From positions 1 to 53,719 of the forward strand of contig CALGLP010000016.1 in NCBI GenBank assembly GCA_937930175.1: a stretch of 53,719 nt of DNA, given 5' to 3'. Source of the stretch: an uncultured bacterium (GTDB lineage Bacteria > Omnitrophota > Gorgyraeia > Zapsychrales > Aceulaceae). Shown here in pieces: positions 1 to 53,719 of the stretch. A program made the position numbers and the translations under genes. A model generated the notes under the pieces. It had not been told where the DNA came from, did no database searches, and saw nothing but the letters and a program-made list of their open reading frames with translations. The first letter of the stretch is position 1, and every line of letters begins with the position of its first letter.

Positions 1-304
1 TCATTGTAGCTAGCGCCGAATTCCGTTCTCATCCAATCGGTGGCCTGCAGGGTCAAGGAGAAGTTTTCCATCTTCTGCACATCCCATGTTGGAACGGCCT
101 GTGTTCCACCGAATAACCACCAGGAGACGAAGGCGCCGTTGGCATCCTTCTCAGCAGCCCAGACGATGTTGTTGACGAAGATCTGGAAGGATGCGGGGGT
201 CAAGTTCATCAGGTCAAAGTTGGCAATGTCTAAGATATCGCCTAAGAGCTCATTGTAGCTAGCGCCGAATTCCGTTCTCATCCAATCGGTGGCCTGCAGG
301 GTCA
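1..304. repeat. Exact 55-nt direct repeat (1-55 = 250-304) inside the giant ORF, offset 249 nt (83 codons)
   Basis: tcattgtagctagcgccgaattccgttctcatccaatcggtggcctgcagggtca occurs at both places. The copies diverge at the 56th base (a vs g). Both copies encode LTLQATDWMRTEFGASYNE in frame. Confidence 0.95.
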
Positions 305-3300
305 GAAGAAATTTATTTCTGTCAAAGGAATGTCCTTCAGGATTGACCACTCCGTAGAGAATAGTGAGTTCCGGATCTCCATGGCTAAGCCCAGATACTG
401 GACGCGGCTGAGGATGCAAGTTTGTGTTAAAGATCGCGTTAAAGGTCAAGCGAAAAGCTTCATTGGTCGTCATCTCTTCAAGAATCCAGGCCACATTAGA
501 CGTCCCAATAATAAAGACAGGGAGATCAAATCTTCCAACCGCTGGGTTGATAATCGCATAAAGAACGGCGAGCTGTGCAGGTGTTGGCGCAAGCGGATTG
601 AAGTTATTAAAAGTACCTTTTCCGTTATAATTGTAAATAAAATCATTACGAAATTCCGAATTGTTATAAAGGGCCTGCAAAAGATCGTCGATGACTTCAA
701 GCTTTGAATCAAGCTCTCCGAGAGAATTAAACTGGCGAAGGCTTTCCTGGAGGGTCAGATTCATAATGTCAATGGCTTGAGGTGGCGCCCTTGATAAAGC
801 ATCAGCAAAAACCAAATACCCATTCTGCGCTGCAATCCTGATCAAATATTTCTGAACCGCTGGATATGTAAAGGCTTCTTCAAGCTTTTCAATATTCATA
901 GCGAGAATCTCCTCGCTCTGACGAGCGATCGCAACCAAGACCGCATCCGCCTTCGAGGACTGGCTTACGGGTTTGCCGTTTGCTGATTGGCCAAATGGAT
1001 TGGCATTTGTTGCCTGGCTAAACATATCGCCATTATTGGGCTGGCTAACACCCGACAAGCTATTAGTTGGTGCGCTTTTATAAGAAGGGGTGGCTTGGTT
1101 TTCAGGAACATAAGCTAGATCACCATACACACCCGCCCAAGAACTCATAGGAGAAAACTGATTGCCGTCAACGAAATGACCCTTCATATTCGGGCTTTCA
1201 ACTTGCACAGCTTGCATCACCATCGTGCTCTGCGAGGAATATGATTGGCTGGCCGGCTTATTGTGCTTCTTGCCGCTTGAAAGATTAATCGCTATGCCAC
1301 CTTGCACCGATGTTATTTTCTCGCCAAAGAAATAGCTGTTCACAAAGCTAACACTCACTTCACTAATAACACCTTTACGCGGCGCATAATATGCCTTGCC
1401 TGAATACCCTGGCGCGTTACCCTCTGCCCAAACCCCTTGGAAGGCAACGCCCGTGCCATTTTTCTGATTATAAATATTCGCGCCAGCGGTAACACTCGTT
1501 GTCTTCTGGTTATCAGCGGTTCTTTGTCCGCCTGTCACGTAGCTGCCATTGGCGTTAACAACATACCCGGCAACAGGAAACTGTCCAGAAAGACGCCACA
1601 TTTCTAGCGGATCAAAGTTCTCGCTTGACACTCCAGACAATAGATAAAACTGATCATTTTTATTATAGCCTGTATAAGAAACGCTGATGTTGGCTATAGG
1701 ATTGGCTTTAAATTGTGTTTGGTAAGAGGCTGAAAAATACGTGTCGTCAAAACTTTTAGCAACACTAAGCTTGCCATTGCCAAAACCAAGATAAGGACCT
1801 GCAATGCTGAGGCTTGCCTGATCATTAGAATAAGAGTTGGTCTTAAATGTCGTATTTGCGCTAAGGGATACCGTGTGGCCAAGCATATCTCCAGAGAGAT
1901 TAAAGTTATCAGAAACATAATCCTTTGTCTGACGATAATAATTATAAACCTGAGAAGATGGGTTTGTCTGGTAATTAATTGTGTTATTAAGTCTTAGCTT
2001 CGGTGCAGCTTTCCAATAATTTGAACTTCTGAGAATAAGCGGTACGTTCTTTAAAGATGCCTCGGCGACATCATTGCGCGGCATGTTAACAGCAACTGAA
2101 GATTTCACCTTTGGCTGCGAAACCACCACGACATTAATCTGCCCTTGCTGGTGAACAACATCCTTGCCTTCAATATCTTTTGTTTTAATAAGGTCATACT
2201 GCATGCTAACTGGGGATTTCTTGATCCAGCCTAATTTAGAAACAGTCTCCATCGGATTAAAACTAAGAGTATATTGCGGTGGCATATTGCGTCCATCAAT
2301 GGTGCGCACATCAACGCCATAAGGCGTGTTAAGATTGTATCCCCAAGAGGTTTGAACAAAAGAGCTTTCTTCCTGGCCCCCGGCGTTGGTGCCCTTAATA
2401 TTCTGGAAAGTACCAAAATGTTCAACTCTAAAATTATACCAAGACATCCAGGCACGATAACAAGCTGACTGCGTATTGTAGCTACCAAAGATCTTTGAGT
2501 TGTATTGGGTAAGGTTTCCTGAAAGCCCAACGCTTGGGGCATTCTTCTTTCCGTTGTAGGTCAGGCTTCCAAAAGTATTGGTGCTTCCCAACAAGCTCGT
2601 ATTGCTATTTAATGCGACTGACAAAGGACCATGACGATATTGGAACCGCACATCAAATGTAGGATTGAAACTTGTCTTAGTAGGTTGCCCAGGCAAGCTA
2701 ACCGAACGATAAAGCCCATTAACACCGATCGTTAAATTCCATTGATCTGATACTTTTTGCGATAATGCCGGAAGGCCTAATTGCGTTCGCGTATAGCGCG
2801 TGACGTCGCGATAAACATCTGAGGTATCTGTATAAGCTCTCTGTGGCGCCACATACGTTTTTTGAGCGCCCGATGATGGCACTGGTGATGGTTGCTGCGG
2901 AACAGACTTGGCATAATCAACGGGCTGCTGAATCGCCTTGGTGACTGGCTCTTCTGCTGGAAGCTTGCTCTGGCTCTGGGGAGTAACAGCGACTTGGCCC
3001 TGATTTTGTGTCTGCGGCTGGGCAGGAGTTTTCTGGGTCTGGGCTTGGCTCTGAGCTTGATCTTGCTTAACAGTATCGTCAGCACCATCCTTTATTTTAT
3101 CTTGATGCACCGACTGCTGCTCTTGATATTGATTATAATTAGCATCAACCAAACGGCTATAAGCATAATAATTAAATCTTGTTTCGTTTACGATTTTGGC
3201 AATGTTATCCTTGATGTCCTGGATAGCGTTATACTCTCTATTGATCCCTAGCTGCTCTTCCATCGTAGGAGAATTCTGCGCCCTATCCTTAAGCTCTTTT

Positions 3301-6300
3301 TCTCGTCTTTTCATGTCCGAAACCAAAGCCTCGGCCATACCCTTGATCTTTTCATTCTCGGCCCTCTGAATAATATGATCTTCGTAAACGTCCTTCAAGG
3401 CCTCGTTGAATGTCTCAATCGTATCAATATATGCAGGCCTTACGGACATCAAGCCAAAGGACGGCTGGCCAAAAAGCATGAAGAGCGACAAAAGAACTGG
3501 AAGGATCGTTCGTCGAGTTATTCTTGGAACAAAATCTTCAGCACAGAAGAAAACGCTAGCAACTTTAATATTTTCTTTCGAATATAAATAAACACCTAAA
3601 CTGATCAGAGCCGCGCTAAGCATAAGCCCGGCAAAAGAAACATAACCAAGGATCAAAGCCGCATTCAGTAAAAGTAAAAATGTTGCAACTAAAGCTATTT
3701 TCTTAACAATCTTGATGAGGCTTGAAGAAATCGCGGAAGAAGCGGCCGGTGTCCTGATCTCCCAGACCAGATTTACCCTGGATTTGTTTACAGAGGAAAT
3801 CTGGACTCGGGCTACGCCCTCGCCACGGAAGAAATCTAGGGCTGCTGTCGAGGATACTTCTTGCCTGCCACGGTAGGAAGGTCTCAACAGCAGCCTATTA
3901 CCAAAAACTAAAGCCGGTGCCCATTCTTTCCAGCCACGGTTAGAAGAGGGCACCAGCATAGAAATCAAAGAAGCCGGTGTCGCACTTACCCAGCCACGGA
4001 CATAAGCGGACACCGGCGCAAAAAGCAAAGATGGGGCTGCTGCGAAAATGTTTCTGCCCCAGCCACGGACAGCAGAAAGTAGCAGCAGCCCATTGTTAAA
4101 TAAGAAAACCGGTTTCGAATTCTTCCCGCCACGGTCAGAAGTGAATACCGGCTTGTTGAACACCATATTTATGATCTTCGAAATGTTTGATGCGCTCACG
4201 ACCTGCGCAAACCAATCACGATATAAAGCAATGATGCCGCCGAGTACGACGGCTACACCCAAAGCTATCTTCATCTCTGGGCTCATGGCAACACCCAAAA
4301 GCATCATCGGCGCAAAAGAAGGCAAAATCGTCAATCGATTATCTACAGGCAAGACAGGTATCTGCGAAGAAGCTTTTTTCTGCTCGATCGGAGAATCCGA
4401 TTGCTTCTGAGATCTACGGGTAATCGTTGGGTTTCCTTCCTCATCCCACTCAACAACATCACCATGATAAAGAACTTCAGGATCTTCGTTTTGAGCCTGA
4501 GACTTGCAATCCTCGCCTTCCACCATTCTGTCCATAAAATCACCGTAGCGGGTGAACAGTTTTATCGCTAACGGCACGCCATAGGTATCGATCAATCGCC
4601 CAAGATGCTTAAGCACAGAAAAATAAGCTATAACCGCGACCGTAAAGGCGATCACGGCTCCGCCGGCATAAGAGGCAACATCACCCAAGCTAGGCGTAAG
4701 GGTATTGGCAAAATCACCGCGGCTATGACTTACTCCTGTCCCAGACATAAACTGGAACAGGTAAGGCAGGATCTCGGTTCTGGTGGTAACCGCCACATAC
4801 GTAAAGACAACAATGGTCCCGATATTCTTGAGCGTGTGACGCACAGGAACGAAACCATAGGTCATTCGTTGATAAATATCATAGCCGTACAAAAATACGA
4901 AGGACTTTTGGGGGATATCCAAGAAGAGATTATACCCATAATTGCGCATAAAAGTGCCTGGCGCATACTCAGAAAAGATATACGGCGCAACAGCCAAGAG
5001 TGTCCAGTAAAGCAAGCCAAAAGGCAGACGCAAGCCAATACTGGTAATGGCAATGATCCAGAAAACTACATGCTTAAAGAAATGAAGCCAAGGATGATCA
5101 ATGCCAGGAACTTCTCCCCATCCAAAATGAAGGAAGTTGTCAATAAAAAACGCCGCGGTCAAGGCTACCGCAAGATTAAATAAACTTTCTTTCCAGGTAC
5201 TACGATCGGCCTGCGGATCGACCAGAAGAATTCGTGCTGTTGTAGTCTTGATTCGTGTCCACGCTTTTTGCTGAAGGTCTTTTAACGATGATGAAGAACG
5301 ATTTTGGAAGATTTTAACAGGATTTTGAGACAGACCGCGGGAATTGAACAATGTGAAGAGAATTTGAGCTATGACAAAGGTCGGAAGAAGTCTTCCGAGC
5401 GGACTCATCTCTTTATTGCTTGGTATGACCCCAGTCTTAAATGTCTTTGTATTGCTTATTAGAGCTCTGGATCTATCGCTAATCTTCTGGTATTGACGCT
5501 GTAGGCCTTCTAAGGCTCGTCTGGCATACTCTTGCGCAGCTTTGAGAACAGAAGCAGCCCTTTGGCCTTCCTCATTAAAGGACACACCTTGGGCACCACT
5601 GGAAACGCCATTTTCTGCCATCAAAGACGAACTATTTTCTGTGATCACAGAGCTATTTCTAGCCTCCCTTACTATAGAAGGCGAACGAGCGCGGCCTGCA
5701 AACACCGCAGACACGTTCGATCTTGTTCCTAGATAAGCTGGAACCAATGCCCATTGACCTTCAGCGGCATAGGCCTCACCTACCAAGAACCTAGAAATGG
5801 CTGCAAACACATTCGTCATTGTTGCAGTTAACATTTCCTGTAACGACAATTCCTTTGAAAGAACATTTAAGCCTGTTTCTCTCTTAACGAGAGCAGCTAG
5901 GGCTCGGCTGGAGGTGATCATTTGGGCGCGCACCTCTCGCACCGTCAAGTCGCCAAATTTTCTAATGAGCAACTTAAAGTTTCTTACAACTTTTGCTTCT
6001 TTTACAACATCTGTGCGTCTCGAAGCAACGTTTCGCACAAATTCCGTGACTATTTTTGTTCCGCGCTTAATATTTATCACTGTCTGAGCCAATGCGGAAT
6101 TGGCCGACAGCCCAAAAATACCTCCGCCGTTACCGGTTCCACTAGAAAAATAGGGTCCGTCCTTCTTATCAACCTGGGCATGAGCTACCTTATATGCTCC
6201 AGGCACAGAAATTGTTTTATAGTTGACAATATTGGCATGAGCTTGGTTCACATAGGCAATAACTGTATGCGGATTCTCATTTTTAGGTGTTGTTTTCTGC

Positions 6301-9300
6301 CCTTGTCCTTCTGAAGGCAGAGGTAATTGTGCGCCTGGAGACGGAAGACCTAAGGGATACATAACCTTGGTATTATCAGATTGACCGGATGATTGCTTTG
6401 AAGTGGCCGTATGCGAGGTATTCTCCGCAAGAGCCACATAAACAACAGACGGTCCTCCGTCTCCAGGTTTATATTCATACTTAATATTTGTCTTTGCCTT
6501 ACCTAAAAGTGGCGTGAACATTAAGGTCGGCGTAGCCGGCACAAAAACAGGCGGCACAACTGGTGCCATAGGTGCAAATGAAGGAATGTCGGTCACATCA
6601 GAAGGCATAAATTCTACTGGCTTTGGCATGTCAGCGTCTTTAAACTGAATATCTTGTGTTTGCGTCTGCGCGCCTTCTGCCGGCACAATGCCGTCTTGCT
6701 GGCCTTTAGGAGTATTAACCACTACAAGCTCTAACGGTGTCCAGCGAACATCAACAAATTCAGCATTCTTCTCTATAAATACTGCACGTAAATCCGGATT
6801 AGACGCTACTGCTTCTTCTTTGTTTTTGACTATCAAGACGTTTGACACTGTGGTGTCCACATTGGGAAGCTTATCACCAAAATAATAAACATTGACACCC
6901 ATGCCTTTAAGGCTTGCTTCCATGCCTGGTGCTTCATCAGCCGGCACGTAGACAATAGAAAACGACAGGACTGAAAGCACATCTTTCAATGGAAGCGCCG
7001 ATGGTGTATTTTTGTTCGCATAATAATACTCAATAAGCTCTTGATTATCGACCTTCTGAGACGAAATCAACGTCGACGAACCGACCTTATTTGGCTTGAC
7101 AACAGTAGGAGCGGAAACAGGTTTAGACGTCTTGGCAACAGCAACTGCTGCTGGCGCTACCTGGCTTGGGATAAAATACATAATTGTTTCTAGCGCGTAT
7201 CCGTTCATGAAAGGAACTTCTTGGTCAACAGGACTTGGTGTGTCTCCTTGAGCAAAAATAACACCAGTTTTCACCTCAGCCGCGGCCTCTTCATCGGATA
7301 ATAGAACAGAAACAATTGGGCTGATGCCATCGACTCTATAATATTTTCCACCATGATAAATATATGGCTTTCGCGTATCGCCTTGAGCTTCTAGAGTCTT
7401 AATAATAGTTACTAGATCATTCTCTTCCATTGCGCTAGAAAATATTGAGCTGCCAGGGCTAGGACTCTTAAGAGCCGGCGCCTTGGGTGTCTTTGGTGCT
7501 TTTGGCGCTTTGAAAGTCGACGCCTTGTAACGAGCAGTAGCTAATAACTGATTTTGATTCCCAGGTAGCGTAGGAAGATTAAACTTGTAAATCCCCTTTC
7601 TAAGTTGTTCTTTAAGCTTTAAATTTATTTTCTTCGGATACGACTTGCGAGTCGTATCAGATTTTGGCATCTTTATCTTTTCCATGTTAATGGTATCAGG
7701 AGCAGAAAGCGTTGTGTCCCCTGCCATAAAATAGGTGTTGCTTGTGTTAGCAAAGGAAGCCTGATTTTCAGATACAGAAATCTCTCGGGGGGTTGGAAGC
7801 TTTATATCCAACAACGATATTTCAGAGGATTGCGCTTGAGTTTTCTGCGCGAAACCAAAAACAACAGCAAGAGATGCTGGAATCAACGATGCTGGGAGCA
7901 AAGATCCTAAAAAACTTGTCTTCGGCCCTGTTTTCAGGGTTGACGTCCAAGGAGCTTTGGTAGTCTTAAGCACAGAGCTCACCCCAGGCGCGGCAACGAT
8001 CGCGGGTTTTGTTTTCAATACACTTGAAGCGCCAGAAGCAAAGAGATCTGCTGTTTTGTTTAAGGTTTTCTTAACATCATCGAGTTGTGCTTGGGCCTTG
8101 CTATTTCTTCCTGCCTTGCCAAGCTCTTGAACTCTGTTGAGTTGTTTTGCAATAGCATTCTTTTGTTTGCTCGAAACAGTTCCGTTTAAAAGATTCAAAG
8201 CATTCTTGACTAATTTAATATTTGCCTTTAGATCCTTCGCATTGCTGCTATAGTTCTTGTTAAGCGTAGCAACAGATCTTTGATAGCGTTGTTTCGCAAT
8301 CACATCGTTGACAACCTCTTGGGCTTTTTGGCTTTGCTCCATACCCTTGAGAACGTTGCCTTTAGAAAACTCTTCTTCTGCTTTCTTGAGGCTGTCAGAA
8401 TATTGAGTCCATTGCGCATCTGTCAATCCTAATAGTTTATAAGCCTTTTCTTTAGCTTGCGCGGCAACAGTTTTGTTAGCTTGCCCAGCTGCTCTCGCCT
8501 TGGCAAAATAAACATTTGCAATTTCTTCTTCTAAATCAAAATCAACTCCAGCCTTTTCATATATTTGCTTAGCCTTATTAAGGCTTTGAATAGCTGAATC
8601 GTACTGACCGTGGGATATCTGCTTTTGTGCTTTATGGGCCAAATCATTGGCTTTTGAAACAGAAGAATCATGCTGATGACCCGAAAGACTTGCAAGCTTC
8701 TCTTCAAAAGCATGAGCCGCCTTAAGATTTGATCGATCGCGCATCACCTTAGCATTTTGCGTATAAATAGATGTTAGGATGGCTTGCTCATCGTATCCAT
8801 GCTTAGCTGCCAACTGAGCGGCAAACTCTTGAGGCTTAACATCTTGGGCATTCGTCTGATAGCCATACTGAACAAAAAAGATTTGAGAGAGATCTTCATA
8901 CTCATCATATTCCTCACCCATGCTCTTTTTGAGGTCGCGAACAACAGCAATCGCGCCGTTAAAATCTTTCTGTTTTAAAAGCTCGGCCTTCTTTACACGA
9001 AGGATTCTCTGCTGGGCAGCCTTTAAATCAAAATTTTTATTTTCTTTTTGAATCTGCTTTGCTGTCTCAAGAGCTTCTGCGTGCTGGCCAGCCTTTAGCT
9101 CATCATTATATTTCTGTGTTAAAATATCTTCTCGGGCACGGCTACGCTGATCATCCCGAATACCTTTCCTGTCTTTATCATCGGCGACCATCAAGGCCCT
9201 CTTGTAATCTTTCTTCTTAAGTGAATCCTTGATGTCTTGGTCAAAAGACTTTTTGGTTGCTTCAGTCTTACCATATGTATCTTGATTGACCTTGATTTCA

Positions 9301-12300
9301 AATCTCTTACGCAAGCCCAGATCTCCGGCAGAAAGCGCGAGGTCAATGATCACATCATCCCCCGTGCGGATCTTATTCTGCTTTAAGCTTCCTCCGTCGG
9401 TATAATGACCTATCTCAAGAGAAGAAACCTGATTCTCTTCGCCAGCAAAAAACTCATGAACCTTATTCCAATACCCATAATTCTTTCCTGCGAGATTCTT
9501 TTTCATGGCTTCTTGCGTCTTTTTATCTAAGAAGCTATAGGTTTCAAAGAAATCACGATCTGTATTAGCACCGTTGACAAAATCCTGAATTTGTTGATAT
9601 CCACGATAAATGGCCAAATGCTTGCGCTGCTGACTCTTGGAAAGGCCATCTAAACTCTTGATAAAATCGTCCTCCTTTGCTATGTCATAATCAATCTTCT
9701 TGATTGAAAGGCTCCCTTGGTCACTCACCACTGCCAAATTATCGGATTGCTGGACAGTTTCTCCTTTGTATGTAGCGGCAATGCTCCAGACTAAATGATC
9801 CCCTTTATGCAGCACCCGCCCTGCTTCCTCATCACGATAATTAATCTGTCGTGTATTATAATTGGAAGAGAACGATGTTTCGCGATGCAAAATATTAAAC
9901 TCCGCCATATCAAGCCCTGCTTGCTTCGCCAACTTCATGACTTCTTCGACAGCAATAAATCTCAATTCCTCATCTTGAAGTCTAGGATTAGCTATGAATG
10001 CTTCTTGGGCAGCTGTTTGACCATTCTTAAGAATTTCCTGAATTTTTTCACGCGTTGCTTCCTGCCCCTTTGTTAACTCAGCATAAGAAGGCATATAAGA
10101 CTTATCCTTTAAAATCTTCTCCTTAACTTGTTCATCAATTTTCAAATTATACTTACCCATAACATTCTGGTAACAAGCTAAAGTAATCTGATAAGGGGTC
10201 ATCGCTGCTATTTGCTTATGAATATCCCCTGTGACGGGCATGCCAACCTTGGATAAGATCTGCGTAAATTGGCTATACACAGGACTATCAATCTCCATTT
10301 TTTGCTCAGGATGAGCATCAAAATACGCTGCCGACTCTTGCGCACTCACTATTTGAGTTATGATTTCGTTATAATCTTCTTCCTTAAGAGACAAGTCCAT
10401 GTCTTTGAGCTTCTTTCCAGATATAATCTCAAGCGCTGCAACAATGTCTTTGGTTAAGGGATCAGTCTCTAGCTCTCCCGCTTCAGACAGCTGAACAACA
10501 CGACTGTGCGCTCTCTCGTGACGAACATTATAAAAAAGATTTGTATTCTTAACGATCTTACCTTGCTTGGTTAAGCGTGTGTTGTGAAAAATATCATAGA
10601 CTCGACGTGTTCCAAAGTTTTGCGCCGGGGTTTCCGCATTGCGGACGTCATTATAAAGACTGCCGTAAATAGTCCATTCATCGATAACATCATCAACATC
10701 GCCTTGCTCTGAAACTTCTCCAACATCCACGATAGAACGATAACGCGTTATTGTCTTATTATTTTCTTCAACTTCATAAGAAATCAAAAGAGCATTCATA
10801 ACGCCATGCGCATCATATTCCTGAGTTTTGAAGAGCTGCTGACGTGTTTTTTCAATATCAGCCTTAACATTGGCTTTGCGCTCATCGAGCGTTGTGCCCA
10901 TGGAACTGTACGCATTGCTGTTGGCTATTTTCTCAATCTGCGCAGGATCTTTTTCAAGATCATTAATATACGTTAAAGCATCTGTTCGTCTAGCACCTGC
11001 AAAATCACTTAACAACTCGCGTTGCTTTTTGCTGGCCAAATCACGTAACCCCATACTTGAAAGACGCTTAAACATACCGCGGTATTTTGTCTTAACCTGC
11101 TTGAGCTGTGTTTTAAGTTCTTTCTTGCTTTTCTCTAGCTTTTCGATAGATTCTTCCGCCTTGACTTTCTCGTCTTCTGTCTTGGCCTGCTTTTTTTGCT
11201 TCTTCGCCTCTTCAAGCTTCTTTTCATTCTGCTTCATTTTAAAATCAATGTTTGTACGAATACCGCCAGACTTCTCACTGTCAAGCAAGAATGTGCGAAG
11301 CTTACCAGCCTTGCCAGCATTGAAACGTCCACGCGACACCTTCTTGATCACCGAATCTAAATGTCCAAGGGTTGTCCAGTTGATTGCAAAACCTATGCGC
11401 TGCCATGTTGAGATATCACCTTGACGACCAATTGCTGTTGTTCGTTGTTCTTCAGCAGATTGAAATCTCTGGATACGTTCTTGTAGCTTTGAATACTGAT
11501 ACGACTCCGCCTGATAAGTATCTTCTCCGGTATACTTGTGTCTTGCGTACGCATCCCAGAAATTAATGGTTGCTTCTTCCAAATCTTGTTGAGCCCGCAC
11601 AGAACCCTTGCTCCATGTTTCTTCTGTCGGAGACCAAGGCTTCAAATTCTTTGCTTCCTGTTTCACTTGGCTAGCAAAAACAGAATTACCTGCCATTTTC
11701 TGTTGAGCAATATGCTCCGCCTGGATTTGCATCGGATGGTATACGGATGGAGTGGCGTTGATAGTCGCAGCATCGTGCACAACTAAATCTGTTTTGCTGT
11801 TATCCTCTGGATTATACGCTAAGAATAACTGCTTTCGGCCAGCAAAAACCTGCGCGGCTTGCTCAGCCGTGACTTCACGGGCAACAAGCTTTTGGGCAGC
11901 TTTCTTCTGATTCTTATCCTCCACATTCTCCGGGGTATCCTTGTTCTGCAAAACACCTGCCAAATAATTTAACCGTCCGGTACGATCAAGGCCTCTGGTC
12001 TCCATCTCATTTAAAATCTTGGCCATCGCAACTTGCTCATCAAAGAAATCCGACCACCCTTTTTCTCCAGAAAGCTCAAAGGTCTGTGTCTGGCCTTCCC
12101 AATTCTTAATCGTTACCTTTGTATTGCCTGCCAAAATACGACCTAAGGATGCTAAGGCCTCTTTGTCTCTCTCAAGCTGCGGCAAGCCCATGTTCAACAA
12201 ATAATTCGCGCGTTTAATTTCCTCTGGTGATAAAAGCTGGTTCACGTGTTCAATGTTCGCGATTTCAACAGTTTGATTTAAAGCGCTCCAAATCTTATTT

Positions 12301-15300
12301 GCGCCTTGTCGTTTCGTAGAAAAATCTTCGTGATTCATGTTTTGAGTAACGGTATTCGCCATGGAAACAAATTGTCCGGGTGTCACGGTCGCCACTCCGC
12401 TCCCAACAGCTAATTTCTCCAGAACATTCCCTGTTGCGCTAAAATCATTGTGGCTAACTAATTCATCTCTGGCTAAGTTTTCATTTGCAAAGACCATGGC
12501 AGCTTCAGATACCAGGGCATCCCCTGCTACCTGAGCAGCGGAAACAATATTAACAATAGTCTTATTACGCTCAGATTCGTCAACGTTTTGAAGTTGATTA
12601 TTCATATCAGCAACATTAGCACGAACCGTAAAGTAATCTTTGGCTCCTTCGTTCATGTCCAAGGTTGTGACCTTGCCCAAAGAATTCTCGATATTGACGC
12701 TGACACCGTTTTCAGCTAACACCGCGAGCAAATTCCACGCCTCTTTATCATTTCTAATCTCATGCATGGTTCTGTTTTCTAGCTTTGCCTTAACGTCATC
12801 TTTCTGCTGTTGAGAAAGATTGGCCATCCCAGCAGAACTAAAGAAACGGATTGTAGCGTTGCGACCAAGAACGGACCAGAGATTTTCTGCCTTATTGCGC
12901 GCAGCACTGCCATTAGGAATGGCAACTTCCTGCCAAATTTCATCTAACTGGGCTCTGATTTGTTGAGCGCCAAGATCTGAAGCACCAAAAACTTTTAAAA
13001 TAGGTTCCGCCAAGGCAAGAATAGGGCCACTAGCAATACCGGCAAACTGCTCACCAACTTCTTCCAGGCTTCCTTCAATCGATGTTTGCGCAAATCCAGT
13101 AATTCCCTTTTTGCTCCAGCCAAGGAATCCCTTAACCTCCGCATCCGCTCCTTTTTTAAATCCAAGAATCGCTTCACCGCCATAAGTAGCTTCCATGCCT
13201 TTACCAAAAGCACGATACCCTTTGCCAACGTTTCCTAACTTGATATTACCTAACATCTCTGTAGCCATAGGCTGCAACCCAACCAAAACAGCCGAAAAAA
13301 CAAGAGTCGTTTTATCAAATTGTTCCCATGTACGTGCCTGATGCCCAAAAGGAGTTATGAGATTTAAAGCTCCCCTTGCAATACTCCCTGTGCGCTTACC
13401 ATTATCATCCCAAATATTACCTACAAGAACCCTTCCAAGTCTTCCAAGGGCAGTATCTGAGGCAAACATTCCTTTGTTTTTCGCGTCAAGATCTCCGAAA
13501 AGGCTTCTACGGATACCAAGAGTTGTGACATTGGAAACCGCAATTTTCTTATTCTTGCCAGTTTTTGGATCAATTTCATTGAGCTCCACTTCTTTTTCAC
13601 CAAACAACGAGGAGAGATAGCCGATCTTAAATAACTGTGCCCCCGCCGCTACCGTATTGAAAAGGCCTTTAGCATTCTTGAAATCGCTGATAAGATGAAG
13701 CCCCTGAACATCATTTTCGTATTTAGCAAGAACACCTGGATTATAAAAGGCCGCGAGGGTTTGACCCCAAATAAAATTCTCTAATCCGCTGTTATGATCA
13801 TTAACCAATGATTTATTGGCTGCCCAAGAAAAAGCCTCAAGCCCGACTTTTAATGGAGCAATAACACCAAAAAGTGTTCGCGCTGTTTGCCAACCCATCT
13901 CGTTATAGGCAAATCTTAATGTTGCCTTGCCGACACCTGCAACCTGGCCTATGGCTTTTTCATATTTTGCGAGGCTTAAGCCCTTTTCTAAACCTTGAGC
14001 TGTGGCTTGCAAACCCTTGCCAAACCTTGAGGCCTCAAAGCCTTTGCCCAGCTTGGCGGTCTTTACATTGCTTAATAAACCGATAGTTGCCAAAGCCCCA
14101 CCAGCCCACATCATAGCGGTGCCGACTTTTTTCCAGCCACCCTCTCCATAATGGTTTACAACCAAGCCTCCAGCTGCTGTCCCCGCGCCGACATATACGG
14201 CCCAGTTGCGGCCATCCCTAGCAAATCGCTGACCCGATAGTTTTCCGTTTGTATACGTTCTTTTGATTGGATCAAGAAGTTTCTGCCATCCCTGCTTTGC
14301 CCCTTGCTTAACACCCACGCTCATTTCTTCGCCGGCAAAAGACTTAGATGTCACGCGGCCTAATTTCACTAAAGAATTCACTGTCAAGCCTGCTCCCAAA
14401 ATATATAGCGCCGCTTTCTGTCTATCTTTCTTATTTGAACCAAATAAATCATTCTTTGACCATTCGCCATATTCCGGCATGGCCTTAAGAATTCCTTTGC
14501 CGTCGGCGCCCGTGATAACCTTACCCGTAATCGGATCTTTTTCAAAAGGATCAATCGCTGTTCCGATGGATTCCAAGGCCCAATCAACAGCAAGTCTTTT
14601 GGTGCCGTACACAACAGCGCCTGTGGAAGCAGCATTCGTCGCACCAATCGCTGTCTTACCCGTAAACCTGACTAAATTAAACCCTTGTTTGACACCCCAC
14701 TGGCCAAACTTTCCAGCGCCTTCAGCTGTGGCTTGCAAACCTTTACCAATCTTTGTGGCCTCAAAACCTTTGCCAAGCTTTACTGCACCCAAGATGCCAG
14801 CGGCTGCCAAAGCCCCACCAGTCCACATCATAGCTGTGCCCACTGTCTTCCAATAACCTTCTCCATAACGATTGACAGCCCAGCCTCCCACCACCATCCC
14901 AGCGCCAGAACCGATAAGTATTCCTTTCCCTGCAGGTTTACCCCATTTCAAAGCATCGATTTGATTTGTTTGTATTCTTCCAATCTTTGTCTTGCCAATT
15001 TCACCAAGGCCACGCGATAAAAAGCCAAGTCCAGCGCCAGCAACAATCAGGCCTGCGTTTTCAAGCACATTACCAAAAATCTCACGCGTTATACTTGCCT
15101 GACCAAGAGTTTCTATGTTGCAGGCAAGCGATTGATTATATTCTTTAAGCTCGTGGCCAGCCCAGATCATGCCAACTCCTGCCGCGCTCAAGGTAAGCCC
15201 AGCACCTATCTTTGATCTCAGAAATCCTTGGCCAGGTCTTTTAAATGGCGCAGTCTTACCAAACTTTGTTCCCCCAACATTACCCAATCGCATCACAGCT

Positions 15301-18300
15301 GTTGCCAAAAGGACTGTGCCTCCAATAGACGCAATGCTCTTGCCAGCTTCTTTCCATTTGCCTTTTCCCCAAATCGCCATAGCGCCACCGCCGACTAATG
15401 CTGTACCACCACCAATCATGCCATATCTAGCTCCTGTCTTAGTAGCAAGGCCACCGGTAACCTTAAAAATAGCTGACATCGCAAACGAGCTGGCAGCAAT
15501 GTTAGACATTTGATTAGAAACTGATCGAAGACTATCACCGATCGTATCAAAGCTTATTGCTTGTCCACCCATAATTGGCATCATAACAGCAAGACCTGTG
15601 TTGGCGTACATAATGCCTGGCGTTGCAGTAAACATCTTTCCTGCTTGTCCAAAAAATTGACCTGTTCGCTCGATCCTTATTAATCTTTTATATGCATCTA
15701 CTTGGGCTTTTGTTGCTTTGAATCCGGGAGTCCTTTTCTCAAACTGTCTAAGCCCTGCTAGCATTTCCTTAGCAGATTGCTTAAATCCAGCACCTTTAGA
15801 AAGATTGGCTCCCTGCTGAATAGATGTAGCTTTCTTAGCTATGCCTTTGCCAATGCCTTTAAATCCTGCTGACGCACCCCACAAGCTACCTGCCAAGCTT
15901 GCTAAAGTCACTGTGAGAGGTTCTTTGTTGCCGCTGTTCGGGGATTCTCCATTAAATGCATCTTTGCCAAAAGCCAAAAAGCTTCGCAAGGTTTCTTTCA
16001 TATTCAAAACGCCATTGATCTGCGTGGCAAAAGTAGCAACACTTAAATATTCCTTGGCAAAGCTGCGGGAAAAGGCCAAGGTCACCCCTAAAACACCCAT
16101 CTGGCCTGCTCGAGAATTAAATCGGTTGTTCTCATAAACACTAAGAGCATCCAGCTGTGCGGCGCTTGGAGCATTGCTAATACCAAGATTATTGCCAATG
16201 CCCAAGATAATGCGTCCTGGTTGATATGCAATCGAACGCCACGCAGAACCTAAAAAGCTAATGTTGTATTTGCTCTCATCAACATTACCTTTGTCATCTG
16301 TAGCATTGTTAAAATTACGATAAGCGCCATAAGTGCTGCCTGCTAAAGCAGTCGCTGTTCCTGTGGCGACAATAGCTGCATTCCCCCAAGTCTTTGTTGC
16401 AAATCCATAAACGTTCTGCATAAGCTTAGGCGAGCTACTAGCAGCATAAAGAGTGGGAAGAATCAAGGCAACGCCAAGACCGTTTTCAAAAACACCTTGA
16501 TCTAAAGTTCGGTCGTTGCTGCCAAATATTATATTACCGCCATTATATACAAGCGTGCCAAGACTTGTTAACCCGCCAGCACTAAGGCTTACCCCTGCAA
16601 CGCCGATGGTGTTCAAAGTGCCCTGGGAAAGCCCTGACAGGCTTGGAACAAACTGCTTTGTAACATCACCAAACCGATTCCAAATACCTGAGCCAAATCC
16701 CTTAAATAAAGGACTAAAGATCTTTTGACCTACAACTCCTGTTACGGCGCCAACTGCCCCACCAACCCCTGCGCTTTGCACAACGCTTGAAGCTGAAACA
16801 AGAAACTTAGTTGTGCTTGACAATTCTTTTTTCCAATAAAAATTATTCTGAAGCCCATATTGGGAAGCGGCTAAAGGAGCTAGTTCTTTATCGCCAAAGA
16901 ATTCGCTATACGCTGACATGCCTGCTCCAGAGATCATGCCCATCCAAATAGGAGCTCCGCCCAACACAACGCTACCCACGATAAGAGCAGTACCCGTTAC
17001 TGCCTGTGTTGCAATCGTGATCTTCGCATTGCGTTTTTGCCATTTATAATCTAAGTTAGCAATGCTGTCCTTTACGCTAAGGAAAGAAGAAATATCATTT
17101 GTTCTTCCATCGACCACACCAAAATACGATTTATTAACGGCATCGACCATCCAGCCATATTTAGACTCGATCTTTTGTCCATATCCCTTGCCTTGCCATT
17201 GATCACTAAGACTTAAACCTCGATATATGCCTCGATGCGTCCAATCAATAAGAATAAAAGGAGCCATAACAGCCTGCGTAAGCCAAGTCTTGTCATTCAT
17301 ATTTAATCTTTGCTTCTCACCTGTGACCACCCCCCTAGTCTCAAGCATGGCATCCCTGGCGTCAGCATTATTTTTTTCTTTCACGACATAGCCCATGAGA
17401 TCAGGCACAATGCCGCCATACCAGCCCTCAACTTTTTTAAGCGTTGATGGGTCAACATAGCTTGACAAGCTGGCAGGGAACTGAATACCCACAGCCTCGC
17501 CACCACCTCCAATAGCTCGCTTAACATCTTCTTTCTTAACATCAATCACACTGCTCGTAGCCATAAAATTCTCAAAATTCAGGCCCTCGTCATATGCCTT
17601 AATTAAGGCTGTTGCTTCGCCAAAGGCTAGGATGGGAGCATTTTTGGCTTCACCTTCCATAAAAAGCTTTGGAAGATACGTGGTGTCACCGTTTGCATCT
17701 GTAACAGCAATAGATGTCTGCACGCCACGCTCAGCTAGTAAAAGACCAACACCTGACTCAAATCCTTTTTCGCCTTTTTTAACGACATTACCTTGACCAT
17801 CATCTTCAGGCATAACCAAATCCATAAAATCAGAAACCTTGTCGGCCTCTTGTGAAAATGTCGGAGAATTGACATCGAGATTGATGAGAAAATTTTTTGC
17901 TTTAACCAATTCGTCGTAGAAGACAGACAGCTCCCCTAAAGCATTCCCTTGCGGCAATACTTCAACTTTCTGAAGTATTCCTTCAGGGGAAACAGAAACG
18001 TCTAAACTGGTAGACTCTGAAGCCTTTTGCCTGCCTTGTTTTATGGCTTCCAACGATGCATCAGCCTTATCCAAAAGCCCTGCCTTGGTAACAAAAGCTT
18101 TATAAATATCTGCATTTGCCTGAGCATCGGCCTCATCGCCAAAATAAGAACTATAAGAATTGGGATCCTTTTTTGTTGCCGCAGCCACGACATCAGGAGG
18201 CAAAAAGCCTGCGTATTCAGGATGTTCAGCAAGAATCTTCTTTGTCTCTGCTTTATTATTTTCAGCTTGCTCTTTTCGGTCTTTGCTATCCGCGGAAATA

Positions 18301-21300
18301 ATTTCTTGCTTGGAAGACGCAATCGCCTCGTCATTAAACGTACCATCCTCAGCTCGTAAAACAAATTGCTTAATTGCTTTGTCCACATCAATCCAACGAT
18401 CCGGGCCAACATTGAAAGGATTTTCTAAGCTTCCGCGATCAAGTCCGACGACTTCACTAGCGTCAACAGTGCCCTTGACAATATCATCAGGGATATTTTC
18501 AATAGCTTGAGCAGTATTTAATTGTCCGTTGTTTAGGGCTCCCTCTTGGCCCCAAGCAGCAGAAAGATTTAATTGCTTTTCTCTCAACTCTTTGCGAAGC
18601 TCTTTTAAAGAGCTATAGTATTTCCATGCCCCCTCATCATTTTTGTCTTTTCCAACGAGAACCCTCGCCCTTCCATCTTTTTGGTTGATTTCAACAACCA
18701 AGTCATAAGCCAGCCCAGTTAATTTCATCTTAAGGATCTTTGCCTGTTCTCCACCTTTCGCCACAGGCTTTGCGATCTGCACTCCACCTTGGGCCTCGGC
18801 CAAAACATGTTTTGTCAAAACCCCTTCCGTGCTTAAATCAATAATGGCTGGAACAGTGCCTTCGGCGGTGACAACATCTGTTTCTGGATCAATTGTGGTT
18901 TTAATATTGACCTTATACCCTAGCTTGTATTCACCGCTAGCTTCATCAATAACCTGAGAATCATCTTGATGCATCGCATATTTCGCCAGCCAACTTAAAT
19001 CCTGAACACCGTAATGAAGAACGCGCTCGCCATTTTTTGTCGCATTAGTGCTTTGATACACAACTTGTCTTGTTTTCTTATCAGACCAATTCTTTGTATC
19101 GCGATACTCATTGATCGTCCAACCAAGGCCATCGCCAAAATAAACATCGTACTCAGGAAGCTGAAAAGCGCCTTTTTTCTGCTCACCCTTGTCTTCTTGC
19201 GCTTGATCATAAACAATTAACGTGCGTCGAGCTCCGTAGCCGATAGGCTCACTTCCGTTCTTGTGCTTATGTGTTGTCCGCGCTTCAAGAGGACCCAGGG
19301 CAAAACGTTCTTGCACCTTCAGCGCATTCGCAGCACCCAAAGACATGACGCCTTGCATGGCAAGATCATAACCGTCTTTATTGACTTTATGATTAAGGAC
19401 AATAGGGTTGTTGAGATAGAGATCAATATAATCAATCGTCTTTTCCCGCTCAATACGCATATACGGCAAGGACACGGTCGCGCCGTCCTTATCTTTAAAA
19501 ATCTTGATGTTGCCATTGCCCATGTATTCGGCCTGGGTTACATTCTTCCACATGGTTTTATCGTTACGATAACCCGACTGGACATCAACGGTCTGGGCCT
19601 TCATGATGCCGTCTTTTGTAACAAGACCTTTAAGATAAAAAACATTGTCACCTTTTGCTAAAAGGAACCGATGTCCAATCTTCTTGTCGCCATCGTCAGT
19701 CTTAATAATGGACTCTTTAGTCCACAAAACCTCTTCCCCTGTAAGTGTTGAGTTATGATCATAGATTTCTTCTGGCCCTGCGGTTGTTTTATCCGAACTA
19801 ACAATTTCCGGGATAATGCTTTTGCTGTCTGGACTTAAAACAAGACCTCGCCCAACCGTGCTGTTACCTGTCATGCCAACAATGTTGCCGCTCACCTCTG
19901 CGACATTCCACAAAACTTTATCCATCAGATCTGTCACAACTTGCCCGTCTGGGCCAATGCTTGTAACCACCGAGATTGGCATTCCCATCTCGTTTAAGGC
20001 TTGATCAAAATGCCCAGACACTTCACTGCTTTCTTCATCAACCCTATAAAAAGTATTGACCCCGATGAGCTCTGTGCGGTCAAGTTCTTGTCTTAGCTGT
20101 TCTTCTGTCAAAGGCGAGAAATCAACAACTTGTTTGTTTTTATCAAGCGTTACATTTAAAACTAATTCATTGCTGCCAACAAAGGCATTCTTGAGCTCAC
20201 TCTTTCCATAGTCAGCAATATACGAGCCCGCACCTGAAAACAGGCCTTTATCAGATATCTGGAATCCAAGGCCTTCAGGAACGGTCCCATCTCGTCTTCC
20301 AATCCAAACATCTTTGTATAAACGAAAAGCCTGATCTGTGTTACCCATTGCAAAAACAGGCAAAGCGGCTCTATCAAAAACAACGTTCTTAAAGGTATCT
20401 TCCCAAGAAATATTACCAAACGAATACTGGCCCTTCTCGTCCATCATCGACGGTGCACCTTGGGTAAACTCTAGCTCGCCGGTCAAAAGCGCAACATCCG
20501 AGCCCGAAGTCATCTGCATGCCTGTAATACGGTTGGGGGCTTCAAAGGGCTTGTCTAAATTGATCGCAATGGTGTCGGGTGAAGCTTTGACGCCGGACTC
20601 TGCAGAGGGCTCACCGACAGAAACAACCACTCTGGCGGCTTTGGGCAGATCGCCAGAATCTTGGCGCTTAGCAATTTCTTGCTTCATGCGCTCCTCTTGA
20701 TCAGGGCTTGTAACGTAACCGGTAATAATATTGGGGACATCTTCAACAGGGCCGCTGAGGTCGGGATCTGCGCTTTTCTCGCTGACAATATATCCTAAAT
20801 TTTCTGGCGCTTGCGCCGTAGAACTGGTCTTGATCGCGGGAACATCTTCAGGCGTTGGTTCTGCTGAAGTAAAGAGCGCTGTACCATAATTTGGAGAAAA
20901 CAACCAAGCGCTGGTCTTGTCCTCAATCTTTGTCGCTAGCTTTCTTGTGCCATCTGGATTTTCAACGATTGTAAACTTTTCATAGGGAATAATCTCTGTC
21001 TGATCATAATAATTGGTTTCTAAGGTTTTAAATCGATTGGTGACAACTACAGCATCATCCTTGCCAACTGTTTCGAGCGTGACCAGCAAAGGATTTGTGA
21101 TCGCCAGGGTGTATTCGTAGTCTTGATCAGGATCCTCTTCGCCTTTAGGACCGTCTATAATCTTTCCTGTTCCATCTTGGCTAAGATTTTTCGCAGCAAG
21201 AACGCTTCCCGGGGATGTGATCCCATGCAGCCTTCTTGTCCTTTCTTCACGCTTAACATCAAGCTTGCGCTCCCCAAAGCCAGTTTTGGCAGTAAACGCA

Positions 21301-24300
21301 AACGTGTCCGTGGACATCCATATTCTTTCTAAGAAACCGTTTCCGCTTCCTTTTAATACAGGCAAGGATAAAAGTCCCAAATTATTCACAAAAGCAAAAT
21401 TGGCGGGAATGCGATCCTTCACAAAGGCCTTCACCTGATAACCCCAGCTGCCATCTTTCAGGGCATAGGCGCTAAATCCAGTATCATCCGCACTGACAGT
21501 TTTTCTAAGACCGAGAACTCCTTTTTCTTTTCTGCCAAAGGACGCCTCGACATTGATCGTCCCTTGTTTCTTTCTAAGATTTTCGCTTAAGAACGAAAAT
21601 TCCGGCCGTCCCTCCACGCCTTCCATGATGCCATTGCCAAACTCATCCTGCACAGCTCTAGTATCTTCAAAATTTCCACCCTTATTGCTGTCATATGATT
21701 TCTGCAAACCCTGGAAATAGACTTCTCTATCGCCAAATTTCCCTTTATACACAAGGGTTTGCTTTTTGCCCGCCTGGCTAATTTCAACTTTATCAAGTGC
21801 AATCCTGTATAAAGATAATTTGATAGACCCATTATCAACAACAACCTGACCTTTTCTGTTGATATAGGCACCTTTCTTTTTTAAAGCCTCTTGTCCTTCT
21901 GAAGTGTTTTTATCTTTAGCCAAGACTTCAAGATCTGTACTCGCATAATAGGAGCTTCCGTAACCTAACTCACTAAAATAATCTTTTGAAAGAAAAATGG
22001 CCGGCAAGAGAACAGCGTTTTTAACGATTCCCGCTGCCAAGCCATCAATACGTGTTCCTACGGTTCCCTGGCGCTTGTCTTGGTTTTCAGTCTTGATGAT
22101 AACGCTGTCCCAAGGCGTATGAACCGCAAACATAATCCTCTGGTCGCCTACTAAAGGCCTCTCAATACTACGATAACCTAAGCCCATCAAGCTTAGGTCG
22201 TCATCCCCCTTGAGATACTCCGCAGAAGATAAGATATTTTCTGTAATCCCTCTTTTGAGCTTTAAGATCTCAAACTTCGCAAAATTCGACTCATAGGTAT
22301 TAGACTGGGCCATCGTAGAGTTGAACTCTTTACGCAACTCGGTTTCTGACTTTGGCGCGATCGATTCAGCATTTTTTCTCTTTGTTTCTTTCCATTGACT
22401 GTCATACTGCAAAACAAAATCGGTTGTAAATCCGTGCAGGGTTCCGTACTGATCAATAATGTTGTTAACATTTTGCATACCCTCGGCATAATAATTTCTT
22501 TTTCCCTGCCTATAACGAGCACCTTGTTCTTCGGGGGTGGCGCCTGTAATGTCTCCGTAGCCGCCGAGATTAATATAATCTGCATAAAAAGTGTTCAGGC
22601 GATTAGCTGTTTCGTTCGCGGCAACAGATAAAAATTCTGAGAACCAACCTCTTTCTTTCTTAAAAATAGCGCTCGTTGATGTTTCAGATTCTTTCTCAAA
22701 TGAAAAAGACGCGAGGATTCTTGGCATTTTCTTTATTTCAGAATTCGAGTCCTGATCAGGATTAGAAACGATTGAAGGAGTGTTGCCAGGAATAACCGGA
22801 TCTAAATCTACGGCTTCACGTGAAGTCTTTAAAACAACTACTGACTGCCCTGCAACATCTTGTGCTTTTTCTTTCCTAAATTGATCTGCAGCCTCTTGTT
22901 CTTTTTCTTTCCTAAGTTGTCGCAGGTTAATCGAATCCACCACTGCCGCTGAAAGGCCATCTACAACAGCGCTCACAAGCATCGCCTTGGCATAAAAATC
23001 TCGTGCTCGTGCTAAATCAAGATTGCCATCTTTCTTAAACTTCTTTTCTTCGTACTTATCAATTTTGTAGCCGATCCATGTTTTTAACGCGCCTCGGCCA
23101 ATGGTGCCTGCCAGCTTTGCCCAAGGATTTTTAAATTTAATCGCGTCGCCATTCTCATCTTGAGGCGTCCACACATCATAGGCATCTGTGTTCGTATATC
23201 CTACGCTCTGACCTTTAGTCTCAAGCCCTTTAATTTTTGTCAAATCTTTTGCCCTGGAAAAACCCTCGTGATATTTTACATGCTCATGAACAGTCGAGCC
23301 TGTAGGGTTCTCTGTGTTTATACCCTCTACTGAAAATACAGAAAATGTGCCATCCTTAACATTATCGTATTCAGCATAACCTCTTGCTGTTAAATCTCTT
23401 TCGAGACGCTTTAATTGCCTTTTATCATATCGATAGGCTTTTCTCCAGCTAATCGACTCTCCCTTACCTGTGTCTGTCCACTCTGCTTCTACAAGGTCTC
23501 CGTTCTCGTCTTTAACATAATTTCCTTTGTCGTCCTTTAAATATTTAAAATCTTCTTTTTTAGTTTCCTCTTTAAATGATTTATAACTAACTTTTAACCA
23601 TTGGTTGTCTTTGGCTTCTTTCGCTTTTTTATAGTCTTCTTTCCATTCAGGATTGTACCATCTGCCATTTTTATAAGCTTTGACAGTTTTTTCCTTCATT
23701 TCATCATCGCCTTCGCCATACTTAAATCGATTCTTGGTAATGCGTCTGCCTTTTGCGTCATACAATCTTGCGCGATCAGGAGAAAGCAGATCTTCCCAAA
23801 CGACCTGAGCTACAAGATTTCCTGTTTCAATTACAGTTTGGACAAATAAACTATTTGTATCGAGACCGTTCTTCTTGGCAATCTTTTCCGCAATCATGCC
23901 CAAGCCTGTGCCCACGACCTGAACTCTTGCCTGTCGCCACGAAGCCAGAAGAACTTCAACAAACTTCTCATCTAAAGAAAAAGTAACAACAGGTTTCCCC
24001 TGCTCTTTGACAACCTCACCATTCTCTGTCTTTAATTTGTCCTTTAATCCAAAACCAATATCGAGCTCTGCACCCTCTAGCCAATCGCCAAAGGTGGTTG
24101 ACGCATGAGAACCTTTAAAAGCAACATTAATCCCTTTTCCAGCAAGGCGAAGCGCCTCCTCAGCGACACTCGCTGTTGCGATCGTCACAAGGCTTTCAGC
24201 CAACGAAGTCGTCACTGCCGTTACGGCTTCCTTTAAGACTTCACTTTTAATGCCAAGATCCTCAATGGTTCTTGCAACCAAAATATTTACTTTCTGCCTG

Positions 24301-25997
24301 ACATACCCAACCGCAAATCCAACCACAAAATCCTTGCCAATATTTCCAAGGATATTCCCTGTGCTTGGCAACAGCGCCTTAATTTGAGCATCAGTAAAAC
24401 CATAGCTTTTAGCTAGTGCGCCTAGCTCTTTAAAACTCTGAACGCCGTTCAACTCTGCCGTAACTCTTGCTTCTGCGTTTTTTATTGTTTCAGCTGTTGT
24501 CATCCCCGTATCCGTCGTTCCGTATGAGAGATCATTCATCACAGCGTCTGTTTTCGCAAACTCCTTCATGCCTTCTTGAACCTCTGGCTTAAGCTGGTCT
24601 AGCTTTTTTTCATATCCTGATATAGCTACGGTCGCAGCTGTTATAACAGCAACACAGATTTTAGATGTTAATTCCGCATCCCAGCCCCACTCTATCATTC
24701 CGTAACGACCAAAGGAATTTGTTAACTTGCTAATACCTCGAATGAGCAGAGACATCCTTATGGCTCTTAATAAAACATCGCCTTTCTTAATTAAATCCGC
24801 AAATTTAAAAAGTTTTTCTCCAGCTGATCCAACCTTTCCAATGTTCTTAAGAGCGCCCAAATTTGCAAACAACATAATAATCTCTATGGCCTTCATTAAG
24901 AAAAACTTGCCCCATGTTTCTTTTTCACCAGTAAACATTAAATTTTTATACTTTTGATTGTCCCATGACGACCCCCACACAAAGGCCTTCTTTTCATTGG
25001 AAACAATTTCCGCATTGCCTAAATTTTGAGTATTGGGCGCTAGGACATAGCCGGTAAATTCTTTCAAGAAGGCTTCTTTAAAGAAAACCTTTCGCTCGCT
25101 AAGATCATTAAAGGTAATCGTGTCTTTGCCAACTTCAGTAACGAGAACAAAGTGCTCGGGGTTCAAATTGGCAATAAAAGGAGTGTCAATGGTGCCAATA
25201 TCTGTATTAGTGATCTTGGCCGCTTTAAAATCAAGTCCATAGGCAGAGGTTAAAGAGTCCAGGGCATAGAGCGAAGTTTTGAGCTTGGGGTCTCCGGCTC
25301 TAATAACCTTGCCTAAAATATCAACAGCCAGGGTAAGAACCGAAGCCTCTTGAAGCGTGATCTCAATTTTATTCTGAGCCAAAAGATCACGCAGGGCATG
25401 GACGCCGCAATTTAAATGCTGGATGCTTGTTTGCTTAAGCCAGGATTCAAAATTTGTAATATCTTGCTTTGTAAACTTAGCGGTTGTTGTGATCAGAAGA
25501 CCGCGATTATTGGTGGCACCCGAAACGCCTGTGTTGGGTAGTTCGAGCTTAACAAGGGCTTTGTCTTTATCTTGAATCTGGGTTAAAAGATCGCGGATGC
25601 TTTCGGAAATCGTTGCGGCTTCTTTAACCCCAAGATACGCATCGACTTTTCTTTCTCCCCAAAGAACAGCCGGATTGTAATGAAAAGCCCAGCTGATCTG
25701 CTCAGGGGTAAAAACAAGAATAACGATCAAGGCAACAGTGCGGATCCAAGCCTTGAAGCTGCTCTTAAATCCCGTATAATCTACTGCGATCGCTTCCACG
25801 GAAACAGCAGGACTTGCCCCGTTAGAGATGCGAGAAGGCAAACCTTTTTCAGGACTCACGGTCGCCTGGGGCGCCCTATCTCTAATGGGGGAGCCCTTTG
25901 AAGACTTAGAAGAGACAAAAAAAAGACTATAAGAAAATAGTCTTTTTATATATTGTTTTACAGTGGTAAGGATGAGGTTCAAGTCTAGATTTTTCAT
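3..25997 (-). CDS. Giant multi-domain envelope-associated protein, 3'-truncated by the window edge (at least 8,665 codons inside the window)
   Basis: The minus-strand frame whose codons occupy plus positions 3k..3k+2 is stop-free and protein-like wherever I hand-translated it: 3-59 SLTLQATDWMRTEFGASYN; 1320-1379 RKGVISEVSVSFVNSYFFGE; 3930-3959 MLVPSSNRGW; 11100-11201 KQKKQAKTEDEKVKAEESIEKLEKSKKELKTQLK; 25141-25200 IGTIDTPFIANLNPEHFVLV; 25381-25450 ESWLKQTSIQHLNCGVHALRDL. All 16 minus-strand ORFs the track lists within 1-26000 are in a different phase. Any stop in this phase would have produced a listed ORF. The first upstream in-frame stop is TGA at 26127-26129 and the first ATG is at 25995-25997. 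The true start is uncertain because terminator-like hairpins overlap the 5' end. Confidence 0.85.
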   Translation of the reverse strand, partial: MKNLDLNLILTTVKQYIKRLFSYSLFFVSSKSSKGSPIRDRAPQATVSPEKGLPSRISNGASPAVSVEAIAVDYTGFKSSFKAWIRTVALIVILVFTPEQISWAFHYNPAVLWGERKVDAYLGVKEAATISESIRDLLTQIQDKDKALVKLELPNTGVSGATNNRGLLITTTAKFTKQDITNFESWLKQTSIQHLNCGVHALRDLLAQNKIEITLQEASVLTLAVDILGKVIRAGDPKLKTSLYALDSLTSAYGLDFKAAKITNTDIGTIDTPFIANLNPEHFVLVTEVGKDTITFNDLSERKVFFKEAFLKEFTGYVLAPNTQNLGNAEIVSNEKKAFVWGSSWDNQKYKNLMFTGEKETWGKFFLMKAIEIIMLFANLGALKNIGKVGSAGEKLFKFADLIKKGDVLLRAIRMSLLIRGISKLTNSFGRYGMIEWGWDAELTSKICVAVITAATVAISGYEKKLDQLKPEVQEGMKEFAKTDAVMNDLSYGTTDTGMTTAETIKNAEARVTAELNGVQSFKELGALAKSYGFTDAQIKALLPSTGNILGNIGKDFVVGFAVGYVRQKVNILVARTIEDLGIKSEVLKEAVTAVTTSLAESLVTIATASVAEEALRLAGKGINVAFKGSHASTTFGDWLEGAELDIGFGLKDKLKTENGEVVKEQGKPVVTFSLDEKFVEVLLASWRQARVQVVGTGLGMIAEKIAKKNGLDTNSLFVQTVIETGNLVAQVVWEDLLSPDRARLYDAKGRRITKNRFKYGEGDDEMKEKTVKAYKNGRWYNPEWKEDYKKAKEAKDNQWLKVSYKSFKEETKKEDFKYLKDDKGNYVKDENGDLVEAEWTDTGKGESISWRKAYRYDKRQLKRLERDLTARGYAEYDNVKDGTFSVFSVEGINTENPTGSTVHEHVKYHEGFSRAKDLTKIKGLETKGQSVGYTNTDAYDVWTPQDENGDAIKFKNPWAKLAGTIGRGALKTWIGYKIDKYEEKKFKKDGNLDLARARDFYAKAMLVSAVVDGLSAAVVDSINLRQLRKEKEQEAADQFRKEKAQDVAGQSVVVLKTSREAVDLDPVIPGNTPSIVSNPDQDSNSEIKKMPRILASFSFEKESETSTSAIFKKERGWFSEFLSVAANETANRLNTFYADYINLGGYGDITGATPEEQGARYRQGKRNYYAEGMQNVNNIIDQYGTLHGFTTDFVLQYDSQWKETKRKNAESIAPKSETELRKEFNSTMAQSNTYESNFAKFEILKLKRGITENILSSAEYLKGDDDLSLMGLGYRSIERPLVGDQRIMFAVHTPWDSVIIKTENQDKRQGTVGTRIDGLAAGIVKNAVLLPAIFLSKDYFSELGYGSSYYASTDLEVLAKDKNTSEGQEALKKKGAYINRKGQVVVDNGSIKLSLYRIALDKVEISQAGKKQTLVYKGKFGDREVYFQGLQKSYDSNKGGNFEDTRAVQDEFGNGIMEGVEGRPEFSFLSENLRKKQGTINVEASFGRKEKGVLGLRKTVSADDTGFSAYALKDGSWGYQVKAFVKDRIPANFAFVNNLGLLSLPVLKGSGNGFLERIWMSTDTFAFTAKTGFGERKLDVKREERTRRLHGITSPGSVLAAKNLSQDGTGKIIDGPKGEEDPDQDYEYTLAITNPLLVTLETVGKDDAVVVTNRFKTLETNYYDQTEIIPYEKFTIVENPDGTRKLATKIEDKTSAWLFSPNYGTALFTSAEPTPEDVPAIKTSSTAQAPENLGYIVSEKSADPDLSGPVEDVPNIITGYVTSPDQEERMKQEIAKRQDSGDLPKAARVVVSVGEPSAESGVKASPDTIAINLDKPFEAPNRITGMQMTSGSDVALLTGELEFTQGAPSMMDEKGQYSFGNISWEDTFKNVVFDRAALPVFAMGNTDQAFRLYKDVWIGRRDGTVPEGLGFQISDKGLFSGAGSYIADYGKSELKNAFVGSNELVLNVTLDKNKQVVDFSPLTEEQLRQELDRTELIGVNTFYRVDEESSEVSGHFDQALNEMGMPISVVTSIGPDGQVVTDLMDKVLWNVAEVSGNIVGMTGNSTVGRGLVLSPDSKSIIPEIVSSDKTTAGPEEIYDHNSTLTGEEVLWTKESIIKTDDGDKKIGHRFLLAKGDNVFYLKGLVTKDGIMKAQTVDVQSGYRNDKTMWKNVTQAEYMGNGNIKIFKDKDGATVSLPYMRIEREKTIDYIDLYLNNPIVLNHKVNKDGYDLAMQGVMSLGAANALKVQERFALGPLEARTTHKHKNGSEPIGYGARRTLIVYDQAQEDKGEQKKGAFQLPEYDVYFGDGLGWTINEYRDTKNWSDKKTRQVVYQSTNATKNGERVLHYGVQDLSWLAKYAMHQDDSQVIDEASGEYKLGYKVNIKTTIDPETDVVTAEGTVPAIIDLSTEGVLTKHVLAEAQGGVQIAKPVAKGGEQAKILKMKLTGLAYDLVVEINQKDGRARVLVGKDKNDEGAWKYYSSLKELRKELREKQLNLSAAWGQEGALNNGQLNTAQAIENIPDDIVKGTVDASEVVGLDRGSLENPFNVGPDRWIDVDKAIKQFVLRAEDGTFNDEAIASSKQEIISADSKDRKEQAENNKAETKKILAEHPEYAGFLPPDVVAAATKKDPNSYSSYFGDEADAQANADIYKAFVTKAGLLDKADASLEAIKQGRQKASESTSLDVSVSPEGILQKVEVLPQGNALGELSVFYDELVKAKNFLINLDVNSPTFSQEADKVSDFMDLVMPEDDGQGNVVKKGEKGFESGVGLLLAERGVQTSIAVTDANGDTTYLPKLFMEGEAKNAPILAFGEATALIKAYDEGLNFENFMATSSVIDVKKEDVKRAIGGGGEAVGIQFPASLSSYVDPSTLKKVEGWYGGIVPDLMGYVVKEKNNADARDAMLETRGVVTGEKQRLNMNDKTWLTQAVMAPFILIDWTHRGIYRGLSLSDQWQGKGYGQKIESKYGWMVDAVNKSYFGVVDGRTNDISSFLSVKDSIANLDYKWQKRNAKITIATQAVTGTALIVGSVVLGGAPIWMGMISGAGMSAYSEFFGDKELAPLAASQYGLQNNFYWKKELSSTTKFLVSASSVVQSAGVGGAVGAVTGVVGQKIFSPLFKGFGSGIWNRFGDVTKQFVPSLSGLSQGTLNTIGVAGVSLSAGGLTSLGTLVYNGGNIIFGSNDRTLDQGVFENGLGVALILPTLYAASSSPKLMQNVYGFATKTWGNAAIVATGTATALAGSTYGAYRNFNNATDDKGNVDESKYNISFLGSAWRSIAYQPGRIILGIGNNLGISNAPSAAQLDALSVYENNRFNSRAGQMGVLGVTLAFSRSFAKEYLSVATFATQINGVLNMKETLRSFLAFGKDAFNGESPNSGNKEPLTVTLASLAGSLWGASAGFKGIGKGIAKKATSIQQGANLSKGAGFKQSAKEMLAGLRQFEKRTPGFKATKAQVDAYKRLIRIERTGQFFGQAGKMFTATPGIMYANTGLAVMMPIMGGQAISFDTIGDSLRSVSNQMSNIAASSFAMSAIFKVTGGLATKTGARYGMIGGGTALVGGGAMAIWGKGKWKEAGKSIASIGGTVLLATAVMRLGNVGGTKFGKTAPFKRPGQGFLRSKIGAGLTLSAAGVGMIWAGHELKEYNQSLACNIETLGQASITREIFGNVLENAGLIVAGAGLGFLSRGLGEIGKTKIGRIQTNQIDALKWGKPAGKGILIGSGAGMVVGGWAVNRYGEGYWKTVGTAMMWTGGALAAAGILGAVKLGKGFEATKIGKGLQATAEGAGKFGQWGVKQGFNLVRFTGKTAIGATNAASTGAVVYGTKRLAVDWALESIGTAIDPFEKDPITGKVITGADGKGILKAMPEYGEWSKNDLFGSNKKDRQKAALYILGAGLTVNSLVKLGRVTSKSFAGEEMSVGVKQGAKQGWQKLLDPIKRTYTNGKLSGQRFARDGRNWAVYVGAGTAAGGLVVNHYGEGGWKKVGTAMMWAGGALATIGLLSNVKTAKLGKGFEASRFGKGLQATAQGLEKGLSLAKYEKAIGQVAGVGKATLRFAYNEMGWQTARTLFGVIAPLKVGLEAFSWAANKSLVNDHNSGLENFIWGQTLAAFYNPGVLAKYENDVQGLHLISDFKNAKGLFNTVAAGAQLFKIGYLSSLFGEKEVELNEIDPKTGKNKKIAVSNVTTLGIRRSLFGDLDAKNKGMFASDTALGRLGRVLVGNIWDDNGKRTGSIARGALNLITPFGHQARTWEQFDKTTLVFSAVLVGLQPMATEMLGNIKLGNVGKGYRAFGKGMEATYGGEAILGFKKGADAEVKGFLGWSKKGITGFAQTSIEGSLEEVGEQFAGIASGPILALAEPILKVFGASDLGAQQIRAQLDEIWQEVAIPNGSAARNKAENLWSVLGRNATIRFFSSAGMANLSQQQKDDVKAKLENRTMHEIRNDKEAWNLLAVLAENGVSVNIENSLGKVTTLDMNEGAKDYFTVRANVADMNNQLQNVDESERNKTIVNIVSAAQVAGDALVSEAAMVFANENLARDELVSHNDFSATGNVLEKLAVGSGVATVTPGQFVSMANTVTQNMNHEDFSTKRQGANKIWSALNQTVEIANIEHVNQLLSPEEIKRANYLLNMGLPQLERDKEALASLGRILAGNTKVTIKNWEGQTQTFELSGEKGWSDFFDEQVAMAKILNEMETRGLDRTGRLNYLAGVLQNKDTPENVEDKNQKKAAQKLVAREVTAEQAAQVFAGRKQLFLAYNPEDNSKTDLVVHDAATINATPSVYHPMQIQAEHIAQQKMAGNSVFASQVKQEAKNLKPWSPTEETWSKGSVRAQQDLEEATINFWDAYARHKYTGEDTYQAESYQYSKLQERIQRFQSAEEQRTTAIGRQGDISTWQRIGFAINWTTLGHLDSVIKKVSRGRFNAGKAGKLRTFLLDSEKSGGIRTNIDFKMKQNEKKLEEAKKQKKQAKTEDEKVKAEESIEKLEKSKKELKTQLKQVKTKYRGMFKRLSSMGLRDLASKKQRELLSDFAGARRTDALTYINDLEKDPAQIEKIANSNAYSSMGTTLDERKANVKADIEKTRQQLFKTQEYDAHGVMNALLISYEVEENNKTITRYRSIVDVGEVSEQGDVDDVIDEWTIYGSLYNDVRNAETPAQNFGTRRVYDIFHNTRLTKQGKIVKNTNLFYNVRHERAHSRVVQLSEAGELETDPLTKDIVAALEIISGKKLKDMDLSLKEEDYNEIITQIVSAQESAAYFDAHPEQKMEIDSPVYSQFTQILSKVGMPVTGDIHKQIAAMTPYQITLACYQNVMGKYNLKIDEQVKEKILKDKSYMPSYAELTKGQEATREKIQEILKNGQTAAQEAFIANPRLQDEELRFIAVEEVMKLAKQAGLDMAEFNILHRETSFSSNYNTRQINYRDEEAGRVLHKGDHLVWSIAATYKGETVQQSDNLAVVSDQGSLSIKKIDYDIAKEDDFIKSLDGLSKSQQRKHLAIYRGYQQIQDFVNGANTDRDFFETYSFLDKKTQEAMKKNLAGKNYGYWNKVHEFFAGEENQVSSLEIGHYTDGGSLKQNKIRTGDDVIIDLALSAGDLGLRKRFEIKVNQDTYGKTEATKKSFDQDIKDSLKKKDYKRALMVADDKDRKGIRDDQRSRAREDILTQKYNDELKAGQHAEALETAKQIQKENKNFDLKAAQQRILRVKKAELLKQKDFNGAIAVVRDLKKSMGEEYDEYEDLSQIFFVQYGYQTNAQDVKPQEFAAQLAAKHGYDEQAILTSIYTQNAKVMRDRSNLKAAHAFEEKLASLSGHQHDSSVSKANDLAHKAQKQISHGQYDSAIQSLNKAKQIYEKAGVDFDLEEEIANVYFAKARAAGQANKTVAAQAKEKAYKLLGLTDAQWTQYSDSLKKAEEEFSKGNVLKGMEQSQKAQEVVNDVIAKQRYQRSVATLNKNYSSNAKDLKANIKLVKNALNLLNGTVSSKQKNAIAKQLNRVQELGKAGRNSKAQAQLDDVKKTLNKTADLFASGASSVLKTKPAIVAAPGVSSVLKTTKAPWTSTLKTGPKTSFLGSLLPASLIPASLAVVFGFAQKTQAQSSEISLLDIKLPTPREISVSENQASFANTSNTYFMAGDTTLSAPDTINMEKIKMPKSDTTRKSYPKKINLKLKEQLRKGIYKFNLPTLPGNQNQLLATARYKASTFKAPKAPKTPKAPALKSPSPGSSIFSSAMEENDLVTIIKTLEAQGDTRKPYIYHGGKYYRVDGISPIVSVLLSDEEAAAEVKTGVIFAQGDTPSPVDQEVPFMNGYALETIMYFIPSQVAPAAVAVAKTSKPVSAPTVVKPNKVGSSTLISSQKVDNQELIEYYYANKNTPSALPLKDVLSVLSFSIVYVPADEAPGMEASLKGMGVNVYYFGDKLPNVDTTVSNVLIVKNKEEAVASNPDLRAVFIEKNAEFVDVRWTPLELVVVNTPKGQQDGIVPAEGAQTQTQDIQFKDADMPKPVEFMPSDVTDIPSFAPMAPVVPPVFVPATPTLMFTPLLGKAKTNIKYEYKPGDGGPSVVYVALAENTSHTATSKQSSGQSDNTKVMYPLGLPSPGAQLPLPSEGQGQKTTPKNENPHTVIAYVNQAHANIVNYKTISVPGAYKVAHAQVDKKDGPYFSSGTGNGGGIFGLSANSALAQTVINIKRGTKIVTEFVRNVASRRTDVVKEAKVVRNFKLLIRKFGDLTVREVRAQMITSSRALAALVKRETGLNVLSKELSLQEMLTATMTNVFAAISRFLVGEAYAAEGQWALVPAYLGTRSNVSAVFAGRARSPSIVREARNSSVITENSSSLMAENGVSSGAQGVSFNEEGQRAASVLKAAQEYARRALEGLQRQYQKISDRSRALISNTKTFKTGVIPSNKEMSPLGRLLPTFVIAQILFTLFNSRGLSQNPVKIFQNRSSSSLKDLQQKAWTRIKTTTARILLVDPQADRSTWKESLFNLAVALTAAFFIDNFLHFGWGEVPGIDHPWLHFFKHVVFWIIAITSIGLRLPFGLLYWTLLAVAPYIFSEYAPGTFMRNYGYNLFLDIPQKSFVFLYGYDIYQRMTYGFVPVRHTLKNIGTIVVFTYVAVTTRTEILPYLFQFMSGTGVSHSRGDFANTLTPSLGDVASYAGGAVIAFTVAVIAYFSVLKHLGRLIDTYGVPLAIKLFTRYGDFMDRMVEGEDCKSQAQNEDPEVLYHGDVVEWDEEGNPTITRRSQKQSDSPIEQKKASSQIPVLPVDNRLTILPSFAPMMLLGVAMSPEMKIALGVAVVLGGIIALYRDWFAQVVSASNISKIINMVFNKPVFTSDRGGKNSKPVFLFNNGLLLLSAVRGWGRNIFAAAPSLLFAPVSAYVRGWVSATPASLISMLVPSSNRGWKEWAPALVFGNRLLLRPSYRGRQEVSSTAALDFFRGEGVARVQISSVNKSRVNLVWEIRTPAASSAISSSLIKIVKKIALVATFLLLLNAALILGYVSFAGLMLSAALISLGVYLYSKENIKVASVFFCAEDFVPRITRRTILPVLLSLFMLFGQPSFGLMSVRPAYIDTIETFNEALKDVYEDHIIQRAENEKIKGMAEALVSDMKRREKELKDRAQNSPTMEEQLGINREYNAIQDIKDNIAKIVNETRFNYYAYSRLVDANYNQYQEQQSVHQDKIKDGADDTVKQDQAQSQAQTQKTPAQPQTQNQGQVAVTPQSQSKLPAEEPVTKAIQQPVDYAKSVPQQPSPVPSSGAQKTYVAPQRAYTDTSDVYRDVTRYTRTQLGLPALSQKVSDQWNLTIGVNGLYRSVSLPGQPTKTSFNPTFDVRFQYRHGPLSVALNSNTSLLGSTNTFGSLTYNGKKNAPSVGLSGNLTQYNSKIFGSYNTQSACYRAWMSWYNFRVEHFGTFQNIKGTNAGGQEESSFVQTSWGYNLNTPYGVDVRTIDGRNMPPQYTLSFNPMETVSKLGWIKKSPVSMQYDLIKTKDIEGKDVVHQQGQINVVVVSQPKVKSSVAVNMPRNDVAEASLKNVPLILRSSNYWKAAPKLRLNNTINYQTNPSSQVYNYYRQTKDYVSDNFNLSGDMLGHTVSLSANTTFKTNSYSNDQASLSIAGPYLGFGNGKLSVAKSFDDTYFSASYQTQFKANPIANISVSYTGYNKNDQFYLLSGVSSENFDPLEMWRLSGQFPVAGYVVNANGSYVTGGQRTADNQKTTSVTAGANIYNQKNGTGVAFQGVWAEGNAPGYSGKAYYAPRKGVISEVSVSFVNSYFFGEKITSVQGGIAINLSSGKKHNKPASQSYSSQSTMVMQAVQVESPNMKGHFVDGNQFSPMSSWAGVYGDLAYVPENQATPSYKSAPTNSLSGVSQPNNGDMFSQATNANPFGQSANGKPVSQSSKADAVLVAIARQSEEILAMNIEKLEEAFTYPAVQKYLIRIAAQNGYLVFADALSRAPPQAIDIMNLTLQESLRQFNSLGELDSKLEVIDDLLQALYNNSEFRNDFIYNYNGKGTFNNFNPLAPTPAQLAVLYAIINPAVGRFDLPVFIIGTSNVAWILEEMTTNEAFRLTFNAIFNTNLHPQPRPVSGLSHGDPELTILYGVVNPEGHSFDRNKFLLTLQATDWMRTEFGASYNELLGDILDIANFDLMNLTPASFQIFVNNIVWAAEKDANGAFVSWWLFGGTQAVPTWDVQKMENFSLTLQATDWMRTEFGASYN
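3800..4150 (-). repeat. Six in-frame degenerate 45-69-nt repeats centred on GCCACGG (minus strand CGT GGC = Arg-Gly), most flanked by inverted arms that can form hairpins
   Basis: CCACGG starts at 3823, 3868, 3934, 3994, 4063 and 4129. Spacings are 45, 66, 60, 69 and 66 nt, all multiples of 3. Encoded motifs are RGE, RGR, RGW, RGW, RGW, RGG. Arm examples: 4034-4043 gggctgctgc pairs with 4082-4091 gcagcagccc, with an inner stem 4051-4057 tttctgc / 4072-4078 gcagaaa; 3973-3981 gccggtgtc pairs with 4009-4017 gacaccggc. Confidence 0.8.
13998..14915 (-). repeat. Internal ~200-nt duplication (about 13998-14200 vs 14724-14915, offset 717-726 nt, in frame) within the Gly/Ala-rich hydrophobic part of the giant ORF
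   Basis: agctgtggcttgcaaacc occurs at 13998 and 14724, and caaagccccaccag(c/t)ccacatcatagc at 14091 and 14808. The encoded paralogous peptides are GEG(Y/G)WK(T/K)VGTAMMW(T/A)GGALA...KLGKGFEA(T/S)..GKGLQATA. Confidence 0.75.
25090..25450 (-). other. Papain-like / C39-like cysteine peptidase signature near the N-terminus of the giant ORF
   Basis: KQTSIQHLNCGVHALRDLL (Cys codon at 25407-25409) is followed about 85 residues later by NPEHFVLVTEVGKDTITFND (His codon at 25152-25154). This matches the Q..CG..A / H(F/Y)VV...I.D(P) pattern of peptidase family C39. It follows a hydrophobic segment, AWIRTVALIVILVFT. Confidence 0.5.
25917..25947 (-). terminator. Intrinsic-terminator-like hairpin (A-run, 10-bp stem, T-run; usable on both strands, with the stronger T-run on the minus strand)
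   Basis: 25921-25930 aaaagactat pairs with 25937-25946 atagtctttt, with loop aagaaa. On the minus strand the stem is followed by a T run. It lies inside the ORF if the ATG at 25997 is the start. Confidence 0.5.
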
Positions 25998-26005
25998 TTT
26001 CTTAT

Positions 26006-26048
26006 GAAAAAGGGCTGTGGCTTTTTCGCGAAAGAAAGCCACAGCCCT
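26006..26048 (-). terminator. Strong rho-independent terminator on the minus strand
   Basis: 26011-26024 agggctgtggcttt pairs with 26035-26048 aaagccacagccct (14 bp). On the minus strand the stem is followed by TTTTT (26006-26010). It ends 8 nt upstream of the ATG at 25997. Confidence 0.7.
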
Positions 26049-26325
26049 TACAACATCTATAAATTCGCTTGTGCTACTTACTTGTTCCGTGGCTTTCTTG
26101 TTACACCCAAAATATAACACGTGGATTCAAAATGTCAATTTTTGGACAATAATTATCTCATTGAAATATAATGACTTATGAAAATTTAATAAATTATTTT
26201 TCTTTTTTTTCTAAGAGTAAAAAAAGAAGCATGTTTTCTAGAAAAAAAGGCGCGTGAAAGACACTTTTTCTTTCTTCGAAGATCTCTCAATACAATGCCT
26301 TTTTCTGCTTATTCCTCGACGAGGA

Positions 26326-26355
26326 AAGACTGTCTGAAGGCCTTCAGACAGTCTT
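26326..26355. repeat. 30-nt perfect palindrome, preceded by a smaller palindrome tcctcg-a-cgagga
   Basis: aagactgtctgaagg|ccttcagacagtctt. There is no flanking T-run on either strand, so it is not a canonical terminator. Confidence 0.8.
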
Positions 26356-26634
26356 ATCAATGCTCAAACTTCTCATTTTTGGAACGCTTCAGGGCTTTAG
26401 AAAAGAATAATGTTCCATAGAAAATATTAATTTCTTTGGCAGGAAAAAACTTTAAGAAGCAGATTTTATGACTATTTTATCACTTTTTCTGAATGGACAT
26501 TACAGAATGGACAGAAATTAACAAGAATTCCCAAATTTCTGTGTAAGATTGTCCAAAGTAGGTGTTTAAAAACTAGCAACTGACGTAATCACGCATTGGA
26601 CCATATTAAATGTTACCTTGTTTTTCGAGATTGC

Positions 26635-26988
26635 CTTCTTTTCGCAGGAACGCTCATCTTCCCCAGCGTGGAACATTTCGCTCGGTGTTCGGCTTCGCTC
26701 CTTTGCCCAAAGACAGGGCAAAGACCATGCCCGCGAAGCCAGCACAACGTCCTGCTCAAAGCAAGACAATCTCTTTGAGCGTTCTTCTTTGGCAACAGTC
26801 TAAAAGATCACCAAGGATTGAAAGGCGTGCTGGTATTGTCCTCTCGCGAGTTTCCGAAGTCGTCTGTTCTCATTAATTTTGCAGCGAGCAAAACAGATGA
26901 CGAAGGAATGTCTGAGCGAAGGATAATGCCAGCACGCCTCACACAAACAAGGACTTTTCCGGTAACATTTATTAATAAATCACAACGG
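26635..26988. repeat. Intergenic structured element, copy A (GC-richer, hairpin-rich; paralog of 39922-40208)
   Basis: Core 1 (26677-26740) has 4 mismatches in 64 nt against 39982-40045. Core 2 (26913-26979) has 8 mismatches in 67 nt against 40133-40199. Nested hairpin: ggcttcgc..ctttgccc-aaagac-agggcaaag..gcgaagcc. A long-range stem pairs 26823-26837 with 26925-26939, including one G-T pair that is a wobble only in plus-sense RNA. The six stop-poor overlapping ORFs in the track here reflect composition, not coding. Confidence 0.7.
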
Positions 26989-27008
26989 AATGATGCAACA
27001 ACGCCTTC

Positions 27009-27893
27009 CTACCCACCCGTAAGCTTTGAGAAGGTGTTGCCTTGCATGAATTGCAAGAGGACAGGACCGGCGACAAGGATACCGACCACGGGAAAGATGC
27101 AGAAAAGAAGGGGGATCAACATTTTTAAAGGAGCTTTAAGCGCAATTTGCTCTCCTCTTCGAAAACGCGAGATACGCATATCTTCAGAAATAATATTGAG
27201 CGCATCCGCAACCGATGTTCCCATGCGATCAGCCTGAACAAGAGCGCGCGTAAAGGTGGACAGGTCCGGCAGTTGATATTTGTTAGCAAAATCGGTCAAG
27301 GCATCGCGCCGAGGCTTCCCGACGTTGACCTCCTGCATGACCTGGTGTAATTCTTGGATGAGGATCGACGGAGTCGACTTCTCAACGACCCACTTAAGGG
27401 CCAAAAGAAAATCAAGCCCAGCGTTGACACAGAGGCTCAAAAGATCAATGGTGTCGGGAAGGTGGCGAATAATGGAATTTTTGATCTTCTGGATTTTCAT
27501 TCTTAGCAAAAACTCCGGCAAATAATACCCTAACCCGATCATCGTCACAAGCCATATCATGCGATTTTCAGGATCCGACATCGGATACGTAACAAAAAGC
27601 AGCGCCGCGATCAACACTTCTTTAAAAAGCAAGAAGGCTTCCGGGCTCCTCTCGTCGCGGGCAATGGCTAAGTCTTTGCGTATCCTCTCCCCCAGAGGCC
27701 CAATGCATAACGGCGCGTTAAAAAAGGCTATTGCGTTAAGCGGTGAAAATTTCTTTTTCTTTCTTTCTTCTTTAGGAAGCTCCTCGGCTAAAATGCGCAG
27801 GGTCGGACGCTCTTCCACTTTAATCAAAGAGAAAATCCCGGCAACCAAGGTAAAAGCGCAGAAGAAAACCAAGACAAGAATAAGGATGAGCAT
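27009..27893 (-). CDS. tadC: Tad pilus inner-membrane platform protein TadC (T2SS F-domain family)
   Basis: 294 aa. The T2SSF-like core reads LPDTIDLLSLCVNAGLDFLLALKWV...GKPRRDALTDFANKY..LSTFTRALVQADRMGTSVADALNIISEDMR, with TM helices at both ends. It lies directly downstream of tadB. Confidence 0.85.
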   Translation of the reverse strand: MLILILVLVFFCAFTLVAGIFSLIKVEERPTLRILAEELPKEERKKKKFSPLNAIAFFNAPLCIGPLGERIRKDLAIARDERSPEAFLLFKEVLIAALLFVTYPMSDPENRMIWLVTMIGLGYYLPEFLLRMKIQKIKNSIIRHLPDTIDLLSLCVNAGLDFLLALKWVVEKSTPSILIQELHQVMQEVNVGKPRRDALTDFANKYQLPDLSTFTRALVQADRMGTSVADALNIISEDMRISRFRRGEQIALKAPLKMLIPLLFCIFPVVGILVAGPVLLQFMQGNTFSKLTGG

Positions 27894-27896
27894 GGT

Positions 27897-28757
27897 TTAA
27901 AATTCTCCGATTGTACTAAATTTAATGATGAGCGTCGCGCCTATCACCTCAAGGCCGGCAGCAAGCATCAAAAGATTCCTTCCCGTTTCGGACTCCATCA
28001 TCACATCAAAATAATGCGGATTGCTGCTATAAACAAAAAACGCAAAGGCCACAGGCAGAAGCGACATGACAAATCCTTGAATTTTTCCTTGCAGGGTCAA
28101 GGTTTCGATATTCTGCTCGATTTTACGATTTTCCCGAATCGTTTGGATAATGCGATTGAAAATAATCGGTAAATTACCGCCTGTCTCCCGCGCCAGAAGG
28201 ACCGCAGAAATAAACTGCTGCAAGGCCGGGCTACCCATGCGGCTAAAAAGCCTATCAAAGGAAAGCTCAAGCGATACCCCCATTTTATTTTCACCAATTA
28301 AAATCGCAAACTCCTGGCTAATGGGATCGGGCATTTCATCAGCCACAACCTCCATAGCCTGCAGGAGGCTTAACCCCCCCTTTAAGCCGCTATTCATCAT
28401 CAACAACGCATCAATCAACTGTCCATTAAATTTTTTCTTTCGCTGCTTCACGAGAAAACGGATGTAAATGCTGGGGCCAATAAATCCCAAGATCACGCCT
28501 AAAAGAATACCAATAAAACGAAACTCTCTTGGGGCAAAAAGAAATCCCGCGGCCGCAAGGATAAACGGGGCTAAGGCATACATGACCACGGTTTGCTTTT
28601 TCTTAGCGCGGACAAACATCTCGTCCATCTTCGTTGCCAATTTTTCTGCCCGGCGCTGATTAAAGGCACGCACCAGGCCTAAAAAATCCGGCAAAAAGAA
28701 AAAGACAAAGCTGCTCACCGCAACAAAGGAAAGACCTAAGACAAAAATTTTCATCAT
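27897..28757 (-). CDS. tadB: Tad pilus inner-membrane platform protein TadB (T2SS F-domain family)
   Basis: 286 aa. Core motif: LIDALLMMNSGLKGGLSLLQAMEVVADEMPDPISQEF...FISAVLLARETGGNLPIIFNRIIQTIRENRKIE, with flanking TM helices. Confidence 0.85.
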   Translation of the reverse strand: MMKIFVLGLSFVAVSSFVFFFLPDFLGLVRAFNQRRAEKLATKMDEMFVRAKKKQTVVMYALAPFILAAAGFLFAPREFRFIGILLGVILGFIGPSIYIRFLVKQRKKKFNGQLIDALLMMNSGLKGGLSLLQAMEVVADEMPDPISQEFAILIGENKMGVSLELSFDRLFSRMGSPALQQFISAVLLARETGGNLPIIFNRIIQTIRENRKIEQNIETLTLQGKIQGFVMSLLPVAFAFFVYSSNPHYFDVMMESETGRNLLMLAAGLEVIGATLIIKFSTIGEF

Positions 28758-28776
28758 ATATTATTATCCAGAATTA

Positions 28777-31700
28777 TTACCAAGAATCTGGCGCGTCTTT
28801 ACAATCCACAAATTTGACACCAAAGGCAGGTGAATCATCATAGCCTATATTACGATAAAAGTACTCTGCACAAGAACGAGTTTCTATACCGCGCTTCAAA
28901 AGCCCTGTCAACAGATTCCAACACGCTATGTTTTCTACTGTTGGCTGATGTAACAGAATAGCACCGCCTTCTGCATTTGTGCCCCAAGCGCCAGGAACAA
29001 CCTCTGTCTCCATAATCTCCTGGCAAACATCGCCAATATCCTCCGGAGAGGCATTCGACGTCACGCCTGGATGGTCTGAACGAACCCTCCAAAAATCACT
29101 TGTAATAAACTTTAAAACAGAATTATCGTCTTCTTGGTCATAGCGAATAACGCGCGCCTTGGTCAAGCCACCCTTAAAACAACGCGAAGGATATTTATAA
29201 TTTGCCCCAAGCGTATCGTTTTGATGAGTACAAGTGCCATAGCCATCATAGTCAACAAGAAAATAGTACGGTGCAGTTTCAAACTCATCGGAAAGTATCT
29301 TCGGAATGCGTGGTTCTCTAGGACAATTGGCATTGTATGCAGCAGTGTTAGTACTTGGTATGGACACCCCATCATTGTCCGCGACACATGTTGTTCTTCG
29401 ACAATTATTATTGCACAACGTCGGTATCTTGGTCTCAGCCAAAACCACACGCCAAGGGCCGTTTTCGTATCCTGGTTTTGGCTTGTCCCGCCAAGCATAA
29501 ATCACCTGGCCATTGCCTCCAGCAGATCCTGATCCGGCATTTGGATCAAAATTTCGCAGGGCTTTAACCCGAGGATCATTAAGAAATCCATTGATCTTAT
29601 CCTTAGCAGTCTGGAGTTTTTCAAGGGCTTGATCCACTCGTCGGAAAATACCTCCCCAGCCATTGATCCCAAACAAATATTGCTTGCGATATAAAATCTT
29701 GGCCTGCCAGTTTTCAAGCTCAAACTTAAAATTGTAGGCCTTGGTGCCAGCTGGATCCCCATCACAACCCGTTGCCTGACCTGCATACAGGCCACTTGTT
29801 GGCGGAGGCTCTTGAAAGAAAAGATCCAGCCTGCCTTTAAGTTGTTCGCATATTGGCACATTGCCTAGACACGCATTAAGACAATAATCAATCTGTTCAA
29901 GAGTAGAATCATAACAAAATTCAAGATCACCGGCTGTACCAGTACACAAAGCATTTCCTGACGGATCAACAAAGTTCTTATTCTTAAAAGTGCTGAGAAC
30001 TTGCTCAATATTTTCAATAGAGGCAATCCATTGCTCAAGGCCTCCTGGATTAGCGGGATCGCCCACGCGAATCCATTGCTCAACATAGGGATACCAGCTA
30101 TCAAAAGTTTTTAAAAGCCACTCCGGCGAATACATAAAAATCTCAGAATCCGCAAAATTAATAAAATCATCTATTTTCTGCCCATACCCATATCGAAATA
30201 GCTCTACAGCATCATTTCGCCATTCGCCTTGATTAGCAGCCGCACCCCCTTGCCCATCCCCACCACAAACATCATCTGGCTTGCACGTGGCGCTTGATGC
30301 GCTACAACTCGCACAAGACGCATCACAATTCTTGCCAGGACAAATATTGTAAGGAAGGGTTCCGGTGGAACAGTATCTACTTGTCCCCTTTTTCCAAGAA
30401 AAAACAGGATAATCCGATTGATAACACATAGCATCATCGATTAAAGGAAGTTCCAATCCAACAGGGTCTAATTTTTTTGAAAAAGCTGGGTTACTCGTAG
30501 GAAAATAGTACGATGACCAACAAGCTTCTCGAGGATGAAAGTTTTCGTACTGAGGATGCTCGCAATGCATCCCCCGAGGAAGAACAAACTTAGGATAGGT
30601 TGTGTACACATCAAAGAAATACTGACACGAATCCGACGTCTTAATATTGCCTCCATTTGTATGCATCCCTGTCCAGAAACACTTCTGAAGATCGGTTTGC
30701 GCATACCCTTGAGGAACATTAGCGTCTGGCATCTTTAAGGTGTTAATATCCCATAATAACTTATAAAGGCCTGTGGCGTCAAAAGGATACCAATTTCCTG
30801 GATTGACCAGCTGAGCACTCCCATTAATAAAAAACTTCTTACTCTCATCGTCTCGGCCGATAAATTCACGAAAAGACTCAAAGCTAGTATTGGAAAAGCT
30901 TTCCCACGTTTTATCATAAATATATCGCCACGGGTCACTATTATTACTAGGACAATTTGGATCCAAGGGATTCTTAGAAGCATCGCATGTTACATCGCAC
31001 TCATTATGATAATACCCTGTCGCTGGACAAGCGCCAGGAATACTGGCATTTCCTTTATCCCACAAGCCCCAATCATCATCAGGAATCGGAACGGTTTCGA
31101 GATTAAATGTTCCACCTCCCTCAAACACAAACTCTGCTAACGCCCTTCTGAAGTTTTTCATGACAGGAGAATAGTCGTATTGTTTTTCGGCCAAAGCCAC
31201 AACCCTCTTGCTGTTAAGAACGCTAAATCGGCCGACTTTTTCTTTTTCACCCTGATCAGTGCCATCACCAACATAGTAACCATTCATATCGTAATCACCG
31301 TCATCTGGCAATAAAACAGGATCCATGGCTACGCCCCCAATAGCCGCGGTCAAGCCTTGTTGTCGAAGTTGTTCGTTCTGTTCAAGGCCTTCAAACATCC
31401 TATTCCATGCTCTAATGGCTTTGTCCTGCACGTGCATGCTCAGTCCCATGTCTGCTACACTCCCAGCAAAATTAACCCAGGCAGGACCAGCCAAAGGAGC
31501 TGCCCATTGCCCTCCAGGAACACACGATATAACTGTCAAGCCTGCGGCAACAACAAGATCTATAATCGCAGTTAACATTTTCTTAAACCATCCCTCACCT
31601 TTTAACGTCATCGCAGCCGGTCTCTCAAAACCACCACTATTGTGTTCATATTTGCCTCTAAAGCATTCTTGGAACTGTGTCTCTGCCACACTTGCAATAA

Positions 31701-31905
31701 GAGAGGCCATGGCAATGGCTGAGGTGTCTGACACAACTTGCAATAACGTCTTTTTTTGTGCTATTTTCCCTAGATTCATAACAACAGACAAAACAACAAG
31801 CAAAACAGCCAAAAACAAAACAAGGATAACAGCAATCTGCCCCTCCATGCTTTTCTTCTTGGCTCGCAAGCTAGGCTTCAATAGTTTATTTAAAGATTGA
31901 ATCAT
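28777..31905 (-). CDS. Very large TadG-like pseudopilin / putative tip adhesin, Cys-rich (1042 aa)
   Basis: The N-terminus MEGQIAVILVLFLAVLLVVLSVVMNLGKIAQKKTLLQVVSDTSAIAMA resembles the TadE/G-like N-terminal pilus-assembly motif. The rest is hydrophilic with dozens of Cys, many in CxxC-like clusters (CPGKNCDASCASCSASSATC). Confidence 0.6.
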   Translation of the reverse strand: MIQSLNKLLKPSLRAKKKSMEGQIAVILVLFLAVLLVVLSVVMNLGKIAQKKTLLQVVSDTSAIAMASLIASVAETQFQECFRGKYEHNSGGFERPAAMTLKGEGWFKKMLTAIIDLVVAAGLTVISCVPGGQWAAPLAGPAWVNFAGSVADMGLSMHVQDKAIRAWNRMFEGLEQNEQLRQQGLTAAIGGVAMDPVLLPDDGDYDMNGYYVGDGTDQGEKEKVGRFSVLNSKRVVALAEKQYDYSPVMKNFRRALAEFVFEGGGTFNLETVPIPDDDWGLWDKGNASIPGACPATGYYHNECDVTCDASKNPLDPNCPSNNSDPWRYIYDKTWESFSNTSFESFREFIGRDDESKKFFINGSAQLVNPGNWYPFDATGLYKLLWDINTLKMPDANVPQGYAQTDLQKCFWTGMHTNGGNIKTSDSCQYFFDVYTTYPKFVLPRGMHCEHPQYENFHPREACWSSYYFPTSNPAFSKKLDPVGLELPLIDDAMCYQSDYPVFSWKKGTSRYCSTGTLPYNICPGKNCDASCASCSASSATCKPDDVCGGDGQGGAAANQGEWRNDAVELFRYGYGQKIDDFINFADSEIFMYSPEWLLKTFDSWYPYVEQWIRVGDPANPGGLEQWIASIENIEQVLSTFKNKNFVDPSGNALCTGTAGDLEFCYDSTLEQIDYCLNACLGNVPICEQLKGRLDLFFQEPPPTSGLYAGQATGCDGDPAGTKAYNFKFELENWQAKILYRKQYLFGINGWGGIFRRVDQALEKLQTAKDKINGFLNDPRVKALRNFDPNAGSGSAGGNGQVIYAWRDKPKPGYENGPWRVVLAETKIPTLCNNNCRRTTCVADNDGVSIPSTNTAAYNANCPREPRIPKILSDEFETAPYYFLVDYDGYGTCTHQNDTLGANYKYPSRCFKGGLTKARVIRYDQEDDNSVLKFITSDFWRVRSDHPGVTSNASPEDIGDVCQEIMETEVVPGAWGTNAEGGAILLHQPTVENIACWNLLTGLLKRGIETRSCAEYFYRNIGYDDSPAFGVKFVDCKDAPDSW

Positions 31906-31927
31906 ATCTTTTTTCCTTAATAAAGCT

Positions 31928-32221
31928 TTATGGCGCCTTTATAAGCTCCCCGTTAAAAACTAGCTTCAAATCTGGAAGCTCTCCCGAAGGCCGCTCCAGC
32001 GCATTCCAGGCCCAGCCCCAAGTGTCCGCATTATCAGGAGCAGGATTGCTCTTAACCTCATCCTGCTCTAACCCTGGCCTGACAAGAGCAAATCCAACCC
32101 ATTGCATTGCCCTAACGCAACTATAAAAAATAAGGGCCACAATAACAAAAGAAAAAACAAATTCTAAGATGGCTTGGGCCTGCATTTTTTTACGTTGCAT
32201 TTCTTTCTTTTTTCCTGCCAT
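31928..32221 (-). CDS. TadE-like minor pilin (97 aa)
   Basis: The N-terminus KKMQAQAILEFVFSFVIVALIFYSC has a class-III (Flp/TadE) type leader plus a hydrophobic helix. Confidence 0.6.
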   Translation of the reverse strand: MAGKKKEMQRKKMQAQAILEFVFSFVIVALIFYSCVRAMQWVGFALVRPGLEQDEVKSNPAPDNADTWGWAWNALERPSGELPDLKLVFNGELIKAP

Positions 32222-32242
32222 TTTTTTCTCTTATAAAACCTA

Positions 32243-34042
32243 CTAATCCTTTGTTATAAACTTAACCCCTTTATTATCTTGCAAAATCGTACGCACATAA
32301 AGCATCTTTTCTCCATAATCAAAACACGTCTTCGTGAGATTGTCTTCTTCTTCACAGCAAGAGAGTTCTCCGCCAGAACCCGCACAAGAAACAATACCCT
32401 TGTTGTCATTCTCACAATAAGTCGGAAAAGACCATGGCACTCTGCTCCAATCACCCATCGGCTTACCGATATCATCAAGCGCATCTCGCATACAATCATT
32501 CAAGGCAGGAGGAACACAGCCGCAAAAGCATCCCGTATTGTTGCTTAACTGCACCTTACGCTCAATAATGTCCACAGAATGTCCTTCTTGTCGCGACTGA
32601 TATTGTGTCTTACCTTGACCGTCAGGACCTTGATCAATGGAAAGACTTCCAGAGGCAACAGTCCTAATCGTACTTTCTGTCCCCACGAGACCAGGCTTTG
32701 GCTTTCCGGCAATTTCATCTGATAAGTCATAGGTCATGTCCAAATCACCTGCCTGATAATCAACGCCACGAACACCAATGATTTTTGTTGCAAGAGAGCT
32801 TTTCCACTTTATCGCTTGATGCCAAGTTTGATCTTGCTCCGTTTCGGTAGTCAAAGACTTCCAGCCAGAAACTGGACCAAGATGCGGCCCCATTAAATTA
32901 ACATCAATAATAAATTCTTCCTTACCATCAAAATCTACATCTAAGCTTGACGCAGCACCCTCAGTCCACATACCAACACCAAAAGCTGACGCATGAACAG
33001 GAAGCCACTGCCACTGTTTATTTTGACGATCAGCAGGAGGAACAGGATCAGAAATCCACCCTCTTTTTAAATCCCAACGCATCGCCAACTCTTCTTGTGT
33101 AAAGCCATCAGCCTCACCGCCGCAATGTCTTGTGAAGTTAACAGGGTCGTAGGGGCTCCAATAGCCATAACAAAATTTCTTATCTGTTTTTGGAATCTTT
33201 TTAAAAAAAACAAGCTCGTCCTCACCGTTAGGAAAAGGCTGATAGCCAGACGGGATCCATTCTGTAACATCCCCAATCCACTGAGTAGTCCCATCATAAT
33301 ACCACTCTACTTGAAAATCATGAAACTTCATCCACAAAGAATAATTCAAGAAAGGGACAGAAGGGCTGAAGTTTCTCGCTGGTATATCGTTAGCCCACCC
33401 CTTCCATGTATATGGATCCATGGTGCCTGGAGCTACTGGACCTGCGTAACCTTTACTATTGGCCCCATGACCAATATACCCTATTCCGTTCATATTCAAA
33501 ATAGCCTCTGGCAATATTTCAAAACCAATGCCGGGGAGAGCATAAGTAATATTAGGCCCAGCTCCATATGTCCTAAATCCAGCGGTACGAAAAATAAAGT
33601 GCTGACCGTTAATGACCATATCAAACACAGGAATACTATTCCAATCACCCTGTCCAAATGTTTCTGGATATGTTAAGGGATAAGTCATCAAGCTTGAGAA
33701 GGACCCGCTGCCATAAGCCATAAACGGGGAGCGCATTGAAGATGCATATTTTTCCCCACCCTGAACAGTAGGTTTATCATTAATCACAAGCACGGAAGCC
33801 GTGCTTCGACTTGCAAAAGGAAGCCAATCATGAGCAGCACTTGAAACAGTAGACGTTTCCGCGGACAATTTTAAAGCTGTGCGCAACGCGTTGTACTGCG
33901 CGTTTTGATTATGCGCAAAAATAAACCCATAACGAATAATCAATCCTAGAATCATCAAAACAAGCCCACCCATGACCGCAAGCTCAATGATCGACTGGGC
34001 TTTTTGCTTTTTAAAATTTTGCTTTTGTCCTGCTTGTCTCAT
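32243..34042 (-). CDS. Large TadE-like pseudopilin (599 aa) with a Cys-rich C-terminus
   Basis: N-terminus: KKQKAQSIIELAVMGGLVLMILGLIIRYG. The C-terminal part contains GCFCGCVPPALNDC and SCAGSGGELSCCEEEDNLTKTC. Confidence 0.6.
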   Translation of the reverse strand: MRQAGQKQNFKKQKAQSIIELAVMGGLVLMILGLIIRYGFIFAHNQNAQYNALRTALKLSAETSTVSSAAHDWLPFASRSTASVLVINDKPTVQGGEKYASSMRSPFMAYGSGSFSSLMTYPLTYPETFGQGDWNSIPVFDMVINGQHFIFRTAGFRTYGAGPNITYALPGIGFEILPEAILNMNGIGYIGHGANSKGYAGPVAPGTMDPYTWKGWANDIPARNFSPSVPFLNYSLWMKFHDFQVEWYYDGTTQWIGDVTEWIPSGYQPFPNGEDELVFFKKIPKTDKKFCYGYWSPYDPVNFTRHCGGEADGFTQEELAMRWDLKRGWISDPVPPADRQNKQWQWLPVHASAFGVGMWTEGAASSLDVDFDGKEEFIIDVNLMGPHLGPVSGWKSLTTETEQDQTWHQAIKWKSSLATKIIGVRGVDYQAGDLDMTYDLSDEIAGKPKPGLVGTESTIRTVASGSLSIDQGPDGQGKTQYQSRQEGHSVDIIERKVQLSNNTGCFCGCVPPALNDCMRDALDDIGKPMGDWSRVPWSFPTYCENDNKGIVSCAGSGGELSCCEEEDNLTKTCFDYGEKMLYVRTILQDNKGVKFITKD

Positions 34043-34089
34043 CTTCTTTTCTTACATCCCTTGCTTTAACGCGCTCAACCCATTAGGCC

Positions 34090-34506
34090 TTAATCTTTAC
34101 ATTCGTTTGTTTCACATGCCGTAGCACAACACCATCGATCCCCTGCACCATAAGGAATCATAGGATTATTCGTTCTGCATTGATCCGCTGTGACGCCTTG
34201 AATGCTTCCATTAAACCCCTCTGCCGTACAATCTGAAGTACTGTCTTTATCCATACAACACGTATAACAAACTTGGCTATACCACAAATCCAACGTTACT
34301 TCACCCTCATCGTTATAAGACACATAGCGCCGACACTCCAACGTTTTTTGAGGATCGTACTGCTGGCCATGCGCAAAGCCATCGCCCATGGACTGCCAGC
34401 GTCCATAAAAAACGCGCGCAATTTGCTTTTGCATTACCAATATGGCCCCAAGAAATAAAACCACGAGGACCATATACTCCACCGTTGAAAAAGCCTTAGT
34501 TGTCAT
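34090..34506 (-). CDS. Flp/TadE-type pilin-like protein (138 aa), Cys-rich C-terminus
   Basis: N-terminus: MTTKAFSTVEYMVLVVLFLGAILVMQKQIARVFYGRW..QQYDP. Confidence 0.6.
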   Translation of the reverse strand: MTTKAFSTVEYMVLVVLFLGAILVMQKQIARVFYGRWQSMGDGFAHGQQYDPQKTLECRRYVSYNDEGEVTLDLWYSQVCYTCCMDKDSTSDCTAEGFNGSIQGVTADQCRTNNPMIPYGAGDRWCCATACETNECKD

Positions 34507-34509
34507 AGC

Positions 34510-34830
34510 TTAATCCTGAATCGTTGTTGTTCCCGTTTTTGTTTCTTGAGTATTACTTGTATCCGTGCGCATGGTCACCAGATTACCCGTTGCTAAATCC
34601 TCAACGGCTTCCATGATCGTCATTGAATTTGTGCTCATTGTTTCCACAATATGCTTAGTGCCCAAAGGATCATATTGCTCGCCAATGCTTTCCATGTTGG
34701 CTTTCCACTTGCCCTGAATACCTCGTTTAATATATTTCTGCATAGCTAAAAAAGCGCCCACAAGGATGACAAATAAAACAATAAACTCTAAAGCTGTCTG
34801 GGCTGTTGTTATTTTTAGAGAAATTTTCAT
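34510..34830 (-). CDS. Flp/TadE-type pilin-like protein (106 aa)
   Basis: N-terminus: TTAQTALEFIVLFVILVGAFLAMQKYIKRGIQGKW..EQYDP. Confidence 0.6.
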   Translation of the reverse strand: MKISLKITTAQTALEFIVLFVILVGAFLAMQKYIKRGIQGKWKANMESIGEQYDPLGTKHIVETMSTNSMTIMEAVEDLATGNLVTMRTDTSNTQETKTGTTTIQD

Positions 34831-34844
34831 ATTGTAACACTCTC

Positions 34845-35165
34845 CTACTGCTCCGTCGGTCCAAGATTTGTTAACGAAGTTGATGTTGAATTTGTTACTT
34901 CGCTTTCTATCTTTGTATATACCCCCTGCCCTTCATCCACAATCGGATTAGATATACGATTCACCGTGGCCACCACACGATTCAAATATCCTTTTTCTGG
35001 TTCTGCAGCCTGTTCGGCATCTTTCTGATACCCTAAAACATCTGCCACAGATTTTAAAACTTGCTGAACACTACGACTAAAGGCCGGCCCCATGGTCGCG
35101 AGGATAACTGCAATCAAGCTCGCAACAATCGCGTACTCCGCTAAACTCTGGCCTTTTTTCCGCAT
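34845..35165 (-). CDS. Flp-type pilin-like protein (106 aa)
   Basis: N-terminus: MRKKGQSLAEYAIVASLIAVILATMG, matching the Flp motif G-x4-EY followed by a hydrophobic helix. Confidence 0.65.
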   Translation of the reverse strand: MRKKGQSLAEYAIVASLIAVILATMGPAFSRSVQQVLKSVADVLGYQKDAEQAAEPEKGYLNRVVATVNRISNPIVDEGQGVYTKIESEVTNSTSTSLTNLGPTEQ

Positions 35166-35193
35166 GATCCTTTCCCTAACCTTAAAACCTTCT

Positions 35194-35577
35194 CTACTCT
35201 TCCATCAAAATCAAGTCTTGCGCCGGCAATTCCTGGGACACGCTATTGATCGCCATCAGCGTCTGACTACGAAGGGTATGGGTCGAACCTTCAATCAAAA
35301 CATTGGATTGAGCATTTGACATTGTTTCCGATGTCCTCGCCACATAATACGGCTCATATTCAGCGCGAATACCCTCATACGCTGTCCCACCTCGTTTTTC
35401 ATGAATATATTTAATATCATCATCCAAGGCCGTCAGCATATATCCTCGGGCGTCGTTCATTCTCGCGGCAAATCCCCTCTGCATAAAATACGTCATGCTC
35501 ATGATCGCCAGAATCACAAGCGAGATGGTGACCGTGTATTCGCCTAAGGATTGTGCCTTTTTTTTCATCCTTACCAT
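35194..35577 (-). CDS. Flp-type pilin-like protein (127 aa)
   Basis: N-terminus: MKKKAQSLGEYTVTISLVILAIMSMTYFMQRG. Confidence 0.6.
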   Translation of the reverse strand: MVRMKKKAQSLGEYTVTISLVILAIMSMTYFMQRGFAARMNDARGYMLTALDDDIKYIHEKRGGTAYEGIRAEYEPYYVARTSETMSNAQSNVLIEGSTHTLRSQTLMAINSVSQELPAQDLILMEE

Positions 35578-35604
35578 GCTTCACATTTTTTCAAGACGCC
35601 ATTG

Positions 35605-35907
35605 TTAATTAGCTGTTGTTGAATCTGAATTCGTAGTTGTTTTTTCAGGCGACAGCATCTTTGTTTTTGTACCCTGACTTGTTACTGTTTCGCTAGTATA
35701 GCTATCTGTATCCGTATTTTTACTGTATGTAGTCACGTCGGGCTCAAACTGTTCCGCGCTGATGTCGTCTGTGGACGATTTAATCTTTCCCATAATGCCG
35801 CGTTTTAAATACGTCTGAATGCTCAAAAGTGCTCCAATCACAACAACCGCCAAGACAGCATATTCGAGCGTGCTTTGCGCCATCTTTTTTCTTAACTTGA
35901 TCAACAT
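35605..35907 (-). CDS. Flp-type pilin-like protein (100 aa), cassette 1 gene c
   Basis: N-terminus: MLIKLRKKMAQSTLEYAVLAVVVIGALLSIQTYLKRGIMGKIKSSTDDISAEQFEP. A GGAGG Shine-Dalgarno lies upstream. It is a paralog of 36656-36976. Confidence 0.7.
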   Translation of the reverse strand: MLIKLRKKMAQSTLEYAVLAVVVIGALLSIQTYLKRGIMGKIKSSTDDISAEQFEPDVTTYSKNTDTDSYTSETVTSQGTKTKMLSPEKTTTNSDSTTAN

Positions 35908-35940
35908 CTCTTTCCTCCTTTATTTAAGTGGCTTACCGTT

Positions 35941-36315
35941 TTAATCAAATGTCATTCCATCGCCAATCGCTTGACTCGGTTGAAGCAGCGTATTGCTAGA
36001 CCCTGTTCGCAGAGAATCCGAGTCTAAAGAAAACTTTTCTCCTGCTGCTCCTCCACTCTTTCTCTCTTTATCGCTCTTCGTTGTATCGTAATCGCTATTT
36101 AAGTAATACGGCTCATACTGAGCTGTTTTGTATTTGGTAGACTGTGCATTAAAACCCGTATGGTCCACCATATAGTCAGTAGCGCCACGAATTCTCGACT
36201 GCAGGCCTCGTTGCGCAAATTTTTGCATCGCGATGATCGCGCCAACGACGAGCGCGATCAGGATCGCGTACTCAGCGACATTTTGTCCTTTTTTCCTTCG
36301 AAACCATGTCATCAT
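35941..36315 (-). CDS. Flp-type pilin-like protein (124 aa), cassette 1 gene b
   Basis: N-terminus: MMTWFRRKKGQNVAEYAILIALVVGAIIAMQKFAQRGLQ. It is a paralog of 37054-37431. Confidence 0.7.
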   Translation of the reverse strand: MMTWFRRKKGQNVAEYAILIALVVGAIIAMQKFAQRGLQSRIRGATDYMVDHTGFNAQSTKYKTAQYEPYYLNSDYDTTKSDKERKSGGAAGEKFSLDSDSLRTGSSNTLLQPSQAIGDGMTFD

Positions 36316-36361
36316 GTGCTTGCCTCCTTTTTACTTGTTTAGGTCTTAATGTACAAAATCT

Positions 36362-36553
36362 TTAGTCCCAGCTCTGTGTAAGCTTATCTGTTAAAATATT
36401 AATTCCGTTGGCCGCCGTAGTATAACTATTACTAACGCTCGTGGCAAGCTTACCATCCCCAGGCTTTAAGAAAACAATTGCTACGGCCACAATAGCTGTG
36501 ACCAAAATAATATATTCCAAGGTGCTTTGGCCTTTTTTATTAATCTTCTTCAT
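36362..36553 (-). CDS. flp: Flp pilin (63 aa), cassette 1 gene a
   Basis: N-terminus: MKKINKKGQSTLEYIILVTAIVAVAIVFL. Size and motif are typical of Flp family pilins. It is a paralog of 37482-37703. Confidence 0.75.
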   Translation of the reverse strand: MKKINKKGQSTLEYIILVTAIVAVAIVFLKPGDGKLATSVSNSYTTAANGINILTDKLTQSWD

Positions 36554-36655
36554 TGATTCCTCCTGTCTTCAATTGTATCAACTCTTGCTCCAATCACATT
36601 CCCTCGTTATTTCTTGCCTTGCGTCATGTTGCACGGACCTGCGCACCTGTTCTTT

Positions 36656-36976
36656 TTAAGGAGCTTCCCCTATGATCTCATTAGATGACGCAACGATACT
36701 TGTTGTTTCACCACCATGCCCCATGGCCGTGTTCGTTCCTTCATTTGTTGCTATTTCTGTTGCCCCCATAGATGTTGTGGTTGTTACCTTCTTGTGATGA
36801 AAATTTCCTGGCTCAAACTGTTCCGCGCTGATGTCGTCTGTGGACGATTTAACCTTTCCCATAATGCCGCGTTTTAAATACGTCTGAATGCTCAAAAGCG
36901 CACCGATGACAACAACAGCCAAGACAGCATATTCAAGCGTGCTTTGTGCTATTCTTTTTCTAAGTCTTATCAACAT
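36656..36976 (-). CDS. Flp-type pilin-like protein (106 aa from the Met at 36976), cassette 2 gene c
   Basis: The track ORF 36656-36997 is trimmed to the ATG at 36974-36976, which is preceded by AAGGAGGAG. The N-terminus MLIRLRKRIAQSTLEYAVLAVVVIGALLSIQTYLKRGIMGKVKSSTDDISAEQFEP is nearly identical to that of 35605-35907. Confidence 0.7.
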   Translation of the reverse strand: MLIRLRKRIAQSTLEYAVLAVVVIGALLSIQTYLKRGIMGKVKSSTDDISAEQFEPGNFHHKKVTTTTSMGATEIATNEGTNTAMGHGGETTSIVASSNEIIGEAP

Positions 36977-37053
36977 TACTCTCCTCCTTATCGTCAAATA
37001 TTTCTTATCAAGTATAGTTATTCAACCCCTACGTTTCCTCCGCTGCCACCCTC

Positions 37054-37431
37054 TTAGGGCAATCCAACTCCCGTAAATTTAATGCCGTTTCCTATTCCTC
37101 CTGAATAATCACCCATTAAAGTGTTGCTGCCTCCATCTCGATTAACCGAAGAAACTGTATTGTACATTTCGCTTGTTGCTGTTCCTTCTTTTGTTTCTGT
37201 GTCTACCTTGTTTGTTGTATAAGAACTATCTTGATAATACGGTTCATACTGGGCCACGCTTCCTAGCTCCGGGGTGGCATCAACCATATATTGAGTTACA
37301 TCGCGCACCCTGGCTTGCAGGCCTCGCTGGGCAAACTTTTGCATCGCAATAATCGCACCGACAACCAACGCGATCAGGATTGCATACTCCGCAACATTTT
37401 GTCCTTTTTTCCTTCGAAACCATGTCATCAT
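37054..37431 (-). CDS. Flp-type pilin-like protein (125 aa from MMTWF), cassette 2 gene b
   Basis: The track ORF 37054-37503 is trimmed to the ATG at 37429-37431, which is preceded by AAGGAGG. N-terminus: MMTWFRRKKGQNVAEYAILIALVVGAIIAMQKFAQRGLQ. Confidence 0.7.
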   Translation of the reverse strand: MMTWFRRKKGQNVAEYAILIALVVGAIIAMQKFAQRGLQARVRDVTQYMVDATPELGSVAQYEPYYQDSSYTTNKVDTETKEGTATSEMYNTVSSVNRDGGSNTLMGDYSGGIGNGIKFTGVGLP

Positions 37432-37481
37432 GTGCCTACCTCCTTTGTCAAAAAACTTATCTTTTATAAATGATCTTCTTT

Positions 37482-37703
37482 TTATTCGTCCCAACTTTGC
37501 CATTTGGTTGTCAGGCCTCCTGTTTGCTCGACAATGCCATTGGCAACAGCGTTATGGCTAGCCTCAATCGTGTTCACCAAGAATCCACCTCCGCTATGAT
37601 CTGCACCCATTGGCTTCAGAAAAACAATGGCCACAGCGATAATGGCGGTGACCAAGATGATGTACTCCAAGGTGCTTTGCCCTTTCTTACTTCTTATGTT
37701 CAT
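37482..37703 (-). CDS. flp: Flp pilin (73 aa from MNIRSKKGQ), cassette 2 gene a
   Basis: The track ORF 37482-37793 is trimmed to the ATG at 37701-37703, which is preceded by GGAGGG. N-terminus: MNIRSKKGQSTLEYIILVTAIIAVAIVFL. Confidence 0.7.
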   Translation of the reverse strand: MNIRSKKGQSTLEYIILVTAIIAVAIVFLKPMGADHSGGGFLVNTIEASHNAVANGIVEQTGGLTTKWQSWDE

Positions 37704-37737
37704 TCTTCCCTCCTCTTGTGTTAAATTAAACAGCTCT

Positions 37738-37893
37738 CTACTGCGCTGACTCCTCGACCTTTTTTTGCACAGACTGTACCGACCGCGTGACATAGGTATA
37801 CATAGCCATCATGACCGCTGCCACCAGCGATATCACAACCGCGTACTCGATCAAACTTTGTCCTGTGTGAAAACGTTTCGGAAATGAATACAT
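37738..37893 (-). CDS. flp: Flp pilin, 51 aa (below the 60-aa cutoff of the ORF track)
   Basis: Hand translation from ATG (37891-37893) to TAG (37738-37740) gives MYSFPKRFHTGQSLIEYAVVISLVAAVMMAMYTYVTRSVQSVQKKVEESAQ. This has the canonical G/xxxxEY Flp motif plus a hydrophobic helix. GGAAG lies about 9 nt upstream. Confidence 0.7.
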   Translation of the reverse strand: MYSFPKRFHTGQSLIEYAVVISLVAAVMMAMYTYVTRSVQSVQKKVEESAQ

Positions 37894-38071
37894 TTTTTTT
37901 CTTCCGTGGCTTATGGGTTTAAGAAAAAAATGTTTGTATGTGCTGCCCGCTTTTTTAAATGCGCTTGTGCCTCAATATCTCTCTTCACTACTAAATATAA
38001 CATATAATACTTTCAAAAACCATGTTATTTGCGTGAAAATTAACCCGGTCTTTGCATTCATTCCCCTTGCG

Positions 38072-39748
38072 CTAGACTTCCATGAAGAGGCGAAGGCCGT
38101 TAGGCGTAAAAATGGAGGACTCGTTGACGCGCTGGAGAAGGAAATCAAGCTCCTTGTGAAAAACATAAGCAGGAGGAAGAACACATTTGACCTTAAGCAG
38201 CGGCCCCTCTTTTTTCATTTCACCGCAAAGGTTATAAAATTTTTCTTGGGCCTGGGTAAGGCTTATGTTGCGATCTTGGGGATGAAAAAAATGACGAGCA
38301 CAATGATCATGAAGACTTAAAAGAATATTATTGCTTAGTTTCGCTAAGAAATGGTTATCTGCAAAAAGTTCCTCACGTCCACCAAGCGCCTTATTCACGT
38401 CGGGGAAAGTAACAATGTTGCTGCAAGCGTCAAGATTCTTCTGCTGACGTTCAACAAAAGCATCATGGCCCCTTAACGGAAAAGGCCACCGCTCAAAATA
38501 ATGGCGTATCACCTTGTCCATAGAGCTCATCTTGGTTGGTATATTAGTTAAAATAGCAAATAGCGGAGCTTGATCTTTTTTCTGGCTCACAAGGGCAATA
38601 TCAGCCGCAAGCTGTTGTCCGTCAGCCAAACGAAAGGCTGTTGTTGCCTCCCAATAATAACAGGATTGGCCTGTTGCCACATCCTCGATGAGCTTTGGCT
38701 CTTTTTTCTTGTCAGAAAAAAATTGATCAAGAAGTCCTCGACAACCATAAAGGCCTGTTATGTAAAAACGTCTTTTATTTACAATTTTTTCAAAAGAAGA
38801 AATAGCATCGTGCTGGCTGGTCATCACGTCAACGCGCTTGATCCTTTTTCCTGGAATATTCTCAAGGCTTGCAATCATATTAAAAAAACCTACGGGAAAG
38901 CTCTCCTTCACTGTTGCCTGACGAAGAATAATAGGGTTTGAATTCGTAATAAAATCTTTTGATAAAAAATCAAAACTTTTGTCCAAACAAGAAGAAAAGT
39001 CACAATGGACATTATCTTTTTCCCAAAAAGAATTGCTTTGAGCATCAATGCAAAAATCTGATCCATCTTCTAATGTAAAATAAAAAAAGCTTGCTTCTGA
39101 AAATATCTGCCCATATTCAGAAACAATCTGCTGGCTCTTGTTTTCTAACCCAAGCAATATGTCATAACATTCTTTTTTCTGATAAACGCTTGGGACAAAG
39201 TCAACCCCACTAAGCTGCCACAAACTTTTACGATCATATTCAACAAAATGTTCACCATTGCGCTCATTCAATAACGGCATAAAAAGAAAGGCCTCACATA
39301 ATTTCAAGATCTTTTCATCGCAAATAATAGGACCGAATTTCTCACAAAAGAATCTTAAGATTCCTTGCTTCTTCATCTGCCATTCAGCTGCCCTTAAAAA
39401 TAAAAACCCTAAGTGCTCAATCTTGGTCGGCACAGCAACAGCCGCAATAGCCCTTACGGGCTTTGGCTCGTCAAGAAGAGACATCGGTATATTAATAAAG
39501 ATTTGCTCTTTGCGATGTTCAGGAATTTTAAATTTTTCAGCTCTTGTTTCTGGCCTCGCGCGCCGTCCTTTAGGACTGCTAAGCGAAGAATCCTTAAGAA
39601 CAGCATTAACGGAAGACTTAGAGATAGGACGCTGGAAATGCGTACTGGCGAGTTCAGAGATTTTCCGACAGCTCAAGCTTTGGTCCACGCGCTTAAGCTC
39701 TAAAATATAATCAATAACTTCTTGTTTTAATTTATAGATAACACCCAT
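38072..39748 (-). CDS. 558-aa protein with an N-terminal helix-turn-helix; function unknown (regulator or degenerate transposase-like)
   Basis: The N-terminus VIDYILELKRVDQSLSCRKISELASTHFQRPISKSSVNAVLK looks like an HTH. HYFERWPFP weakly resembles the YxxRW segment of IS4-like DDE transposases, but the downstream Glu is absent. I found no terminal inverted repeats. Confidence 0.35.
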   Translation of the reverse strand: MGVIYKLKQEVIDYILELKRVDQSLSCRKISELASTHFQRPISKSSVNAVLKDSSLSSPKGRRARPETRAEKFKIPEHRKEQIFINIPMSLLDEPKPVRAIAAVAVPTKIEHLGFLFLRAAEWQMKKQGILRFFCEKFGPIICDEKILKLCEAFLFMPLLNERNGEHFVEYDRKSLWQLSGVDFVPSVYQKKECYDILLGLENKSQQIVSEYGQIFSEASFFYFTLEDGSDFCIDAQSNSFWEKDNVHCDFSSCLDKSFDFLSKDFITNSNPIILRQATVKESFPVGFFNMIASLENIPGKRIKRVDVMTSQHDAISSFEKIVNKRRFYITGLYGCRGLLDQFFSDKKKEPKLIEDVATGQSCYYWEATTAFRLADGQQLAADIALVSQKKDQAPLFAILTNIPTKMSSMDKVIRHYFERWPFPLRGHDAFVERQQKNLDACSNIVTFPDVNKALGGREELFADNHFLAKLSNNILLSLHDHCARHFFHPQDRNISLTQAQEKFYNLCGEMKKEGPLLKVKCVLPPAYVFHKELDFLLQRVNESSIFTPNGLRLFMEV

Positions 39749-39921
39749 TATTGTCCAAAGAGTTTTTATTTGTCCAAAATATTTTTTTTATTATATCGTA
39801 CATTCTTAGATGCCGCAAGGCTTAAACAAATGGCGCATTGCCTTACATTAAATGTTGCCAAGGCAAAAAAAAATAGGATTCGTTGACTCATCATTCATGT
39901 TGTCGCGTCCGCTGAGATTGT

Positions 39922-40208
39922 CTTTCTTTGCGCAGGATCGCGTCTCCCGTTTTCCTTAAGAAATTTCCAGTGGGATCGGGATTCGCTCGGCGTTCGGCTT
40001 CGCTCCTTTGCCCAAAGACGTGGCAAAGACCATGCTCGCGAAGCCTGACTCGATTCTCCTTAGTCTAAGATTAGAGGAAATCGAGACGTCTCAATTTCAT
40101 CAAGTTTTACATTTAAGGATGATTGAGGCGTTTGAGCGAAGGATGCTGCCAGCACGCCTCACATAAATAAGGACTTGTTCGGTAACCTTTATTAATGAAC
40201 CAACGGGC
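39922..40208. repeat. Intergenic structured element, copy B (paralog of 26635-26988)
   Basis: It shares cores 39982-40045 and 40133-40199 with copy A, while the middle section is unrelated. The conserved ACGCCTCA (40154-40161) pairs with TGAGGCGT (40124-40131). It ends 84 nt upstream of the plus-strand zinc-ribbon ORF. Confidence 0.7.
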
Positions 40209-40292
40209 GATCACGCTCAAACACATTTTTAATATAATTTACTTGTCAAAACTTAAAAATCCAGGGAGAATATAATTAAAATCAAGGAGAGT

Positions 40293-40529
40293 ATGATGCT
40301 CAAATGCCCCTATTGTTTTGAAGTTCTTGAAACGCCAACATCAAAATGCCCTCACTGCGGACAATTTCTTATTGATCCGGCCATCGAAGAAGACTATAAA
40401 AGCATTGATAAGAAAAAATGTATTTTTTGCGGAAAAAAAATTCTTACAGAATCTAAAGTATGTAAATTTTGTCGGAAGTGGCTAGACAGTGTGGATGACG
40501 AAACCAAACATTTAGATAATATCGAATGA
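40293..40529 (+). CDS. Small double zinc-ribbon protein (78 aa)
   Basis: Two CxxC..CxxC pairs are present (CPYC..CPHC and CIFC..CKFC). AAGGAGAG lies upstream of the ATG. It is the only credible plus-strand gene, and its 3' end overlaps the DUF192 gene by 18 nt. Confidence 0.6.
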   Translation: MMLKCPYCFEVLETPTSKCPHCGQFLIDPAIEEDYKSIDKKKCIFCGKKILTESKVCKFCRKWLDSVDDETKHLDNIE

Positions 40530-40877
40530 TCTAAAATCCAGAAGATCCCCTAGCCTCGTCTTTGTTTTGTCAATAACTCCTGCCTCAAGCTCAATGGCAA
40601 AAACAGCCTTCCAGAAAAAAGCACTGACCTGAAAAGGTTTAATGCCGCGCACAAGCCCTACCACGTGATACGTCCGATCCACAAACACAACATCAATAGG
40701 AAACTGCATAAACATCATGTGGATGGCTTGACACTGCGGGATGATCAAGGCTTCTGAAGGATCTAAGCTGCGGCGGCCTAAAAGCCCTTTGGCGCGCGCA
40801 AAAAAATCTCGCGCCACAAAAACGTTGTGAGCCAAAAGATTATCCTTGGTTTTGTTAATAATGGGCATGGGATGCAT
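40512..40877 (-). CDS. DUF192 (COG1430) family protein
   Basis: ARAKGLLGRRSLDPSEALIIPQCQAIHMMFMQFPIDVVFVD...AIELEAGVIDKTKTRLGDLL fits the DUF192 pattern (GLmgr...iH..gM.fplDvvf.d...vlEl.aG...i..Gd). Confidence 0.7.
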   Translation of the reverse strand: MHPMPIINKTKDNLLAHNVFVARDFFARAKGLLGRRSLDPSEALIIPQCQAIHMMFMQFPIDVVFVDRTYHVVGLVRGIKPFQVSAFFWKAVFAIELEAGVIDKTKTRLGDLLDFRSFDII

Positions 40878-40884
40878 CCTTCAG

Positions 40885-40920
40885 GGTGGGGGCTGTTGCG
40901 AAAACGCAACAGCCCCCACC
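40885..40920 (-). other. Perfect 16-bp stem / 4-nt loop hairpin between the cpaE-F fusion gene and the DUF192 gene
   Basis: ggtgggggctgttgcg-aaaa-cgcaacagcccccacc. There is no U-run on either strand, so it is not a canonical terminator. Confidence 0.8.
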
Positions 40921-40931
40921 TAAAAGACAAC

Positions 40932-43100
40932 CTACGGATTGAAGATGGCTTTGTCGACGGTCAAGCCTTTTTTGAGAAAATCGTCGTAACAGATAGGAAT
41001 GTAGCCTGTGGCTTTGTACTCACCTAACACTTTGCCATCTGGGCCAACACCTTGATGGTCAAAAACAAAAATATCTTTTAGCATAATATCCCGCTGATCA
41101 TCTAAGCCAACAACCTCTGTAATCCCGGTGATCTTTCGTGTTCCGTCGGAAAACCGTGAAATCTGCACAACAATATCAATGGCGGTTGAGACCATTTCAT
41201 AAATAGCTTTAAGTGGAAGATCCACCCCGCTTAAGAGGATCATCGAGCTCATACGCACCAAGACATCCCGCGTTGAATTTGCGTGCAAGGTGGTCATAGA
41301 GCCATCATGGCCGGTATTCATAGCCTGAAGCATATCCAAGACCTCCGGGCCGCGGCACTCGCCAATGATAATACGGTCCGGCCGCATACGCAGGCAGTTA
41401 ATAAAAAGATCACGAATGGTAATCTCTCCTCGACCTTCAATATTCGGCGGACGAGATTCGAGTCTCCCCCAATGGCTTTGGCGAAGCTTCAGTTCCGCGG
41501 CATCTTCGATGGTGAGAATGCGCTCATCGTCGGCAATAAAAGAGGAAATCACGTTAAGAAGCGTTGTTTTTCCAGAACCCGTCCCGCCAGAGACAATGAT
41601 ATTCTTGCGGGTGTGCACACACGCTTGAATAAAATCAATCATCGACTGAGAGGCTGAATGATAAACATGAATCAACTCTTCAACCGTGATACGCTCTTGG
41701 GCAAATTTACGAATCGTTAGCATCGGCCCCTTCAACGATAAGGGAGGAATAATCGCGTTAATACGCGACCCGTCCGGAAGACGGGCATTGACCATCGGCA
41801 CAGACTCATCAATGCGGCGACCCAACGGCGCGATAATGCGATCAATGACCGAGCGTATCTGACCATTAGAAATAAAGCGCTTATTAGTAAAAATGATCTT
41901 CCCTTTTTTCTCAATATAAATTTCATCCTTATTATTCACCATAATATCCGTGATCTCAGAATCAGCTAAAAATTCCTCAAGAGGACCAAGTCCCAAGGCT
42001 TCGTCTGTAATTTCTTTGACAAGGCGTCTCCTATCTTCCAGTGAAGAGATAAGCGCTCCAGCCTCCTCCGCCAGCAGATCACCGATCACCTTTTCCGCGC
42101 CCTCGCGTATTTTACGAGATTGCACTGGGTCACGCAAAGCATCCATGGTAATATTGCGCAAATTGAGCCTGTCGATAAGCTTGTCGTGGACAGCCTGCTT
42201 AAGCTTAACAATATCGTCATCGGCACGCGTTGCGGAGAGGACTTCTCGGCTTTCTGAAACATGCTGATTGATGCCAAACTTCTCCCAAAAACTTTCCTCT
42301 TCCGTACCTTTTATTTTTGTACGAAGACGAACTTGCTCAATATCTTGAACGAAAATCCCCTCCTTAAGAAGATTGCTCGTCAGCTGCTGAAACCCTTCAG
42401 CAATAGGGCTTTCTGGACTTTCACTCACGCAAGGAACCCCTTTGTTTAAGGCAAGTCCTACAGCTTTCCCATCGGAAGCAATTTGCGCAAAAATATCACA
42501 AGGCAACACCGCGCGCACTTCCTGCCACGCCACACCACCACGGCTTTGTGAGCGATTAAGCACAAGTTTAACAATTTGGCTTGGAAAATGAAGGGCGGTC
42601 AAGACATTAAGGCACGCCCTCGCCTGATACACCGCCAGGACATCCGGTGTAGCAACAAGTAAAATAAGATTGGATTGATCAAAGACCGTAATCAAGGTTT
42701 CGTTAAAAACCTTACCACCGTCAATAATAATAAATTCATAGATCTTGGCGCAATTCTTAATAAAATGCCTGATCTTATCTTGATCGATCTTGGTTGTTTC
42801 ATCAATCTGGGAAACACAGGGAAGGAAATCAATACCGCTCGAATGCTTGAACATTTGACGCTCAAGAACTTGCAAATCTTCTGTGGCTTCGGCATCGAGG
42901 CAGACATCAACGATAGAACGCCTTGCCTTAAGGCCAATGCTACGCGCAAGATCCTGGCCCGACTGAAGGTCAAAATCAAGAAGCAAGACTTTCTTTTTCT
43001 TTAAAGCTAGCTGCACAGCTAAGTTCGCAGCAATAAACGTCTTGCCAACGCCACCCTTGGTGCTGAAAACAACTGCTGTTTTTCCGTTCATGGCCATCAT
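40932..43100 (-). CDS. cpaF: Fusion of a CpaE/TadZ-like ParA/MinD ATPase domain (N-terminal ~250 aa) with the CpaF/TadA secretion ATPase (722 aa)
   Basis: The N-terminus VVFSTKGGVGKTFIAANLAVQLALKKKKVLLLDFDLQSG carries a deviant Walker A of the ParA/MinD class. The C-terminal part has IIVSGGTGSGKTTLLN (Walker A), ERILTIEDAAEL, RMRPDRIIIGECRG and NTGHDGSMTTLHANS, the CpaF/VirB11-class boxes. Confidence 0.85.
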   Translation of the reverse strand: MMAMNGKTAVVFSTKGGVGKTFIAANLAVQLALKKKKVLLLDFDLQSGQDLARSIGLKARRSIVDVCLDAEATEDLQVLERQMFKHSSGIDFLPCVSQIDETTKIDQDKIRHFIKNCAKIYEFIIIDGGKVFNETLITVFDQSNLILLVATPDVLAVYQARACLNVLTALHFPSQIVKLVLNRSQSRGGVAWQEVRAVLPCDIFAQIASDGKAVGLALNKGVPCVSESPESPIAEGFQQLTSNLLKEGIFVQDIEQVRLRTKIKGTEEESFWEKFGINQHVSESREVLSATRADDDIVKLKQAVHDKLIDRLNLRNITMDALRDPVQSRKIREGAEKVIGDLLAEEAGALISSLEDRRRLVKEITDEALGLGPLEEFLADSEITDIMVNNKDEIYIEKKGKIIFTNKRFISNGQIRSVIDRIIAPLGRRIDESVPMVNARLPDGSRINAIIPPLSLKGPMLTIRKFAQERITVEELIHVYHSASQSMIDFIQACVHTRKNIIVSGGTGSGKTTLLNVISSFIADDERILTIEDAAELKLRQSHWGRLESRPPNIEGRGEITIRDLFINCLRMRPDRIIIGECRGPEVLDMLQAMNTGHDGSMTTLHANSTRDVLVRMSSMILLSGVDLPLKAIYEMVSTAIDIVVQISRFSDGTRKITGITEVVGLDDQRDIMLKDIFVFDHQGVGPDGKVLGEYKATGYIPICYDDFLKKGLTVDKAIFNP

Positions 43101-43135
43101 TCTATAAAAATCAAAACAAGGGTTATCGTAAAAAT

Positions 43136-44794
43136 TTAATTAAGCTGGTAAACAATGGGGATCGTCACGCTTATCTGCTTTAAGGTCACGTCTGAAGGAA
43201 AGGCACCATACGGAGAAAGTCTATGAACAGTCTCCAGCGCGGCCTCGTCTAAAATCGTCGACCCCGAAGACTTGCTAACCGACGCCGTAACCAAGGATCC
43301 CGTCTTAATGATTGTCAAGGCTACCTCTACGGCTCCCTGTGCCTTGGTGTCTTTGGCAAATTGAGGATAAAAAATATTCTTGGCAATATGCTCTTGAACG
43401 CTGCGAATATACTCCGCCATGATTCCAGGAACAGCGATGGGCTGATACGTTGGTTGAGGAAGATCTGTTTCTGTTTTTGCAAGAGAGGCAATCACGCTTT
43501 GATTTTTTTCTTCTTGAACCTTGCTTTCCTTCTTAGCCTCATCGCCCTCTTGTTGCTTTTTTTCATTTGTCTGAACGACCCTTGGGGTCAAGCTAATGAA
43601 AAGCTCTGTTTGCGCATTAGGATCATTTGATTGACTTCTAAAGAAAATCCCAATGATTGGCAACGACCCTAACAAAGGAACCCTCTTGACGTTGACACCT
43701 TTACTATCCTTAATAAAACCCGCAAGAATGATCGTTTGCCCTGAATCTAAATAAAGCTTGGTCTGCGCTGAGCGCTTCGTATAACCAACATCACTTCCAA
43801 CCTTGGTCGACTCATCAATATCAGAGACATCAACATTAAGATCAATATCGATCTTTCCGCTTTTCTCAACAACAGACTTAATTTTTAAGTCAACCCCATA
43901 ATCATGAAAAGTAATATTCTCAGAAAAGCTGCCTCCCGAGCTTGTTGTTGTGGTCCGGATAGGAACCTCACCTCCAACTGAAAATGACGCCTCTTCTCCG
44001 CTTTTCACAACAATTTTAGGCTGGGATAGTATTTTGCCTTTCCCCTCTGTGATCAAGGCATTAATTTTTGCTTGTATTGTTGAGGTGCGTGTCATTTTAC
44101 CAATTTTAAAGATATCTCCAAAATCTTTAACATTACCCGTAAGCGCGGTTTCATCAAAAATATAGCTGCCATCACTTTCGCTCGTAGTCCATTCAATCCC
44201 TAGATTTTTTGCATACGTAGAGCTTAATTCAGAAATTTGCATATCAAACTCAACAAGCTCTTTCTTTTCTCTTTCTTTAACAAGATTAACAAGACTTGCG
44301 GCAAAAGGCTCCACAAGGGCATCAAAGGCCTTCTTTTGCTTTTCCTCAACTTCACCAGAAATAACAAGCTTACCCTCGAGCTCACTTTTCTCTAAGGAAA
44401 TATCTTGAATGTCCGCGCTTTTTAAAAGCTCTGCAACGCGAGCCTCAACAAGATCCAAGTCCTCCGCAAAAACCCATACGGTTACTGTGCGCTTGCCATA
44501 TGCATCCCAGATATAAACCTCTGTTTTTCCAGGAGTCTTGGCGGTAACGAGGGCTTCAGTCGGTTTAGTTTCGATAACGTCTGCGATAGCGGGATTGGCG
44601 ATAGCAATCCTTGTAAGATCTTTGGTCCAGATGGTATCTAAATCTCCAACAACGATTTTCAAGTCATTGATATTGTGTCGAAAATAAGACTCATCGAATA
44701 TCTTGGAAAAGACAAGCTTGTGGCTACAGAAGATCGCAGTACAGACAACGCCTGCGGCAAAAAGAACTTTTAGAAAATATTTCTTTCTTTGCAT
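43136..44794 (-). CDS. cpaC: CpaC/RcpA-type secretin with a C-terminal TonB_C-like domain (552 aa)
   Basis: It has a signal peptide and an N-terminal pilus-formation domain (LKIVVGDLDTIWTKDLTRIAIANPAIADV). The secretin core reads GKILSQPKIVVKSGEEASFSVGGEVP...RVPLLGSLPIIGIFFRS...ELFISLTPRVV. After a Lys/Glu/Gln linker, the C-terminal ~95 aa read YPQFAKDTKAQGAVEVALTIIKTGSLVTASVSKSSGSTILDEAALETVHRLSPYGAFP...IPIVYQL, which matches the TonB C-terminal pattern. Confidence 0.8.
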   Translation of the reverse strand: MQRKKYFLKVLFAAGVVCTAIFCSHKLVFSKIFDESYFRHNINDLKIVVGDLDTIWTKDLTRIAIANPAIADVIETKPTEALVTAKTPGKTEVYIWDAYGKRTVTVWVFAEDLDLVEARVAELLKSADIQDISLEKSELEGKLVISGEVEEKQKKAFDALVEPFAASLVNLVKEREKKELVEFDMQISELSSTYAKNLGIEWTTSESDGSYIFDETALTGNVKDFGDIFKIGKMTRTSTIQAKINALITEGKGKILSQPKIVVKSGEEASFSVGGEVPIRTTTTSSGGSFSENITFHDYGVDLKIKSVVEKSGKIDIDLNVDVSDIDESTKVGSDVGYTKRSAQTKLYLDSGQTIILAGFIKDSKGVNVKRVPLLGSLPIIGIFFRSQSNDPNAQTELFISLTPRVVQTNEKKQQEGDEAKKESKVQEEKNQSVIASLAKTETDLPQPTYQPIAVPGIMAEYIRSVQEHIAKNIFYPQFAKDTKAQGAVEVALTIIKTGSLVTASVSKSSGSTILDEAALETVHRLSPYGAFPSDVTLKQISVTIPIVYQLN

Positions 44795-44798
44795 ATCG

Positions 44799-45656
44799 CT
44801 ATTTTACCCCACTTCGATAAATCTCAATGGAAGATGATGGCTCTTCTTTCTGCGCTTCTTTCTTTTTAGGAGCAACCGGTGAATTGATCATGACACCTTG
44901 TGTTGACTCTAAATAATTTTTTAATGTTTCCCACGTTGCTGACGGCAAACGATAAGAAGAGCTCTCCCCAGAACTTCTCAAAACAAGCTGTAATTTACCA
45001 TGCAATTCAGCAAACGTCAAAAGTTCTGCTTGCTCAGGATCAACAGCAAAGGTAATCGTCAAGCTAGTTGTTTTTTGCTGACCGTCAAAATCAGATGGAC
45101 TGTCTACATTTGAGCCTATGGCTAAAATTTGAATATTTTGAAAAAGCGTAAGAGTTGTCTTCTGCATTTTACTAACATCTTGTTTTCCTGAAGCATCTAC
45201 TTGTGTCACCGCATCCGTTGGAAGATCCAAATGCGCCAAGACATCAACAAAGTCTCCTGGATTAAGAAGACCCCCTACTGCCGCTAAAGTCGTTATGTTC
45301 ACCGTAATAGCACGCTTTCCCTCTGGAGTCTTAAGGGCAAGAGATTGTCTCTTAAGCGCAGGCTTCTCGACAACGGGTTGCGTCGCAGGCCTAGCTTGTT
45401 GCTGCTGAACAATACCCTGAAGCTCTTGCTCTACACGATTGGCGTAAGCCTCTTGACTCTGCATCACTTCCCTTTGAGCGCTTTCGAGCGCCTTGACTTT
45501 CTCCATGAGAAAAGCAACTTTTTCTGCTCCTGATCCCTCTTCGATGGTGCGATTGATATGGGCATTGGTCAACACAACCGCTACAATCCCTGCAGCAACC
45601 GCAGCCACAAGAACCATTAATTTTGTTTTATCAAACTTTTTAAAATCTAGTGCCAT
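44799..45656 (-). CDS. cpaB: CpaB/RcpC pilus assembly protein
   Basis: It has an N-terminal TM helix. The motif GKRAITVNITTLAAVGGLLNPGDFVDVLA is typical of the CpaB SAF/RcpC region. Confidence 0.75.
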   Translation of the reverse strand: MALDFKKFDKTKLMVLVAAVAAGIVAVVLTNAHINRTIEEGSGAEKVAFLMEKVKALESAQREVMQSQEAYANRVEQELQGIVQQQQARPATQPVVEKPALKRQSLALKTPEGKRAITVNITTLAAVGGLLNPGDFVDVLAHLDLPTDAVTQVDASGKQDVSKMQKTTLTLFQNIQILAIGSNVDSPSDFDGQQKTTSLTITFAVDPEQAELLTFAELHGKLQLVLRSSGESSSYRLPSATWETLKNYLESTQGVMINSPVAPKKKEAQKEEPSSSIEIYRSGVK

Positions 45657-45666
45657 GGCGTATCGG

Positions 45667-46629
45667 TTATTTTAATAAATCTTGGTTAATGACAATGCTT
45701 GTCTTACTTTTAATGTTTTCAATATAATCGGTAATAACCTTTTGCCTTTTCATGCCCAAAACATATTGCTTGAGCTGATCATAGTCTTCGGGCTTGGCCT
45801 TGATAGTCTCAAGCTTTTCAATCTCTCCGCCACGTTTTTCTTCAAGCTTCACAATATAAAAACCCTTCTTTCCTTTAAAGACACTGCTCGTCTGTCCAGG
45901 CTCAAGAGTCAAAACAATATTGCCGACTTGAGGATCTTCAAAATCCATCAGAAACCCTGCGTCACCACCTTTAACAGCGGTTTCACTAATAGAGTTAACA
46001 CGGGCGGTTTCTGCAAAATCCGCACCTTGCAAGATACCGACTAAGAGCTCCTTGGCCTTGGCTTCATCAGCAACAACAAGCTCTCGGATATGCCATTCAA
46101 CCGGCTGCTGAAAAAGATCTTCATTTTCTTTATCATTATAAAAAGCCTCAACATCCTTGTCTGTGGCCTGGATATTCTCGACTAAACCCTTAGCAAGTTG
46201 TTGCACCATAAGCGTTTTGCGATATTCATCAACGGCCTTGACCACGTCTTTGTCCTTGTCTAATCCTTTTTGCTCTGCTTCTGTGATCAAAAGCTGCTGA
46301 CGAATAAGTTCATCAAGAATCGCGGCTCTATTTTTAGGATCCTTGTCATCAAAATCGCCCATAGCAGTTTTAAGGGCCACAATCTTTTCATTAAATTCTT
46401 GAACAGTAATTATCCAATTACCGACCTTCGCTAAGACATCCTTGCCAGTAGATTCCAAAGAGGCTTGAGGCATGGACGATTCACTCTTGACAGGCTCATC
46501 CGCTGTTTTCTTTTTCATCGACGGGAAATAATCCCCTAAAAAAGAGAGCTTGTCGCAACCGCTGCTAACAAGACTTAGCGCTAAAACAAAACCCATGAAT
46601 AATTTTATCCCCTGTTTTGACGATCTCAT
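45667..46629 (-). CDS. Parvulin-type peptidyl-prolyl isomerase lipoprotein (SurA/PrsA-like)
   Basis: A lipobox-like signal is present (LALSLVSSGC). The rotamase-like C-terminal half reads HIRELVVADEAKAKELL..GADFAETARVNS..GGDAGFL......GQTSSVFKGKKGFYIVKLEEKR. Confidence 0.65.
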   Translation of the reverse strand: MRSSKQGIKLFMGFVLALSLVSSGCDKLSFLGDYFPSMKKKTADEPVKSESSMPQASLESTGKDVLAKVGNWIITVQEFNEKIVALKTAMGDFDDKDPKNRAAILDELIRQQLLITEAEQKGLDKDKDVVKAVDEYRKTLMVQQLAKGLVENIQATDKDVEAFYNDKENEDLFQQPVEWHIRELVVADEAKAKELLVGILQGADFAETARVNSISETAVKGGDAGFLMDFEDPQVGNIVLTLEPGQTSSVFKGKKGFYIVKLEEKRGGEIEKLETIKAKPEDYDQLKQYVLGMKRQKVITDYIENIKSKTSIVINQDLLK

Positions 46630-46737
46630 TTCTTCCTCCTATTTGTTAATATAATCAATGTTATTTTTATTATAAAGAGTAAACTACGGAACTCAAGAGT
46701 TTTTTAACTTTTTGTTAAAAAAATAAAACTATTTTTA

Positions 46738-47634
46738 TTAAGGTCCAGGCGTCCAAGCACAACAACCACCTTGTTCATTTTTCACACACCCTCCACCTGG
46801 GCCCGTTGGACAATGCTCCTGGCAGCATTGAAAAAGAATGCTGCTGTCCGTGCGCGAAAGACACTTTTCAGTATCAGGCCCTATCCCATAAGCAGGAATG
46901 CTATAGTTAAATGGTGAGGTGTATTCACAACCTCCCCAATTACAAGCTGCCCAAAAACAACAAGAATCTGCTTCGCATGCACCCTGATCCTGATACATAA
47001 CGCATGTACATGTTAAAGGGTTTGGGGCATTCTGACTTGTGCAATATTCATTTGCAACGCACTCGGTACCAGCACCAGTACAAGTATCTTTTGTACAATC
47101 ACAACTACCTATCGACATTGCACAGTCAGATGACGGCCTATTTTCACAACTTTCGGCACTTGTTATACAATTTCCGGAAGGATCGTCTTCTTTTATAATT
47201 TTCCAATAGCAACATTCGTTCGCACAGCAATCGTTATGGGAAGAAGAAAAATTATTACAAGTCACAGAGCTGCAATCGACCTCACAGCGGCAAGCATTTG
47301 GATCTGGGGGAACAAAGGCACAATTTTGAGCAGGTCTTTTTTTACAACTTCCATCCGCTGGAATAGAAAACGACTGCGTCCTCCAATAACAACAATCAAG
47401 CGAAAGACAGCAACTATCATGCGCTAATCCTTCGCACGTTACAGAACTACAACCGCTCACATTAGCGCTAACGCTATAATCATGCTGAGCCTGCTCGGCG
47501 GAGATTTCCCAAGAACGCATATAGGCATTGACGCTACGAATGACATAAGGCCCCATCACAACGATACCAGCCAAAACAAGGATGGTGATCATGATAAACT
47601 CTAAAGTGGATTGGGCACGAAAAGGTTTTTTCAT
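46738..47634 (-). CDS. Pilin-like N-terminus fused to an extremely Cys-rich domain (298 aa)
   Basis: The N-terminus is MKKPFRAQSTLEFIMITILVLAGIVVMGPY. I count about 38 Cys afterwards. The module CSSVTC-x8-10-CC-x3-CCYW occurs twice, with a degenerate third copy. Confidence 0.6.
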   Translation of the reverse strand: MKKPFRAQSTLEFIMITILVLAGIVVMGPYVIRSVNAYMRSWEISAEQAQHDYSVSANVSGCSSVTCEGLAHDSCCLSLDCCYWRTQSFSIPADGSCKKRPAQNCAFVPPDPNACRCEVDCSSVTCNNFSSSHNDCCANECCYWKIIKEDDPSGNCITSAESCENRPSSDCAMSIGSCDCTKDTCTGAGTECVANEYCTSQNAPNPLTCTCVMYQDQGACEADSCCFWAACNWGGCEYTSPFNYSIPAYGIGPDTEKCLSRTDSSILFQCCQEHCPTGPGGGCVKNEQGGCCAWTPGP

Positions 47635-47688
47635 CTGTACTTCCTTAATACTAAGTATAACCGTTATTTTTTATTACGCAAAAAGAAA

Positions 47689-48015
47689 TTATTTTCTTTC
47701 CTTAAAATTTTTAATTAATTGTTCTAACTTTAAAAAGTTTTCGTTAAACAAGGGCTCCTCTTTCGCATTTTCAGTCGCAGGCGCTATCTGCTTTGGCTCT
47801 ATCTGAGCAATCGTATCCGCAAGGCCAGCCTGGGCATCCGCCTGCTCAAGAACATTTTTTAAATTCTTAAGCTCCTTATCAGCTTCACCTTGCGCCGCTG
47901 GCTCCTTGGCAGCTTCCGCGGGACCAGGATCCTTCTTGAGTTCTTTTAAAACGTTCTCGATGCTTGATTCGCTAGGAATATTATCCATGATCGTTGACCC
48001 CAATAGAGAATGCAA
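47689..48015 (-). CDS. Hypothetical acidic/Lys-rich protein (108 aa)
   Basis: The ORF is in line with its neighbours and has a low-complexity, helical-looking sequence. I recognise no motif. Confidence 0.35.
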   Translation of the reverse strand: MHSLLGSTIMDNIPSESSIENVLKELKKDPGPAEAAKEPAAQGEADKELKNLKNVLEQADAQAGLADTIAQIEPKQIAPATENAKEEPLFNENFLKLEQLIKNFKERK

Positions 48016-48090
48016 ACCTTAATTGTGTATTCATTGCAACTCTCAGTTGAGTTTTTCCCCGCCATTCTTTCTACCGGCCAATCAAATTCT

Positions 48091-49080
48091 CTAACGGGGC
48101 AAGACTTGTTGCGCCTGCTCTTTTTCTTCACACAGCTCTGCAAGTGTAGCCTTAATTTTTTCTTTAGCAAAGTCTGATAAAGGAACGCCTTGGACAATGC
48201 TCCAGTCTTTTCCGTCGCTGACAACAGGAAAACTAAACATGATCCCAGAAGGAACGCCATAGCTTCCATCCGAGGATACCGCCACGGAAAAGAAAGTCCC
48301 TGCCGGCGTCGGCGTCACAAGCCTTTTGACGGTTTGCACAACACCTTCGGCAGCAGAAGCAGCCGAAGACTTTCCGCGCGCGCGAAGAATCTCTGCGCCG
48401 CGCTTTTGAATCATTTCAATAAATGCTGTTTGAAGCCAAGCCTTATCGGTAATCACCTGCGGCAAAGCCTTACCATCAATCAAGGCATTTTCAAAATCAG
48501 GATATTGCGTGGCTGAATGGTTTCCCCAGATGGCCAGATGAGTCACTTGTGCAATGCCGACGCCAGCCTTTTTCGCAAGCTGAAAAACAGCACGGTTTTG
48601 GTCAAGCATGGTCATGGCGAAAAAATGCTGCGGCGGAATATTTTTGCAAACACTTTTAGCAATGAAAGCGTTTGTATTGCAAGGATTTCCAACAACCAAG
48701 ACCTTGCAGCTTTTTTTCGCGTACGCATCTAAGGCCTTGCCCTGCTCAATAAAAATCTTTCCGTTAATCGCAAGAAGATCTTTGCGCTCCATACCAGGCT
48801 TGCGCGGAACGCTTCCCACCAAAAGCGCCCAATCAACATCGGTAAAAGCCTCGGCTAAGACCGATGTTGTTTTTGCAGACTTTAAAAGAGGAAAGGCGCC
48901 ATCTTCAAGCTCCATAACAAGCCCGGCCAAGGCTGGCAAGGCTTCAGGAAGCTCAAGAAGGCTAAGCTCAATCTCTGTTTCAAGGCCAAACATCTCTCCA
49001 GCGACGATGCGAAACAACAGCGCATACCCGATTTGGCCTCCCGCGCCTGTAATCGCAATCTTGATTTTCTTATTGGACAT
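48091..49080 (-). CDS. mdh: Malate dehydrogenase (NAD-dependent, LDH-like type 2)
   Basis: The N-terminus is [28 protein letters not shown]. Further matches are VGNPCNTNA and [12 protein letters not shown]. The 329-aa length fits. Confidence 0.85.
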
Positions 49081-49209
49081 AAAATAAACTCTCGTTAAAA
49101 TTAATTAAAGATAGTTAAACATAAAGGCTGAGCGCCGGAAAAACCTTACGATCTTCTGTTTTTTTCTTTTTCTCTTTTCCATCTTCTAACCTCTTATCTT
49201 CTTACTTTT

Positions 49210-50199
49210 TTATTCCTCCGGCACACAAAAAGGAAATTTCTTTTCTGTTAAAAACGAAACAACGGCTTCGATGCTCTGCTGCGCTTTTCGCTCTACCGCC
49301 TCTTGCGTATTAAACCCATTATGCGGCGTCAACATCACGTTGTTTCTTTTGCTTAAATCTAAAACAATGGCTGTTTTGGCGTCGGCTGGCGTCTTTTGGT
49401 CTGAACGTAGCCACTGCGCAACCACATCCTCATCGTCATAAACATCCAGGCCTAAACCACCTAAGATATGCTCATCCAAGAGACGCTTCAAATCATGCAA
49501 CGGCGAAATTTCTCCTCGGGCAACATTAACAAAAACCGTTCCTGTTTTGACGCGGCTTAGCGTTTCATAACCTAGCATGGCTCTAGTTTCGTTTGTGAGC
49601 GAACAAGCGCAAACAACAATATCGGCCCAGGCCAAACCTGAAATCAAATCTGTGTATTCTAGCGATGCAAGTTTCTGGTCAATGTCAACACCAGCCACCT
49701 TCATATGAAAGCCTCTGGCGATGTCCACAACCTCTGCGCCGATATGGCCAACACCGACAACAAGGATCTTTTTGTCCTGACACTCACGTCCCGTCAGGCC
49801 ATCGCGATCAAAAGACAAAACATGTTCTTGCTGGTCCTTGGCCTTGCGCAACACGCTTAAGATCATCAAAAAGGCCTGCTCAGCCACAGCACGCGCGCAA
49901 TACGACGGAAGATATCCTAGCGCCACAATTGTCTGTGCTTGTTTTTTAAAATCTAAAACGTGTTCGAAACCTGTGCTGCGCGTTAAAATTCCTTCAAGAC
50001 CCTTGCCCCAAGCGAAAGGAATTTTTGACTGTGTGCGAATGCTGATCAAAGAACATGGGATCTCTTGATACGAGCTTTCCTGGATTGTTTGCGATGTCCA
50101 TTGGGCCTTGATGTGCGACGGGCAAAGCTTTTTTAAAAGCGCTGCCTCTTCCTCAAAGGCTTCAAAGAAAACAATATCTGGCCTTCGCTCCGTTACCAT
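49210..50199 (-). CDS. D-isomer-specific 2-hydroxyacid dehydrogenase family protein
   Basis: The NAD fold motif is [24 protein letters not shown]. Other family motifs are [20 protein letters not shown] and [13 protein letters not shown]. Confidence 0.8.
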
Positions 50200-51584
50200 T
50201 TTCCGGTTTTACACGCCTTGGCCTTGGGTAGATCTTTCATCTTGGCAATAGAATCGTTTAATTCTCCGTCGGACAATGAATAGGGCTGAAGCTGGCCGGT
50301 CAAAAACTTTTCATACCCCATCAAGTCCATCAACCCATGGCCGCTATAATTAAACAAAATCACTTTTTCTTTGCCTTCGTCTTTAGCCTTCTTGGCTTCA
50401 TCAATGGCGCACGCAATCGCATGACTTGTTTCTGGAGCACAAATCGCACCCTCGGTCTTGGCCCAAAGGATCGCAGACTCATAGCACTTGACTTGATCAT
50501 AGGCGCGCGGCGTCACAAGCCCTTCGACGATCGTCTGGCTGACCAACGGCGCCATCCCATGATAGCGTAACCCTCCGGCGTGAATCGGAGCTGGAATAAA
50601 GCCATGGCCTAACGAATACATCGCTAGCAATGGCGTCATACCGGCACAGTCGCCAAAATCATAGGTAAAAATTCCTCTGGTCATCTTAGGACACGCTGAT
50701 GGCTCCACGGCAATAATATCTATTTTCTTTCCATGAATTTTGTCGTTTACAAAAGGAAAGGCGAGTCCCGCAAAATTGCTGCCGCCACCAGCACAACCAA
50801 TCACAACATCAACCTTTTTCTCTTTAACAAGCTCGAGCTGCTTTTTGGCTTCAAGGCCAATGATGGTTTGATGCAAAAGCACGTGATTAAGAACGCTCCC
50901 TAACGAATAACGCGTCTTTCCCGTTTTGTCAGCAACCGCCTCTTCAATGGCTTCGCTAATCGCAATCCCAAGGCTACCGGGCGTATTTGGCATTTCCTTT
51001 AAAATTTTTCGCCCGATCTCTGTTTCGGGGCTTGGGCTGGCAACACATTTTCCACCCCAGGTCATCATCATGGCTTTTCTTAAAGGCTTTTGGTCAAAGC
51101 TCACGCGCACCATAAACACTTTACACTCAAGACCCAAAAGACAACACGCGAAAGACAAGGCGCTTCCCCACTGACCAGCGCCGGTTTCGGTTGTCAATTT
51201 CTTGATACCAAATTGTTTGTTGTACCAAGCTTGGGCCACGGCGGTATTAGGCTTGTGGCTTCCCGCGGGCGAAACACTTTCATCCTTATAATAAATTTTT
51301 GCTGGAGTCTTTAAATATTGCTCCAAATAAACTGCCCTGCGTAATGGTGCCGGCCTCCAGCGATAAAGAATCTCTAGAATTTCTGTTGGGATATCAATCC
51401 ATCGATTAGAACTCATCTCCTGCTCTATCAAGTTCATAGGAAAAACAGTCGAGAGCATGTCCGGCGTGATGGGTTTCCCGTCAGGACCCAAGGGTGGCAG
51501 GAGCGGTGTGGGAAGATCAGCGGCTAAATTGTACCACTTGCGCGGCATCTCTTGTTCTTTAAGAAAAATCTTTTTTTCGTGCAC
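50193..51584 (-). CDS. trpB: TrpB2-type tryptophan synthase beta-like PLP enzyme
   Basis: [27 protein letters not shown] contains the PLP lysine motif. [16 protein letters not shown] is also present. The 463-aa length and N-terminal extension are typical of TrpB2. It overlaps the downstream gene by 7 nt. Confidence 0.8.
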
Positions 51585-51619
51585 GGCTCGCCTCCTTGTT
51601 CTAGATATTTTATAGTATT

Positions 51620-52957
51620 CTAAGGAATAAATTGCATGGTGCGCAACAAATGAAAACTGATCGGATCTAAAAGCCCGGTTTTAAAAAAAATAGAATAAAA
51701 ATTTAACCAATTTGTCGTAAAAAGAAAAATAATAATCAGAAGCGTTATCTTAGCAGCATGCCCTTCCCCTACTTTCTTTGAAATTTTCAGAATATAGAAA
51801 AACGCAAAAAGAGCTATAACCATTTCAAGGCTGATAACAAATCTTACTACCTTTGTGTGCGAGAGGCTACTAAAAAACACAAAAATAGAAACACAATAAA
51901 AGAGCAAATATCTTTCCATCAAGGTTTTCTTCTTTTCTAACAATAACCAAAAAAACTGGCCCAAAAAAAGCAACATCATACAAGGCGATAACAACAAAAA
52001 ATCAACAAGATATCGATACCAAGGACCAACACAAAAAACTGTAGCATATTGATTGGAATAGTGCGGATCAAAATGCGTACTCAGAATGGCCTTGATCGCG
52101 ACAAAAATATTCTCCCACCCTCCCAAGGCAACAAAAAAACAAGGTCCGGCTATGGCAATAGGCCCCAGAAGAATTCCCCAGAAATAAATTCGAGGAACAG
52201 CTAAATTAAAATATTTGCGCTCAACTAAAAAAAAGAAAGCAAAGAGTGGCAAAAGAATCACCGACGCTTCTTTGACCAACAAGGCCCAGGCAAGACTTGC
52301 AATCAAGAAAAAATACTTTTTAGCCTGAGGTTTATGGAGCCCCACAACTGAAGTCGTCCCCTTTTCCAGAAAAGGGCGAACATCCGCCGAAGCACTGACA
52401 ATACCACTTTCGCGTTCCTCCGCCCCGTTCTTTAGCGGGGCAGCATCCTGCGTAGGTGGATGGAGAAAATCGAAAAACAGCCAAAAGCTTAAAGCCCACG
52501 ATAAGTTGATCATGCTGTCCGTCAGCGCCCTGCGCGACATCGCCAAGAGAAGCGGTGAAGAGCTCAAAAGGGCTGTGGCGTGCCAGGCCGCTGCTTCATC
52601 AACGTATTTCTTGATGAAATAAAAAGAAATCCACAAAAAACACAAAAAACTGACGAACGAAATCAAACCAAGCAAAACATAGCTTGGCCCAAAAATCCTA
52701 AAAAGAATTGAAACAATAAAAAGATAGCCAATTCTTGTTGGCGCAGGATGATATCGGGCTTTTTCATCACCGGCATACCATGAAAGCAATTTCTTAAGCC
52801 CAGGGAGCCCTTCTTGCTCGATCTGAGAGCCATAGCGATAATAATACCCTTCATCGGACCACGGATAATATTGCTTTTCAGGAACAAGGTTGAACGCCAA
52901 GAAGGCAACAGAAAACACAACTAAGAGAAAAAGAATGATTCGCGAATGTCTATTCAT
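51620..52957 (-). CDS. Multi-pass membrane glycosyltransferase-like protein (GT39/ArnT-PMT-like)
   Basis: It has more than 10 hydrophobic helices, and the first loop reads [14 protein letters not shown] (a DE motif as in GT-C enzymes). The start is trimmed from 53032 to the Met at 52955-52957 ([15 protein letters not shown]). Confidence 0.5.
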
Positions 52958-53346
52958 TATTTTATCTTTCTCATTTTTTACAAAAAATAGCCATTGAAAC
53001 GATTTTGATGCACCATCCATTAAAAACAACACTTAAACATTACATCAAAATAAAAGGTGTTAATAAGAATAAACGACATGTTAAAAAGGAAAACAAAAAA
53101 GCAAACGTACTAATTCTTTTGACTAAAATTTTTCTATTAAACATATTTTAATAAAACGCCACAAAAAAAGCCCCACTGAAAAAAGTTAAATTGCTAAACA
53201 ATAAATAATAATCTTGGACTATTCCCAAAGAGATACATATTGACGCTTAAAGCAATGCTCTCAGGCTTATAAAATACAAAAAGATATTGCTTTTTATACA
53301 GATCAATGATTTTGGGCCGCCTTAAAAAGGCGGCCCAACGCTTAAA

Positions 53347-53634
53347 CGACCCCAACGGGATCCGGCTTCACTAAATACTTAGCGTGTTTAGCTTCGCCGG
53401 ATTTTACGTTCTTCTCTGGACGAAGCCAGGCGAAATCAAACACGTTAAGTTTTTGATAAAGACTGGCGACCCCAACGGGATAAGATTTGAATGGTTTCGC
53501 TACGCTCAACCACTTCCTCGCCAAAGCCTCGGTCGCCCGCTCACTTCGTTCGTGCGGAGTTCTTTCGCGAGATCCTTTACTTTTTTGGCTTGCCTGGACA
53601 GGCAAGCCAAAAAAATAAACGACCCCAACGGGAT
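53347..53634 (-). repeat. Three direct copies of the 15-nt 3' end of tRNA-Glu (cgaccccaacgggat on the plus strand)
   Basis: Copies lie at 53347-53361, 53467-53481 and 53620-53634 (the last inside the tRNA), with spacings of 120 and 153 nt. The middle copy also retains a ttgaa T-loop remnant after a 5-nt insertion. Confidence 0.85.
53581..53615. other. Hairpin immediately 3' of tRNA-Glu (T-run, 8-bp GC stem, A-run)
   Basis: The sequence is tttttt-ggcttgcc-tggaca-ggcaagcc-aaaaaaa. On both strands the stem is preceded by U and followed by A, so it is not in canonical intrinsic-terminator orientation. Confidence 0.7.
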
Positions 53635-53693
53635 TTGAACCCGTGCTGCAAGCTTGAAAAGCTTGTGTCCTGACCAGGCTAGACGATGGGGTC
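53620..53693 (-). tRNA. tRNA-Glu (anticodon UUC), 74 nt, CCA not encoded
   Basis: The minus strand reads GACCCCA-TC-GTCT-AGCCTGGTCA-GGAC-A-CAAGC-TTTTCAA-GCTTG-CAGC-ACGGG-TTCAAAT-CCCGT-TGGGGTC-G. It folds as a full cloverleaf with a 7-bp acceptor stem and a TTCAAAT T-loop. Confidence 0.9.
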
Positions 53694-53719
53694 AAAAATT
53701 GCGCCATTAATTAATTTTT

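Follow-up and report, generated by a model that had tools for sequence, protein, structure and literature searches.

The left half of the window (the whole 53,719-nucleotide stretch of DNA analysed here) very probably carries a single real giant gene of the Omnitrophota, truncated at its 3' end, which belongs to a published class found downstream of Tad/Flp clusters and whose product would be part of an envelope apparatus. The giant gene is genuine, though it is not a new kind of thing: what the original prediction overlooked is that gene and neighbourhood together fall into a described class, that of the Omnitrophota giant genes placed behind a Tad/T2SS-like cluster.

The minus-strand frame running from position 26126 to position 3 holds 8,708 codons with zero stops; nothing else in the window's left half is open. 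Counted from its first ATG, at 25997, it comprises 8,665 codons (at least 25,995 nt; giant coding sequence at 3-25997, minus strand, with the 3' end past the contig end), and the claim that this phase is open from that ATG to position 3 was thus correct. In the standard list of open reading frames for positions 1-25990 the longest entry is 197 aa (14263-14856, plus strand); the giant frame is missing from it because reading frames that run off an end go unlisted, and lists of this type conceal precisely this class of genes. With the ORF's own base composition the probability of a stop is 0.0615 per codon, and that of 8,708 codons without a stop is ~1e-240. The coding signal is uniform along the frame: in blocks of 1,000 codons, GC1 is 0.49-0.55 and exceeds GC2 in all blocks but one, and the purine share at codon position 1 is 0.60-0.71. 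These codon-position values are similar to those of the adjacent Tad genes, and the other two frames carry stops at 4-11% of codons. The open frame and the codon statistics together confirm that the giant coding sequence is real, single and 3'-truncated. Stop-codon reassignment was weighed and discarded: the 14 neighbouring genes use TAA or TAG as their stops, recoding is therefore unnecessary, and the giant frame is free of TGA as well. The suggestion that the product is among the largest bacterial proteins has to be given up, as Omnitrophota proteins of 39,678, 85,804 and 147,155 aa have already been published (PMC10066038; 10.1101/2023.11.21.568195; 10.64898/2026.06.07.730766).

The window corresponds to positions 1-53719 of ENA ERZ724082 NODE_453 (54,039 bp). 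The same locus is found in NCBI GCA_036722365.1 (100% identical over 20.9 kb, with an ORF of 7,961 aa that is still open where the contig ends) and in ERZ724084, from a different sample (99.96% identical, open for 5,809 aa, again to the contig end); the DNA identity between assemblies covers the first ~9.1 kb of the giant gene, which is the flank limit. The concern that the stretch might be chimeric or mis-assembled is largely answered by these three assemblies, one of them from another sample, each of which keeps the ORF open to its contig end. Positions 1-55 of the window are an exact copy of positions 250-304, and the giant gene is truncated because the contig ended on this repeated 55-mer; a scan with the terminal 55-mer for sequence extending the gene, in JGI metagenome contigs and GTDB genomes, gave no match. 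The last visible stretch of the gene (3-314, minus strand), which ends on the 55-mer, contains the first 1.25 units of a ~83-aa tandem repeat (..LTLQATDWMR..NNIVWAA..WW.F..), and one relative has at least 10 units of it. The full protein is probably well above 10,000 aa.

The public gene call begins at GTG 26120, within a conserved promoter-like site, while homologue alignments support ATG 25997 as the likely start. The site in question is a sigma-70-like promoter (TTGACA-16-TATATT with an extended -10 TG; 26111-26138, minus strand), both hexamers of which are invariant in four species. It is followed by a leader box, AAAGCCACGG (26087-26096, minus strand), invariant in 10 species, and by a GC-rich leader hairpin and a UUUUU run (26010-26049, minus strand) located 12 nt upstream of the ATG. 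The hairpin has a z of -3.5 and one compensatory pair, and together with the U-run it looks like an intrinsic terminator; the leader box is able to pair with the 5' arm of the hairpin. The conserved leader of the giant gene is terminator/antiterminator-like. An Rfam search of the leader returned nothing at gathering or permissive thresholds. The conserved promoter and leader offer a concrete handle on the regulation of so costly a gene.

The protein begins with an 83-aa basic tail (12 K+R, 5 D+E) and a transmembrane (TM) anchor at aa 84-105 (25683-25748, minus strand) that is kept in all relatives, followed by a C39 cysteine peptidase domain at aa ~123-338 (24984-25631, minus strand). The PF03412 match scores 34.8 bits (cutoff 22; E 1.7e-8), and Pfam, a PDB profile and AF2/Foldseek agree on an anchor and a C39-like peptidase at the start, as had been proposed. 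An AF2 model of the N-terminal 1,100 aa is confident for the C39 core alone (pLDDT 70-86). With this core, Foldseek retrieved 6mpz, 3b79, 5xe9, 3zua and PCAT1 at target TM-scores of 0.62-0.72 (0.70 for 6mpz); PCAT1 and HlyB are among the matched proteins. Long alignments to whole PCAT chains involve low-confidence helices and were left uninterpreted. The candidate catalytic residues, identified by alignment, are Cys197 (25407-25409), His282 (25152-25154) and Asp298 (25104-25106), all on the minus strand and all invariant in 29 sequences. His282 and Asp298 match the '..HFV..' and '..D..' positions of 6mpz and PCAT1 in a significant alignment, and Cys197, within an N-C-G motif, pairs with the 'CG' of 6mpz in a sub-alignment that is non-significant; we take the aligned Cys, His and Asp positions to be the catalytic residues of the solved C39 enzymes.

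The C39 domain of ABC transporters is cytoplasmic. In the giant protein, the basic N-terminal tail suggests an N-in orientation, and the C39 domain would then lie outside the cytoplasm. The fold is that of the C39 domains of PCAT1, LahT and ComA and of the C39-like domain of HlyB, and the His/Asp pair aligned to the solved chains and the N-C-G Cys are invariant, but here the domain follows a TM helix instead of standing at the extreme N-terminus, no ABC domain is fused to it anywhere in the visible 8,665 aa, and a chain of more than 8 kaa is attached to it. It also differs in that no double-glycine substrate was found, leader-like motifs of this type being absent from the giant protein and from the real neighbouring genes (all ORFs searched). 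This is thus a C39 domain in a new context, and not a PCAT.

PF03412 is present in each of the five N-terminal homologues, three of which have names and are entered as 'C39 domain-containing protein, partial' or 'hypothetical protein' of Candidatus Omnitrophota/Omnitrophica. A GTDB scan with a single protein (the N-terminal 1,100 aa) gave no close relative; an alignment-based GTDB scan using C39 motif patterns gave 51 related loci, by title ~29 from Omnitrophota/Omnitrophica, ~21 from TPA bins labelled 'uncultured Planctomycetales' and one unassigned. In 47 of the 51, the ORF that starts with C39 continues past the end of the retrieved DNA, and 26 of these 47 have more than 3,400 aa without a stop when the flank limit is reached. 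Homologues of tadB and tadC (45-89% identity) lie immediately upstream in every locus with enough upstream DNA, and the order tadB, tadC, p1042, p599 is kept in related loci; a TM + C39 start module directly after tadB/tadC is near-universal in the 51 species. The closest relatives of TadB, TadC, the C39 module and the C-terminal third all come from one MAG, 'Candidatus Omnitrophota bacterium SO_2016_LW1_10', and similarity of this kind points to an Omnitrophota host for the giant gene.

The likeness to the described Omnitrophota giants comprises host, an ORF whose length of at least 25,995 nt passes the >20 kb single-ORF criterion of Seymour, an N-terminal C39 domain beside an anchor, numerous TM helices (as judged by hydropathy), few recognisable domains, poor conservation and a secretion/pilus cluster, of more than 10 genes in our case, directly upstream. 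The published neighbourhood of the class comprises gspD/E/F-like genes, rcpC, a Rotamase_2 PPIase and small genes with class-III signals (10.1101/2023.11.21.568195; 10.64898/2026.06.07.730766), and the Rotamase_2 PPIase, RcpC, secretin, T2SSE ATPase, two T2SSF proteins and ~10 pilins of the window correspond to it. Downstream of class giants, PilZ, solute-binding, transporter or glycosyl hydrolase genes have been reported (10.1101/2023.11.21.568195; PMC10066038; 10.64898/2026.06.07.730766). A divergent SecA_DEAD domain is found in most full-length Omnitrophota giants and is not universal (10.1101/2023.11.21.568195; PMC10066038; 10.64898/2026.06.07.730766); the visible 8,665 aa have no Pfam match to it at E <=0.1, and it could lie within the missing part of the protein. 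Being incomplete, the gene at its present 8,665 aa falls under both catalogue thresholds, of at least 10,000 aa (10.64898/2026.06.07.730766) and of more than 30,000 aa (10.1101/2023.11.21.568195).

Within the class, the nearest subgroup is the architecture cluster 'PF03412 (Peptidase C39) only', with 24 proteins (Nielsen and Lui, 10.64898/2026.06.07.730766). The visible part contains none of the 'Archaeovorin' domains (glycosyltransferase, methyltransferase, glycosyl hydrolase, NUDIX, HEAT, TPR) and none of the 'Dockerin-type' domains (dockerin, TSP3 repeats); lacking SecA_DEAD, glycosyltransferase, HEAT, dockerin and TSP3, it is therefore assigned to neither of these two types. A further known giant is that of Velamenicoccus archaeovorus LiM, which in the account of Kizina et al. 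2022 given in PMC10066038 has 39,678 aa and 42 predicted TM helices. That organism expresses its Tad complex, and peptides of its giant ORF are up 3-fold in attached cells (PMC10066038). Membrane threading and an Omnitrophota genome that encodes a Tad complex are common to both cases, a likeness drawn from description and not from sequence, and V. archaeovorus is absent from the 51 loci found by C39 motif patterns. As far as the account in PMC10066038 goes, the V. archaeovorus giant is proposed to act on the target-cell surface and has many enzyme domains, whereas ours has none so far.

Between the C39 domain and the C-terminal third, the protein is a succession of blocks with little resemblance to anything known. 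The segment at aa ~350-1640 (21078-24950, minus strand), made up of hydrophobic helices, a charged stretch rich in K/E/W/Y and otherwise mixed sequence, is kept in the closest relatives only (the match reaches aa 1642 in L007 and aa 1390 in L009, contig ends setting the limit in each). Further along, a Gly/Ala-rich hydrophobic region spans aa ~2990-4300 (13098-17030, minus strand), with a GA content of 22-35% and about a dozen weak TM-like segments. This region (aa ~3000-4300) had been predicted to consist of Gly/Ala-rich hydrophobic repeats; the region itself is there, but the repeat array is not, since a single ~80-aa duplication was found within it (aa 3698-3778 vs aa 3937-4012; 14664-14906 and 13962-14189, respectively, minus strand). 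In a self-BLAST of overlapping 150-aa chunks, this duplication and the terminal unit were the only internal repeats of the protein. A charged region, K/E-rich in parts and without a recognisable domain, follows at aa ~4400-6000 (7998-12800, minus strand), the part for which helical, coiled-coil and TPR-like sequence had been proposed, and then, already within the C-terminal third, a multi-pass hydrophobic block at aa ~6930-7520 (3438-5210, minus strand), with 8-10 TM candidates by hydropathy. For the whole protein, hydropathy alone gives 12 TM-like segments at a Kyte-Doolittle score of >=1.6 and 34 at >=1.3. Several features that had been read by eye are present in the translation, among them the charged KKLEEAKK... 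stretch at 11.1-11.25 kb, the KAPKAPKTPKAP linker and the multi-pass TM block; for TPR, which had been proposed as well, there is no Pfam match in the giant protein. Searches of the whole protein, against Pfam and, with phmmer, against NCBIfam, PHROGs and PDB sequences, returned only C39 and weak C39/ABC-transporter echoes, and we agree that, besides C39, almost none of it matches a known family. No homologue of aa 6651-7750 was found in a word-indexed search.

The C-terminal third (aa 6309-8553; 339-7073, minus strand) is collinear, in four blocks of 31-35% identity, with the fragment P0013, which is L060 from the closest sister-species MAG; most of the multi-pass block (aa 6913-7451) finds no alignment in it. 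Within this third, a beta-leaning, S/N/G/T/Y-rich block occupies aa 7730-8245 (1263-2810, minus strand). It is kept in the sister species, has an OMP-like composition and shows the highest beta-to-alpha amphipathicity ratio in the protein; of the predicted beta-barrel-like block, the beta lean is thus borne out by composition and amphipathicity, and the barrel is putative. An AF2 model of it from the single sequence, with no alignment, has a pLDDT of 28.8, and its profile gave no meaningful match and no barrel in the PDB. Beyond it lies a domain with a '..RAPP..' motif (aa ~8340-8561; 315-980, minus strand), parts of which are common to P0012, P0013, P0015 and P0018. A word-indexed search with aa 7701-8665 found no homologue; an exhaustive HMMER search with aa 7530-8665 found 7 relatives. 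Among P0012-P0018 only P0013 can be placed taxonomically, because it matches L060 of an Omnitrophota MAG. These fragments carry further domains: Peptidase_M23 in P0012, in which ~1,280 aa, Tyr/Asp-rich to the eye, come after the repeat array; PG_binding_1, Peptidase_S8 and TPR in P0018, in which a similar-looking beta block comes after the TPR repeats; and, upstream of the shared region, an ART-PolyVal ADP-ribosyltransferase in P0013. Local HMM comparison of our beta block with those of P0012, P0015 and P0018 gave E >=0.05, and an RHS match on the ~83-aa repeat unit was non-significant. Identity to MAG SO_2016_LW1_10 falls from 89% for TadB and 83% for TadC to 65% for the C39 module and ~35% for aa 7730-8553; the 8.3-kaa body of the giant protein is, at the level of its sequence, almost non-repetitive, with a divergence far faster than that of the start module or of the pilus genes.

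The visible 8,665 aa gave no match to an adhesion, CAZyme or cell-wall hydrolase domain, so our proposal for the function is based on neighbourhood, relatives and literature. We suggest that the N-terminal anchor and the later TM segments would insert the protein into the inner membrane, with large loops facing the periplasm or the cell surface, and that the C39 domain would act as a membrane-proximal processing protease, with the giant chain or partner proteins as its substrate. Combined with the Tad-like pilus and the secretin, the giant protein would form a cell-envelope apparatus that attaches to host or prey cells and acts on their wall, a role already put forward for Velamenicoccus archaeovorus and for further Omnitrophota. 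The C-terminal module (beta-rich block, 'RAPP' domain and ~83-aa array) is partly shared by fragments with M23, S8 and peptidoglycan-binding domains, and from P0012 (M23) and P0018 (PG_binding_1 and S8) we infer a possible link to the envelope or cell wall. Giant genes take up a sizeable share of small Omnitrophota genomes, and these bacteria are thought to be predatory or episymbiotic; the present locus adds detail to the question of their function without reopening it.

Other readings of the same locus must be weighed against this one. The product could be a polyprotein, that is, one chain cut by its own C39 domain into many envelope proteins of ordinary size; West-Roberts et al. have raised the same possibility (10.1101/2023.11.21.568195), and we regard it as unlikely, though deserving of some credence. 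The three residues (Cys, His, Asp) that align with solved C39 peptidases are invariant in 29 sequences, which would fit such a chain, as would the mosaic, non-repetitive body with its linker-like P-rich, Q-rich and S-rich segments between blocks; against it, the double-glycine leader-like motif occurs 0 times in 8,665 aa, where ~1 is expected by chance. To our knowledge, C39 enzymes strip N-terminal leaders off small peptides and do not cut polyproteins. An arrangement similar to that of inverse autotransporters, in which the N-terminus sits in the inner membrane and aa 7730-8245 form an outer-membrane beta-barrel that exports the tandem array and the rest, seems improbable to us. The amphipathicity and OMP-like composition of the block, its retention in the sister species and the repeat array that comes next would all suit it, and some outer-membrane secretion porins have TPR repeats before the barrel, an order that the similar-looking block of P0018 recalls. 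The low pLDDT and the absence of a PDB barrel in the profile search speak against it, however, as does the failure to demonstrate homology between our beta block and those of P0012, P0015 and P0018, and according to Nielsen and Lui the Omnitrophota giants yield no credible beta-barrel calls (10.64898/2026.06.07.730766). Going further along this line, one polypeptide might span the whole Gram-negative envelope, anchored in the inner membrane by the N-terminal TM + C39 module and the later TM blocks, with aa 7730-8245 as a barrel that would export the ~83-aa units and further unseen modules to the surface, and with synthesis gated by an undescribed terminator/antiterminator leader containing AAAGCCACGG; this extended scheme we think improbable as well.

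We are similarly sceptical of a polymorphic toxin or polyvalent effector, a carrier that would deliver variable enzymatic modules into or onto target cells. The ART-PolyVal domain of the sister-species fragment, M23 and S8 in other fragments, the long Tyr/Asp-rich stretch after the P0012 array, the lack of an alignment between sister species for aa 6913-7451 and the fast divergence would be expected of such a carrier; but toxin, immunity, RHS and PAAR domains are all missing from the visible part (the RHS match on the repeat being non-significant), and the many TM segments favour a resident membrane protein. Because type I secretion ABC transporters typically carry C39 or C39-like domains (PCAT1 and HlyB were matched), one may also think of a classical giant of another kind, such as an RTX/Bap-type repeat adhesin with type I export or an NRPS/PKS megasynthase. 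This reading can hardly be entertained: ABC transporter, RTX, Ig-like, cadherin, condensation, adenylation and ketosynthase domains are all missing, the sequence is essentially non-repetitive, the C39 domain sits on the giant itself and the neighbours are Tad-like and not type I; for the visible 8,665 aa it is refuted. Just as little credence can be given to an artefact, be it non-coding or pseudogenised DNA, mis-assembly or genes fused by sequencing errors. The contig does end in a repeat and the assemblies are all short-read, yet chance absence of stops (~1e-240) and the uniform coding signal contradict it, as do the three assemblies open to their contig ends, the homologues in 51 species, which have start module and synteny in common with it, and the conservation of the C-terminal third as protein in the sister species.

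The cluster upstream of the giant gene, all of it on the minus strand, contains a Tad/Flp type IVc set consisting of CpaF/TadA ATPase, TadB, TadC, RcpA secretin, RcpC, TadZ/CpaE and Flp pilins. Nearest to the giant gene are the two T2SSF-family platform genes, tadC (27009-27893) and tadB (27897-28757), followed by a region (28777-37893) encoding proteins of 1,042 and 599 aa, neither with a Pfam match, and some ten pilin paralogues of the Flp type, whose motif is ..K-[GA]-Q-S-x-x-E-Y; the N-terminus of the 599-aa protein is itself similar to Flp-type pilins. Beyond these lie a fusion of ParA-like and T2SSE parts (CpaE-CpaF-like; 40932-43100), a secretin with a C-terminal TonB_C domain (43136-44794), RcpC/CpaB (44799-45656), the Rotamase_2 PPIase (45667-46629) and a protein of 298 aa whose N-terminus is pilin-like (46738-47634). 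No prepilin peptidase (TadV/CpaA, A24) was matched in 20 neighbouring ORFs, several small ORFs being outside the scan, and its gene may be elsewhere in the genome. The C39 domain was rejected as a stand-in, since the pilin leaders have K-[GA] before Q-S-x-x-E-Y and are not of the GG type. RcpC/CpaB, secretin, CpaE/TadZ, CpaF/TadA, TadB, TadC and pilins with G/A-xxxxEY are shared with the Tad systems of Aggregatibacter, Caulobacter and Bdellovibrio. Unlike in classical Tad loci, CpaE and CpaF are fused here, the secretin carries TonB_C, the pilin paralogues number ~10 and no prepilin peptidase is seen in the window; and the giant gene, which is not a feature of classical Tad loci, here always comes after tadC.

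In its left half, the window has a single long open frame in a six-frame scan that keeps edge-truncated frames: 8,708 minus-strand codons running from 26126 to 3 without a single stop. Its first ATG is at 25997, leaving 8,665 codons, and the stop-free frame between 25997 and 3 claimed in the original prediction is thus borne out. The frame is missing from the ordinary ORF list, in which the longest entry between 1 and 25990 has 197 aa, because that list omits ORFs that run off an end. The stop probability per codon, taken from the ORF's own base composition, is 0.0615; the chance of a stop-free frame of 8,708 codons is therefore ~1e-240. Per 1,000-codon block, GC1 is 0.49-0.55 and the purine fraction at codon position 1 is 0.60-0.71, GC1 exceeds GC2 in all blocks except one, and these codon-position values are similar to those of the neighbouring genes; the remaining two frames across the ORF have 4-11% stops per codon. 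The giant coding sequence is real. The public gene call starts it at a GTG at 26120 (8,706 aa), a position inside a conserved promoter-like site, while alignments of homologues support ATG 25997 as the true start.

Recoding is not involved. Of 14 neighbouring genes examined (27009-53032), seven end in TAA and seven in TAG, and none in TGA. TGA is likewise missing from all 8,708 codons of the giant frame, so it is avoided as a stop without having acquired an amino-acid meaning.

The window corresponds to positions 1-53719 of NODE_453 in ENA assembly ERZ724082, and its left edge is the contig end. The same locus is 100% identical over 20.9 kb in GCA_036722365.1 (NCBI), where the ORF is open for 7,961 aa to the contig end, and 99.96% identical in ERZ724084, from a different sample, where it is open for 5,809 aa to the contig end; within the giant gene, these DNA identities cover only the first ~9.1 kb, which is the flank limit. 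Of eight differences between the window and ERZ724084, one is in the giant gene (K82Q). The other seven fall within 95 nt (35238-35332) inside a Flp-type pilin paralogue (35194-35577), and there are tandemly duplicated pilin genes as well (35741-37714, 76-89% identical), pointing to microdiversity among the pilins, gene conversion or a locally ambiguous assembly.

The sole significant Pfam match of the giant protein is Peptidase_C39 at aa 238-323 (34.8 bits; cutoff 22), and NCBIfam, PHROGs and PDB sequence searches returned nothing further. Searching with the N-terminal 1,100 aa gave five relatives, all with PF03412; the three that are named are all Candidatus Omnitrophota/Omnitrophica. An alignment-driven scan of GTDB species representatives then yielded 51 related loci, ~29 of them titled Omnitrophota/Omnitrophica, ~21 being TPA bins titled "uncultured Planctomycetales" and one unassigned. 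Common to all 51 is a start module consisting of a TM helix and the C39 domain (aa ~77-350); longer matches occur in the closest loci only, to aa 1642 (L007) and aa 1390 (L009), where those contigs end. In 47 of the loci the ORF that begins with this module runs past the retrieved DNA, and in 26 of these no stop appears for over 3,400 aa, the 10-kb flank limit.

C197, H282 and D298 do not vary across an alignment of 29 sequences, and the profile of this alignment matches the solved C39 peptidases LahT150 (6mpz) and PCAT1. H282 and D298 align significantly to the "..HFV.." and "..D.." of both enzymes, while C197 aligns to the "CG" of 6mpz in a non-significant sub-alignment only; we take the aligned positions to be the catalytic residues of the two enzymes. 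An AF2 model from a six-sequence alignment is confident for aa ~123-338 only (pLDDT 70-86), and Foldseek with this model finds C39 and C39-like domains at target TM-scores of 0.62-0.72. Together, the invariant Cys/His/Asp, the profile match and the structural comparison indicate a genuine C39 peptidase, probably an active one. The domain does not belong to an ABC transporter.

The minus strand carries every long ORF of the window. Those upstream of the giant gene encode, in order towards it, a Rotamase_2 PPIase, RcpC/CpaB, a secretin with a C-terminal TonB_C domain (43136-44794), a single 722-aa protein fusing ParA-like and T2SSE domains (CpaE-CpaF-like; 40932-43100), a DUF192 protein, two proteins of 1,042 and 599 aa with no Pfam match and, last, TadB and TadC (T2SSF); there are also ~10 small proteins with Flp-type prepilin motifs such as KKGQSTLEY. 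Together they make up a Tad/type IVc pilus cluster. To our knowledge, both a TonB_C domain on a Tad secretin and a fusion of a TadZ/CpaE-like ParA with a CpaF-like T2SSE are unlike classical Tad loci. Homologues of tadB and tadC lie directly upstream of the giant ORF's start module in every related locus with enough upstream DNA.

This cluster agrees with the surroundings described for Omnitrophota giant genes, where a secretion system of over 10 genes includes gspD/E/F-like genes, rcpC, a Rotamase_2 PPIase and small genes with class III signals (10.1101/2023.11.21.568195). Nielsen and Lui confirm the giant-gene flanks and report an architecture cluster of 24 proteins with PF03412 only (10.64898/2026.06.07.730766). 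The gene thus belongs to a known kind and is a well-documented example of its class, of moderate interest; new are some comparative detail and a candidate regulatory leader. The mosaic described in the original prediction is largely right, while its ranking of the product among the largest bacterial proteins, its repeats and its beta-barrel are not supported. The only internal repeats are one ~80-aa duplication and the terminal unit, and the body is otherwise essentially non-repetitive.

Hydropathy gives 12 strong TM-like segments, or up to 34 with weaker ones. The body also has a Gly/Ala-rich region (aa ~3000-4300) and a dense hydrophobic block (aa ~6930-7520). Nowhere else in the protein is the beta-to-alpha amphipathic moment ratio as high as in the stretch described as beta-barrel-like (aa 7730-8245), where S, N, G, T and Y are abundant; single-sequence AF2 reached a pLDDT of 28.8 here, and searching PDB with a two-sequence profile gave no relative.

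Word-indexed searches with aa 6651-7750 and aa 7701-8665 gave no relatives; an exhaustive HMMER search with aa 7530-8665 gave seven. One of these, P0013 (2,713 aa), aligns to aa 6309-6913, 7451-7629 and 7730-8553 at 31-35% identity, leaving aa 6913-7451 unaligned. L060, a contig of Omnitrophota MAG SO_2016_LW1_10 that was found with an alignment containing P0013, appears to encode it. This genome also has the closest N-terminal match (65% over aa 1-345, 83% for TadC, 89% for TadB), and the orthologous body has therefore diverged much faster than the start module and its Tad neighbours.

A second fragment, P0012 (7,087 aa), has at least 10 tandem units of ~83 aa (aa 4971-5810) with the motif FELTLQAxDWLRNN...NNIVWAA...WWMF, for which there is no Pfam family; the unit also occurs in fragment P0014 (aa 1-300) and at window positions 3-314. 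The units of P0012 are 44-52% identical to aa 8562-8665 of the giant protein, so the break in the contig falls at the opening units of an array of this type. Its final 55 nt (1-55) are an exact copy of 250-304, and at the protein level aa 8563-8582 and 8646-8665 are 95% identical. The name NODE_453 is SPAdes-style, and 55 is the usual largest k of that assembler; we infer that the break is an unresolved repeat node. Both P0012 and P0014 continue past the array for thousands of residues, with more than 1,200 aa that likewise lack a Pfam match; the real giant protein is thus probably well above 10,000 aa. Fragments with parts of the C-terminal module carry Peptidase_M23 (P0012), PG_binding_1, TPR and Peptidase_S8 (P0018) and ART-PolyVal (P0013); this links the module to cell-wall-active or effector-like cargo, although the visible 8,665 aa contain no such domain.

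The giant protein probably resides in the envelope, with TM1 and the later TM segments as its anchors and with large exposed loops, a topology taken from hydropathy only. C39 would be a membrane-proximal protease that processes either the giant chain or partner proteins, and the protein would work with the Tad-like pilus/secretin machine in attaching to and attacking the surfaces of hosts or prey. Such a role with the Tad complex has already been proposed for V. archaeovorus, in which the complex is expressed and giant-ORF peptides are up 3-fold in attached cells (PMC10066038). Against this mechanism, the visible 8,665 aa contain no adhesin, hydrolase or SecA_DEAD domain, and a motif search found no GG-type substrate motif.

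The 220 nt 5' of ATG 25997 are 69-78% identical in three related species. The promoter and leader (26010-26138, minus strand) comprise the hexamers TTGACA and TG-n-TATATT (26138-26111), invariant across the related species compared, a conserved AAAGCCACGG box (26087-26096) and a 13-15 bp GC hairpin followed by UUUUU and the ATG (26010-26049; z -3.5, one compensatory pair). Omitting the 3' arm of the hairpin lets the box pair with its 5' arm in three of the species (z -3.0 to -3.7); the two structures exclude each other, in the manner of a terminator/antiterminator switch. With a covariance model, the element is located immediately upstream of the giant ORF in three further species and, with weak hits, in another three; leader positions in related loci are 9754-9880 (L007), 2409-2535 (L008), 1553-1683 (L010) and 9737-9850 (L030), and further 9812-9919 (L009) and 9834-9954 (L011). 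The AAAGCCACGG box is invariant in 10 of 10 species. Exact copies in the 51 loci number 22 on the coding strand and one on the other; 19 of the 22, in 12 loci, precede the TM/C39 anchor by 110-640 nt, and with one mismatch allowed the density upstream is ~14 times that elsewhere on the coding strand. The box is thus both strand-specific and position-specific across related loci. No Rfam family matches the leader, which we regard as a candidate attenuator.

An intergenic element of ~300 nt, including a GGCUUCGC...GCGAAGCC hairpin, occurs twice in blocks 86-94% identical, once between tadC and the promoter of the giant gene (26677-26982) and once between the DUF192 gene and a 558-aa ORF (39982-40202). 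This ORF (38072-39748), preceded by the second copy, has the pilin genes on one side and the ATPase gene on the other, is without a Pfam match and may be an insertion into the Tad cluster. Finally, a minus-strand tRNA gene at 53620-53693 (Rfam RF00005, 64 bits) is flanked by a partly repeated 52-nt segment (53310-53361 and 53583-53634, 71% identical).

Follow-up and report, generated by a model that had tools for sequence, protein, structure and literature searches.

A complete Tad-type locus paired with a giant gene in a strongly conserved arrangement of Omnitrophota

The window analysed in this study is a 53,719-nucleotide stretch of DNA (contig CALGLP010000016.1 of assembly GCA_937930175.1). 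On its minus strand a complete Tad-type locus (27009-47634) is followed by a giant stop-free open reading frame (ORF; 3-25997). The lineage is Omnitrophota, as the first-pass annotation had guessed: all named homologs belong to this phylum. The features of the Tad-type locus are as follows.

27009-27893, minus: tadC, one T2SSF domain (PF00482)
27897-28757, minus: tadB, one T2SSF domain (PF00482)
28777-34042, minus: three pilin-like proteins of 1042 aa (Cys-rich), 97 aa and 599 aa with N-terminal prepilin-type helices
34090-37893, minus: 11 small Flp-like pilin genes with (G/A)-Q-S/N-x-x-E-Y/F N-termini in translation
38072-39748, minus: 558-aa protein heading the pilin block
40293-40529, plus: 78-aa double-zinc-ribbon protein with four CxxC, on the strand opposite to the cassette
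40512-47634, minus: outer-membrane/ATPase module (the five genes below and a Cys-rich pilin-like protein)
40512-40877, minus: DUF192 protein (Pfam/NCBIfam)
40932-43100, minus: CpaE (ParA/MinD)-CpaF fusion
43136-44794, minus: secretin with pilus N-terminal domain and fused TonB_C domain
44799-45656, minus: CpaB/RcpC
45667-46629, minus: SurA-like PPIase (Pfam/NCBIfam)

Searches against Pfam and NCBIfam confirmed the machine genes named in the first-pass annotation (PPIase, cpaB, cpaC, cpaE-F fusion, DUF192, tadB and tadC). The T2SSF matches of tadC and tadB (E=5e-15 and 4e-17) identified an inner-membrane platform pair at 27009-28757. The CpaE-CpaF fusion matched T2SSE with E=1.7e-60, its best NCBIfam being the TadA family, and the CpaB/RcpC match was above the curated cut-off. 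The zinc-ribbon ORF gave DZR_2 and DZR matches just under the curated cut-offs (E=1.4e-5). The 558-aa protein, initially called an HTH protein, had no match in Pfam, NCBIfam or PDB, which leaves the HTH label without a family or a solved structure; the gene itself held up as a conserved part of the cassette. A prepilin peptidase (A24) gene was found neither in the window (Pfam/NCBIfam) nor in three full cassettes from other genomes (L140, L141 and L142).

Comparison with these three cassettes revealed an identical order of the outer-membrane/ATPase module, and the full order common to them is PPIase, RcpC, secretin with TonB_C, CpaEF, DUF192, reverse zinc ribbon, ~554-aa protein and pilins. 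All three have an opposite-strand gene of 74-89 aa at the zinc-ribbon position and a gene of 554-978 aa in the position of the 558-aa gene. Their CpaEF proteins are only 61-81% identical to that of the window; the flanking genes of L141 and L142 are unlike those of the window, and L140 has the mdh flank of the window. The same gene order was seen in dozens of independent genomes, hence the adjacency is not due to chance.

Analysis of the pilin block revealed Flp-like N-termini in 11 ORFs, the number of small pilins first annotated. One of the 11 was above the Pfam Class_IIIsignal cut-off, and the Flp_Fap matches were sub-threshold. A three-gene unit of this block is duplicated in tandem (35605-36553 and 36656-37793; repeats D1, D2 and D4). 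The Cys-rich protein of the outer-membrane/ATPase module (298 aa) also has a pilin-like N-terminus, and in total about 15 pilin-like proteins are encoded at the locus. Matches of the 1042-, 97-, 599- and 298-aa proteins to Tad/TadE were all sub-threshold (for those at 28777-34042, PF13400 Tad at E=0.0035 and PF07811 TadE at E=0.019). Homologs of the three proteins at 28777-34042 occupy the same position in many loci, and the three are candidate minor or tip pilins.

The giant ORF and its parts are listed below.

3-25997, minus: giant ORF of at least 8,665 aa, with the C-terminus beyond the window
24948-25775, minus: head (aa 75-350); a C39 peptidase-fold domain (aa ~190-330) comes after a hydrophobic helix (aa ~79-105)
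13098-17060, minus: Gly/Ala-rich membrane-helix-like block (aa ~2980-4300; sequence reading)
3378-5360, minus: second hydrophobic-helix block (aa ~6880-7540; sequence reading and hydropathy)
1248-2810, minus: beta-rich, aromatic-rich region (aa 7730-8250; sequence reading)
1-304: exact 55-nt repeat at the window edge, within the giant ORF (1-55 = 250-304, 100% identity; D8)

The stop-free frame runs from 3 to 26126 (8,708 codons) and exits the left end of the window; the start is the ATG at 25997, which aligns in six related loci (alignment A3). The earlier claim of a giant ORF co-oriented with the Tad genes is borne out. The same ORF is broken off in three independent assemblies at 5,809, 7,961 and 8,706 aa, all assemblies with the giant gene end inside it, and the 55-nt repeat is the probable cause of the break. 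The Gly/Ala-rich block contains an internal duplication of ~240 aa (direct repeats D3 and D7) and a hydropathy peak at aa 2993. In the second hydrophobic block, five hydropathy peaks (aa 6971 to 7516) are followed by a coiled-coil-like and Q/P-rich stretch. The region at aa 7730-8250, a suspected outer-membrane barrel, gave zero matches in a word-based search and one relative (P0126, 36% identity) among 1.84 billion representatives; its single-sequence AlphaFold model had a pLDDT of 29. The body is hypervariable, and past aa 700 just 3-7 close relatives match.

Conservation of the giant is limited to the N-terminal ~350-400 aa, which were found in 83-87 other loci. A neighbourhood comparison had been proposed for both this part and the Gly/Ala-rich (glycine-zipper) block; the N-terminal ~400 aa proved to be linked to Tad genes, and since only this part is conserved, the check cannot work for the block, which had no homolog among the other giants examined. 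Pfam Peptidase_C39 matched the head with E=2.6e-8. Across six homologs Cys197 and His282 are invariant, and Asp298 occurs in five, with Glu in the sixth. The AlphaFold model of the head had a pLDDT of 78, and Foldseek found the peptidase domains of PCAT1, LahT and ComA as its best matches (probability 1.0, TM ~0.7 on the target); the His and the Asp (His+16) of PCAT1 and LahT align with those of the head. An oxyanion Gln, as is typical of C39, was not evident in the head, and no double-glycine substrate was identified for it. The positive-inside rule hints that the C39 domain may be periplasmic.

A peptidase fold with invariant Cys and His and a nearly invariant Asp, encoded next to ~15 pilin-like substrates, could be a maturation protease of the machine. 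It would stand in for the TadV/CpaA prepilin peptidase, which is missing, and process the many precursors of pilin-like proteins or some other protein of the locus. The head would then be conserved and linked because pilin processing requires it, and the lack of an A24 gene in the window and in the three full cassettes fits such a role. We nevertheless consider it very improbable. In translation, the leaders of the pilins finish with (K/R)-(G/A), after which comes Q-S-x-x-E-Y; this is the Flp/class III motif, a target of A24 aspartic peptidases, and not a double-glycine leader. A prepilin peptidase gene may lie in another part of the genome, and the fusion of a peptidase to a protein of >8,000 aa would be left without a reason.

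The giant ORF is separated from tadC by a non-coding gap of 1,011 nt (25998-27008), and in related loci the distance from tadC to the giant start is everywhere at least about 270 nt. The uninterrupted one-strand array described in the first-pass annotation is therefore right in its co-orientation but not in its contiguity, which is broken by this gap and by the opposite-strand zinc-ribbon gene at 40293-40529. Non-coding features of the gap and of the pilin block are as follows.

26111-26138, minus: sigma-70-type promoter of the giant gene (TTGACA, 16 nt, TG-n-TATATT), 11/12 consensus matches, extended -10
26004-26101, minus: leader element (alignments A3 and A5, RNAalifold, covariance model R1)
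26142-26149, 26493-26500 and 26549-26556: TGTCCA / TTGTCCAA boxes upstream of the giant promoter
26677-26982, second copy at 39982-40202: repeated, strongly folding non-coding element (repeats D5 and D6; BLAST between copies)
37904-37910, minus: GCCACGG box, 10 nt upstream of the first pilin start codon
39751-39758 and 39770-39777: two TTGGACAA boxes just upstream of the 558-aa gene

Both promoter hexamers are invariant in six loci with heads 47-77% identical, and GAATGTCCAAT adjoining the -35 hexamer is kept in 6 loci. The leader is composed of a GCCACGG box (26087-26093), an AU-rich spacer of ~40 nt, a GGGCUGUGGC.../...GCCACAGCCC hairpin and a U-run ending 8 nt ahead of the giant start codon. 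RNAalifold revealed compensatory changes in 9 of the 10 hairpin pairs. The covariance model scored the window leader at 61 bits. Over 1.5 Mb it gave 32 matches at E<0.01, each of them on the gene strand and in the interval between tadC and the giant start; no Rfam family matches the element. The motif is present in 34 of 77 upstream regions (about 40% of loci), not in all. The box TTGTCCAA was observed 9 times against 2.8 expected, a count of at least 9 occurring in 0/100 shuffles. The repeated non-coding element has fold z-scores of -4.9 and -2.1 and occurs only in the window, being absent from the gap of its relatives (alignment A3).

Since the gap holds a promoter and a leader, tadC and the giant gene do not simply form a single operon; with a conserved promoter and a terminator-bearing leader of the giant gene's own, co-orientation is not co-transcription. 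These features mark the giant gene as a predicted transcription unit separate from tadC, neither translationally nor obligatorily transcriptionally coupled to it. The terminator hairpin ahead of the start suggests conditional read-through as the probable gate on transcription of so costly a gene. A GCCACGG box also lies 8-10 nt upstream of the first pilin gene in five related loci, and as the box is common to the first pilin and the giant gene, the two are probably co-regulated.

Linkage was scored in both directions. The head is encoded in 51 species-representative genomes, of which 37 have 5 kb or more of upstream sequence; every one of these 37 carries tadB-tadC on the same strand, with its end 0.5-4 kb ahead of the conserved head match. 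In reverse, the closest 80 of 537 tadC relatives were covered; the giant head was found 0.4-6.2 kb downstream of tadC on the same strand in each of the 24 metagenome loci with at least 5 kb of sequence beyond a tadC relative (50-85% identity). The first-pass annotation had named a lack of conserved linkage beforehand as the result that would count against it, and the linkage was found in 37/37 and 24/24 loci. The pairing of the Tad-type locus with the giant gene is real and strongly conserved in Omnitrophota.

One phylum supplies all these examples and the giant body is almost without homologs, as would be expected if the adjacency were inherited gene order without functional meaning or if the giant ORF were no real expressed gene. 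This is extremely improbable and largely refuted. The linkage is kept at ~50% TadC identity, at 34-40% head identity and amid differing neighbour genes, a frame of 8,708 stop-free codons at 44% GC is impossible by chance, and the conserved promoter, leader and start codon all point to expression. For V. archaeovorus, expression of the Tad complex has been reported, as has detection of peptides from a giant ORF, ~3-fold up in attached cells (Seymour et al. 2023, PMC10066038).

Overall, the window carries a two-part Omnitrophota cassette, a Tad-type envelope machine and a giant membrane-protein gene, and we consider it fairly probable that the head is matched to the machine and that the body meets the host or prey. 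The machine, of the type IVc pilus/T2SS class, comprises the CpaE-CpaF ATPase, TadB/TadC, RcpC, the secretin with TonB_C, the SurA-like PPIase and the ~15 pilin-like proteins. The head would anchor or process the giant protein at the inner membrane and would be the part that must match the neighbouring machine, and the variable body would be the part in contact with host or prey. Extracytoplasmic parts of the giant may be carried across the outer membrane by the secretin together with the Tad-like pilus or pseudopilus, the cargo in one variant being fragments cut off by the C39 head; alternatively, pilus and secretin may hold the target cell while the giant acts. We infer that the Tad machine displays or delivers the giant, that the secretin is the route of export and that the cassette acts in cell contact. 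Omnitrophota cells are tiny and probably predatory, and such a cassette is typical of them. Against this explanation, synteny within one phylum could partly reflect inheritance, and proteins rich in membrane helices are not classical T2SS/Tad substrates.

Attachment and retraction of pili on a host cell have models in Bdellovibrio and the Myxococcus Kil system. The Tad-like pilus might do only this, with the giant inserted by Sec/YidC or its own domains and acting independently as a coat or enzyme scaffold, so that the linkage is one of shared regulation only. The giant's own promoter and leader, its several hydrophobic helices, typical of Sec/YidC-inserted membrane proteins, and the GCCACGG box common to pilin and giant all agree with such uncoupled action. 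SecA-like domains have been reported in many giants, together with a proposal of self-export (West-Roberts et al., 10.1101/2023.11.21.568195). We regard uncoupled action as rather unlikely: co-regulation alone needs no strict adjacency of tadC, gap and head such as that of the scored loci, the sole conserved part of the giant is the head, which adjoins the machine genes, and no SecA-like domain occurs in the available 8,665 aa.

The two-part cassette can be compared with several known systems. The pairing of a Tad-like locus with a giant gene, which the first-pass annotation had mentioned, is already published (West-Roberts et al. 2023, bioRxiv 10.1101/2023.11.21.568195), and with this and the related reports of Seymour et al. 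2023 and Nielsen & Lui 2026 the window constitutes a further case of a known kind. In the consulted passages of the first report, the genes ahead of Omnitrophota giants are gspD/E/F, rcpC, one for a Rotamase_2 PPIase and those of small proteins with class III signal peptides; the giants themselves have an N-terminal C39 domain close to a membrane segment, and numerous membrane helices. The phylum, upstream gene set and N-terminal architecture are the same in the window. A C39 architecture cluster of 24 proteins is listed in the available part of another report (Nielsen & Lui 2026, bioRxiv 10.64898/2026.06.07.730766). Domains of the SecA_DEAD, dockerin, glycosyl-hydrolase and glycosyl-transferase types are absent from the available 8,665 aa, and truncation at this length means that the ORF cannot be placed among the >30,000-aa 'Archaeovorin' or 'Dockerin-type' giants. 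Text searches of two of the Omnitrophota giant reports gave no mention of promoters or terminators. Nor do the consulted passages describe a promoter belonging to the giant gene, a leader with GCCACGG box and terminator, a constant head with a variable body, linkage counts in both directions, or conserved DUF192, reverse zinc-ribbon and ~554-aa genes of the cassette. The leader may be new.

The giant head shares its fold with the C39 domains of PCAT/bacteriocin ABC exporters (PCAT1, LahT, ComA) and the inactive C39-like domain of HlyB, and retains the Cys, His and Asp (His+16) positions of the exporter peptidases. Unlike PCAT-type C39, it is not fused to an ABC transporter but is preceded by a hydrophobic helix and followed by >8,000 aa, and it has no evident oxyanion Gln and no identified double-glycine cargo.

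Tad/Flp (type IVc) pili, such as those of Aggregatibacter tad and Caulobacter cpa, consist of the CpaF/TadA ATPase, the ParA-like CpaE/TadZ, TadB and TadC, the CpaC/RcpA secretin, CpaB/RcpC and Flp pilins with G/XXXXEY. The window has these ATPase, ParA-like, platform, secretin, CpaB/RcpC and Flp-like pilin parts. It differs in the fusion of CpaE with CpaF, the TonB_C domain of the secretin, the presence of 11 small pilins with four large pilin-like proteins, the lack of TadV, TadD and RcpB at the locus, and the addition of the PPIase, DUF192, zinc ribbon, ~554-aa protein and attached giant gene.

In the pul cluster of Klebsiella, T2SS genes adjoin the substrate gene pulA, which has its own promoter. 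The window likewise has secretin, ATPase, platform and pseudopilin genes adjoining a candidate-substrate gene with its own promoter; however, T2SS substrates are ordinary-size soluble or lipid-anchored periplasmic intermediates, and the parts in the window are Tad-type, not Gsp-type.

The Tad-like Kil apparatus of Myxococcus xanthus is reportedly, in work of Seef et al. from 2021, required for contact-dependent killing of prey. The kil genes are split over two clusters with no giant gene attached, whereas the window cassette has one. Kil is a Tad-type machine of a predator, proposed to act at the site of prey contact rather than as a simple adhesive pilus, and it is the best analogy for how the cassette may work.

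Analysis of the minus strand revealed a complete Tad-type locus at 27009-47634, upstream of the giant ORF (3-25997) and on the same strand. The co-orientation of the two, claimed in the first-pass annotation, was borne out by the stop-free frame and by domain matches. The genes of the locus, and those past it, are listed below.

27009-27893 (-): tadC, one PF00482 domain
27897-28757 (-): tadB, one PF00482 domain
beyond tadB (-): three large or odd pilin-like proteins of 1042, 97 and 599 aa
34090-37893 (-): eleven small Flp-like pilins
38072-39748 (-): 558-aa protein without a family match, at the head of the pilin block
40293-40529 (+): double-zinc-ribbon ORF, 78 aa, on the strand opposite to the cassette
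between zinc ribbon and CpaE-CpaF fusion (-): DUF192 gene
40932-43100 (-): CpaE(ParA/MinD)-CpaF fusion
43136-44794 (-): CpaC-type secretin with C-terminal TonB_C (Secretin E=1.4e-40, plus T2SS-T3SS_pil_N)
44799-45656 (-): CpaB/RcpC
beyond CpaB/RcpC (-): SurA-like PPIase
ending at 47634 (-): Cys-rich pilin-like protein, the last cassette gene
past the cassette: housekeeping genes for malate/lactate dehydrogenase, 2-hydroxyacid dehydrogenase, PLP enzyme, PMT_2 glycosyltransferase-like protein and tRNA-Glu

The stretch had also been described as uninterrupted by unrelated genes; it is indeed a same-strand cassette, with the corrections that a non-coding gap of 1,011 nt separates tadC from the giant gene and that the ORF at 40293-40529 lies on the opposite strand. 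Among the machine components, the fusion ATPase matched PF00437 (E=1.7e-60), its best NCBIfam match was TIGR03819 (TadA family, E=1.9e-93, under the strict cut-off of that equivalog), and its N-terminal 260 aa represent the TadZ/CpaE part (CbiA, AAA_31, ParA and MinD matches). The CpaE-CpaF fusion is kept in more than 120 protein clusters, the taxon-named ones all being Omnitrophota and one being labelled merely 'bacterium'. CpaB/RcpC scored 102 bits against TIGR03177 CpaB (cut-off 71), and TadB and TadC are adjacent proteins of 286 and 294 aa with a single PF00482 domain apiece. The secretin-TonB_C fusion is unusual. It was also observed in three other genomes (L140:8316-9974, L141:7777-9996 and L142:8338-9999), and its TonB_C domain might link the secretin to peptidoglycan or to an energised partner.

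The G/XXXXEY motif is visible in most of the eleven small pilin ORFs; Pfam Flp_Fap matched them only below threshold (E=0.0095-0.047) and Class_IIIsignal was above its cut-off for one ORF. The 1042-aa and 599-aa proteins gave sub-threshold matches to PF13400 (E=0.0035) and PF07811 (E=0.019), and their N-terminal helices look pilin-like, which makes them candidate TadE/TadF/TadG pseudopilins. A three-pilin unit is tandemly duplicated (35605-36553 versus 36656-37793, 76-89% nucleotide identity across the repeated parts), and the pilin set is actively expanding. The 558-aa protein, annotated at first pass as an HTH protein, matched nothing in Pfam, NCBIfam or PDB sequence searches, even at E up to 10, and that assignment was not confirmed. 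Its gene has counterparts at L140:12985-14649, L141:13032-14696 and L142:12978-15914, encoding proteins of ~554 aa, or 978 aa in one genome. Between DUF192 and this gene a zinc-ribbon gene of 74-89 aa was found in four of four full cassettes, always on the strand opposite to the cassette (L140:12510-12740, L141:12540-12809, L142:12547-12771), and the zinc-ribbon protein is thus a conserved locus member.

Linkage between the giant gene and the Tad genes was analyzed in both directions. In the forward direction, a profile of the conserved N-terminal module of the giant protein (hereafter the head) was searched against GTDB species-representative genomes, where 51 loci matched, all in Omnitrophota or generically labelled bins. 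A same-strand tadB-tadC pair ended 0.5-4 kb ahead of the head match in all 37 loci with at least 5 kb upstream, and most of the head-bearing ORFs exceeded 3,600 aa and reached the end of the fetched stretch. In the reverse direction, a TadC profile was searched against metagenome contigs; among the best 80 of 537 relatives, which are the closest tadC relatives, every locus with 5 kb or more of sequence after tadC (24 of 24) had the giant N-terminal module downstream on the same strand. In one genome (L024:7425-8303, also L027) the tadC homolog contains an in-frame stop, with the giant head and the rest of the cassette undamaged; the stop could represent a pseudogene, a sequencing error or recoding.

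Gene-by-gene comparison with three full cassettes from other genomes (L140-L142, ATPase fusion 61-81% identical to that of the window) revealed an unchanged order: PPIase, RcpC, secretin with TonB_C, CpaEF, DUF192, reverse zinc ribbon, the ~554-aa (or 978-aa) protein and the pilins, continuing after the pilins with proteins of ~500, ~90 and ~1000 aa. One full-cassette locus overlaps a forward-test locus on the same contig, so that the chain from ATPase to giant is unbroken there. The genomic neighbourhood differs in two of the three cassettes, and the closest, L140, has the dehydrogenase flank of the window. The head relatives that carry taxon names are all Omnitrophota MAGs, as are the named CpaEF relatives, the other labels being 'uncultured Planctomycetales' (ENA bins) and 'bacterium'. 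Overall, our analysis shows that in Omnitrophota the Tad-type machine is joined with a C39-headed giant membrane protein in a single conserved cassette. The refuting condition set at first pass, giant homologs lacking conserved linkage to Tad genes, was not borne out in either direction. The lineage and the conserved linkage are confirmed, and its interpretation as a whole is partly supported. That the Tad locus and the giant gene lie side by side with no functional link is a reading to which, next to these counts, only small weight is given.

The flank at 48091-51584 (PLP enzyme, 2-hydroxyacid dehydrogenase and malate/lactate dehydrogenase) lies beside the L140 cassette as well (L140:483-3866); L141 keeps the dehydrogenase too, and the flanks of more distant genomes differ. 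At the far end of the window, the 3' end of tRNA-Glu (gene at 53619-53694) occurs a second time together with a hairpin, 273 nt from the tRNA gene (53310-53361 versus 53583-53634). It may be what is left of an attachment site, or else a tRNA duplicate in decay.

A stop-free minus-strand frame of 8,708 codons (3-26126) contains the giant gene and continues past the left edge of the window. The start of the gene is the ATG at 25997, conserved in related loci, giving a protein of at least 8,665 aa. Two upstream GTG codons (26120 and 26042) were rejected as starts because the ATG aligns in six of six loci and the GTGs fall, respectively, upstream of the conserved -10 hexamer and inside the leader hairpin. 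The tadC protein of the window was also found on ENA contigs (ERZ724082 NODE_453, 54 kb; ERZ724084) and on NCBI GCA_036722365.1 (188-kb contig), and on these three longest contigs with the locus the giant meets the contig end, after 8,706, 5,809 and 7,961 aa. At the window edge (1-304), inside the giant gene, an exact 55-nt repeat with a period of 249 nt was observed, and a repeated LTLQATDWMRTEFGASYN peptide begins there.

Pfam analysis of the giant protein revealed one domain, a C39 peptidase near the N-terminus. The head (first ~350 aa) consists of a hydrophobic helix followed by this domain and is a conserved module across six homologs, with Cys197 and His282 invariant and Asp298 (His+16) present in five of the six sequences. 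Its AlphaFold model (pLDDT 78) matched the C39 domains of PCAT1, LahT and ComA and the C39-like domain of HlyB (Foldseek matches 6mpz, 4ry2 and 3k8u), and its His and Asp align in sequence with those of PCAT1 and LahT. The model thus assigns to the head a papain-like C39 fold with predicted Cys/His/Asp catalytic residues; an oxyanion Gln was not obvious in the head. While fold and Cys, His and Asp positions are shared with peptidase C39 of ABC exporters, the giant head lacks their ABC transporter fusion and known GG-leader cargo: no ABC transporter domain was detected in the giant protein or the locus, and no GG-leader cargo was identified. A possible role of the C39 head in maturing the pilins is likewise given small weight. 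No A24 prepilin peptidase (TadV/CpaA) was matched among the scanned ORFs of 27009-47634 or in the three full cassettes, and such a peptidase may sit elsewhere in the genome.

A tblastn search of the whole giant protein against ~134 loci found aa 1-400 in 83-87 loci, and past aa 700 matches occurred in 3-7 close relatives only. For the glycine-rich block (aa ~2980-4300) the same search, which covered the first ~3,600 aa of the other giants, gave no homolog, and the glycine-zipper block suggested at first pass as a linkage probe was for this reason unusable. The giant protein therefore comprises a constant head and a hypervariable body, and strong constraint was shown to be limited to the head.

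Further helix blocks were identified in the body by hydropathy, notably at aa 6970-7520. Six ~20-residue repeats that all contain an R-G(-W) motif lie at 3822-4134 (giant aa ~7289-7392), inside the second membrane-helix block; they came to light because GCCACGG recurs at even intervals on their antisense strand. By its sequence, a beta-rich stretch (aa 7730-8250) is a candidate outer-membrane barrel. For this region (aa 7700-8300) a word-based homolog search was empty, a single-sequence AlphaFold model was unusable (pLDDT 29), and when 1.84 billion representatives were searched exhaustively a single relative emerged, P0126, a 2,713-aa fragment that is the sole relative of the C-terminal ~2,500 aa of the giant protein. 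P0126 has an ART-PolyVal ADP-ribosyltransferase domain as well as a weak muramidase-like (Tse3/lytic-transglycosylase-like) match, and the giant protein of the window is without both at the corresponding place. Enzymatic modules appear to be exchanged among otherwise collinear giants.

Alignment of the tadC-giant gap from six loci, whose heads are 47-77% identical, revealed a conserved element directly ahead of the giant gene.

26004-26138 (-): promoter and leader, with GCCACGG box, ~40-nt spacer, GGGCU.../...AGCCC hairpin and U-run; also in loci L004-L128

The promoter (TTGACA, 16 nt, TG-n-TATATT at 26138-26111, minus strand) is invariant in this alignment, in which a GAATGTCCAAT box abutting the -35 hexamer and a AAAGCCACGG box ~20 nt past the -10 hexamer are also conserved. 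A GGGCUGUGGC/GCCACAGCCC hairpin with a U-run ends 8 nt ahead of the ATG and shows a compensatory change in one locus. Counted over 77 unique upstream regions, GCCACGG appears 51 times and is present in 34 of them, where permuted 7-mers average 2.2 occurrences (maximum 15), and it is strand-specific (51 versus 6 for the reverse complement). The leader motif is present in roughly 40% of loci. Downstream of the box, 27 of 35 box-bearing leaders have a perfect hairpin of 7-12 bp (mostly 9-12) with a T-run, at a distance of 28-127 nt (within 78 nt in 26 of 27), and a hairpin segment is complementary to the box in 15 of the 27. A covariance model from 20 leaders, in which hairpin covariation is partly built in through leader selection, was run over both strands of 1.5 Mb. 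The 32 matches with E<0.01 were confined to the gene strand and fell, without exception, in the stretch from tadC to the giant start; about a dozen were non-seeds.

A whole-window Rfam scan and a permissive scan of the gap gave only the tRNA and chance-level matches, which sets the leader apart from known RNA families. Text searches in two of the giant-gene papers found no mention of promoters or terminators, and the promoter-leader element may be new. The leader could act as an attenuator, yield a small RNA, bind a protein or serve as an ops-like antitermination signal. Leader-peptide attenuation was rejected as a general mechanism because short ORFs past the GCCACGG box are present in few loci only. 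Across loci the gap is never shorter than ~270 nt despite the tight packing of genes inside the cassette, which suggests that the giant is a separate, gated transcription unit. By its sequence, the giant gene has its own conserved putative promoter and leader, and it is probably not the last gene of a Tad operon.

The GCCACGG box also occurs 8-10 nt ahead of the first pilin start codon, in the window (37904-37910, minus strand) and in five related loci (L060:2489, L062:1448, L063:1368, L064:1393 and L065:1314); the box-bearing first pilin is the 51-aa, Flp-like one of the window's clade. Its occurrence at both the first pilin and the giant leader hints at shared pilin-giant regulation. A second set of boxes, TTGTCCAA/TTGGACAA, is over-represented (9 versus 2.8 expected), with four of the nine in two regulatory gaps (26142-26149, 26549-26556, 39751-39758 and 39770-39777), beside the -35 of the giant promoter and as two direct copies right before the start of the 558-aa gene. 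They are conserved in the closest relative (L140 ~12870-12900) and may be a candidate operator of a shared transcription factor. Machine and giant could be co-regulated and serve the same process with no physical coupling, a reading we consider rather unlikely.

A repeated non-coding element with conserved ends of 73 and 64 nt and a variable middle was found at 26677-26982 and 39982-40202, the first copy folding strongly (z = -4.9). Its absence from the same gap in relatives makes it look like a genome-specific small mobile or structured repeat. The whole 1-kb gap was considered as a mobile-element scar and rejected, since this holds only for the ~300-nt repeated element, inserted only in this genome; the promoter and leader are conserved and lie outside it.

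In the reading we favour as probable, the cassette works as a single functional unit whose parts are linked physically or through export. With the C39 head conserved and the body essentially unique, it is the head that would have to fit the machine, and the body that would evolve fast and face the target. The head would anchor or process the giant at the inner membrane, and the body would face host or prey. The pilus or pseudopilus and the secretin might then move extracytoplasmic parts of the giant, or C39-released fragments, across the outer membrane in a T2SS-like manner; alternatively to export, they might hold the target while the giant acts. A bolder proposal, which we regard as speculative and on balance unlikely, is that the leader belongs to a new cis-regulatory class (attenuator, protein-binding switch or ops-like antitermination signal) that licenses genes of 26 kb to more than 250 kb and is tied to the pilins via the box, with the C39 head as an adaptor docking or processing the body for secretin export.

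Ultra-small and widespread, the Omnitrophota are believed to use other cells as hosts or prey, and their giant genes rank with the longest on record. This study adds two-way linkage counts that held in every locus with enough flank, the pattern of constant head and variable body, and extra conserved genes (DUF192, the reverse zinc ribbon, the ~554-aa protein and the secretin-TonB_C fusion). The promoter and terminator-bearing leader, partly common to the first pilin gene, offer a regulatory handle, and the leader bears on how cells control, and complete, transcription of genes tens to hundreds of kilobases long.

The first-pass statement that giant ORFs near Tad loci had been noted in Omnitrophota proved correct (West-Roberts et al. 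2023; Seymour et al. 2023; Nielsen & Lui 2026); the pairing is already published, and the window adds another instance. West-Roberts et al. (10.1101/2023.11.21.568195) report upstream gspD, gspE, gspF, rcpC, Rotamase_2 PPIase and class III signal-peptide genes, N-terminal C39 domains in full-length giants, SecA_DEAD-like domains in many giants, and downstream PilZ and sugar-import genes; they set the 'giant' threshold at a gene above 90 kb and name Archaeovorin and Dockerin types. Nielsen & Lui (10.64898/2026.06.07.730766) saw secretion or pilus genes flanking 13 of 14 giants, and also describe a C39 architecture cluster of 24 proteins. Seymour et al. (PMC10066038) regard Tad complexes, together with giant ORFs, as marks of symbiosis or predation and cite, for V. 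archaeovorus, an expressed Tad complex and giant-ORF peptides threefold up in attached cells.

The window shares with the West-Roberts Omnitrophota cassette its lineage, an upstream multi-subunit T2SS/T4P-like locus (secretin, ATPase, platform, rcpC, Rotamase_2 PPIase, class III signal-peptide genes), and a giant with N-terminal C39 beside a membrane segment and multiple membrane helices. SecA was not matched in giant aa 1-8665, and no Archaeovorin or Dockerin type-defining domain was found in the available part of the giant, whose 3' end falls outside the window along with the genes that follow it. With the Tad/Flp (type IVc) system the locus shares the TadA/CpaF ATPase, a CpaE-like protein, TadB and TadC, the RcpA/CpaC secretin, RcpC/CpaB and Flp-motif pilins, differing in the missing TadV/CpaA A24 peptidase. 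Classical T2SS (Gsp) has a single two-domain GspF and GspG-type pseudopilins, whereas here the platform consists of two single-domain proteins and the pilins are Flp/class III-like; GspC/L/M families were not detected in the locus. Judged by its components, the machine is Tad-type and not Gsp-type. The nearest functional analogy is the Kil Tad-like apparatus of Myxococcus, which reportedly mediates contact-dependent prey killing.
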